Below are positions 1 to 27,230 of a DNA stretch of 27,230 nt, piece by piece (within the stretch, counting starts at the first letter, position 1; each line of letters starts with the position of its first letter). The notes beneath the pieces are model-generated. The model did no database searches. It was not told where the DNA came from and saw only the letters and a program-made list of their open reading frames with translations. The stretch comes from Candidatus Eiseniibacteriota bacterium (GTDB lineage Bacteria; ARS69): assembly GCA_052390515.1 (NCBI GenBank), contig JBQTGV010000138.1, forward strand, positions 1-27,230, given 5' to 3'. The position numbers and the translations under genes were made by a program.

Positions 1-130
1 GGCGCTGGGCGCCGGGCCCGGGGCCCCGCCCCCGGGGGGGGGGGGGGGGGGCCACCCCCCGCCGCGCGCGCGGCGCGCCGGGCCCGCCCGACGCCCTCCC
101 CACCCTAGCTTTTTCCCCCCCCCAACACCC
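1..130. other. Low-complexity G/C homopolymer stretch, probable contig-end/sequencing artefact
   Basis: Run of about 18 G at 34-51 plus several C runs, unlike the rest of the window, at the extreme 5' end. Confidence 0.7.
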
Positions 131-132
131 CG

Positions 133-2226
133 TCAGCGGGCCGCCTCCAGCGCCGCCACGCGCCGCTGCAGCGCCTCGATCACCTCGCGCTGCTTCTCGA
201 TCAGCGCCTGCTGCTCTTTCACCGCGTTGATCAGCATGTAGTCGAGCGCGCTGGGATCGAAGGTGTAGTACGCCTTCCCGGGATCGACGACCGACTCCTT
301 GCCGGCCTCGTCCTCGACGACCGTCTGCCAGAGCGCCCGCTCTTCCACCATGAAGGGCGCCACCTTCAGCATGTCCTGAGCGGTGACGCCGACGTACTCC
401 CGGCCGTCGTCCAAGCCGGACTCGTGGGAATACCGGAAGCGCACGGGCGCGATCCGCAGGACCGACTCGAGCCCCTCCTCGAAGGGCTGCACGTCCCGCT
501 TGAGCCGCGCGTCGGAGATCGTCGCCCAGGATCCGCCTCCGGTCTTGAAGCCGTTGCCGACGACCTCGAGGTCGTCTCCGATGAAGAGGTCCTCGTCGCC
601 GGTGGCGACGGTGGGAGTCGGCGTCGTGTCGGCGATGATGTTCGCGGTCGCGCTCATGATGCCGCCGCCGCAGTTGATGACGCCGTTGCCCGCCGCGGCG
701 TAGAAGTCGCCGCCGGAGGCGAAGACGTTTCCGGCGACGTGCAGCCGCTCGGTGGGCAGGACGCCGACACCGAGATTGGCCTGGATCCGCGCGTCGCCGT
801 TGACGTCCAGATACACCTGAGGCGGTCCCGCGGTCTGGAAGTCGTGATTGATCCCCACGGGACCGAAGATGTAGTTGTACGCCTCGCCGATGAGGAAGAT
901 CCCGTAGTGGCCGCCGGCACCCATCGCCCCGGTCGTGACGCCGTAGTAGCAGGCGGAGGAGTGGCTGGAGTTGCGGTTCACGGTTGTGTGGACGCCCATT
1001 GCCTGGACGCTGGCGCCCGCGTTCCCCGTCACTTCCGCCACGACTCCGGCGCGGATTCCGGTTCCTCCGGACAGGGCCTCGAAGTGGCCGCCCGAGTGAA
1101 GCAGGGATCCCGTGTAGTTCGAGACGCCCAGGACCGCGTCGACGGTGGTGGTCGATCCCTCGACGTGCAGCTTCGCCGCCGGGGTGGTCGTCCCGACGCC
1201 CACGGTCTGCGCGCCGGCGTTCGCGGACAGGATGCCCGAGCTGAGGGTCCAGTCGGTGTCGCCGCCGGGCAGTTGCCACGTTCCGCTGCCCGTGGCGTCG
1301 GAGGTGAGGACGCGGCCGGCGACGGCGCCGGTCGACATCTGGAACCCGGCCGTCGCCGTCGTCCCGCCGACGGTCAGGCTGCCGTCGTCGCCGATGAGCA
1401 GGTCCGCCGTTCCGGACGACCCATCGTCGATCTTCAGGTCGTTTCCGGAGTTCCCCGTGTGCAGGATCGTCCAGGTGTGTGTGGCGTGTCCGAGCTTGAT
1501 GAAGGGCGATGCGGGATCGTGCGGATGGGAGATGGTGATCCCGCCGGTCCCGAACGGACCCGGTCCGTCGGGCAGGTTGATCTGCACGCTGCCGTTCACG
1601 GTGAGCGCGGAGGAGGAACCGTCGCCGACCGTCGCGGTGCCGGAGGTCGTGAGGTCCGCCCCGGTCACGAGCGCATCGGCCTGGTCGGCGCGCTCCGCCC
1701 GGATGGCGAACGGCGTCGAGAGGAGCTGCGTGCGCGGCAGCTCCGGCTCGGAGTTCACGGCGATTCCCAGGTAGAGCGGGCTGCCATCGAAGTCGTCGGG
1801 CACGAGCGGATCGATCCCGCCGATCGCGATCTGGAACACGCCGTCGTTCACCGGCACAGCGGCGTGAGCCTCCGGCGCCGCGATCGGCCACACCCTGTTG
1901 CCGCCGGCGGGCGCGTCGTAGAGCGCGACGTCGAGATCCACGCTGCCGTCGAGGGGCGTACCGCCGCTGTCGGCAAGGAAGCCCTGGAACGCGATAGCCG
2001 TCGGCACGGACCGCACCGAGGCGCCCGCATCCTTCCGCGTCGCCGAGGTCGCTGCGGGGGCGACGGCGTGAACAGGCTCTCGCGTCGGAGCGGTACCCGT
2101 CGGAGCGGCACTCGCCGGAGCGGCGTGGGAGGGAGACCGTTCCGCCGCCGGCGCCGCGCGCGCGGGCCACAGGCGCCCGGTGGCGCCCGCCCCCCACGGG
2201 GGGCGCAGAGCGGACAGCGAAAGCAT
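133..2226 (-). CDS. Trimeric fibre/adhesin-like protein with C-terminal peptidase S74 intramolecular chaperone domain (697 aa)
   Basis: ATG at 2226 preceded by GGAG (caaggcGGAGaaccATG). N-terminal 'IAFQGFLADSGGTPLDG...LYLGIAVN...PRTQLLSTPFA' module, 'VGVGTTTPAAKLHV' beta repeats, S74 autocleavage motif 'SDARLKRDVQPFEEGLESVLRIAPVRFRY' and terminal coiled coil 'LINAVKEQQALIEKQ...VAALE'. Confidence 0.8.
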   Translation of the reverse strand: MLSLSALRPPWGAGATGRLWPARAAPAAERSPSHAAPASAAPTGTAPTREPVHAVAPAATSATRKDAGASVRSVPTAIAFQGFLADSGGTPLDGSVDLDVALYDAPAGGNRVWPIAAPEAHAAVPVNDGVFQIAIGGIDPLVPDDFDGSPLYLGIAVNSEPELPRTQLLSTPFAIRAERADQADALVTGADLTTSGTATVGDGSSSALTVNGSVQINLPDGPGPFGTGGITISHPHDPASPFIKLGHATHTWTILHTGNSGNDLKIDDGSSGTADLLIGDDGSLTVGGTTATAGFQMSTGAVAGRVLTSDATGSGTWQLPGGDTDWTLSSGILSANAGAQTVGVGTTTPAAKLHVEGSTTTVDAVLGVSNYTGSLLHSGGHFEALSGGTGIRAGVVAEVTGNAGASVQAMGVHTTVNRNSSHSSACYYGVTTGAMGAGGHYGIFLIGEAYNYIFGPVGINHDFQTAGPPQVYLDVNGDARIQANLGVGVLPTERLHVAGNVFASGGDFYAAAGNGVINCGGGIMSATANIIADTTPTPTVATGDEDLFIGDDLEVVGNGFKTGGGSWATISDARLKRDVQPFEEGLESVLRIAPVRFRYSHESGLDDGREYVGVTAQDMLKVAPFMVEERALWQTVVEDEAGKESVVDPGKAYYTFDPSALDYMLINAVKEQQALIEKQREVIEALQRRVAALEAAR

Positions 2227-2267
2227 GGTTCTCCGCCTTGTGGGGGATTCCGAGGGGGGCGGGCCGC

Positions 2268-2837
2268 TCAGCGGATCCTGAGCATCCGCTTGGAGTCGGA
2301 CCAGGATCCGATCTCGAGTCGGCTGAAGTACACGCCGGTCGCGACGAAGCGCCCGTCCTGATCGCGACCGTCCCACTGCTCGGCGTACCTGCCGGCAGGA
2401 CGGTTCTCGTCCAGGAGCACGGCCATCCTTCGCCCGCCGACGTCGTAGATCGACAGACGGACGTGCGAAGGTCTCTCCACGCTGAAGGTCAGCGTCGTCG
2501 AGTTCCGGAAGGGATTCGGGAAGCTCGGGTGCATGAGGTTCGCGTAGCGGATCTCGGGAGCCTCGCCCTCCGGAGCGTCGGTCGCGTTCAGGAAGAAGAC
2601 CGGGGACCAGAAGCCCTGTCCCAGGCTGAAGCTCCCGCCCGAGGCTCCTCCCACGACGCCGGCCTCCGCGACCGTGGCGCGGAGCGCATAGGAGCCGGCC
2701 GCGGTGTCGACCGCGCCGCCGGACACCACGCCTCGCACCAGGGTCACGGCGGCCGACACGACCGCTGGGTCGAAGACTCCGAGCAGGCCCGCCAGAGCCA
2801 GCGGGGCGAACGGGACGCCGAGCGTGGATCGGGGCAT
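2268..2837 (-). CDS. Small secreted protein with C-terminal FlgD-Ig / T9SS type A sorting-like domain (189 aa)
   Basis: ATG 2837 with AAGGAGG RBS, hydrophobic signal-like N-terminus, 'LGQGFWS' motif, C-terminal 'SFPNPFRNSTTLTF...IYDVGGRRMAVL...WDGRDQDGRFVATGVYFSRL'. Confidence 0.8.
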   Translation of the reverse strand: MPRSTLGVPFAPLALAGLLGVFDPAVVSAAVTLVRGVVSGGAVDTAAGSYALRATVAEAGVVGGASGGSFSLGQGFWSPVFFLNATDAPEGEAPEIRYANLMHPSFPNPFRNSTTLTFSVERPSHVRLSIYDVGGRRMAVLLDENRPAGRYAEQWDGRDQDGRFVATGVYFSRLEIGSWSDSKRMLRIR

Positions 2838-2890
2838 CGCACGCCTCCTTGCGGCAGGAACTCGAATGTAGCGGCCCGGCCGGGCCGACT

Positions 2891-3430
2891 TCAAGCTTGG
2901 CGATCCCGCTCGGCAGTCCCGCGCCGGATCCGCCAGAGGTCGGCCCGCCGGGAATCGGTCTCGAACACGGCGAACGTGGGATCGACATCCTCCGCCCCGA
3001 CCGGCTGGTAGCCCAGGATCGACCCCGGGTTGACGAGCCAGGCGTCTCCGACCCGCTCCAGGAGCGGCCGGTGATCGTGCCCGAAGCACACCAAGTCGAA
3101 CCGACCCGACGCGGCGAGCGGTCGGGCCACGTCGTCGAAGTGCTGCACGGCGAATCGGAGCCCGTCGAACTCACCGAGGAAGGACTCGCCGTGGAGGTGC
3201 ACGCGATCGGTCTTCGCCGCATTCAACTGGAGCCGCCAGCGGTCGGCGTCGTTATTCCCGAAGACGGCGTGGACGGGACCGGGGAACTCCCGGGCGAGGA
3301 TCGGCACGATGAACGGGGAGCACAGGTCCCCGCAGTGGATCAGCAGGTCGGCCTCCTCCCGCAGCCGGCCGAGGGCCGCTCGCAGGTTCCAGACGTGGTC
3401 GTGGCTGTCGGAGAGGATCCCGATGCGCAT
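2891..3430 (-). CDS. YfcE/MJ0936-family metallophosphoesterase (179 aa)
   Basis: Calcineurin-like motifs 'ILSDSH', 'HCGD', 'GNND', 'FGHDH', 'NPGS'; GAGGA RBS. Confidence 0.9.
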   Translation of the reverse strand: MRIGILSDSHDHVWNLRAALGRLREEADLLIHCGDLCSPFIVPILAREFPGPVHAVFGNNDADRWRLQLNAAKTDRVHLHGESFLGEFDGLRFAVQHFDDVARPLAASGRFDLVCFGHDHRPLLERVGDAWLVNPGSILGYQPVGAEDVDPTFAVFETDSRRADLWRIRRGTAERDRQA

Positions 3431-3500
3431 GGGCGATCCTCTACCACGTCCCGCGCCCGCCCGCTCGCCGGTTCTTCGCGGAGAATCGGGCCGCGCGGTC

Positions 3501-3509
3501 TGCTAGAAT
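3501..3509 (+). promoter_or_regulatory. Putative extended -10 promoter element for the biosynthetic operon
   Basis: TGcTAGAAT (TGnTAnnnT) 35 bp upstream of the ACP ATG, in the 114-bp divergent intergenic region; one of few AT-rich spots; GGAGG RBS follows at about 3530. Confidence 0.45.
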
Positions 3510-3544
3510 CGGGCGGGCGAGCGTCGCGCGGAGGCTTCTGGCCC

Positions 3545-3805
3545 ATGCAGCTGAACGGGAACCTGGAGGCCCGCGTGCGGGACCTCATCGTCCGGGAGAT
3601 GCTCCAGGGCGAGGAGTCGGCGGATCTCACGTCGACGACCGAGCTGGTGGAGACCGGGATCGTCGACTCGATCAACGTCCTCAAGCTGGTGGACTTCGTC
3701 GAGGAGACCTGCTCGATCGAGCTCGAGCCCGAGGACATTCGGCAGTTCACCACCATCGCCGGTATCGTGCGAGTCGTCGAGAGCAAGGCCGGCCAGCAGG
3801 CCTGA
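3545..3805 (+). CDS. Stand-alone acyl carrier protein (86 aa)
   Basis: ATG 3545 after GGAGG; acidic small protein with 'LVETGIVDSINVLKLVDFVEE' Ppant-Ser motif and 'FTTIAGIVRVV' C-terminal helix. The longer ORF from 2849 overlaps the phosphoesterase antisense. Confidence 0.9.
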   Translation: MQLNGNLEARVRDLIVREMLQGEESADLTSTTELVETGIVDSINVLKLVDFVEETCSIELEPEDIRQFTTIAGIVRVVESKAGQQA

Positions 3806-3830
3806 CGCGCCGGCCAGCGGGACGAAATCG

Positions 3831-4823
3831 ATGGATCCGAGACTGGGCATCCTGTCCGCGGCCGTCCGTCTGCCGCGACGAACCCGCCCCGTCCCGGAGA
3901 TCTTCGCCGAGGAGGGCCTGCCGGAGGGCGAACGTGTGGCGCGGCTGCTCGGTATCGAGCGCGTCCCCGTCGCCGACGGCGAGCGCGGTTCGGAGCTGGC
4001 GCTCGCCGCCGCGCGCGAAGCCCTCGAACGCGCGGGCGTGGCCGCCGCCGACGTGGACGTGATCGTCGACGCGACCGCGCTTCCTCAGGAGTACCTCGTA
4101 CCGGCCTGGTCCATGAGCAACAAGCTGCAGCACGAGCTCGGGGCGAAGAAGGCGTTCACCATCGGGTTCAGCGGCGCCGGCGCCACGGGATTCCAGGTCG
4201 GACTGCACTTCGCCGCCTGCCTCGTCCGATCCGACCCGCGGATCCGGCACGTGCTGTGGCTCGCGGCCGACCTGTCTATCCCCGGGAACCGCGTGCTCGC
4301 CCCGGAGGACCCGGTCACCGTGCTCGGGGACGCGGCGAGCGCGGTGCTCCTCGGTCGAGGTGCCGACCGCGACGTCGTGGTGGACACGGCGCTCGCCTCG
4401 GACGGCGCGCTGCACGACGTGTGCTACATCCCCGGCGGCGCGATGACTCATCCCGACCGCCGCGATCTCTTCCGGCTTCGGCTGGACCGGGCGGCGTACC
4501 GCGCCGCGTCGCGGGTCGGGCCGCTCCGCGCACTGGCCGAGCGGATCCTGCACCGCCACGGCCTCGCGATCTCGGATGTCGCGGTGCATCTGCACCCGAA
4601 CCTCTCCGCGCCGGAGCGAGCCGAGCTCGATGCCGCGTTCGGCGTGTCCGGGAGCGGCGCCGCGTGCGGGAACCTGGCCGATCACGGCCACCTGCAGGCG
4701 AACGACTTCGTGGTCAACTGGCTCTCCGCCGCGGACGGCGGAAGCCTCCGCGAGGGCGACTGGATCCTGGCCGTCTCCCACGGCTTCGGCTTCACCTCCG
4801 GCGTCTCCCTTCTTCGCCACTGA
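3831..4823 (+). CDS. KAS III (FabH-fold)-like protein, catalytic Cys replaced by Ala (330 aa)
   Basis: FabH-fold motifs 'LGIERVPV', 'LGDAASAVLL', 'HGHLQAND', 'GFGFTSG'. The Cys position reads 'GAGATGFQVGL' versus 'GGCTSYHVAL' in the paralogue. Confidence 0.85.
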   Translation: MDPRLGILSAAVRLPRRTRPVPEIFAEEGLPEGERVARLLGIERVPVADGERGSELALAAAREALERAGVAAADVDVIVDATALPQEYLVPAWSMSNKLQHELGAKKAFTIGFSGAGATGFQVGLHFAACLVRSDPRIRHVLWLAADLSIPGNRVLAPEDPVTVLGDAASAVLLGRGADRDVVVDTALASDGALHDVCYIPGGAMTHPDRRDLFRLRLDRAAYRAASRVGPLRALAERILHRHGLAISDVAVHLHPNLSAPERAELDAAFGVSGSGAACGNLADHGHLQANDFVVNWLSAADGGSLREGDWILAVSHGFGFTSGVSLLRH

Positions 4824-4832
4824 GGATCGACC

Positions 4833-5852
4833 ATGGACGATGCGACGATCGGGATGCTGTCCGCGGCGTACTACCTGCCGCCACTGACGAAGCGGATCGC
4901 CGACGTGTTCCGCGACGAGCGGATCCCGACCACACCGTTCGCGGCCGGCATCGACTTCCAGCGGGACATCGGGATCGAGGCGGTGCACCTGGGCGGCGCG
5001 GAGTCCCCCTCCGACATCGGACTGGAGGCGTCGCGGCGGGCGCTCGCGGAGGCCGACATCGACGCCGCGGACCTCGACCTGATCATCGACTTCACCAGCA
5101 TCCCGGAGGACTACGTCGCGCCGACCTGGGCGGCGGCAGGGCGCGTGCAGGAGCAGCTCGGCGCGCGCAACGCCTTCGCCACAGCAGTGAACACCGGCGG
5201 CTGCACGAGCTACCACGTCGCCCTGCGCGCCGCGCGGAGCTGGATGCTCGGCGACGAGCGCTTCCGCACCGCGCTGCTCTTCGCCGGGGACAAGACGCCC
5301 GCGCTCAACAAGACGTACTACCCGATCACCGTCACCTGCGACGGCGGCAGCGCGGTCGTCTTGCGCCGCGGCCACGCCCGTCGCACGCTGCTCGCCGTGG
5401 AGGTCGTCACCGTCGGGGAGCTTCACGACGTGTGGTACGTGCCGGGGCCTTCGGCGGTGCCCCCGGGGGAGCCGTTCGGAGAAGAGATGCTCTACATGCG
5501 CAGCGACATGAAGCGCTTCAACGAGAGCGTGATCACCGTCAACCTGTTCATGTTCCGCAAGGTCATCAAGGCGGCGATGAAGAGCGCCGGCGTCACGGCG
5601 GAGGACATCGCCTGCTACGTTTATCCGACGTTCTCCACCTGGGATCAGAGCAGCTTTGCCCGCGGGCTCGGCATTCCCCCGGAGAAGGTTTACACCGACG
5701 GGCTGGCCCGACACGGCCACCTGCAGGAGAACGACATGGTGATGAACTACGTGGACGCCGCCCGAGAGGGGCGGTTCGCGGAGGGGGACCTGGTGATGGT
5801 CACGACGAACGGGGCCGGCTTCGCCTGGGGCGCGGCCGTGGTCCGGCATTGA
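4833..5852 (+). CDS. KAS III-like acyltransferase/condensing enzyme with Cys and GHxxxxD motif (339 aa)
   Basis: 'NTGGCTSY' catalytic Cys, 'CDGGSAVVL', 'HGHLQEND', 'GAGFAWGA'; clearly paralogous to the upstream gene. Confidence 0.88.
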   Translation: MDDATIGMLSAAYYLPPLTKRIADVFRDERIPTTPFAAGIDFQRDIGIEAVHLGGAESPSDIGLEASRRALAEADIDAADLDLIIDFTSIPEDYVAPTWAAAGRVQEQLGARNAFATAVNTGGCTSYHVALRAARSWMLGDERFRTALLFAGDKTPALNKTYYPITVTCDGGSAVVLRRGHARRTLLAVEVVTVGELHDVWYVPGPSAVPPGEPFGEEMLYMRSDMKRFNESVITVNLFMFRKVIKAAMKSAGVTAEDIACYVYPTFSTWDQSSFARGLGIPPEKVYTDGLARHGHLQENDMVMNYVDAAREGRFAEGDLVMVTTNGAGFAWGAAVVRH

Positions 5853-5859
5853 GGGCGGC

Positions 5860-7524
5860 ATGACCGGCGACGCGGCGAAAACGCACGACGTGGTGATCAT
5901 CGGCACCGGCTGGTCCGGCACCCTGCTCGCGGCGATCTTGGCGCGGCAGGGGGTCGACGTGATCCTGCTCGACAAGGGCACGCACCCCAAGTTCGCCGTG
6001 GGCGAGTCCACCATCCCGCACACCTCGCTGCTGCTGTCGATGCTGGCCGCGCGCTGGGACGTGCCGGAGATCGACCACCTCGCCTTCCCGGACCGCATCC
6101 AGAAACACGTCTGCACGACCTGCGGCATCAAGCGTTCCTTCGGCTTCGCCTGGCACCGGGAAGGGGAGGAACACGACCGCCGCGCGGCGCTGCTCTTCGG
6201 GACCGCATCCAAGGACGAGAACCACCTCTTCCGGCAGGACGTGGACGCGTACCTCTTCTACACGGCGCTCCGCTACGGGGCGAAGGTCCGCGAGGAAGTG
6301 GAGATCGCCGGGGTGACGATCGACGCGGGCGGCGTGCGTGTCGCGCTCCGCTCCGGCGAGGAGGTGCGCGCGCGCTACGTCGCCGACGCGACCGGCTTCC
6401 GCTCCGTGGTGGCGGACGCCCTGGACCTGCGGGAGAAGCCGACGTCGATCCGGCACCAGTCCCGCACCCTGTTCACGCACATGATCGACGTGAAGCCGTT
6501 CGACGAGACGGACACGCCGTTCCGGCAGGGATGGCACACGAGCACGCTGCATCACGTCTTCGATCGCGGCTGGTTCTGGGTCATCCCGTTCGACAACCAG
6601 AAGGGCTCCACGAATCCGGTCGTCAGCGTGGGACTCACCGTCGATCCGCGCAGCCACCCCAAGCCGGCCTCCTCCGGCGCGGCGGAGTTCGGCGAGTTCG
6701 TGCGCCGGTTTCCCAGCGTGATCCCGCAGTTCGAGAACGCGAAGGCGGTGCGCCCCTGGGTCTCGACCGGGCGCGTGCAGTACTCGTCGAAGCGGACCAC
6801 CGGATACCGCTTCACGCTGATGTCGCACGCGTCCGGGTTCGTGGATCCGCTCTACTCGCGGGGCTTGATCAACACGGTGGAGGTGATCACCGCGCTCGTG
6901 CCCAGGCTGCTGGCGGCGCTCGCGGACGACGACTTCGACCTGGAGCGTTTCGAGTCGATCGAGACGCTGCACCGTCGGATGATCCGGTACAACGATCGCC
7001 TCGTGAACGGATCCTTCGCCAGCTGGCGCGACTTCGACCTGTGGAACGCGTGGGTACGTGTGTGGGCCTTCGGCACGATCGTGACGGAGTTCCGCGTGAT
7101 GCGCGCGCTCTCCGAGTACACCGCCACGGGCGATGTGTCCCATCTGAACGGGAACTTGACCGATCCCGCGTTCTCCAACCTGGAGGATCCCGACTACCAC
7201 GCGTTCTTCCGCCGCGCGGTGGAACTGATGGATGCGTGCGAGGCGGGAACGGTGCCGGCCGCGGAGACGGCGACGCGGCTGTTCGCCCTGCAGGCGGACT
7301 ACGAATTCCCCATCCTGCTGAACGTTCCGGCCATGCGCCGGGCCGGCTGGCTGAAGGAGGGGGAGGAGATCAGCGAGCGGAGCATGCGTTTCGCGCGCGA
7401 GGGATACCGCTGGGCGCTGGCCAACCCGACGAGCCGCGACCTGTTCGGCACGGCGGAGACGCTGTACCGCTGGCGCGCGCACCGAGCCGATCCGCACCTC
7501 GAGGCGCGGGAGCCGGCGAAGTGA
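5860..7524 (+). CDS. FAD-dependent halogenase, PrnC-like (554 aa)
   Basis: 'IIGTGWSG' FAD motif, 'FAVGESTIP', 'GIKRSFGF' (putative catalytic Lys), 'RQDVDAYL', WxWxIP 'WFWVIPF', 'GFVDPLYSRGL', 'ALADDDF..ERF', all collinear with PrnC as I recall it. Confidence 0.92.
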   Translation: MTGDAAKTHDVVIIGTGWSGTLLAAILARQGVDVILLDKGTHPKFAVGESTIPHTSLLLSMLAARWDVPEIDHLAFPDRIQKHVCTTCGIKRSFGFAWHREGEEHDRRAALLFGTASKDENHLFRQDVDAYLFYTALRYGAKVREEVEIAGVTIDAGGVRVALRSGEEVRARYVADATGFRSVVADALDLREKPTSIRHQSRTLFTHMIDVKPFDETDTPFRQGWHTSTLHHVFDRGWFWVIPFDNQKGSTNPVVSVGLTVDPRSHPKPASSGAAEFGEFVRRFPSVIPQFENAKAVRPWVSTGRVQYSSKRTTGYRFTLMSHASGFVDPLYSRGLINTVEVITALVPRLLAALADDDFDLERFESIETLHRRMIRYNDRLVNGSFASWRDFDLWNAWVRVWAFGTIVTEFRVMRALSEYTATGDVSHLNGNLTDPAFSNLEDPDYHAFFRRAVELMDACEAGTVPAAETATRLFALQADYEFPILLNVPAMRRAGWLKEGEEISERSMRFAREGYRWALANPTSRDLFGTAETLYRWRAHRADPHLEAREPAK

Positions 7525-9314
7525 CGCGGCGCACTCTGCTCTGGATCGCGGGGAATCCGGAGGGGTCGTCGGCAGAGCTGGTCGCGCGCCTCGCGAGCGA
7601 GTCGGGAATCATCTGCCGGGACCCGGGCGAGGTGGCGCGCCGCTCGGCCGAGGCGGATGCGGCCGTCGTGGTGCTCGCCTCCGGCGACGGCACCCGAGAT
7701 TCCCTGCTCGCCGGATGTGGGCGTCTCGTCGGGAGCCTCGGCGAGGACCGCGTGTGTTTCGTGCGGGCCCGGGACGGGGGCGGCGGGTTTCCGGACGGCC
7801 TGTTCGATGCGCTCGTGGTAGAGCTCGACGACGGTGCGGATGTCGACCGATGTCTGGAGCGCATTCGCTCGTTCGTCCACGGCTCTTCCGGCGCGTCCCT
7901 CGGCTTCGGCGGAACGCTGGAGCGCGCGCGCCGCTCGGCGGAACGGGCTCTCTCCGAGCTGCGCGGCGCGGGGTGCGACGGCCGCGCGGAGCATCCCGTC
8001 GTCCTCGATTCGGCCGGCGCGTGCGTGTCGGCCTACGCCGATGCTCTGGATCTCGTGCAGCGACGCTTCTGGACGACCACCGTCCTCACGTCGGGTTTCT
8101 GGACGCACCGCGTCGACGCCGTCCTCGACGCGAACCGGCGCATGATGCGAAGGCTCGCCGGCGGTGCCGGCGCCCGACGCCTCTTCCTGCTGGACCGCCC
8201 GGCGGAGCAGGTCGTGGCCGCCTACCGCGAACGGCGCATCCTCCTCGATCGGACGGGCAACGCGGGAGACGTCGCGGCGTTCGACGAGGAGACCGACACG
8301 CTGATCCGTAACGTCGCCGCGCTCGTGGCGGAGGGCTGCGAGCTCCGGGTGGCCTTCGATGGAACGGCGGCGTCGGCCCGGCTCCCAGCGGAGCTGGGCT
8401 GGAGGCAGGACGACTCGGAGATCGCCGTATACGACGACTTCCGCGTGGACGTCTTCGAGGGAGGGCGCGCCGGCGCGATCCGCCGCGTCCAGGGATTCAC
8501 GCCGGCCATGCGCCGCTTCCCGGAGCACCTGCAGGCCGCCGAGCGGTTCTTCCTCGAACTGTGGAACGGCGCCGCAGTCATGGACGACTTCCTCCGCGAT
8601 CTGAGCGCGGCGCTCGAATCCGCGAAAGGCCGGATCCACTACAGGGCGAACTGGCTCGCGCGCTACGAGTTCGCTCTCGACGAGGGCGACGCGGCGTTGA
8701 AGCAGGCGGAGGCCGAGCGGCTGGAGGAAGCGCTGCGCGCGCACGGGTTCTGGGGCGGCGTCGGCTCGGTGCTCGACGTCGGCACGTGCACGGCACGGTA
8801 CCCCTTGCTCCTGCGTCCCGCGGTCCGGGACGACGGCACGATCGTCGGCGTGGACGACGATCCGGACTGCGTGCAGTTCGCGCGGGAGAACGTGGCCCGC
8901 GCCGCGCCCGGGGACTCCCGGATCGTCCTGGTGCGTGCCGACTTCGCCGCGCGGGACCTGACGCTTCCGGGCGCGCCGTTCGATCTGGTCACGTGCATGA
9001 TGAGCACCGTCTCGCACTTCGGGCGCGGCCGGCGGGCCGATTTCGGCGATCCGTTGCAGGCCGTGATGAGGCGCTTCGCCGGCTTGCTCTCCCCGGACGG
9101 CCTGCTCGTGCTGAGCAGCTGGTCCCGGACCGCGCTCGAGAGCGGCCGGCTCCTCGCGATCTACGACGAGCCGGACTGCAAGAGGCTCGTGGAGTGGACG
9201 CCGCAGGCCGACGAGCTGGACGCGCGGCTTCTCGCCGCCGGCCTGCGCGCAGTCGAGCGGTCCGTGCCCGATCCACGGCTCGATCTGCTCGTGTGCAGGA
9301 AGGTCGCGGCATGA
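7521..9314 (+). CDS. Multidomain protein: degenerate TIR-like N-terminus, PLD-like middle domain, C-terminal class I SAM methyltransferase (597 aa)
   Basis: GTG at 7521 overlaps the halogenase stop (GTGA); stop overlaps the NRPS1 ATG. MTase motifs 'VLDVGTCTARY', 'IVGVDDD', 'RADF', 'FDLVTCM', 'LLSPDGLLVL'. N-terminal and middle domain calls are weaker. Confidence 0.7.
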   Translation: MTRRTLLWIAGNPEGSSAELVARLASESGIICRDPGEVARRSAEADAAVVVLASGDGTRDSLLAGCGRLVGSLGEDRVCFVRARDGGGGFPDGLFDALVVELDDGADVDRCLERIRSFVHGSSGASLGFGGTLERARRSAERALSELRGAGCDGRAEHPVVLDSAGACVSAYADALDLVQRRFWTTTVLTSGFWTHRVDAVLDANRRMMRRLAGGAGARRLFLLDRPAEQVVAAYRERRILLDRTGNAGDVAAFDEETDTLIRNVAALVAEGCELRVAFDGTAASARLPAELGWRQDDSEIAVYDDFRVDVFEGGRAGAIRRVQGFTPAMRRFPEHLQAAERFFLELWNGAAVMDDFLRDLSAALESAKGRIHYRANWLARYEFALDEGDAALKQAEAERLEEALRAHGFWGGVGSVLDVGTCTARYPLLLRPAVRDDGTIVGVDDDPDCVQFARENVARAAPGDSRIVLVRADFAARDLTLPGAPFDLVTCMMSTVSHFGRGRRADFGDPLQAVMRRFAGLLSPDGLLVLSSWSRTALESGRLLAIYDEPDCKRLVEWTPQADELDARLLAAGLRAVERSVPDPRLDLLVCRKVAA

Positions 9315-12300
9315 ACTCCCCCGCGCACGAGCTTCGCTCCGAGAGCGACCTTCGCGATCTGCAGCTCCTGCTGTGGCTCGGGCAAACCCTCGCGCCCGAA
9401 GCGCCGGGGTACAGCCTGCCGTTCGCGTTCGAGATCCGCGGCGAGCTGGACCCCGTGCACTTCGAGAACGCGGTGCGTGCCTTCGTCGAGCGCTGCGACG
9501 CCGCCCGCATGATCTTCGAGGAGGTCGACGGTAGACCGCGGCAGCGCGTCCGCGCGCTCGATCTTCACCTCGAACGCCAGGACTTCTCCGGCGACCGGAA
9601 CGCGGACGCACGGCTCGAGGCGTGGCTCGCGGAGCGCGTGTCGCGCGCGTTCCGTCTCGACGAGCGGCTCTTCGACACGGCGCTGGTGAGGATGGCTCCG
9701 GATCGGTTCGTCTGGTACTGGAACCAGCATCATCTCACCGCGGACGGATGGTCCTACGGGCTGATGCTGCGGCGGGTGGGGGAGTACTACGGCCTCTCGC
9801 GGGAGGGTCGGCTCGCCGGTGCCGCGGAGCTGCCGTCTTTCGCGGCGTACCTGGCGAAGGAGAGGGCCGGCCGCCCGCTCCGGGCGAAGAGCGGCACAGC
9901 CGGCGCGGAGCCTCCGAATGCCCCGCTCGAATGGTACGGGCGCACCGACGCCGTGAAGTCCCTCGCCGAGCGGCGAGTCACCCGCGCGCTGGGCGCCCGG
10001 CGGACGCGGGGGCTGCGCAGGCTGGCGGCGGATCCCGCGTTCCGCTCGCTCGGATCGGAGCTGACCGTGCTCGAGCTTCTCGCCGCGGCGACCACGGCGT
10101 ACGTGCACCGCGTCACCGGCGCGCGCCGGATCGCGCTCGGCATCCCCTTCGCCCACCGCTCCACGCCCGAGGAGCGCGAGGTCTGCGGGCTCCTGCAGGA
10201 GATGATCCCCCTCGATCTCGTGCTGGCCGAGGGCGAGACCCTGCGCTCGCTCGCCGCGAAGGTGGACGCGGAGATCTGGAGGTCGCTGCGCCGGGTCCGT
10301 GCCGGCGCTGCCCCGGCCGGCGGCACGAGCCGCTACGAGATCCTGCTCAACTATCCCGCGGTGACCTTCGCCGAGCTCGACGGGCTGCCGGTGCACGCGC
10401 GCTGGATCCATCCGGGGTTCGGCGACGGTCAGCGCAGCCTCTTCGTGCAGATCCATGACTTCGACGGCAGGGACGAGCTCGTCCTGCACTTCGACGCGAA
10501 CGCGGGGATCTTCGCCGGGGAGCTGGCCGAGAGGGCCGCCGGCCATCTCGCGGCCGCGATCGATCGCCTCATCGAGGACCCGGACCAGCTCGTCGAACGG
10601 CTGGATCTGCTCGGCGACGCCGAGCGGGAGCTCGTTGTGCGGGGGTTCAATCGCACGGGGGAGGAGTACCCGCCCGGCGAGGTCGCCGACCTGTTCGAGC
10701 AGCAGGCCGCGAAGACGCCGGAGCGCGAGGCGCTGGTCTTCGGCGACGGCGCGTGGACCTACGCGGAGCTGGACCGCGCGGCGAGCCGGCTCGCACGGTT
10801 CCTCCGCGAGCGTGGCGCCGCGCCCGGCGTGTGCGTGGCCAGCTGCGTCGAGCGCTCCGTGGAGTCCGTCGTCGGCCTGCTCGCCGTGTGGAAGTGCGGC
10901 GCCGCCCACGTGCCCATCGATCCGACCTATCCGCGGGAGCGCATCGCGTTCCTGCTCGAGGACAGTGCGTCCCGGATCCTGCTCACGCAAGAGCGCTGGC
11001 TCGGCCTTCTCCCCGCTTCGCGTCCCGAAACGGTGGTGCTCGACCGGCTCGACCTGCAGGGGCTTCCCGACGATCCGGCAGAGCGCAGCCTCGTGCTCTC
11101 CGACCTGGCCTACGTCATCTACACTTCCGGCTCGACCGGCAAGCCCAAGGGCGTGGCGATGAGCTGCCGCGCGCTGGTCAACCTCGTGCGGTGGCAGGTC
11201 CGGCAACCGACGCCGCTCGCCGCCCCGCGCACGCTGCAATTCACGCCGCTGACCTTCGACGTGTCCATGCAGGAGATGCTCTCGACGTGGGCGGCGGGAG
11301 GGACGCTCGTCCTGATCCCGGAGGAGACGCGGCGGGATCCGGAAGCGACGCTTCGATGGATCGAAGAGCAGCGCGTCGAGCGGCTCTTCATCATCTTCAC
11401 GCCGTTCCAGCGGATCGCCGAGGCTGCGGACCGCACCGGGATCGTTCCGCGCCGGCTCCGCGAGGTGATCACCGCCGGCGAGCAGCTGCAGATCACTCCG
11501 GCGGTGCGCAGGTTCTTCGAGCGGCTTCCGGGTTGCTCGCTCACCAACCAGTACGGACCGTCGGAGACGCACATCGTGACCGCCGGGCACGTCGAGGGCG
11601 CGCCCTCCGAATGGCCTCTGCTCCCGTCGATCGGCCGCCCCATCGCCAACACGGAAGCGTACGTGCTCGACGACGCGCTCCGTCCCGTGCCCGTGGGAGT
11701 CACGGGCGAGCTCTGGATCGGCGGCGCACAGGTCGCGGAGGGGTACGTCCGGCGGCCGGAGCTGACCGCGGAGCGCTTCGTGCCGGATCTGTTCCGCGGG
11801 GAGGCGGGAGCGCGGCTCTACAAGACGGGCGATCTCGCGCGCTGGAACGAGGACGGATCCATCGCCTTCCTCGGCCGGCGCGATCACCAGATCAAGCTCC
11901 GGGGATACCGCATCGAGCTCGGGGAGATCGAGTCGGTGCTGGCCGCGCACCCCGACGTCGAGCAGGCAGCGGCGCTCGCCAGGGCGAACGGCGGCGAGCC
12001 CCGTCTTCTGGCCTGGGTCGTTCCGCGCGGCGAGGCCGACGCCAAGCTACCGCTGCGCCTGCGCCGCTGGCTCGAGGAGCGGCTTCCCGAACCGATGGTG
12101 CCGTCGGCGTTCGTCGTGCTGGACGCGCTGCCGGTGACCCCGAACGGGAAGGTGGATCGGCTCGCCCTGCCGGAGCCGGACGGAGCCCGGCCCGAGCTCG
12201 AGTCCGCGTACGTCGCGCCGGCGACGTCCCTGGAGCGGACCATCGCCGGAATTTGGCGAAGCGTGCTCGGCGTCGACCGCGTCGGGCTTCGCGACAACTT

Positions 12301-12541
12301 CTTCGATCTCGGCGGCCACTCGCTGCTCCTGGTGGAAGTGCACGACGCCCTTCGCCCATTCGCGCCGCGACAGGTCTCCGTGGTGGACCTGTTCCACCAC
12401 CCGACGGTCGAGGCGCTGGCGGCCTTCCTCGACGGCGCGCGTCCGGACTCCGCTTTGGAGAGCGTGGCGGAGCGTGCCGGCCGCCAGCGGGAGGCGTTCA
12501 CGCGTGCGCGGCAGGACAGGGAGGGGCGGCGCCATGAGTGA
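9311..12541 (+). CDS. NRPS module C(starter-like)-A-PCP (1076 aa), A domain Pro/imino-acid-like
   Basis: ATG 9311 (ATGA overlap). C 'HHLTADG'; A 'YVIYTSGSTGKPKG', 'NQYGPSET', 'YKTGDL', 'PNGKVDR'; PCP 'NFFDLGGHSLL'. Confidence 0.95.
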   Translation: MNSPAHELRSESDLRDLQLLLWLGQTLAPEAPGYSLPFAFEIRGELDPVHFENAVRAFVERCDAARMIFEEVDGRPRQRVRALDLHLERQDFSGDRNADARLEAWLAERVSRAFRLDERLFDTALVRMAPDRFVWYWNQHHLTADGWSYGLMLRRVGEYYGLSREGRLAGAAELPSFAAYLAKERAGRPLRAKSGTAGAEPPNAPLEWYGRTDAVKSLAERRVTRALGARRTRGLRRLAADPAFRSLGSELTVLELLAAATTAYVHRVTGARRIALGIPFAHRSTPEEREVCGLLQEMIPLDLVLAEGETLRSLAAKVDAEIWRSLRRVRAGAAPAGGTSRYEILLNYPAVTFAELDGLPVHARWIHPGFGDGQRSLFVQIHDFDGRDELVLHFDANAGIFAGELAERAAGHLAAAIDRLIEDPDQLVERLDLLGDAERELVVRGFNRTGEEYPPGEVADLFEQQAAKTPEREALVFGDGAWTYAELDRAASRLARFLRERGAAPGVCVASCVERSVESVVGLLAVWKCGAAHVPIDPTYPRERIAFLLEDSASRILLTQERWLGLLPASRPETVVLDRLDLQGLPDDPAERSLVLSDLAYVIYTSGSTGKPKGVAMSCRALVNLVRWQVRQPTPLAAPRTLQFTPLTFDVSMQEMLSTWAAGGTLVLIPEETRRDPEATLRWIEEQRVERLFIIFTPFQRIAEAADRTGIVPRRLREVITAGEQLQITPAVRRFFERLPGCSLTNQYGPSETHIVTAGHVEGAPSEWPLLPSIGRPIANTEAYVLDDALRPVPVGVTGELWIGGAQVAEGYVRRPELTAERFVPDLFRGEAGARLYKTGDLARWNEDGSIAFLGRRDHQIKLRGYRIELGEIESVLAAHPDVEQAAALARANGGEPRLLAWVVPRGEADAKLPLRLRRWLEERLPEPMVPSAFVVLDALPVTPNGKVDRLALPEPDGARPELESAYVAPATSLERTIAGIWRSVLGVDRVGLRDNFFDLGGHSLLLVEVHDALRPFAPRQVSVVDLFHHPTVEALAAFLDGARPDSALESVAERAGRQREAFTRARQDREGRRHE

Positions 12542-15500
12542 GGCGGGTACTCCCAGGATCGCGGTCGTGGGCATGGCCGGCCGCTTCCCGGGAGCTCCGG
12601 GGATCGACGAGCTCTGGATCCTGCTCCGCGACGGCAGGGAGCCGTCCGTCGAGCTGAGCGACGCCGAGCTCCTGGCGGCTGGAGTCGATCCCGCGCTGCT
12701 CGCCGATCCCGCCTACGTGAAGCGCGCGGCCCTCCTCGACGGGATCGACCGCTTCGACGCGCGATTCTTCGGCTACACGCCCCGCGAGGCGGCCACGATG
12801 GACCCGCAGCACCGCCTGTTTCTGGAAGCGGCGTGGCACGCGCTCGAGGATGCCGGCCACGGCGCGGAGGAGGACGCGGGCCCGGTCGCGGTCTTCGCCG
12901 GCGAGAGCCTCGACACCTACGCGCGGAACAACCTCTACCCGGACCGCGACTTCGTCGCCTCGATGGAGGATCTGCAGGCGCTCATGAGCGTCGACGGCGC
13001 CTTCCTCGCGACGCGCGTGGCCTACCACCGCAACTTGACCGGGCCGGCCGTGGTCGTGCAGAGCACCTGCTCGACGTCGCTGCTGGCCATCTGTCAGGCG
13101 TGCCAGAGCCTGCTGCAGTACGGTAGCGACCTCGCGGTGGCGGGCGGCGTCTCGGTGCGCGTCCCGGAGCGGCGCGGTTACCTGTACCAGCCCGGGGGAA
13201 TCCTCTCGCCGGACGGACGCTGCCGCCCGTTCGACGCGCGCGCCGCGGGCACGTACTTCAGCAACGGAGTCGGCGCCGTCGTGCTGCGGCGGCTGGAGGA
13301 CGCGCTCGCGGACGGCGATTCGATCCACGCGGTGATCCGCGGGTGGGCGGTGAACAACGACGGCGCGTCGAAGGTCGGCTACACGGCGCCGAGCGTCGAA
13401 GGTCAGGCCGCGGTGATCGCGATGGCGCAGGAGCTGGCCGGCGTGGATCCGGCCACGATCGGCTGCGTCGAGGCGCACGGCACCGCCACCGCACTTGGCG
13501 ATCCCATCGAGGTGGCCGCGCTGACGCGCGCGTTTCGCGGGCGAAGCAACCGGCGCGGCACCTGCGCGCTGGGGTCGGTCAAGAGCAACTTCGGACATCT
13601 CGACGCCGCGGCGGGCGTGGCCGGCTTCCTCAAGACGGTGCTCTCCTTGAAGCACGGCCGGATCCCGCCGAGCCTGCACTTCGAGCGGCCCAACCCGAAC
13701 ATCGACTTCGGCGCGGGCCCCTTCTTCGTCAACGGGAGGCTCGCGGCGTGGCCGGACCTCGGAGCGCCGCGCCGCGCGGGTGTGAGCTCCTTCGGCATCG
13801 GCGGGACGAACGCGCACGTCGTCCTCGAGGAGGCGCCGCCGGCCGCCGCGGTCGATCCGCCCTCGCGGCCGTTCGAGCTGCTGGTCGTCTCCGCGAAAAC
13901 CGAGGCGGCGCTCGCCGCGCAAGCCGAGAGCCTGGCCGGCCGTCTCGCCGCGGCACCGGACGTCGCGCTGGCCGACGTGGCGCACACGCTGCAGACCGGA
14001 CGGCGGGGATTCGCCCGGCGTCGTGCGCACGTCTGTCGCGACGCGCAGGACTCGGAGCGTGCGCTTCGTGCGGCCCGCCGCGGCGCGCCGGCGGCGGAGG
14101 CGACGGATCGTCCGGACGTGGCCTTCCTCTTCCCCGGGCAGGGCGCGCAGTACGCGGGGATGGGGCAAGGGCTCCGAGACGCGGAGCCCGAGTTCCGGAG
14201 GCACGTCGACGAGTGCGCGGCGGTTCTCGAGCCGCTGCTCGGTCTCGACATCCGCGAGGCGATGCTCGACGGCGGTCGCCTCACCGACACGGAGCTCGCC
14301 CAGCCGGCGCTCTTCACCGTCGAGTACGCGCTCGCACGAACGTGGATGAAGTGGGGAGTGCACCCGGCGGCGATGATCGGGCACAGCGTGGGCGAATACG
14401 TCGCGGCGTGCCTCTCCGGCGTGATGTCGCCGAGCGACGCTCTCTCGCTCATCGCTGCCCGCGGGAAGCTGATGCAGCGGCTGCCGCGCGGCGCCATGCT
14501 CGCGGTGCCGCTCTCGCCGGAGGCGGCGTCGAGTCGGCTGGACGGCGGGCTCGCGCTGGCCGCGAGCAACGCGCCGGAGCTGTCCGTCGTGTCCGGGCCG
14601 ATCCCCGCGGTCGAAGCGCTCGAGGTGCGCCTGCGCGAGGAGGGCATCGCCGGGCGCCGGCTGCACACGTCGCACGCGTTCCACTCGGCGATGATGGACC
14701 CGATCCTCGAGGACTTCGCCCGGGAAGTGCGCCGCGCGAAGCTGGACGCTCCGCGCATCCCCTACGTGTCCAACGTGACCGGACGGTGGGTCCGGCCGGA
14801 GGAGGCGACGGATCCGGCGTACTGGGCCACGCATCTGCGGCAGACGGTTCGCTTCTCCGAAGGAGTGGCCGAGCTGCTACACCGTCCGGTTCATCTCCTG
14901 CTGGAAGTCGGGCCGGGTCGCGCGCTCGGCGCACTCGCCGGACATCATCGGAGCGCGGCAGTCCCAGCCGTCGCGGCGGTCCCGTCCCTGCGTGACGCAC
15001 GCGACCCTCGTTCCGACGTCGAGTGCCTGCTGGATGCTGCGGGACGGCTCTGGGAAGCGGGCGTCGAGATCGACTGGCGCGCCTTTCGCGGCGGCGAGCG
15101 GCGCCGGCGCATTCCGCTCCCGGGGTATCCCTTCGAGCGCGAGCGGCACTGGGTGGAGCCGCGTCGCGGGACGGGGCGAAGCTCGACGCCGCGAAGCGAC
15201 GACGCGGCGGGTCGCTTCTGGATTCCGTCGTGGAGGCGGTCGTCGGTGCCCCCCGCGCCCGCGCGCGTCGCGGAACGCTGGCTGGTGATCGGCGGCGACG
15301 ACGAGCTCACCCGGCGATTGACCGGCGCTCTCGCCGGCCGAGGCTGCGAGGTGATCGCCGGAGAGGGGCGCGCACCGAACGTGCTCTGGACCCGGAGCGC
15401 GCCGGGTGAGGGCGTGGCGGCCGGGAGCGAGGACGAGGAGCTCGAGCTCGCGTTCTTCGGTCCCGTGCTGCTCGCGCGCGCGCTGGCCGGATCGGGAGAG

Positions 15501-17708
15501 CACGTCCGCCTCGTCGTCGTGACGCACGGAGCGCAGGACGTGTGGGGGACGGAGGAGCTCGTGCCGGAGCGGGCCGCCGCGGCCGCCGCGTGTCGCGTGA
15601 TCTCCCGGGAGATGCCGGACATCGCTGCCCGATGCATCGACGTCGAGAACGGTCGGCTCGATTCGCCGGAGCGCATCGACGCGCTGGTCGCCGAGGCACT
15701 CTCCGGCGAGACGGATCCGCTCGTCGCTCACCGGGGTGGCTACCGCTGGTTGCCCGCGCTCGAACCGGTGCGCATCGAGGCGGGAGAGGCGGCCGGGTCG
15801 GCTCCTCCGCTCGGCGCGTGGATCGTGACCGGCGGCCTGGGCGGCCTCGGCCTGGAGATCGCCGCGCACCTGGCGCGCAAGCAGCGGGCCAAGCTCGTGC
15901 TCGTGTCTCGCCGGGGTCCCGACGCCGAGCGACTTCGCCGCGTGGCCGAAATCGAATCGCTCGGCGGCGAGGTCGAGATCGTGCGCGGGGACGTGTCGCG
16001 CGCGGACGACATTGCGGCGACACTCGCGCGCGCGCGTGCTCGCTTCGGCAAGGTCCACGGCGTGATCCATGCGGCAGGCGTCGCCGGCGCGCACGCGCTC
16101 GAGGAGACGACGCGCACGACGGCCGCCCCCGTGCTTCTGCCGAAGATCGCCGGCGCGAAGCTCCTGGTGGCGGCCTGCGAGCGCGAGGGCTGCGAGCGCC
16201 TCGTGCTCTTCTCTTCGCTCGCGTCCCGCTTCGGCGGCGTGGGGCAGGGCGACTACGCCGCCGCGAACGCCGTCCTCGAGGCCATCGGAGCGGCGGCGGC
16301 GCGCCGATCGTCGTGCGCGGTGACGGTCGTCGGCTGGGACGCCTGGTCAGGCGTCGGCATGGGGACGGTCGCGGGGCCGTTCTCGTCGGAGGAGGGGCAT
16401 GCCGAGCGGCTCCGCGGCGCGCTCACGCCGGCGGAGGGCGTCGAGGCCTTCGCGCGGATCCTCCGCGCCGGGCACGGCCACGTGCTCGTGTCCACCCGCG
16501 ATCTCACCGCGGGATTCGAGGGCACGATGCCGCCGGACGAGTCTCGGCGCGCGTCCGGTCCAGCGCCGACCGCGCCGGATCCCGGCGTGGAACTCGCCGG
16601 CCGGGAACGGGTCGTCGGCGAAGTGTGGCGCGAGCTGCTCGGCGTCGACCGCATCGGTCCGCAGGACGACTTCTTCGCGCTCGGCGGTCACTCCCTCCTC
16701 GCCACGCAGATGCTCAATCGTCTGCGAAGGAGGCTGCCCGGCGTGGACGTCAAGCTCGAGGACGTGTTCCGCGCGCCGACCGTGGCGGGACTCGCGGCTC
16801 GGATCGAGGCGGCGGAGGCGGCGGCAGGGTCCGCGGCGAAGTCCGCACCTTCGCCGAGCCGGGCGCCCGCCGGCGAGGCAGCGGGCATCCGGGGCGTGGT
16901 CCTCGTGCTGTGCACGCCGCGCTCCGGCTCGACGCTCTTCCGGCTCATGCTGTCGGGCCACCCACAGCTCTTCTGTCCGCCGGAGCTCTGGCTTCTCGGC
17001 CACGCGACGCTGTCGGAGTGGAGCCGGGATCCGTTCTCCGTCGTGTACCGGGACGGCTTGGTTCGCGCCTTCGCCGGTCTGGACGGCGGACGGGAGCCGG
17101 CGCCGCAGGAGCTGGTCGAAGAGCTCGTCCGCCGCGGGATGCCGGTGGCCGACGTGTACCGGATGCTCCGCGAGCGATCCGGCGGACGCATGCTGATCGA
17201 CAAGACGCCCGGGTACGTCCTCGATCGGGCCGCTCTCGCACAGGCCGAGCGGGTCTTCCACGAGGCGCGCTACGTGCATCTCGTCAGGCATCCGCTCGCG
17301 TCCATCGAGTCGTTCGTGCGCTCCCGCTTCGACCGGTTCCTCGAGGAGCGCGGCGATCCGCGGGAGATCGCGGAGCGCACCTGGGCCGACGGCAACGGGA
17401 ACGCGCTCGAGTTCCGCGCGGCGCTGCCTCCAGGGCGGCACCTGCTGGTCCGCTACGAAGCGCTCGTTCGCACGCCGGTGGCCGTGATGCAGGAAGTCTG
17501 CGCGTTCCTCGACGTGCCCTTCGACGAGGACGTGCTCCGGCCCTATGAGCGCGGGCGCATGTTCGAAGGTCCCGGTGATCCCGGCCTGCGCGCGCACGCC
17601 GGAATCGACCCCTCGCGCGCGGACGCATGGAAGACGGCGTCCGCGTCGGCCGTCGGGACGCGGACGCGGTCGCTCGCCGCCGCTCTCGGCTACGAGCTGC
17701 CCGCGTGA
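12534..17708 (+). CDS. Type I PKS module KS-AT-KR-ACP-sulfotransferase (1724 aa)
   Basis: KS 'VQSTCSTSL/EAHGTAT/NFGHLDAAAG' (hybrid NRPS-accepting type); AT 'GHSVGE' and 'HAFH' (malonyl); KR 'TGGLGGLG...GQGDYAAAN'; carrier 'FFALGGHSLL'; ST 'CTPRSGSTL', 'PPEL', 'DKTP', 'LVRHPLASIESF', 'RYEAL'. Confidence 0.95.
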   Translation: MSEAGTPRIAVVGMAGRFPGAPGIDELWILLRDGREPSVELSDAELLAAGVDPALLADPAYVKRAALLDGIDRFDARFFGYTPREAATMDPQHRLFLEAAWHALEDAGHGAEEDAGPVAVFAGESLDTYARNNLYPDRDFVASMEDLQALMSVDGAFLATRVAYHRNLTGPAVVVQSTCSTSLLAICQACQSLLQYGSDLAVAGGVSVRVPERRGYLYQPGGILSPDGRCRPFDARAAGTYFSNGVGAVVLRRLEDALADGDSIHAVIRGWAVNNDGASKVGYTAPSVEGQAAVIAMAQELAGVDPATIGCVEAHGTATALGDPIEVAALTRAFRGRSNRRGTCALGSVKSNFGHLDAAAGVAGFLKTVLSLKHGRIPPSLHFERPNPNIDFGAGPFFVNGRLAAWPDLGAPRRAGVSSFGIGGTNAHVVLEEAPPAAAVDPPSRPFELLVVSAKTEAALAAQAESLAGRLAAAPDVALADVAHTLQTGRRGFARRRAHVCRDAQDSERALRAARRGAPAAEATDRPDVAFLFPGQGAQYAGMGQGLRDAEPEFRRHVDECAAVLEPLLGLDIREAMLDGGRLTDTELAQPALFTVEYALARTWMKWGVHPAAMIGHSVGEYVAACLSGVMSPSDALSLIAARGKLMQRLPRGAMLAVPLSPEAASSRLDGGLALAASNAPELSVVSGPIPAVEALEVRLREEGIAGRRLHTSHAFHSAMMDPILEDFAREVRRAKLDAPRIPYVSNVTGRWVRPEEATDPAYWATHLRQTVRFSEGVAELLHRPVHLLLEVGPGRALGALAGHHRSAAVPAVAAVPSLRDARDPRSDVECLLDAAGRLWEAGVEIDWRAFRGGERRRRIPLPGYPFERERHWVEPRRGTGRSSTPRSDDAAGRFWIPSWRRSSVPPAPARVAERWLVIGGDDELTRRLTGALAGRGCEVIAGEGRAPNVLWTRSAPGEGVAAGSEDEELELAFFGPVLLARALAGSGEHVRLVVVTHGAQDVWGTEELVPERAAAAAACRVISREMPDIAARCIDVENGRLDSPERIDALVAEALSGETDPLVAHRGGYRWLPALEPVRIEAGEAAGSAPPLGAWIVTGGLGGLGLEIAAHLARKQRAKLVLVSRRGPDAERLRRVAEIESLGGEVEIVRGDVSRADDIAATLARARARFGKVHGVIHAAGVAGAHALEETTRTTAAPVLLPKIAGAKLLVAACEREGCERLVLFSSLASRFGGVGQGDYAAANAVLEAIGAAAARRSSCAVTVVGWDAWSGVGMGTVAGPFSSEEGHAERLRGALTPAEGVEAFARILRAGHGHVLVSTRDLTAGFEGTMPPDESRRASGPAPTAPDPGVELAGRERVVGEVWRELLGVDRIGPQDDFFALGGHSLLATQMLNRLRRRLPGVDVKLEDVFRAPTVAGLAARIEAAEAAAGSAAKSAPSPSRAPAGEAAGIRGVVLVLCTPRSGSTLFRLMLSGHPQLFCPPELWLLGHATLSEWSRDPFSVVYRDGLVRAFAGLDGGREPAPQELVEELVRRGMPVADVYRMLRERSGGRMLIDKTPGYVLDRAALAQAERVFHEARYVHLVRHPLASIESFVRSRFDRFLEERGDPREIAERTWADGNGNALEFRAALPPGRHLLVRYEALVRTPVAVMQEVCAFLDVPFDEDVLRPYERGRMFEGPGDPGLRAHAGIDPSRADAWKTASASAVGTRTRSLAAALGYELPA

Positions 17709-20700
17709 CGGCTCGCCGAGCGCCGCTCTCGCTCGCCCAGCAGCGGCTATGGCTGCTCGAGCAGCTCGAGCCGGAAAGCCGCGCGTACCACATGCGAGCG
17801 GCGTTCCGCGTGCACGGCGAGATCGACGTCCACCGCCTCGAGCGAAGCGTCGCCGAGATCGTGAGACGCCACGAGCCGTTGCGTACGACGTTCGCGTCGG
17901 AAGGCGGCGAGCCGGTACAGGTGATCCACGAGTCGGTCGAGCATCGCATTCTGCTGGACGACCTGACCGGCGTGAACGCGGCGGACCAGGAGACGGAGCT
18001 GCAGCTCCGGATGACCCGCGAGGTGCGCCGCCCGTTCGACCTCGGGGAAGGCCCGCTCCTGCGCGTCGTGCTGTACCGGTGTGACGCGCGGAAGCACGTG
18101 TTGCTGATCGTCGTGCATCATCTCGTCGCCGACGGATGGTCGATGGGCCTCTTCGCCCGGGAGCTGGTCGACCTGAACGCGGCGCTCTCCGAGGGGCGGC
18201 CGTCCCCGTTGCGAGCGCTGCCGTTGACGTACTCGGAGCACGCCGCACGCCAGCGGGGCGAGATCGAGAGTGGCGCTCTCGACGAGCAGCTCTCCTGGTG
18301 GACGAGGCAGCTGGCCGGCGCGCCCGCTTCCACCGATCTTCCCACCGACCGGCCGCGCCCTCCGTCGCAGGGGCACCGCGCGGGGGTAGTGACCGGGAGG
18401 ATCCCGGCGGCGGAAGTCGCGGCGCTCGACCGGCTGGCGCGCGCCGAGGGCGTGACGCCTTTCATGGTGCTGCTCACCGCGGTCGCGCTGGTGGTGCACC
18501 GTCACACTGCTGCCACCGACGTCGTCCTCGGAACGCCCATCGCCAACCGGAACTGGGCGGACGTCGAGGAGCTCATCGGGTTCTTCGTGAACACGCTGGC
18601 GCTGCGCGTCGACCTCGCCCGGGATCCCACCTTCCGCGAGTTGCTGGCCCGCGTGCGCGCCACGGCGATCGACGCCTTCGATCGTCAGGATCTGCCCTTC
18701 GAGCGTCTGGTCGAGGAGCTGCGCCCGCCGCGCGATCCGAGCCGCACGCCGCTCTTCCAGGTGATGCTGCTCGTCCAGAACGTGCCGCTGCCGCGGCTCG
18801 AGGGAGGCGGGCTGCGCCTCGAGTACCTGGAGGTCGAGTGCGGGACGGCGCGCTTCGACCTGTCGCTATTCGCGCGGCGGGAAGCGGACGAGCTCGCGCT
18901 GCTGGCCGACTACGACGCGGACCTGTTCGACGAGGCGACGATCGAGCGGCTGCTCGCCCGGTTCCGGCGTGTGCTGGACCGCGCCTGCGCCGAACCGGAT
19001 CAGCGCATCGGCGACCTCGATCTCCTCGGCGCAGACGAACGGCGCCTGTTGGACGAGCTGAACCGGACGGAGGCGGAGTATCCCGAGGTCACCCTGGCGG
19101 ATCTCTTCGAGGCGCAGGCGGCGCGCACGCCGGAGGCGCCGGCGCTCGTGGACGGGGACGAGCGTCTGACCTTTGCCGAGCTGAACGCACGGGCGAATCG
19201 CCTGGCGCTCCGGCTGCGGAGGGAAGGTGTCGCCGGCGGAGACGTGGTCGCGGTGCGGCGCGAGCGATCGGCCGGCGCAGTGATCGCCCTGCTCGCCGCC
19301 ATGAAGGCGGGCGCCGCGTGGCTTCCGGTCGATCCTTCCTTCCCGGCGGAGCGCGTCGAGTTCATGCTGCGGGACGCGAAGCCGCGGGTAGTGCTCGGAG
19401 ACGACGAGGAGGACTCCATCGGCGAGCCGGCGACGAACCCCCCGCGAACGACGACGGCGGACGACGTGGCCTGGGTGCTGTACACCTCCGGCTCGACGGG
19501 CACGCCGAAGGGTGTGCTCGGACTGCACCGGGGTGCGGTGAACCGCATCGTCTGGGGCTGGCGGGAGCACCCCTTTCGACCGGGCGAGGTCGCCTGCCAC
19601 AAGACGCCGCTCGGGTTCGTGGACTCGGTGCAGGAGGTCCTCGGCCCGCTGCTCGCGGGCGTGCCGGTGGTGGTCGCGCGGGACGACACGGCCCGCGATC
19701 CGCGCGCGCTCGTGGAGGCGATGGCGCGGCACTCGGTGAGCCGGCTCGTCGTCGTGCCGTCGCTGCTGCGCGCGCTGCTCGACCTGCCGGGGGATCTGCG
19801 GGCGAAGCTGCCGGCACTGGCCCTCGTCATCAGCAGCGGGGAGCGCCTGACCGCGGACCTCATCGACGGGTTCCAGCGCAGGCTTCCGGGCACGCGGCTG
19901 GTCAACCTCTACGGATCCTCCGAGGTGTCCGCGGACGTGACCGCATGGGACGCACCGGCCCGCGGCGGCACCGGCGACGCGCTGCTCGGGAGGCCCATCG
20001 CCAACGCGCGCATCCACGTGCTGGACGAGCGCGGGCGTTCCGCGCCGATCGGCGTGCCCGGCGAGATCGTGGTCGGGGGCGCAGGTCTCGCGCGGGGGTA
20101 CCTCGGCCGTCCCGAGCTCACCGCGGAGCGTTTCGTCGCCGACCCCTTCGCCGGGCGTCCCGGAGAGCGGCTCTACCGCACCGGGGATCGTGGCCGGATC
20201 CGCGCCGACGGGAACCTCGAGTATCTTGGCCGGAGCGACCACCAGCTCAAGATCCGCGGTGTGCGCATCGAGCCGGGCGAGACCGAGGCGGCGCTCCTCG
20301 AGCACCCTGCCGTGCGAGAGGTCGTCGTCGGCGCACGGGAGCGTAGGTCCGGGGACCCGGATCTCGTAGCTTGGTTCGTGACCGACCGCGATCCGGCGCC
20401 GGTGTCCGAGGAGCTGCGCGCGTTCCTCGCGGCGAAGCTGCCGGCGTTCCTGGTGCCGAGCCTCTTCGTCCGAGTCGCCGATGTGCCGCGCACCCCGAGC
20501 GGCAAGGCGGACCGCGCGAAGCTCACGCTGCCGGAGGCAGCCGCGGGACCCGCAGCAGGCGACGTGCCGCGGACGCCCTTCGAGCAGCTCCTCGCGGAGA
20601 TCTGGCGGGAGGAGATCGGCATCGCCGCGGTGCGCACCGCGGACAACTTCTACGACGTCGGTGGACACTCGCTGCTCGCGGTCCGCGTAGTCGAGAAGCT

Positions 20701-20878
20701 GCGCGAGCGCAGCGGCATCCGGCTCCCACCGCGCGATCTCCTGCTGCAGACCCTCGGCCAGGTCGCGCGGCGCTGCGAGCAACGGGAGCGGGAGAGGTCG
20801 GCGCGCGCACCGACGCTCGGCCGAAAGCTCCTCGGTGCGGCGCGACGTCTCGCCGGGCGCGGGGGCGGCGATGCCTGA
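17705..20878 (+). CDS. NRPS module C-A-PCP (1057 aa), A domain beta-alanine-like, no TE
   Basis: GTG 17705 overlaps the PKS stop. C 'LSLAQQRLW...HHLVADG...IGFFVNTL'; A 'YTSGSTGTPKG', 'GFVDSVQE', 'NLYGSSEVSAD', 'YRTGD'; PCP 'NFYDVGGHSLL', followed only by a short basic tail. Confidence 0.95.
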   Translation: MTARRAPLSLAQQRLWLLEQLEPESRAYHMRAAFRVHGEIDVHRLERSVAEIVRRHEPLRTTFASEGGEPVQVIHESVEHRILLDDLTGVNAADQETELQLRMTREVRRPFDLGEGPLLRVVLYRCDARKHVLLIVVHHLVADGWSMGLFARELVDLNAALSEGRPSPLRALPLTYSEHAARQRGEIESGALDEQLSWWTRQLAGAPASTDLPTDRPRPPSQGHRAGVVTGRIPAAEVAALDRLARAEGVTPFMVLLTAVALVVHRHTAATDVVLGTPIANRNWADVEELIGFFVNTLALRVDLARDPTFRELLARVRATAIDAFDRQDLPFERLVEELRPPRDPSRTPLFQVMLLVQNVPLPRLEGGGLRLEYLEVECGTARFDLSLFARREADELALLADYDADLFDEATIERLLARFRRVLDRACAEPDQRIGDLDLLGADERRLLDELNRTEAEYPEVTLADLFEAQAARTPEAPALVDGDERLTFAELNARANRLALRLRREGVAGGDVVAVRRERSAGAVIALLAAMKAGAAWLPVDPSFPAERVEFMLRDAKPRVVLGDDEEDSIGEPATNPPRTTTADDVAWVLYTSGSTGTPKGVLGLHRGAVNRIVWGWREHPFRPGEVACHKTPLGFVDSVQEVLGPLLAGVPVVVARDDTARDPRALVEAMARHSVSRLVVVPSLLRALLDLPGDLRAKLPALALVISSGERLTADLIDGFQRRLPGTRLVNLYGSSEVSADVTAWDAPARGGTGDALLGRPIANARIHVLDERGRSAPIGVPGEIVVGGAGLARGYLGRPELTAERFVADPFAGRPGERLYRTGDRGRIRADGNLEYLGRSDHQLKIRGVRIEPGETEAALLEHPAVREVVVGARERRSGDPDLVAWFVTDRDPAPVSEELRAFLAAKLPAFLVPSLFVRVADVPRTPSGKADRAKLTLPEAAAGPAAGDVPRTPFEQLLAEIWREEIGIAAVRTADNFYDVGGHSLLAVRVVEKLRERSGIRLPPRDLLLQTLGQVARRCEQRERERSARAPTLGRKLLGAARRLAGRGGGDA

Positions 20879-21623
20879 CGGCGGACTCGACGTCTTCCGC
20901 TTCGGGTCGTCGGCGTCGCCGAAGCTGGGCTGCTTCCACCGGCCCGAGGTCGGCGCGGCGTCGCGGCGGACTGCCGTCGTTCTGTGTCCGCCGCTGGGGC
21001 ACGAGACCATCCGCTCGCACCGGGCATACCGGCGGCTCGCGGGCGAGCTCGCTGCGGCAGGGCACGCGGTCCTGCGCTTCGATCTCACCGGCACGGGCGA
21101 CTCGGCCGGAGGAGAAGAGCTCTGGGGCCTGGAGACGTGGACCGCCGACGTGGTCGACGCGATGGACGAGGTCCTGCGGCGCGGCTCCGGCGCGTCGTCG
21201 CTCTGCCTGGTCGGCGGCCGGCTCGGTGCGGCGCTCGCCGTGCGCGCGGCGGATCGGCGGCGCGACGTGGCGGCACTCGTCCTCTGGGACTCTCTGTTCT
21301 CGGGAAGAGATGCTCTCGCGGAGCTCGCCGCGGAGCACCGCCGGGTGGTGAGCACGGCGCACGTGAGCCGGAAGGCTCGAGCGGGGGCGAGCGGCGACAT
21401 GGAGTTTCTCGGATTCGAGCTGTCCGCCTCGTTTCGCCGGGAGCTCGAGGCGATGGAGGTCGCCGTGCCGGCCGGAGATTCGCCCGCGGTGCTGCAGGTG
21501 GCGACGACATCGTTCCCGGAGAGCGAATCGCCCTGGATGTGGATGGAGGACGTGGCTCGCGCGGTGCTTCCGGTGAGGGTGGTGCGGGAGATCACTTCGT
21601 GGGTCCGGGCACGGTGCCCGTGA
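20871..21623 (+). CDS. Alpha/beta-hydrolase-fold protein lacking a nucleophile (exosortase-A-associated hydrolase 2-like, 250 aa)
   Basis: 'VVLCPPLGHE', 'LRFDLTGTGDS', elbow 'LVGGRLGA' (Arg at the nucleophile site), 'LVLWD', 'EFLGFEL'; ATG 20871 overlaps the NRPS2 end. Confidence 0.8.
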   Translation: MPDGGLDVFRFGSSASPKLGCFHRPEVGAASRRTAVVLCPPLGHETIRSHRAYRRLAGELAAAGHAVLRFDLTGTGDSAGGEELWGLETWTADVVDAMDEVLRRGSGASSLCLVGGRLGAALAVRAADRRRDVAALVLWDSLFSGRDALAELAAEHRRVVSTAHVSRKARAGASGDMEFLGFELSASFRRELEAMEVAVPAGDSPAVLQVATTSFPESESPWMWMEDVARAVLPVRVVREITSWVRARCP

Positions 21624-22477
21624 GGGAGTCGGTGCGGCGGTTCGGGCCGGAGGGGTCTCTGGTCGGTGTCCTGACCGAACCGGCGTCCGGCGCCCGGGGA
21701 CTTCCCGCGGTGCTGCTGCTGAACTCGGGCATCGTGCATCGGGTCGGACCGAATCGTGTCCACGTGGCGATCGCGCGGCGCCTCGCCGCGGCCGGATACC
21801 CGGTGTTGCGATTCGACTTCTCCGGCGTGGGCGACTCGCCGGCGCGGGTCGATCATCTGCCGTTCGAGGAGAGCTCGGTCGAGGAGACCCGCGCGGCGAT
21901 GGATCACCTGTGCGACACGACGGGCACGGACCGCTTCGTGCTAGCCGGGATCTGCTCGGGCGCCGACGTCGCGCTGGTGACGGCGGGAGCGGACCGACGT
22001 GTCGCCGGTGTCGCGGCCGTCAACGCGCGACGCTTCGCCGCGTCCGACGAGACCTTCGCCGCCGTCCGAGAGCGCGCCGTGGCGAAGCACTACCGTCGCA
22101 TCGCGACGAGCGGCTCCTTCGGGGGGAAGAGCTTGGCGAAGCTCTCGCTCGGGCGGATGCGGTGGGGCGCCGTGCTCCGCGCGCTCGGGTCGCAGCTGCC
22201 GCGCCTCTCGACACCGTCGGCCGTGGGCTCGCACGGCCTCGCCCCGCTGCTCGATGCGGGCACGCCCATCTATTGCCTGCACTCCGAGGCGGACGAGGGG
22301 CTGGACCACCTGTACGCTCTGGCGGGCCGGGATCTCGGCGCGCTGCGCGCTTCGCCGGCGTTCCGCTTCGAGGTGATCGAGGGCGCGGATCACACGTTCA
22401 CGATGCGCTGGAGCCAGAACGTCCTGATCGAGTGCCTCGCAGGCTGGATGGAGGAGCGGTTCGGTCGTGTCGGATAG
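21620..22477 (+). CDS. Alpha/beta hydrolase with Cys nucleophile (exosortase-A-associated hydrolase 1-like, 285 aa)
   Basis: GTG 21620 (GTGA overlap). 'LNSGIVHRVGPNR', 'LRFDFSGVGDS', elbow 'AGICSGA', 'HSEADE', 'GADHTF' catalytic His. Confidence 0.85.
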   Translation: MRESVRRFGPEGSLVGVLTEPASGARGLPAVLLLNSGIVHRVGPNRVHVAIARRLAAAGYPVLRFDFSGVGDSPARVDHLPFEESSVEETRAAMDHLCDTTGTDRFVLAGICSGADVALVTAGADRRVAGVAAVNARRFAASDETFAAVRERAVAKHYRRIATSGSFGGKSLAKLSLGRMRWGAVLRALGSQLPRLSTPSAVGSHGLAPLLDAGTPIYCLHSEADEGLDHLYALAGRDLGALRASPAFRFEVIEGADHTFTMRWSQNVLIECLAGWMEERFGRVG

Positions 22478-23129
22478 CCTGACGGACGCGTTGCGCCCGC
22501 TTTTCCCGGCGGCGGTGGAAGTCGACGCCGGCGTTCCGGCGGGGATCCTGGGCCGGCTCTTCCCCGAGGAGGAGGCGCTCATCGCCCGCGCCGTGGAGAA
22601 GCGCAGGAGCGAGTTCCGCGCAGGCCGCATCCTCGCGCGGCGGGCGCTCTCGCGGCTCGGCGTGGCCGAGGTGCCGATCCTGGCGAAGGAGCGACGGCCG
22701 CTCTGGCCGGAGGGAATCGTCGGGTCGATCTCGCACGCGGACGGCTGCTGCGCGGTCGCCGTGGCGCGGCGCGGACCGATCCTGGGCGTCGGACTCGACG
22801 TGGAGGTCGAGGGCGCCGTGACGGAGAGGATCTTCGCCCGCATCGCCACGCCGGAGGAACGGGAGTGGATCCACGGCCGCGACGAGCCGCGGCGATGGGG
22901 CACGGTGATCTTCAGCGCGAAGGAGGCGTTCTACAAGAGCCTCGCGGCCGTGCACGAGACCTGGGTCGGCTTCCACGACGTGCGTGTCGAGGTCCAGGAC
23001 GCCGGGACGTTCCGCGTGACGCCGATCCGTGAGTCGGTGCGCGCGGCGGTCGCGGGGCGGGGACTCTCCGGGCGGTGGTGCGTCACCGGCCGCCGGGTGT
23101 TCGCCGCGCTGACGCTGAGCGAGGCCTGA
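22467..23129 (+). CDS. 4'-phosphopantetheinyl transferase (EntD/Sfp type, 220 aa)
   Basis: 'KRRSEFRAGR', 'PLWPEGIVGSISH', 'GLDVE', 'FSAKEAFYK'. Confidence 0.93.
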   Translation: MSDSLTDALRPLFPAAVEVDAGVPAGILGRLFPEEEALIARAVEKRRSEFRAGRILARRALSRLGVAEVPILAKERRPLWPEGIVGSISHADGCCAVAVARRGPILGVGLDVEVEGAVTERIFARIATPEEREWIHGRDEPRRWGTVIFSAKEAFYKSLAAVHETWVGFHDVRVEVQDAGTFRVTPIRESVRAAVAGRGLSGRWCVTGRRVFAALTLSEA

Positions 23130-24482
23130 TCAGTCCAGGAACCACGCCGTGGTGAGCGGCGACGTCCGGAAGAAGTCGTAGAGCATCGTCCCGATCTTCG
23201 TCCGCGCCGGTACGGCGGGATGCGCGCAGTCCGGATTCAGCTCCGACGGAGACCAGGTGAGGCCCTGGGAGTTCGCGTTGCCGCCGTCGGCCCACATGTA
23301 CGGACCCCAGGCGAGCCACGGCGCGACGTCGAGTCCGAGATCCCCCGCGATCGGATCGATGCTGCCGGTGGCCAGCTGCTCGATCTGCGCCTCGATCAGC
23401 CATTTGACCGCGAAGCCGGTCTCGTAGGCGAAGGGCTCGTCGCTCGGGCCGCCCTGCGAGCAGCTCCAGATGCGAGTGGCCAGGTACACCTGCTTCACGT
23501 TCGGATACGTGCTCTTGAGCGCGCGGGCTACGTCGCCCCACTTGCCGAGCAGGTCGAATGCGTCGGCGTTCACGTTGGGCAGCCCGACCGTGGGATCCAG
23601 ATTCGCCATCTTGCACCAGATCACCTCGACGTCCGCCTCGGTCCGGCCGGCCTGCTGCAGCCAGCCCTGAACGAAGCCGTATGCCGGATCGGAAGGCGAG
23701 TCCCAGTCCGTCGCCACGCGTCCGCCGATGCCGCCGTTCACCAGCACGAGGTTGTCGTTGAGGATCGCGTCGCCCCACGCCTGGCCGATGAACGAGTAGT
23801 TCGCGCAACCCTGCGGTCCGATCTGGCCGCCGAAGGACACGTCGCGCTGATTGATGGGATCGCAGAACTCCATCTTGCAGTTGGAGAACCCGATCGAGAG
23901 CAGGACGAACGGCTGGCTCGTGTCCACCTGCGGCTGCCGCGCGACGTGCGCCGCCGGGCAGTCGTTGCTCCCGGGGTAGAGCAGGCCGGGGAAGCTCCTG
24001 TAGGTGTACCCCTGCATGTCGATCAACGCGATGGACGCGGTGGTGTCGGTGAGCACCGGCTGCGCGGACACGGTGAGGCTGGGGAGAGTGGACGTGACCG
24101 CAGCCCCGTCGACGGTCGCGCTGATCGTCGTGGGCGTGCCTTCCGTCGCCCCGGTGAAGCGCGCCGTGTAGGTGCCGTCGCCGTGATCCGTCGTGGCGCC
24201 GATCGCCCCCTGGCTGCTTCCACCGGACGCGGCGAAGGTCACGGCGCGTCCTCCGCTCGTGATCGCGGACCCCGCATCGTCCCGCGCGTGCAGCGTGAGC
24301 GTGGAGAAGGCACCCGGCGCGATCGACTCGGGAAAGACGGTCACGACGGATCGGGAGAGCGAGACCGTGCCCGGGCCGGGGACGTTGCCGGCGGGGTTGT
24401 CGTCACCGCAGCCGGAGGCGAAGAGCATGGCCAGGGCGACGGCGGTCCGCCGCAGCGTACGGCGCGTCAGCGCGATGCTCAT
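23130..24482 (-). CDS. Lipoprotein with invasin/Big-type Ig domain and SGNH-like hydrolase domain (450 aa)
   Basis: ATG 24482 with GGGAG RBS; signal plus lipobox 'MLFASGC'; Ig motif 'TTDHGDGTYTARFTG'; 'SIGFSN', 'NGGIGG' and 'DCAHP' resemble SGNH blocks I, II and V. Confidence 0.7.
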   Translation of the reverse strand: MSIALTRRTLRRTAVALAMLFASGCGDDNPAGNVPGPGTVSLSRSVVTVFPESIAPGAFSTLTLHARDDAGSAITSGGRAVTFAASGGSSQGAIGATTDHGDGTYTARFTGATEGTPTTISATVDGAAVTSTLPSLTVSAQPVLTDTTASIALIDMQGYTYRSFPGLLYPGSNDCPAAHVARQPQVDTSQPFVLLSIGFSNCKMEFCDPINQRDVSFGGQIGPQGCANYSFIGQAWGDAILNDNLVLVNGGIGGRVATDWDSPSDPAYGFVQGWLQQAGRTEADVEVIWCKMANLDPTVGLPNVNADAFDLLGKWGDVARALKSTYPNVKQVYLATRIWSCSQGGPSDEPFAYETGFAVKWLIEAQIEQLATGSIDPIAGDLGLDVAPWLAWGPYMWADGGNANSQGLTWSPSELNPDCAHPAVPARTKIGTMLYDFFRTSPLTTAWFLD

Positions 24483-24631
24483 CGGATCTCCCACGGGGGT
24501 CGTGCGCGGACATTCTGGCACCCGAGCGGGCGCGAGTCCACTTCCCTCGTTTCGGCGCGCTCGAGGGGCAGCCTTGAGCGGAGACCGCGCCGATCTGGCT
24601 GGAACTTGCGCCCTCTCGCTCCCGCTTGCGC

Positions 24632-25444
24632 CTATCCGTAGAGGCCGGCGGCCTTGTGCGCGGAGGTGAGGATACCCTTGATGAGGGCCGAGCTGAAGCC
24701 CTGGTGCTCCATCTCGTTCAGTCCGGCGATGGTGCAACCACGAGGCGTGGTCACGCGGTCGATCTCGGACTCGGGGTGGCGGTCCTCCTCCACGAGGAGC
24801 GCGGCGGCGCCCTTGGCCGTGTGCGCCGCGAGCAGGAGCGCCTCCTCGGGATGGAAGCCGATCTCGATCCCGCCCTGGGAAGCGGCCCGGATGGAACGGA
24901 GGAAGAACGCGATGCCGCACGCGCAGAGCGCCGTGGCCGGGATCATGAGCGCTTCCCGAATCACCAGCGTGCGCCCCACGCCGTCGAATAGCGCCGCGGC
25001 CTCGGCGAGCGCGTCGGCATCTTCGCTCTCCGCGGTGAGGCAAGTCATCGACTCGCGCACGGCGACCGCGGTGTTGGGCATGGCGCGCACGATCGGCAGC
25101 TTGATGCGGAGCAGATCCCGCAGCTGCTCCAGAGACACGCCGGAGACGGTGGAGATGACGCGATGCCAGCGCGGCTCGAGCGCGTCCCGGATGCCGTCGA
25201 CGAGAGACTGGAGCTGCTGGGGCTGCACTGCGAGCACGAGGATGTGCGCCCCGCGGACCGCGGCGAGGTTGTCCGTTCCGGTGCCGAATCCATCGGCGGC
25301 GAGCGGTGCGAGCTTCTCGGCGTCGCGGCGCGTCACATGGATCCGGGCAGCGTCGACCGTCCCGCTCCCCGCCCAGCCGCGCGCCAGGGCCTGCCCCAGG
25401 TTGCCGGCGCCAAGGATGGCGATGGATGCCGTGCCGCGAGTCAT
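24632..25444 (-). CDS. proC: Pyrroline-5-carboxylate reductase (270 aa)
   Basis: 'IAILGAGNLG', 'LAVQP', 'VRAMPNT', 'VTTPRGCTIAGLNEMEHQG'. Confidence 0.95.
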   Translation of the reverse strand: MTRGTASIAILGAGNLGQALARGWAGSGTVDAARIHVTRRDAEKLAPLAADGFGTGTDNLAAVRGAHILVLAVQPQQLQSLVDGIRDALEPRWHRVISTVSGVSLEQLRDLLRIKLPIVRAMPNTAVAVRESMTCLTAESEDADALAEAAALFDGVGRTLVIREALMIPATALCACGIAFFLRSIRAASQGGIEIGFHPEEALLLAAHTAKGAAALLVEEDRHPESEIDRVTTPRGCTIAGLNEMEHQGFSSALIKGILTSAHKAAGLYG

Positions 25445-25547
25445 GGTGGGGAATCTAGACCGCGACCTCGTTCGGTGGCAAGGCGCGATCGGCCGCCGCA
25501 AGGGGATCGGGCGGATCGCCGAGGTGCGGGCGCTGAGCAGCGGCGGA

Positions 25548-25901
25548 TCAGGCGAAGAAGCGCCCGTACATCTCCGGATGGAACCCCACGAGCAGCGTTC
25601 GCCCCATCCGAACCGTGGGCGCGCGGAGATTGCCGGTCGGGCCGAGGAGCAGTGCCGCCAGCGCGCCGTCATCGGGCCGGTCCTTCACGAGATCGACGCG
25701 GATGACGGTCTTGCCCTTCGCCACGAAGATCTCGCGTACGTTTCGCGCCGCCGCCAGAGCCTCCTTCCGGCCCAGCGGGGTCCGCTTGGCATCGGTCACC
25801 TCGACCGCCTCGATCTTCGCCCGCGTCAGGAACTCCTGCGCCCTGCCGCAGCTCGTTCAGCCGCGGCGGTGGTGAAGCCAGTCGATCCGCCTCGGCGGCA
25901 T
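25548..25901 (-). CDS. ArsC/Spx-like thioredoxin-fold selenoprotein (117 aa, Sec at codon 15, UxxC)
   Basis: ATG 25901 with a purine-rich RBS reads MPPRRIDWLHHRRG-TGA-TSCGRAQEFL... in frame with the 83-aa ORF carrying 'LLGPTGNLRAPT...LLVGF'; TGA at 25859-25857. Confidence 0.85.
25823..25841 (-). promoter_or_regulatory. Putative bacterial SECIS hairpin
   Basis: Minus strand GCG-CAGG-AGTT-CCTG-A-CGC; G-containing 4-nt loop 22 nt downstream of the in-frame TGA. Confidence 0.6.
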
Positions 25902-25927
25902 CGTGCTCTCTCTCCCTCGCGTCCACC

Positions 25928-27230
25928 TCACTCGAGGCGGATGGACTTCTGTGTGGCGGCGAACGAGCCGGCCTGCAGGCGGACGAGATAGAGGCCCGCG
26001 GAGACCCGCTGGTTGGACTCGTTCCGGCCGTCCCAGGTGATCACGAAGCGGCCTGGTGCCATGGTGCCACTCACCAAGCTCCTCACCAGCCGTCCCGTCG
26101 TGTCGAACACCACGAGACTCACCGTCTCGGCCACGGGCAGATCGAACTCGATCGTCGTGCTCTCGTGGAAGGGGTTCGGCCGTCCGGTGGACAGGGCGAA
26201 GGACGTGGGTACGAGGGCGATCGGTCCGGCCGAGACCAGCGTTGTCACGGTGATGTCGGCGGAGTCGGAGTCGTTGGCGGCATTCGGATCTGCCTGATCG
26301 GAAGCGGTGACGCTCGCTGTGTTGGTGATGGTGGAGCTGCCGGTACCCAGGTCCACCGTGGCGGTGATGTCCAGCGTGGCGGAGGCGGCGTTCGCCAGGG
26401 AGCCGACGACCCAGAGGCCGGTGCCGCTCGTGTAGGTGCCCTGACTGGGGACATCGGAGACGTAGGTCACGCCGGCCGGGAGCAGGTCCGTGACCTCGAC
26501 GCCGGTGGCGCCGTTCGGGCCGCCATTGGTGACGGTCACGGTGTAGACGACGGTTCCGCCTTCCGACGGCGCGGGATCGTCCACCAACTTGGTCACCGCC
26601 AGATCCGCGATTCCCTCCACGGTGATGTCGGCGGAGTCGGAGTCGTTGGCGGCATTCGCATCGGCCTGATCGGAAGCGGTGACGCTCGCGGTGTTGGTGA
26701 TGAGGGAGCCGGAGGTGCCGAGGTCGACCGTCGCGGTGATGTCGAGCGTCGCGGAAGCGGCGTTCGCCAGGGAGCCGACGACCCAGAGGCCGGTGCCGCT
26801 GGTGTAGGTGCCCTGACTGGGGACATCGGAGACGTAGGTCACGCCGGCCGGGAGCAGGTCGGTGACTTCGATGCCAGTGGCGGCATCCGGACCGCCGTTG
26901 CTCACCGTGACGGTGTAGACGATGGTTCCACCCTCGGAGGGCGAGACGTCGTCGACGATCTTCGCCACGGAGAGATCGGCCGTCTCCTGCACGTTGATGT
27001 CGGCGGAGTCTGAGTAGTTGGCGGCATTCGGATCGGCCTGATCGGAGGCGGTGACGCTCGCGGTGTTGGTGATGAGGGAGCCGGAGGTGCCGAGGTCGAC
27101 CGTCGCGGTGATGTCGAGCGTCTCGGAAGCGGCGTTCGCCAGGGAGCCGACGACCCAGAGGCCGGTGCCGCTGGTGTAGGTGCCCTGACTGGGGACATCG
27201 GAGACGTAGGTCACGCCGGCCGGGAGCAGG
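25928..27230 (-). CDS. DUF11-repeat surface protein with C-terminal FlgD-Ig/T9SS-like domain (5' partial)
   Basis: Repeats 'ADLAVTK.VDD..PSEGGTVVYTVTVTNGGP..ATGVEVTDLLPAGVTYVS...ITNTASV'; C-terminal 'PNPFHESTTIEFDLP...WDGRNESNQRVSAGLYLVRL'. The frame stays open to the window end. Confidence 0.9.
   Translation of the reverse strand, partial: LLPAGVTYVSDVPSQGTYTSGTGLWVVGSLANAASETLDITATVDLGTSGSLITNTASVTASDQADPNAANYSDSADINVQETADLSVAKIVDDVSPSEGGTIVYTVTVSNGGPDAATGIEVTDLLPAGVTYVSDVPSQGTYTSGTGLWVVGSLANAASATLDITATVDLGTSGSLITNTASVTASDQADANAANDSDSADITVEGIADLAVTKLVDDPAPSEGGTVVYTVTVTNGGPNGATGVEVTDLLPAGVTYVSDVPSQGTYTSGTGLWVVGSLANAASATLDITATVDLGTGSSTITNTASVTASDQADPNAANDSDSADITVTTLVSAGPIALVPTSFALSTGRPNPFHESTTIEFDLPVAETVSLVVFDTTGRLVRSLVSGTMAPGRFVITWDGRNESNQRVSAGLYLVRLQAGSFAATQKSIRLE
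26251..27230. repeat. Intragenic 372-bp (124-aa) direct repeats, about 2.6 copies visible
   Basis: TGATGTCGGCGGAGTC recurs at 26251, 26623 and 26995, with long near-identical nucleotide blocks between. Confidence 0.9.

What the first reader, a model, noticed from the sequence alone, without database searches (positions are those of the whole stretch)
3545..23129. Self-contained NRPS-PKS operon predicting a halogenated, O-sulfated acyl-(Pro-like)-ketide-(beta-Ala) product with non-canonical start and release
Seen: ACP, two KAS III-like genes, halogenase, MTase fusion, C-A-PCP, KS-AT-KR-ACP-ST, C-A-PCP, two hydrolases and a PPTase, coupled and bounded on both sides. Inference by collinearity: acyl starter, then a Pro/Pip-like residue, then malonyl extension and ketoreduction (a dolaproine/statine-like beta-hydroxy-gamma-amino acid), then O-sulfation, then beta-Ala, then release in trans. 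I do not recognise this architecture from any characterised cluster, though I cannot search to confirm that.
Basis: partly seen in the sequence, partly recalled or inferred. Interest (0 to 1): 0.9.

Follow-up and report, generated by a model that had tools for sequence, protein, structure and literature searches.

The report
Orphan halogenase-sulfotransferase NRPS-PKS gene cluster
This is a real, intact eleven-gene operon for a small, still unknown peptide-polyketide natural product, notable because it places a curacin-type sulfate-adding domain in the middle of the assembly line and releases the product with an unusual cysteine hydrolase pair.

Summary

The collinear reading is mostly supported:
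- The first C domain is closest to starter-type C domains.
- The first A-domain code is Pro-like.
- The module KS-AT(malonyl)-KR-ACP-ST follows, and its ST is 2.6e-60 to CurM ST.
- The second A-domain code is beta-Ala-like.
- There is no cis thioesterase.

New here:
- Orthologous clusters sit in MAGs of three other phyla. The Chloroflexota copy has a DH domain where this one has ST.
- The ST falls in a clade of PKS modules that end in ST without TE.
- The "two hydrolases" are a Cys-nucleophile enzyme and an Arg-substituted dead partner, predicted to bind each other.
- One KAS III-like protein lacks its cysteine.
- The "MTase fusion" is degenerate TIR-like + PLD-like + MTase.

Whether the sulfate stays in the product or leaves cannot be read from sequence. 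I found no characterised equivalent, but MIBiG could not be searched. This scan has reported mid-line ST domains before on other DNA. I rate it a new variant of a known kind, of moderate interest.

The parts
3545..3805 (+). g1, free-standing acyl carrier protein (86 aa) with the Ser attachment site in VDSINV
   Evidence: PF00550, 1.2e-5. Best NCBIfam hit is ACP_for_OlsHI at 50 bits, below its 130-bit cut-off. The Ser motif is conserved in 2 of 2 orthologs.
3831..4823 (+). g2, KAS III-like protein that has Ala at the nucleophile position; probably a non-catalytic partner of g3
   Evidence: ACP_syn_III, 3.2e-6. It has Ala where g3 has Cys, and orthologs have Gly, Asp and Gly there (3 of 3 are not Cys). 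The GH...D motif is retained.
4833..5852 (+). g3, DpsC/CerJ-like KAS III-type acyltransferase/ketosynthase with Cys plus the GHLxxxD His/Asp motif
   Evidence: PDB hits: FabH 4dfe 6.9e-21 and DpsC 4xs7 4.8e-15. The alignment puts GHLQEND on DpsC GHLGGGD, and the FabH His and Asn are not conserved. Cys, His and Asp are conserved in 3 of 3 orthologs.
5860..7524 (+). g4, flavin-dependent halogenase of the CtcP/PltM (phenol/enol-type) group
   Evidence: PDB hits: 7xgb CtcP 1.8e-130 and 6bza PltM 2.2e-100. GTGWSG and WFWVIP motifs are present. Lys91 aligns with a Lys shared by CtcP and PltM.
7521..9314 (+). g5, three-part protein: degenerate TIR-like N-terminus (about 1-125), PLD/TrmB-like fold without the HKD motif (about 125-400), and a class I SAM methyltransferase (about 400-597)
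   Evidence: Methyltransf_25 and related families. 35 of 40 aligned family members carry PF10137 CAP12/PCTIR TIR, but the window copy gives no hit. AF2 model pLDDT is 87.5. The MTase part resembles CcbJ, DnrK and SgvM. The middle domain gives weak PLD/TrmB-type matches, TM 0.32-0.40 among the top ten.
9311..12541 (+). g6, NRPS module: starter-type C, A (code DVQ(I/F)IAQIVK, Pro-like), PCP
   Evidence: Pfam. HHLTADG motif and the code. The C domain is nearest to 7c1k/7c1h and to CDA synthetase I 5du9/4jn3. The code is identical in L092 and L093.
12534..17708 (+). g7, PKS module KS-AT(malonyl)-KR-ACP-ST; the protein ends with the ST domain
   Evidence: Pfam. KS Cys and His residues, AT GHSVG and HAFH. 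ST versus CurM ST 4gbm 2.6e-60 and OLS ST 4gox 2.5e-57, with the PRSGST and PPEL segments aligned. The ST sits in the clade of ST-terminal PKSs.
17705..20878 (+). g8, NRPS module: C (ordinary elongation type), A (code VDQVISLADK, beta-Ala-like), PCP; no TE
   Evidence: Pfam. Motifs and code. The C domain is nearest to Txo2 and Txo1. Orthologs keep VDWVVSLADK and VDW(T/V)SSLADK.
20871..21623 (+). g9, alpha/beta-fold pseudo-hydrolase with Arg at the nucleophile position (GGRLG) and no conserved His
   Evidence: Hydrolase_4. TIGR03101-like at 88 bits, below the 203-bit cut-off. The PDB alignment puts Arg on the Ser of GFSLG. Arg is conserved in 3 of 3 orthologous places.
21620..22477 (+). g10, alpha/beta hydrolase with a Cys nucleophile (GICSG) and conserved His258; proposed chain-release enzyme
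   Evidence: TIGR03100-like at 94 bits, below the 168-bit cut-off. Cys aligns with the Ser of GLSMG. Cys is present in 119 of 121 and His in 121 of 121 family members aligned. Complex prediction with g9: ipSAE 0.91 against 0.00 for the best control.
22467..23129 (+). g11, Sfp-type 4'-phosphopantetheinyl transferase
   Evidence: 4PPT_N 1.5e-26 and ACPS 8.8e-16. PptT- and Npt-like, below their cut-offs.

Best explanation
The operon encodes a complete hybrid NRPS-PKS assembly line for a small, so far unknown metabolite.

Proposed route:
1. g11 phosphopantetheinylates the four carrier domains.
2. g3, a Cys-His-Asp KAS III-type enzyme of the DpsC/CerJ kind, works with its nucleophile-less paralogue g2. 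It loads an acyl-CoA-derived unit onto the free ACP g1, or condenses it there.
3. The CtcP/PltM-type halogenase g4 and the methyltransferase of g5 tailor an electron-rich (enol or phenol-like) position, most simply on this starter.
4. The starter-type C domain of g6 N-acylates a Pro-like imino acid.
5. g7 extends the chain with malonate and reduces the ketone. Its C-terminal CurM-family ST transfers sulfate from PAPS to the ACP-bound beta-hydroxyl.
6. g8 condenses the chain with beta-alanine.
7. The g9/g10 heterodimer takes the chain off the last PCP through a thioester on Cys112 of g10.

My lean is that the product keeps the sulfate ester (about 50%) rather than losing it (about 35%).

Shown by sequence: domain content, order, intact motifs, conservation in orthologs.
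Inferred: every chemical step, the substrates, and the fate of the sulfate.
For: - Domains and coupling.
- Starter C: nearest structures are 7c1k 7.5e-26 and 7c1h 8e-26, which I recall as the rhizomide starter C domain, then CDA synthetase I 5du9 1.5e-13 and 4jn3 3.3e-13.
- A-domain codes are conserved across phyla.
- KS, AT and KR motifs are intact.
- ST: 2.6e-60 to CurM ST, with the PAPS-loop and PPEL segments aligned. An APS kinase is present in the genome.
- Fused KS-AT-KR-ACP-ST-C-A proteins exist, so ST followed by C is a hard-wired order elsewhere. 9 of the 120 listed ST relatives have a C domain directly after ST.
- Assembly-line ST domains whose sulfate stays in the product are known: DysB of the dysinosins (passages read). 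A statement in PMC11730487 says that TE-less ST homologues likely give sulfated metabolites.
- g3 and g2 residues.
- Halogenase motifs.
- Release pair: it is conserved downstream of NRPS modules at another cluster copy in the Planctomycetota MAG (L150) and in an unrelated Gly-ketide-Gly line (L041). Cys is conserved in 119 of 121 family members.
- Predicted g9-g10 complex: score 0.91, best of 3 controls 0.00. The mark was reached by 58 of 80 solved complexes and 2 of 110 mismatched pairs. These counts hold only roughly because my own alignments were used. Runs agree in at least 77% of contacts and partner pLDDT is at least 87. The interface includes g10 residues 112-113 and 255-259, next to the catalytic Cys and His.
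- The Rhodothermales ortholog replaces the pair by a cis TE on the same module, which fits a release role.
Against: - Nothing here is biochemical.
- The substrate names for both A-domain codes rest on signatures I recall, not on a predictor. My literature searches for these strings found nothing.
- Position 278 of the first code reads I or F depending on the alignment.
- The operon has no CoA ligase or other source for an unusual starter.
- The halogenase is closest to enzymes that act on free phenolic substrates, so it may act after release.
- The Chloroflexota ortholog has KR-DH-ACP and no ST. That fits a leaving-group role for sulfate at least as well as retention.
- The window's ST has Trp where CurM has His in PPELHLL. 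I could not check the importance of that residue because the CurM ST paper is not held.
- g2-g3 pairing was not tested.
Confidence: 0.55

Rival explanations
1. Same assembly line, but the ST stands in for a dehydratase. Sulfation makes the beta-hydroxyl a leaving group, and sulfate is eliminated on the ACP, in the downstream C domain, or at release. This gives a 2-enoyl (vinylogous imino acid) unit, so the final product carries no sulfate.
For: - In the orthologous Chloroflexota cluster the flanking genes are 49-66% identical and in the same order. There the PKS is KS-AT-KR-DH-ACP, with an intact HxxxGxxxxP motif and no ST.
- That genome has no close relative of the ST; its best match is 3.2e-12 at 26% identity, on another contig.
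- The ST's only characterised close relatives, CurM and OLS, use sulfate as a leaving group.
- All release enzymes of this cluster family use Cys, including the cis TEs of the Rhodothermales and Chloroflexota copies (SFCLG, SLCYG). This hints at non-hydrolytic end chemistry.
Against: - There is only one DH-bearing ortholog, and its last module also differs (C-PCP-TE, no A domain). The products need not be the same.
- CurM/OLS elimination needs the dedicated decarboxylating TE, which is missing here.
- The window's ST lies in a separate clade from the ST-TE proteins.
- Secondary alkyl sulfates are stable and occur in products of ST-containing assembly lines.
Confidence: 0.3
2. The front cassette (ACP, two KAS III-like proteins, halogenase, MTase) works like ChlB2-ChlB6 of chlorothricin or the CalO and Avi systems. 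An aromatic acid made elsewhere is parked on the ACP, chlorinated and O-methylated there, and then handed to the NRPS as an aryl starter.
For: - The gene set matches: ACP + two KAS III-like + flavin halogenase + MTase.
- g3 hits ChlB3 (7eqi, 1e-9) and CerJ (3s3l, 4e-7).
- The halogenase hits ChlB4 (7fco, 5e-17) and belongs to phenol-type halogenases.
- The Cys-His-Asp arrangement is that of acyl-transferring KAS III homologues (the triads of CerJ and DpsC are recalled).
Against: - There is no iterative PKS, chorismate-derived pathway gene or aryl-CoA ligase in the window or in the orthologous loci examined.
- g2 lacks a nucleophile, so there are not two active transferases as in ChlB3/ChlB6.
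- The similarity to ChlB3 and ChlB4 is weak compared with FabH/DpsC and CtcP/PltM.
Confidence: 0.2
3. Sulfate is displaced intramolecularly, or the Cys-bound chain is closed by a weak nucleophile. Release then gives a strained or cyclic product (for example a lactam or lactone), not a linear acid.
For: - Cys-nucleophile thioesterases are the ones known to make the beta-lactam of sulfazecin and the beta-lactone of obafluorin. The sulfazecin route also uses a sulfotransferase (passages read in PMC11298585).
- Every release enzyme of this cluster family has Cys at the nucleophile position.
Against: - g10 belongs to a different alpha/beta-hydrolase subfamily from SulM and ObiF. In that subfamily Cys is the rule (119 of 121), so Cys is a family trait, not a pathway-specific adaptation.
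- No nucleophile can be named from sequence.
- This is pure analogy.
Confidence: 0.08

Closest known systems
CurM (curacin A) and olefin synthase ACP-ST-TE termination modules
   Same: KS-AT-KR-ACP-ST order. The ST domain is 2.6e-60 to CurM ST (4gbm) and 2.5e-57 to the OLS ST (4gox) over its whole length. Sulfation of an ACP-bound beta-hydroxyl is therefore the expected reaction.
   Different: There is no decarboxylating TE. The ST is the last domain of the protein and is followed by an NRPS C-A-PCP module. The ST belongs to a separate clade containing 49 of the 55 ST-terminal proteins in my sample (SH-aLRT 98, quick tree, midpoint rooting).
NRPS-embedded sulfotransferase domains that leave sulfate in the product
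   Same: An ST domain is built into an assembly line with no TE partner, and the product is sulfated (DysB passage; general statement in PMC11730487).
   Different: Those act on a glyceric acid starter made by an FkbH-type loading module. Here the target would be a KR-made beta-hydroxyl in a PKS elongation module. I did not compare their sequences with this ST.
DpsC / CerJ / ChlB3-type KAS III homologues and the PqsBC heterodimer
   Same: g3 shares the GHLxxxD His/Asp segment with DpsC. It hits DpsC, ChlB3 and CerJ structures. The pairing of an active and a nucleophile-less paralogue recalls PqsC/PqsB (recalled).
   Different: g3 has Cys where I recall DpsC having Ser. Similarity to PqsC is marginal (6esz, 3.2e-4). 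The substrate is unknown. The g3 family is large and well conserved: 213 proteins at E <= 1e-30, and the 120 listed are all at least 52% identical. To my knowledge it is unstudied.
CtcP (tetracycline 7-halogenase) and PltM (phloroglucinol halogenase)
   Same: 1.8e-130 and 2.2e-100 over about 470 residues. GxGxxG, WxWxIP and the aligned Lys are all present.
   Different: The setting is an NRPS-PKS operon next to an ACP and KAS III-like genes, and the substrate is unknown.
Exosortase A-associated hydrolase 1 / hydrolase 2 pair (TIGR03100 / TIGR03101)
   Same: g10 best matches hydrolase 1 and g9 best matches hydrolase 2. Like those, they are an adjacent pair of distantly related alpha/beta-fold proteins. 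That the TIGR pair always occurs together, near an acyl-CoA ligase and an ACP, is recalled from the family descriptions.
   Different: Scores are far below the family cut-offs (93.7 against 168.45; 88.3 against 202.75). The setting here is the end of an NRPS-PKS line.
Cys-nucleophile thioesterases SulM-TE and ObiF1-TE
   Same: A catalytic Cys instead of Ser in the chain-release enzyme (for SulM and ObiF; for g10).
   Different: Those are cis TE domains of the classical TE family. g10 is a free-standing member of another subfamily and comes with a dead partner.

Membership tests
CurM/OLS-type 'activating' sulfotransferase module (ACP-ST-TE) | ST domain homologous to CurM ST over its full length, with the PAPS-binding loop | tested here: met
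   4gbm 2.6e-60, residues 12-301 of 302 aligned. PRSGSTL and RHP segments are conserved.
CurM/OLS-type 'activating' sulfotransferase module (ACP-ST-TE) | Catalytic Glu in the PPEL segment (role recalled) and the neighbouring His | tested here: inconclusive
   PPEL is conserved, but the following His of CurM (PPELHLL) is Trp here (PPELWLL). This Trp is invariant in the four closest homologues (W1486). The paper defining the residue roles is not held.
CurM/OLS-type 'activating' sulfotransferase module (ACP-ST-TE) | ST directly followed by a decarboxylating thioesterase | tested here: not met
   g7 ends 23 residues after the ST Pfam match, and the next gene starts with a C domain. The ST is in the clade of ST-terminal proteins, apart from the ST-TE rows.
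Flavin-dependent halogenase | GxGxxG FAD motif, WxWxIP motif, conserved catalytic Lys | tested here: met
   GTGWSG at 15 and WFWVIP at 238. Lys91 aligns with Lys of CtcP and PltM. Whole-protein E is 1.8e-130 to CtcP.
FabH-type KAS III (condensing enzyme of fatty acid synthesis) | Cys-His-Asn catalytic triad | tested here: not met
   In g3 the FabH His aligns with Pro, and the Asn segment GNTSAAS aligns with GHLQEND. NCBIfam FabH models score far below their cut-offs. g2 also lacks the Cys.
DpsC/CerJ-type KAS III-like acyltransferases | Nucleophile plus His and Asp in a GHLxxxD-type segment | tested here: met
   This holds for g3: Cys in GGCTS, and GHLQEND aligned on DpsC GHLGGGD. Both are conserved in 3 of 3 orthologs. 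g2 keeps His and Asp but has Ala at the nucleophile position. The catalytic roles of the DpsC residues are recalled.
Starter (lipoinitiation) condensation domain | N-terminal C domain with HHxxxDG that is closest to known starter C domains rather than to elongation C domains | tested here: met
   HHLTADG. The best structures are 7c1k, 7c1h and 7c1p (7.5e-26 to 2.3e-24). CDA synthetase I 5du9/4jn3 score 1.5e-13 and 3.3e-13, and SrfA-C 2vsq scores 8.5e-15. By contrast, the g8 C domain hits Txo2 at 4.7e-98. That 7c1h and 4jn3 are starter C domains is recalled. No phylogenetic typing was done.
beta-Alanine-activating A domain | Specificity code with Val-Asp at positions 235/236 and Asp at 331 | tested here: inconclusive
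   The code VDQVISLADK was extracted by motif and cross-alignment. Orthologs have VDWVVSLADK and VDW(T/V)SSLADK. The reference signature is recalled. No predictor was available, and literature string searches returned 0 papers.
Exosortase A-associated hydrolases 1 and 2 (TIGR03100/TIGR03101) | Score above the curated cut-off | tested here: not met
   g10 scores 93.7 bits against 168.45, and g9 scores 88.3 against 202.75. These are the best-matching families only.
CAP12/PCTIR TIR-like domain proteins | Pfam PF10137 match in the N-terminal domain | tested here: not met
   The window's g5 gives no hit, while 35 of 40 aligned family members do. The model of residues 1-125 has only moderate confidence, pLDDT about 47-74 per block.
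Sfp-type PPTase | 4PPT_N plus ACPS domains | tested here: met
   1.5e-26 and 8.8e-16.

The most novel reading that the evidence does not exclude
The TE-less clade of PKS-terminal ST domains, to which this one belongs, represents a second, undescribed use of activating sulfation in assembly lines. KR-ACP-ST would act as a dehydratase surrogate or leaving-group installer for the next C domain or for a Cys-dependent release enzyme. In this cluster family it would be interchangeable in evolution with a DH domain. The product would then be a halogenated, methylated acyl-(vinylogous imino acid)-beta-alanine, or a cyclised derivative, rather than a sulfate ester.
Probability: 0.33. Interest if true: 0.75.

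Novelty: new variant of a known kind. Interest (0 to 1): 0.5.

Why it matters
Only one role has been shown biochemically for PKS-embedded CurM-type sulfotransferases: decarboxylative alkene formation together with a TE.

In my sample of 120 relatives, proteins that end in ST without a TE were as frequent as ST-TE proteins (55 against 52, by a heuristic classification). Most of them form their own clade. To my knowledge, and in the literature I could search, none has been studied.

This operon is small (19.6 kb), complete and carries its own PPTase. A natural ST-to-DH swap exists in an orthologous cluster. It is therefore a convenient system for asking what a mid-line ST does.

It also offers a compact test case for two further unstudied parts:
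- a widespread Cys-hydrolase/pseudo-hydrolase pair that seems to unload carrier proteins;
- a conserved active/inactive KAS III-like pair.

If the product is simply a sulfated lipopeptide-like molecule, the finding is an ordinary orphan cluster from a little-sampled phylum (12 species genomes held).

Tried and rejected
- **Genome-contig scan with the ST domain alone.** 600 pattern matches, none a relative.
- **The single metagenome scan.** It returned 79 general PKS loci at 38-58% identity and none of the four close relatives. Only L041, L018 and L068 were of some use.
- **Synteny in the four close relatives.** I could infer it only from equal contig lengths. The PKS homologues P0003-P0006 and the g10 homologues P0272-P0275 both sit on contigs of 36945, 16966, 17869 and 39280 nt. 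The closest g3 homologues sit on other contigs of 5204, 2091 and 21862 nt, so the front of the cluster is not confirmed there.
- **Searches of related genomes:**
  - g5: 4 of 61 genomes matched, counting the window's own. The other three matches were weak and covered the MTase part only, E 1.5e-4 to 3.8e-4.
  - ST: 1 of 12 genomes in the phylum, the window's own.
  - ST: 2 of 301 genomes in the class of the Rhodothermales MAG.
  - ST: 0 of 401 sampled Chloroflexota; the tool warns that an empty answer shows nothing.
  - g3: 1 of 401 sampled Planctomycetota, which is the MAG already known.
- **Literature:**
  - Strings for A-domain codes: 0 papers.
  - The string 'KS-AT-KR-ACP-ST': 2 papers held, 1 listed, on olefin synthase.
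  - Four combined-term searches gave no characterised cluster of this layout.
  - The CurM ST structure paper (PMC3528841) is not held.
  - Supplements were not consulted.
- **Fold search of the whole g5 model.** It returned only methyltransferases, so the middle domain was modelled separately. Even then the PLD/TrmB matches are weak, TM 0.32-0.40 among the top ten.
- **Lys44 of g4.** I first took it for the catalytic lysine, but it is Arg in 3 of 3 orthologs. Lys91 is the aligned one.
- **proC-like gene at 24632-25672.** I considered it as a supplier of the imino acid. It lies beyond a convergent gene on the other strand, and no homologue turned up in the five extra regions fetched from the three MAGs, L150-L154. 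I dropped the idea.
- **Locus L133 (MTase + one NRPS).** ORFs were listed but the locus was not analysed further.
- **The ST tree.** It is the quick version. The careful search did not finish in the time allowed.
- **Promoter and terminator scans.** They found nothing.

Full report
**What is there.** The window is a whole 27,230-bp contig of a 4.27-Mb, 223-contig genome (95% complete) with about 71% GC throughout. Third-position GC separates real genes from the many chance ORFs. Between 3545 and 23129 lie eleven + strand genes. Three small gaps (25, 9 and 7 nt) and seven overlaps of 4-11 nt join them.

- an ACP;
- two ACP_syn_III-type proteins;
- a Trp_halogenase/FAD_binding_3 protein;
- a 597-aa protein ending in a methyltransferase;
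- C-A-PCP;
- KS-AT-KR-ACP-Sulfotransfer_3;
- C-A-PCP;
- two alpha/beta hydrolases;
- a 4PPT_N+ACPS PPTase.

Upstream is a divergent metallophosphoesterase gene. Downstream is a convergent gene for a lipoprotein-like protein with an Invasin_D3/Big_1 domain, whose stop abuts the PPTase stop. The promoter and terminator scans were uninformative.

**The core line.**
- The g6 C domain has HHLTADG. It is nearest to 7c1k/7c1h (7.5e-26 and 8e-26) and also hits CDA synthetase I 5du9/4jn3. I recall these as starter (acyl-accepting) C domains.
- The g8 C domain instead hits ordinary elongation C domains, Txo2 at 4.7e-98.
- I read the A-domain codes from the core motifs and cross-checked them by aligning the two domains on each other.
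- g6 gives DVQ(I/F)IAQIVK and g8 gives VDQVISLADK. As I recall the reference signatures, the first is Pro-like, with His-to-Gln and two conservative changes. The second matches beta-Ala in nine of ten positions. No predictor was available, and text searches for such strings found no paper.
- The codes are conserved across very distant orthologs. The g6 code is identical in 2 of 2 full-length orthologs that are about 50% identical overall. The g8 code reads VDWVVSLADK and VDW(T/V)SSLADK in the two g8 orthologs. This argues for a fixed pair of building blocks.
- In g7 the KS keeps its Cys and both His residues, the AT has GHSVG and HAFH (malonyl, motif meaning recalled), and the KR keeps its Tyr region.

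**The sulfotransferase.** The ST aligns end to end with CurM ST (4gbm, 2.6e-60) and the olefin synthase ST (4gox, 2.5e-57). The PRSGST loop and the PPEL segment are conserved. The His that follows in CurM is Trp here and in the four closest homologues. The genome has an APS kinase.

A search with the ST region found 205 relatives in proteins of 948-3017 aa, of which 120 were listed. A heuristic classification of those 120 gave:
- 55 that end within 80 residues after ST;
- 52 with a TE-like tail;
- 9 with a C domain right after ST;
- 4 others.

Three of the nine were checked by Pfam. P0056 and P0064 are KS-AT-KR-ACP-ST-C-A with a further carrier domain. P0086 is KS-AT-KR-ACP-ST-C followed by a carrier domain, with no A-domain match. 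In a quick maximum-likelihood tree of the 120 ST domains, 49 of the 55 ST-terminal rows form one clade that includes the window's (SH-aLRT 98). The tree is midpoint-drawn and the careful search was unfinished. So this ST is a CurM relative, but it belongs to a distinct, TE-less group.

Both fates of sulfate have precedents. It acts as a leaving group in CurM and OLS. It is retained in dysinosins, made by the ST-containing DysB. PMC11730487 states that TE-less homologues likely give sulfated metabolites.

**Orthologous clusters.** No relative in the window's own phylum has the cluster. The phylum holds only 12 species genomes, all of one family.
- ST: 1 of 12 genomes, the window's own.
- g5: only weak, MTase-only matches.

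A scan with an alignment of g5 relatives returned 51 loci. 48 of them gave any tblastn hit at E <= 1e-6, and 15 hit the NRPS or PKS proteins. Two (L092, L130) carried ACP, both KAS III-like genes and the halogenase. Following three MAGs gave:

- **Chloroflexota (G061):** two FG-GAP/ASPIC genes, ACP, KAS, KAS, halogenase, X-MTase, C-A-PCP, KS-AT-KR-DH-ACP, C-PCP-TE, then transposases. It has no close ST relative and no g10 homologue.
- **Rhodothermales (G062, three contigs):** KAS, KAS, halogenase; then X-MTase, C-A-PCP and the start of the PKS; then ST followed by C-A-PCP-TE.
- **Planctomycetota (G063, three contigs):** ACP, KAS, KAS, halogenase, MTase only, C-A-PCP; then a PKS running into ST; then ST fused to FG-GAP repeats, C-A-PCP fused to FG-GAP repeats, a 393-aa ORF with no Pfam match, and g9-like and g10-like genes.

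Four close metagenome homologues of the PKS (66-92% identical in the ST region, all with ST) sit on contigs of the same lengths as the four closest g10 homologues. The front half and the imino acid module are therefore the conserved core of a cluster family scattered over at least four phyla. The beta-hydroxyl-processing domain (ST or DH) and the release device (trans pair or cis TE) vary. The DH-for-ST swap is the main reason I give the leaving-group reading about one chance in three. It is a single case, and that cluster's last module differs too.

**The start.** g3 aligns with FabH and DpsC. Its Cys is in place. The FabH His and Asn are not conserved. Instead g3 shares the GHLxxxD segment of DpsC, which I recall as holding the catalytic His and Asp. 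g2 has the same segment but Ala at the nucleophile position, and its orthologs have Gly, Asp and Gly there, while g3's Cys, His and Asp are kept in 3 of 3. This looks like an active/inactive pair. I did not test whether they bind each other. The g3 family is large and tightly conserved: 213 proteins at E <= 1e-30, and the 120 listed are all at least 52% identical.

The halogenase is a clear CtcP/PltM relative with GxGxxG, WxWxIP and the aligned Lys91. These enzymes act on electron-rich phenol- or enol-type carbons. The target may therefore be a beta-ketoacyl or aromatic starter on the ACP, or the released product. Sequence does not decide this.

**g5.** It belongs to a family of about 640-aa proteins: 214 representatives at E <= 0.001 and 96 at E <= 1e-30. 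35 of 40 aligned members start with a CAP12/PCTIR TIR-like domain. The window's copy has lost a recognisable one, and the Planctomycetota ortholog keeps only the MTase.
- The middle domain models confidently (pLDDT 85.7) and gives weak matches to PLD-fold and TrmB ligand-binding domains. No HKD motif appears among the invariant residues.
- The MTase part resembles natural-product N-, O- and C-methyltransferases.
- The MTase is the part tied to the pathway. The other two domains are unexplained.

**The release.** PDB alignments place Cys112 of g10 on the nucleophilic Ser of related hydrolases, and Arg117 of g9 on the same position.
- Arg is kept in 3 of 3 orthologous places. Cys is kept in 2 of 2 that cover the site.
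- In the wider g10 family, Cys occurs in 119 of 121 sequences and the His in 121 of 121.
- g9 has no conserved His.
- The best-matching named families are the exosortase A-associated hydrolases 1 and 2, far below their cut-offs.
- The same pair follows an unrelated Gly-ketide-Gly line in L041.

The complex prediction supports binding:
- Score 0.91, best of 3 controls 0.00.
- The mark was reached by 58 of 80 solved complexes and 2 of 110 mismatched pairs. These counts hold only roughly because my own small alignments were used.
- Runs agree in at least 77% of contacts, and partner pLDDT is at least 87.
- The interface touches g10 residues 112-113 and 255-259.
- This is a model's confidence, not a measurement.

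The cis TEs of the Rhodothermales and Chloroflexota copies also have Cys at the nucleophile position (SFCLG, SLCYG). Cys thioesterases are known from beta-lactam and beta-lactone formation. Because Cys is the rule in the g10 family, I treat cyclising release only as a low-probability rival.

**Verdict.** Three of its claims are not established by the evidence:
- "O-sulfated": the fate of the sulfate is open.
- "Self-contained": there is no transporter, regulator or PAPS-synthesis gene.
- Uniqueness: the layout recurs.

I found no characterised cluster of this layout in the searchable literature, but MIBiG could not be queried. Earlier notes of this scan describe mid-line CurM-type ST domains in other genomes and reached the same "recurrent but uncharacterised" conclusion.

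What this window adds is a compact, complete example with a natural ST/DH swap among its orthologs, and a defined Cys-hydrolase/pseudo-hydrolase release pair. I class it as a new variant of a known kind, with interest 0.5.

Noticed in passing
L092:2650-5879; L150:12611-15319(-) and 7369-12624(-): FG-GAP/UnbV_ASPIC repeat proteins travel with this cluster family. Two genes lie directly upstream of the ACP in the Chloroflexota copy. In the Planctomycetota copy, FG-GAP repeats are fused to the C-termini of the PKS-ST protein and of the last NRPS module. The window's cluster has none, though its genome is rich in such repeats: at least 150 FG-GAP_3 matches on other contigs. Their role is unknown.
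   Followed up: partly
window 7521-9314 and loci L094-L137: The g5 family (TIR-like + PLD-like + MTase, about 640 aa) is spread over Acidobacteriota, Actinomycetota (Pseudonocardiaceae, Frankia), Cyanobacteria, Bacteroidota and others. Members hit PADLOC TIR effector and Pycsar TIR models. 15 of the 48 loci that gave any hit have NRPS/PKS-like matches within 10 kb, some of them weak. Whether the family is a defence or signalling gene recruited as a tailoring enzyme is open.
   Followed up: partly
window 24632-25672 (-): A pyrroline-5-carboxylate reductase homologue (P5CR_dimer, F420_oxidored) lies two genes downstream of the operon on the other strand. The listed ORF has an apparent N-terminal extension of about 80 residues. 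It is tempting as a source of a proline-like unit, but no homologue turned up in the five extra regions fetched from the three MAGs.
   Followed up: partly
window 133-3222 (-) and 25928-27229 (-): Two large flanking genes. One is a protein of about 1000 aa ending in a Peptidase_S74 (endosialidase chaperone) domain. The other is a DUF11-repeat protein with FlgD_ig and a type IX secretion (Por_Secre_tail) sorting domain, cut by the contig end.
   Followed up: no
G000, other contigs (C35, C31, C209, C58, C37, C120 and others): The genome has ten matches to Sulfotransfer_3, several in long open frames of 730 and 1062 aa. Sulfation may be a wider theme in this organism.
   Followed up: no
G000 and its relatives: The window's phylum is represented by only 12 species genomes, all in one family. 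None of the other 11 shows this ST or a full g5 homologue. GC content of the operon does not differ from its flanks.
   Followed up: partly
L041 (metagenome contig, 18,104 bp): An unrelated line...DH-ER-KR-ACP, then a 655-aa ORF with only a weak, below-cut-off EamA match, then C-A(Gly-like)-PCP, KS-AT-KR-ACP, C-A(Gly-like)-PCP. It ends with the same g9-like/g10-like hydrolase pair. This suggests the pair is a portable release module.
   Followed up: partly

What the first reader, a model, noticed from the sequence alone, without database searches (positions are those of the whole stretch)
16885..17708. CurM/OLS-type sulfotransferase at a PKS C-terminus with no TE, followed by another NRPS module
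Seen: after the carrier domain comes an ST with 'PRSGSTL..ML.GH..LF.PPEL', 'DKTP.Y', 'LVRHP...IESFVR', 'DP....H..ID.S.AD.WK' and terminal 'L.YELP', then a stop overlapping the NRPS2 start. Known: in curacin CurM and olefin synthases, ACP-ST-TE sulfates the beta-hydroxyl and the TE then decarboxylates and eliminates to a terminal alkene. Inference: with no TE and a downstream C-A-PCP, either the sulfate is retained as an on-line tailoring mark, or it acts as a leaving group (dehydration without a DH domain, cyclisation or displacement).
Basis: partly seen in the sequence, partly recalled or inferred. Interest (0 to 1): 0.85.

Follow-up and report, generated by a model that had tools for sequence, protein, structure and literature searches.

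The report
Polyketide module ending in a sulfotransferase
A polyketide-building enzyme from an uncultured bacterium ends in a sulfate-adding domain instead of a release domain and passes its chain to a peptide-building enzyme; this design recurs in nature but is unstudied, and the fate of the sulfate cannot be read from sequence.

Summary
The PKS (12534-17708) reads KS-AT-KR-ACP-ST. Its last ~290 residues match the CurM and OLS sulfotransferase structures (E 2.6e-60 and 2.5e-57). Its TGA stop overlaps the GTG start of a C-A-PCP gene (GTGA, 17705-17708), and the C domain begins 12 nt later, so no TE can hide there.

New here: this ST is not a typical CurM/OLS ST.
- It sits in a supported clade of 20 STs (UFBoot 98 / SH-aLRT 93). 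All 20 end their protein.
- All PAPS-binding and catalytic residues are kept. The CurM His62 position is Trp. That position is His in 80 of 81 STs followed by a TE, and in 1 of 32 terminal STs.
- One loop is about 7 residues shorter in 32 of 32 terminal STs.

The downstream C domain is ordinary. The two free hydrolases are not CurM-TE-like. The four closest relatives keep the same architecture and a Hyd2 homologue on contigs of matching length.

Best reading: the ST sulfates the beta-hydroxyl on the ACP before the chain passes to NRPS2. The sulfate is most likely retained, as in the cyanobacterial carrier-ST-C modules of cyanopeptolin, dysinosin and suomilide. A leaving-group role stays open.

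I found no characterised PKS example in the held library. This scan has flagged in-line STs before, on other DNA.

The parts
16890..17705 (+). Sulfotransferase (ST) domain at the C-terminus of the PKS. It has the PAPS 5'-PSB loop PRSGST, the catalytic Glu in PPELW, Lys in DKTP and the 3'-PB motif RHPxxxxxS. Trp stands at the CurM His62 position.
   Evidence: Pfam PF13469 E 9.8e-30; CurM ST 4gbm E 2.6e-60 and OLS ST 4gox E 2.5e-57; residue table over 129 ST domains
12534..17708 (+). PKS gene KS-AT-KR-ACP-ST. KS about 12555-13685, AT about 14124-14918 (HAFH motif, read by eye as malonyl-specific), KR about 15813-16349, ACP about 16614-16805, ST 16890-17705. The ATG at 12534 overlaps the NRPS1 stop.
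   Evidence: the database copy P0004 is 1724 aa, which fits the start at 12534
17705..20878 (+). NRPS2, C-A-PCP. C about 17717-19051 with an intact HHLVADG motif, A about 19106-20506, PCP about 20588-20773. The GTG start overlaps the PKS stop (GTGA). In the A domain the canonical Asp235 is Val and Asp sits one position later.
9311..12541 (+). NRPS1, C-A-PCP, upstream of the PKS (HHLTADG motif). Its C domain is very divergent, with an end branch of 2.96 in the C-domain tree. It may be a starter C domain that accepts an acyl-ACP; that is inference.
3545..3805 (+). Free-standing ACP (86 aa)
   Evidence: PF00550; weak match to NCBIfam ACP_for_OlsHI, E 4.6e-13, below cut-off; start codon read
3831..5852 (+). 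Two KASIII-like genes (3831-4823 and 4833-5852)
5860..7524 (+). FAD-dependent halogenase-like gene
   Evidence: Trp_halogenase PF04820 E 4.7e-19; weak CmlS match, far below cut-off
7521..9314 (+). 597-aa protein with a C-terminal SAM methyltransferase domain. The N-terminal ~400 aa match no family.
20871..21623 (+). Hyd1, an alpha/beta-fold protein distantly like TIGR03101 (hydrolase 2, exosortase A-associated). Its nucleophile elbow reads GGRLG, with Arg where Ser should be.
21620..22477 (+). Hyd2, an alpha/beta-fold enzyme distantly like TIGR03100. Its nucleophile is Cys (GICSG) and its His is conserved. It is the likely off-loading enzyme.
22467..23129 (+). Sfp/PptT-type phosphopantetheinyl transferase; the last gene of the operon

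Best explanation
The domain is an active, PAPS-dependent O-sulfotransferase built into the end of a KS-AT-KR-ACP module. NRPS1 supplies an N-acylated aminoacyl chain. The PKS extends it with malonate, and the KR makes a beta-hydroxy (statine-like, gamma-amino-beta-hydroxy) acyl-S-ACP. The ST sulfates that hydroxyl while the chain is on the ACP. The ordinary C domain of NRPS2 then couples the beta-sulfooxyacyl chain to its amino acid, probably a beta-amino acid such as beta-alanine. The Cys-nucleophile alpha/beta-fold enzyme Hyd2, with its nucleophile-less paralogue Hyd1, takes the product off the PCP. The sulfate ester most likely stays in the product, a small sulfated acyl-peptide. Shown: the domain order, the homology, the conserved catalytic residues, the absence of a TE, the operon structure and the distinct ST clade. 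Inferred: the sulfation itself, the order of modules, the substrates and the fate of the sulfate.
For: ST homology to solved CurM/OLS STs at E 2.6e-60 and 2.5e-57. The Arg and Thr of PRSGST, Glu of PPEL, Lys of DKxP, Arg and His of RHP and the following Ser are invariant in all 129 ST domains compared, the window's included. APS kinase is present in the genome (E 2.4e-56). Eleven genes from ACP to PPTase are joined by overlapping or near-abutting start and stop codons. This is the only type I PKS/NRPS locus found in the 95%-complete genome. The four closest PKS relatives (ST 92, 84, 82 and 66% identical) also stop 0-4 residues after the ST. Hyd2 homologues (90, 88, 81 and 70% identical) lie on contigs of the same four lengths. 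A Rhodothermaceae locus (L010) has KS-AT-KR-ACP-ST(stop) followed 116 nt later by C-A-PCP-TE, so the chain does go from such an ST module to a peptide module. C domains that follow STs group with sibling C domains of their own proteins, not with each other, and all 22 keep HHxxxDG, so I see no specialised eliminating partner. Features nearly invariant in STs that work with a TE are missing here. His62 is His in 80 of 81 ST-TE/TE2 domains against 1 of 32 terminal STs. The PY..GDP loop is 16-19 aa against 9-11 aa. Precedent for a carrier-ST-C layout with the sulfate kept in the product: oci cyanopeptolin, dysinosin DysB and suomilide/varlaxin AerB.
Against: By my recall, the only biochemically studied members of this ST family (CurM, OLS) use the sulfate as a leaving group; the primary papers were not held here. 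The module has no DH, so sulfation followed by elimination would be a sensible substitute. The precedents for retention act on glycerate in loading modules, not on a KR product, and I could not test whether their STs are close relatives. No product is known for any member of the clade. The roles of His62 and of the shortened loop are unknown to me, so their loss does not prove a different outcome. The tree groups are made of related sequences, not independent events. The quick tree joins all 32 terminal STs (SH-aLRT 98), but the careful tree resolves them as two clades of 20 and 11 that are not joined.
Confidence: 0.5

Rival explanations
1. Cryptic sulfate. The ST activates the beta-hydroxyl as a leaving group without decarboxylation. 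Elimination then gives an alpha,beta-unsaturated (vinylogous amino acid) unit, making the ST a substitute for the missing DH. Alternatively an internal nucleophile displaces the sulfate to close a ring, before or after condensation by NRPS2.
For: The closest solved relatives, CurM and OLS STs, serve leaving-group chemistry as summarised in a paper I read in passages. The module is KS-AT-KR-ACP-ST with no DH hit. The ST is in cis on the ACP, where beta-processing domains sit.
Against: No partner for elimination or cyclisation is evident. The C domain is ordinary and the operon holds no other candidate. The clade lacks His62 and the long loop that are nearly invariant where the sulfate is known or expected to leave. 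In-line STs with a retained sulfate exist.
Confidence: 0.3
2. Split CurM-type off-loading. One of the free hydrolases acts in trans as the decarboxylating TE on the sulfated acyl-ACP and releases a terminal alkene, bypassing NRPS2.
For: Two alpha/beta-fold genes follow NRPS2. In a Planctomycetota locus (L016) a terminal-ST PKS lies next to homologues of both hydrolases (40% and 38-48% identical in local matches) with no NRPS in the 10 kb held.
Against: A profile of 12 ST-linked TE tails gives Hyd1 and Hyd2 only 29 and 27 bits, and the Hyd1 match covers about 100 residues around the elbow. Single-sequence phmmer gives nothing at E<=10. The PDB search with Hyd1 lists 12 hydrolases and no CurM TE. 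Hyd1 has Arg at the nucleophile position, also in its L016 homologue. Hyd2 has Cys in 119 of 121 family members. Both resemble exosortase-associated hydrolases 1 and 2. No CurM-type TE lies elsewhere in the genome; the best score is 61 bits, at a generic level. NRPS2 is intact and translationally coupled to the PKS. His62, kept in 80 of 81 STs followed by a TE, is Trp here.
Confidence: 0.05
3. The ST is catalytically dead and serves only as a structural or docking element at the PKS/NRPS junction.
For: The PKS ends exactly with the ST (LGYELPA*) and NRPS2 has only about 4 residues before its C domain, so no classical docking domains are visible. His62 is replaced.
Against: All PAPS-binding and catalytic residues are conserved in the window and in all 32 terminal STs. 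The His62 position varies freely in the clade (W, F, N, Y, T, A, G, D), as expected for a residue that clade does not need.
Confidence: 0.05

Closest known systems
CurM ST (curacin A; PDB 4GBM) and OLS ST (Synechococcus PCC 7002 olefin synthase; PDB 4GOX): 'activating' STs of ACP-ST-TE off-loading modules
   Same: Same family, aligned over about 270-290 residues (E 2.6e-60 and 2.5e-57). Same position after KR-ACP. Same PAPS motifs and the same Glu and Lys. In chain 4gbm_A these are E63 and K136; by recall they are Glu60 and Lys133, and the offset of 3 fits a tag.
   Different: No TE follows; a C-A-PCP gene follows instead. The window lies in a separate clade of protein-terminal STs. The His62 position is Trp and the PY..GDP loop is 9 aa instead of 16-19 aa. 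Decarboxylative alkene formation is impossible once the carboxyl is bound as an amide.
In-line ST domains of cyanobacterial NRPS loading modules: OciA (cyanopeptolin-1138 / oscillapeptin E), DysB (dysinosins), AerB (suomilide, varlaxins)
   Same: An ST domain sits within the assembly line. The review describes the varlaxin AerB first module as OMT-FkbH-PCP-ST, followed by the next module. The sulfate is kept in the product as sulfated glyceric acid. I read passages only: PMC2533009, PMC6520454 and the review PMC10143770.
   Different: The substrate there is glycerate loaded by an FkbH/GA domain in an initiation module, not a KR-made beta-hydroxyl of a polyketide extension module. The roles were deduced from cluster-product matches, not assays. 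I could not compare sequences, so kinship to the window's ST is untested.
   Same: The same order of domains, ST directly before a C domain.
   Different: One polypeptide rather than two. Their STs keep His62 and the long loop and group with the ST-TE side of the tree, not with the window's clade. This is probably an independent origin of the layout.
Haliamide PKS-NRPS of Haliangium ochraceum (ST-TE terminus)
   Same: A CurM-family ST in a hybrid line outside the cyanobacteria. P0045 is a Haliangium ochraceum type I PKS; I assume, without checking, that it is the haliamide enzyme. The paper PMC6274090 was seen only in a search listing.
   Different: It ends ST-TE, with 307 aa after the ST, and its product has a terminal alkene according to that listing's search terms.

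Membership tests
CurM/OLS 'activating' sulfotransferase of ACP-ST-TE off-loading modules | PF13469-type ST fold with PAPS 5'-PSB (PRSGST) and 3'-PB (RHPxxxxxS) motifs | tested here: met
CurM/OLS 'activating' sulfotransferase of ACP-ST-TE off-loading modules | Catalytic Glu (PPEL) and Lys (DKxP) | tested here: met
   Both are present and are invariant in 129 of 129 domains. Their roles are recalled from McCarthy et al. 2012, which is not held here.
CurM/OLS 'activating' sulfotransferase of ACP-ST-TE off-loading modules | His two residues after the catalytic Glu (CurM His62) | tested here: not met
   Trp in the window. His in 74 of 75 ST-TE and 6 of 6 ST-TE2 domains, and in 1 of 32 terminal STs.
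CurM/OLS 'activating' sulfotransferase of ACP-ST-TE off-loading modules | A thioesterase directly downstream in the same protein | tested here: not met
   The stop comes right after the ST and a C domain starts 12 nt later. There is no CurM-type TE in the window or the genome.
CurM/OLS 'activating' sulfotransferase of ACP-ST-TE off-loading modules | Placement among ST-TE sequences in a tree | tested here: not met
   The window lies in a clade of 20 terminal STs (98/93), apart from all ST-TE rows. The quick tree gives a 32-versus-97 split at SH-aLRT 98.
CurM/OLS 'activating' sulfotransferase of ACP-ST-TE off-loading modules | Sulfation of a beta-hydroxyacyl-ACP, followed by decarboxylative elimination | not testable with these tools
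   This needs an enzyme assay.
In-line tailoring ST of assembly lines (Oci/Dys/Aer type, sulfate retained) | ST placed after a carrier domain and before the next C domain | tested here: met
   ACP-ST(stop) then C-A-PCP, with overlapping stop and start
In-line tailoring ST of assembly lines (Oci/Dys/Aer type, sulfate retained) | FkbH/GA-loaded glycerate as substrate in an initiation module | tested here: not met
   The module is a KS-AT-KR extension module with no FkbH hit.
In-line tailoring ST of assembly lines (Oci/Dys/Aer type, sulfate retained) | A sulfate ester present in the isolated product | not testable with these tools
   No product is known.
In-line tailoring ST of assembly lines (Oci/Dys/Aer type, sulfate retained) | Sequence kinship to the Oci/Dys/Aer ST domains | not tested

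The most novel reading that the evidence does not exclude
The terminal-ST clade is a new kind of beta-processing domain. It installs a sulfate that is lost without decarboxylation, so the ST stands in for a dehydratase and yields an electrophilic vinylogous amino acid. Alternatively the sulfate sets up an intramolecular displacement that closes a ring in the middle of a PKS-NRPS line. The loss of His62 and the shortened loop would then mark this change of use.
Probability: 0.3. Interest if true: 0.85.

Novelty: new variant of a known kind. Interest (0 to 1): 0.6.

Why it matters
By my recall, the only assembly-line STs with biochemistry behind them are CurM and OLS, where the sulfate is a leaving group for alkene release. 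The only in-line STs tied to products sit in cyanobacterial glycerate loading modules. This window shows a third setting: an ST that closes a polyketide extension module and feeds a peptide module.

That setting is not rare. Of 201 ST domains in the 192 related proteins collected here, 83 end their protein and 41 sit mid-line, against 75 with a TE-sized tail. The collection is biased toward the query and may include gene fragments.

The ST family is large: 996 representative clusters at E<=1e-30. The terminal STs carry a simple sequence signature (no His62, a short loop) that could sort STs by context in genome mining.

The operon is compact, 11 genes in about 19.6 kb, and would make a practical test case. 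It could show whether assembly lines make beta-sulfated acyl-peptides, or whether they use sulfate as a general, DH-independent leaving group.

Tried and rejected
- **Metagenome scan.** With the ST as query, 598 pattern matches were found and none was a relative. I did not use the second scan.
- **Relatives of the window's genome.** 0 of 60 other genomes searched, 11 of them in the same family, have this ST at E<=1e-20. The cluster is sporadic, so I obtained no synteny from kin.
- **Planctomycetota.** 9 of 401 genomes have a match. The one new close hit, G156, proved to be ST-TE.
- **Specialised C domains after STs.** Rejected. C domains that follow STs group with siblings in their own proteins, and all 22 keep HHxxxDG.
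- **Free hydrolases as CurM-type TEs.** Rejected.
- **ORFs 23220-24641(+) and 24654-25991(+).** They have no family hit. Minus-strand ORFs overlapping them read, by eye, as a lipoprotein-like protein and a pyrroline-5-carboxylate-reductase-like protein. I therefore end the cluster at 23129.
- **Primary papers not held.** McCarthy et al. 2012 and Gu et al. 2009. What I say about the roles of Glu60, His62 and Lys133 and about an 'active-site flap' is recalled. I could not establish whether the shortened loop is that flap (one search found no paper).
- **Search for a characterised PKS ACP-ST without TE.** None was found in the held library. Subscription journals are largely missing, and I opened no supplements.
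- **A-domain codes.** I read them by eye from motifs and from one HMMER alignment, against reference codes recalled from memory. Treat beta-alanine for NRPS2 and a proline-like residue for NRPS1 as leads only.
Full report
**1. What is there**

The window is one whole contig (C138) of a 4.27-Mb, 95%-complete genome of about 71% G+C. ORF listing and Pfam/NCBIfam scans with start and stop inspection give one operon of 11 plus-strand genes:
- a free ACP (3545-3805);
- two KASIII-like genes (3831-4823, 4833-5852);
- an FAD-dependent halogenase-like gene (5860-7524);
- a 597-aa protein with a C-terminal methyltransferase domain (7521-9314);
- NRPS1, C-A-PCP (9311-12541);
- the PKS, KS-AT-KR-ACP-ST (12534-17708);
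- NRPS2, C-A-PCP (17705-20878);
- two alpha/beta-fold proteins (Hyd1 20871-21623, Hyd2 21620-22477);
- a PptT/Sfp-type phosphopantetheinyl transferase (22467-23129).

Seven junctions, from halogenase/MT through to Hyd2/PPTase, overlap (GTGA, ATGA or a few more bases), which suggests translational coupling. Beyond 23129 the plausible genes lie on the other strand. In a six-frame search of the genome, only this contig holds a type I KS or a C domain at E<1e-10.

**2.

Pfam finds Sulfotransfer_3 at residues 1476-1685 (E 9.8e-30). The last ~290 residues align with the crystal-structure sequences of CurM ST (4gbm, E 2.6e-60) and OLS ST (4gox, E 2.5e-57). The next PDB hit, a tyrosylprotein sulfotransferase, is at 6e-10.

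The PKS stop TGA (17706-17708) overlaps a GTG (17705-17707) in the frame of NRPS2. The Condensation match begins at nt 17717. A TE hidden by a frameshift near 17700 is therefore excluded, because the space is taken.

**3. The ST looks active**

I compared 129 ST domains: 50 from the window's PKS and the proteins, and 79 from the loci. The following are invariant, in the window too: the Arg and Thr of PRSGST, the Glu of PPEL, the Lys of DKxP, the Arg and His of RHP, and the Ser after it.

In chain 4gbm_A the Glu, His and Lys are residues 63, 65 and 136. With a three-residue tag this fits the Glu60, His62 and Lys133 that I recall from McCarthy et al. 2012, a paper I could not read here. The genome encodes an APS kinase and nine further PF13469 matches, so a PAPS supply is plausible.

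**4. It is not a typical CurM/OLS ST**

A search of the 5.8-billion-protein collection with the ST region returned 48 non-self proteins. In 27 of the 49 ST domains they hold (P0009 has two), the protein ends 0-68 residues after the ST. Twelve domains are followed by a TE-sized tail of 306-397 aa, and 10 by a further NRPS part of 749-2249 aa.

A scan of one genome per species found 582 relatives; the best 80 loci were kept. I sorted them by what follows the ST:
- 64 have a CurM-type TE. One of them (L076) has the TE split off by a stop. They are mostly cyanobacteria.
- 6 have a tail of 321-334 aa that my three TE queries do not match. Their relative P0024 carries PF00975.
- 3 are fused to C-A (Chloroflexota: L061, L081, L088).
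- 7 stop after the ST (L010, L016, L025, L066 = L070, L083, L089).

A quick maximum-likelihood tree of the 129 domains separates 32 rows, all protein-terminal STs including the window, from the other 97 (SH-aLRT 98). A careful tree of 81 rows used all the non-TE rows (dropping L070, a duplicate of L066), plus 12 protein-derived and 16 of 63 locus-derived TE rows. It puts the window in a clade of 20 terminal STs (UFBoot 98 / SH-aLRT 93). The myxobacterial-type terminal STs form a second clade of 11 (100/99) that is not joined to the first. A single origin of all terminal STs is therefore not secure.

Two sequence features follow the context:
- **The CurM His62 position.** It is His in 74 of 75 ST-TE and 6 of 6 'TE2' domains, but in only 1 of 32 terminal STs (W 6, F 6, N 9, G 3, Y 2, T 2, D 2, A 1). 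The window has Trp.
- **The loop between the conserved PY and GDP.** It is 9-11 residues in 32 of 32 terminal STs and 16-19 in all 81 STs followed by a TE.

These sequences are kin, so the counts are not independent events, and the terminal group was defined from the tree.

In the 1.84-billion-protein representative library the family has 996 members at E<=1e-30. Pooling searches gives 201 ST domains in 192 proteins. Of these, 83 end the protein (at most 75 aa after the ST), 75 have a TE-sized tail, 41 are mid-line and 2 are in between. Some 'ends' may be truncated metagenome genes, and the sample is biased toward the query.

**5. Context in relatives**

The four closest PKSs (ST 92, 84, 82 and 66% identical; JGI metagenomes) have the same Pfam make-up and stop 0-4 residues after the ST. 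The four best Hyd2 homologues (90, 88, 81 and 70%) come from contigs of exactly the same four lengths: 36945, 16966, 17869 and 39280. The PKS-ST and the hydrolase therefore appear to travel together in 4 of 4 relatives. I could not fetch those contigs (one search found nothing).

Other loci of the clade:
- **L010 (Rhodothermaceae).** A TauD-like gene, then KS-AT-KR-ACP-ST(stop), then C-A-PCP-TE (PF00975) 116 nt downstream.
- **L025 (Phycisphaerales).** An Asn-synthase-like gene lies between the ST stop and three NRPS modules.
- **L066.** A radical-SAM gene lies between the ST stop and an NRPS.
- **L016 (Planctomycetota).** After the ST stop come an Asn-synthase-like gene and, on the other strand, homologues of Hyd2 and Hyd1, a free PF13469 sulfotransferase, a PhyH gene and polysaccharide genes. 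No NRPS lies in the 10 kb held.

None of 60 other genomes searched around the window's own lineage has this ST.

**6. The partners**

I built a tree of 22 C domains: 11 fused directly behind an ST, 4 encoded downstream of a terminal ST, and 7 others. C domains that follow STs do not cluster together. They group with other C domains of their own protein or locus, and all 22 keep HHxxxDG. I see no sign of a C domain specialised for elimination or cyclisation.

The two hydrolases are paralogues (33% identity over 125 aa). They are distant matches, below cut-off, to 'hydrolase 2' and 'hydrolase 1, exosortase A system-associated' (TIGR03101 E 5.7e-25; TIGR03100 E 1.2e-26). A profile of 12 ST-linked TE tails scores them at only 29 and 27 bits, and the alignment printed for Hyd1 covers about 100 residues around the nucleophile elbow. 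Genome-wide the best score is 61 bits, on unrelated ORFs.

Hyd1 has Arg at the nucleophile position (GGRLG), and so does its L016 homologue. Hyd2 has Cys (GICSG). Cys stands there in 119 of 121 family members and the His is invariant in 121 of 121. By inference, a Cys-His alpha/beta enzyme with a dead paralogue looks more like an acyl-transfer or off-loading pair than like the CurM decarboxylating TE.

**7. Likely chemistry (inferred)**

The AT carries HAFH, which I read as malonyl-specific. The KR has its glycine-rich loop and Tyr. The ACP-bound substrate of the ST would then be an N-acylated gamma-amino-beta-hydroxy (statine-like) thioester made from the NRPS1 residue plus one malonate.

In NRPS2's A domain the canonical Asp235 aligns with Val and an Asp follows one position later (FVDS against FDGS and FDIS of LgrA). 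Read by eye, the code is about V-D-Q-V-I-S-L-A-D-K. I recall this as close to beta-alanine codes; it is a lead, not a result. NRPS1 reads about D-V-Q-x-I-A-Q-I-V-K, faintly proline-like.

Once NRPS2 has made the amide, the CurM route (hydrolysis, decarboxylation, loss of sulfate) is closed. Either the sulfate is carried into the product, or it leaves by non-decarboxylative elimination or displacement.

**8. Comparison with what is known**

CurM and OLS are the closest solved relatives. A paper I read in passages summarises their ST-TE chemistry.

ST domains inside assembly lines whose sulfate stays in the product are described for three systems:
- Planktothrix oci cyanopeptolin operons;
- dysinosin DysB;
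- suomilide/varlaxin AerB. The review gives the varlaxin first module as OMT-FkbH-PCP-ST, followed by the next module.

All three act on glycerate in loading modules, and all were deduced from cluster-product matches.

Seven full-text searches found no characterised PKS extension module ending ACP-ST without a TE. The library lacks most subscription journals.

This scan has flagged in-line STs before, on other DNA: KR-ACP-ST-C in e1-4875589 and NRPS-type cases in several others. Those are unchecked notes. My own data show the fused form in L061, L081, L088 and P0034. They also show that those STs keep His62 and the long loop, unlike the window's clade.

**9. Verdict**

The domain is a member of the CurM/OLS ST family in the wide sense, but it fails three of the tested features of the ACP-ST-TE 'activating' type: the TE, His62 and tree placement.

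My probabilities:
- about 0.85 that it sulfates the ACP-bound beta-hydroxyl;
- about 0.5 for the full statement with the sulfate retained in the product;
- about 0.3 for a non-decarboxylative leaving-group role;
- about 0.05 each for trans-TE alkene release and for a dead domain.

It is a new variant of a known kind. It is recurrent in metagenomes and apparently unstudied, and its compact operon suits a direct test.

Noticed in passing
window 20871-22477; L016 2225-4026 (minus strand): Two paralogous alpha/beta-fold proteins sit side by side. One has Arg at the nucleophile position (GxRxG, also in its Planctomycetota homologue). The other has a Cys nucleophile (119 of 121 family members) and an invariant His. 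Both are distant, below-cut-off matches to the 'exosortase A system-associated hydrolase 2/1' models. They may form an off-loading or acyl-transfer pair for carrier-bound chains.
   Followed up: partly
L016 921-2222 (+); L025 10527-12143 (+): An Asn-synthase-domain gene (PF00733) directly follows the terminal-ST PKS gene in two different Planctomycetota loci of the same ST clade. The window has no such gene.
   Followed up: no
L016 3975-10900: In this Planctomycetota locus the terminal-ST PKS lies beside a free PF13469 sulfotransferase, a PhyH dioxygenase, a polysaccharide flippase, a deacetylase and a GT4 glycosyltransferase. This looks like a sulfated-lipid or exopolysaccharide setting, not a peptide one.
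   Followed up: no
window 3545-9314: The front of the operon holds a free ACP, two KASIII-like genes, an FAD halogenase-like gene (weakly CmlS-like) and a 597-aa protein whose N-terminal ~400 aa match no Pfam or NCBIfam family. It may make a halogenated, methylated short acyl starter for the very divergent C domain of NRPS1.
   Followed up: no
window 19100-20500 (NRPS2 A domain): The canonical Asp235 of the A-domain pocket is Val, with Asp one position later. I recall this pattern from beta-amino-acid-activating domains.
   Followed up: partly
window 25928-27229 (-) and 133-3222 (-): The flanking genes are a protein with DUF11 repeats, a FlgD Ig-like domain and a weak, sub-cut-off Por_Secre_tail (type IX secretion sorting) match, and a 1029-aa protein with a Peptidase_S74 intramolecular chaperone domain. 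Neither seems part of the cluster.
   Followed up: no
genome G000: The family holds only 11 other genomes in the collection. The next kin offered are only 'same domain', so the organism belongs to a small, isolated lineage. This is its only type I PKS/NRPS locus, and none of the 11 family members searched has the ST.
   Followed up: partly
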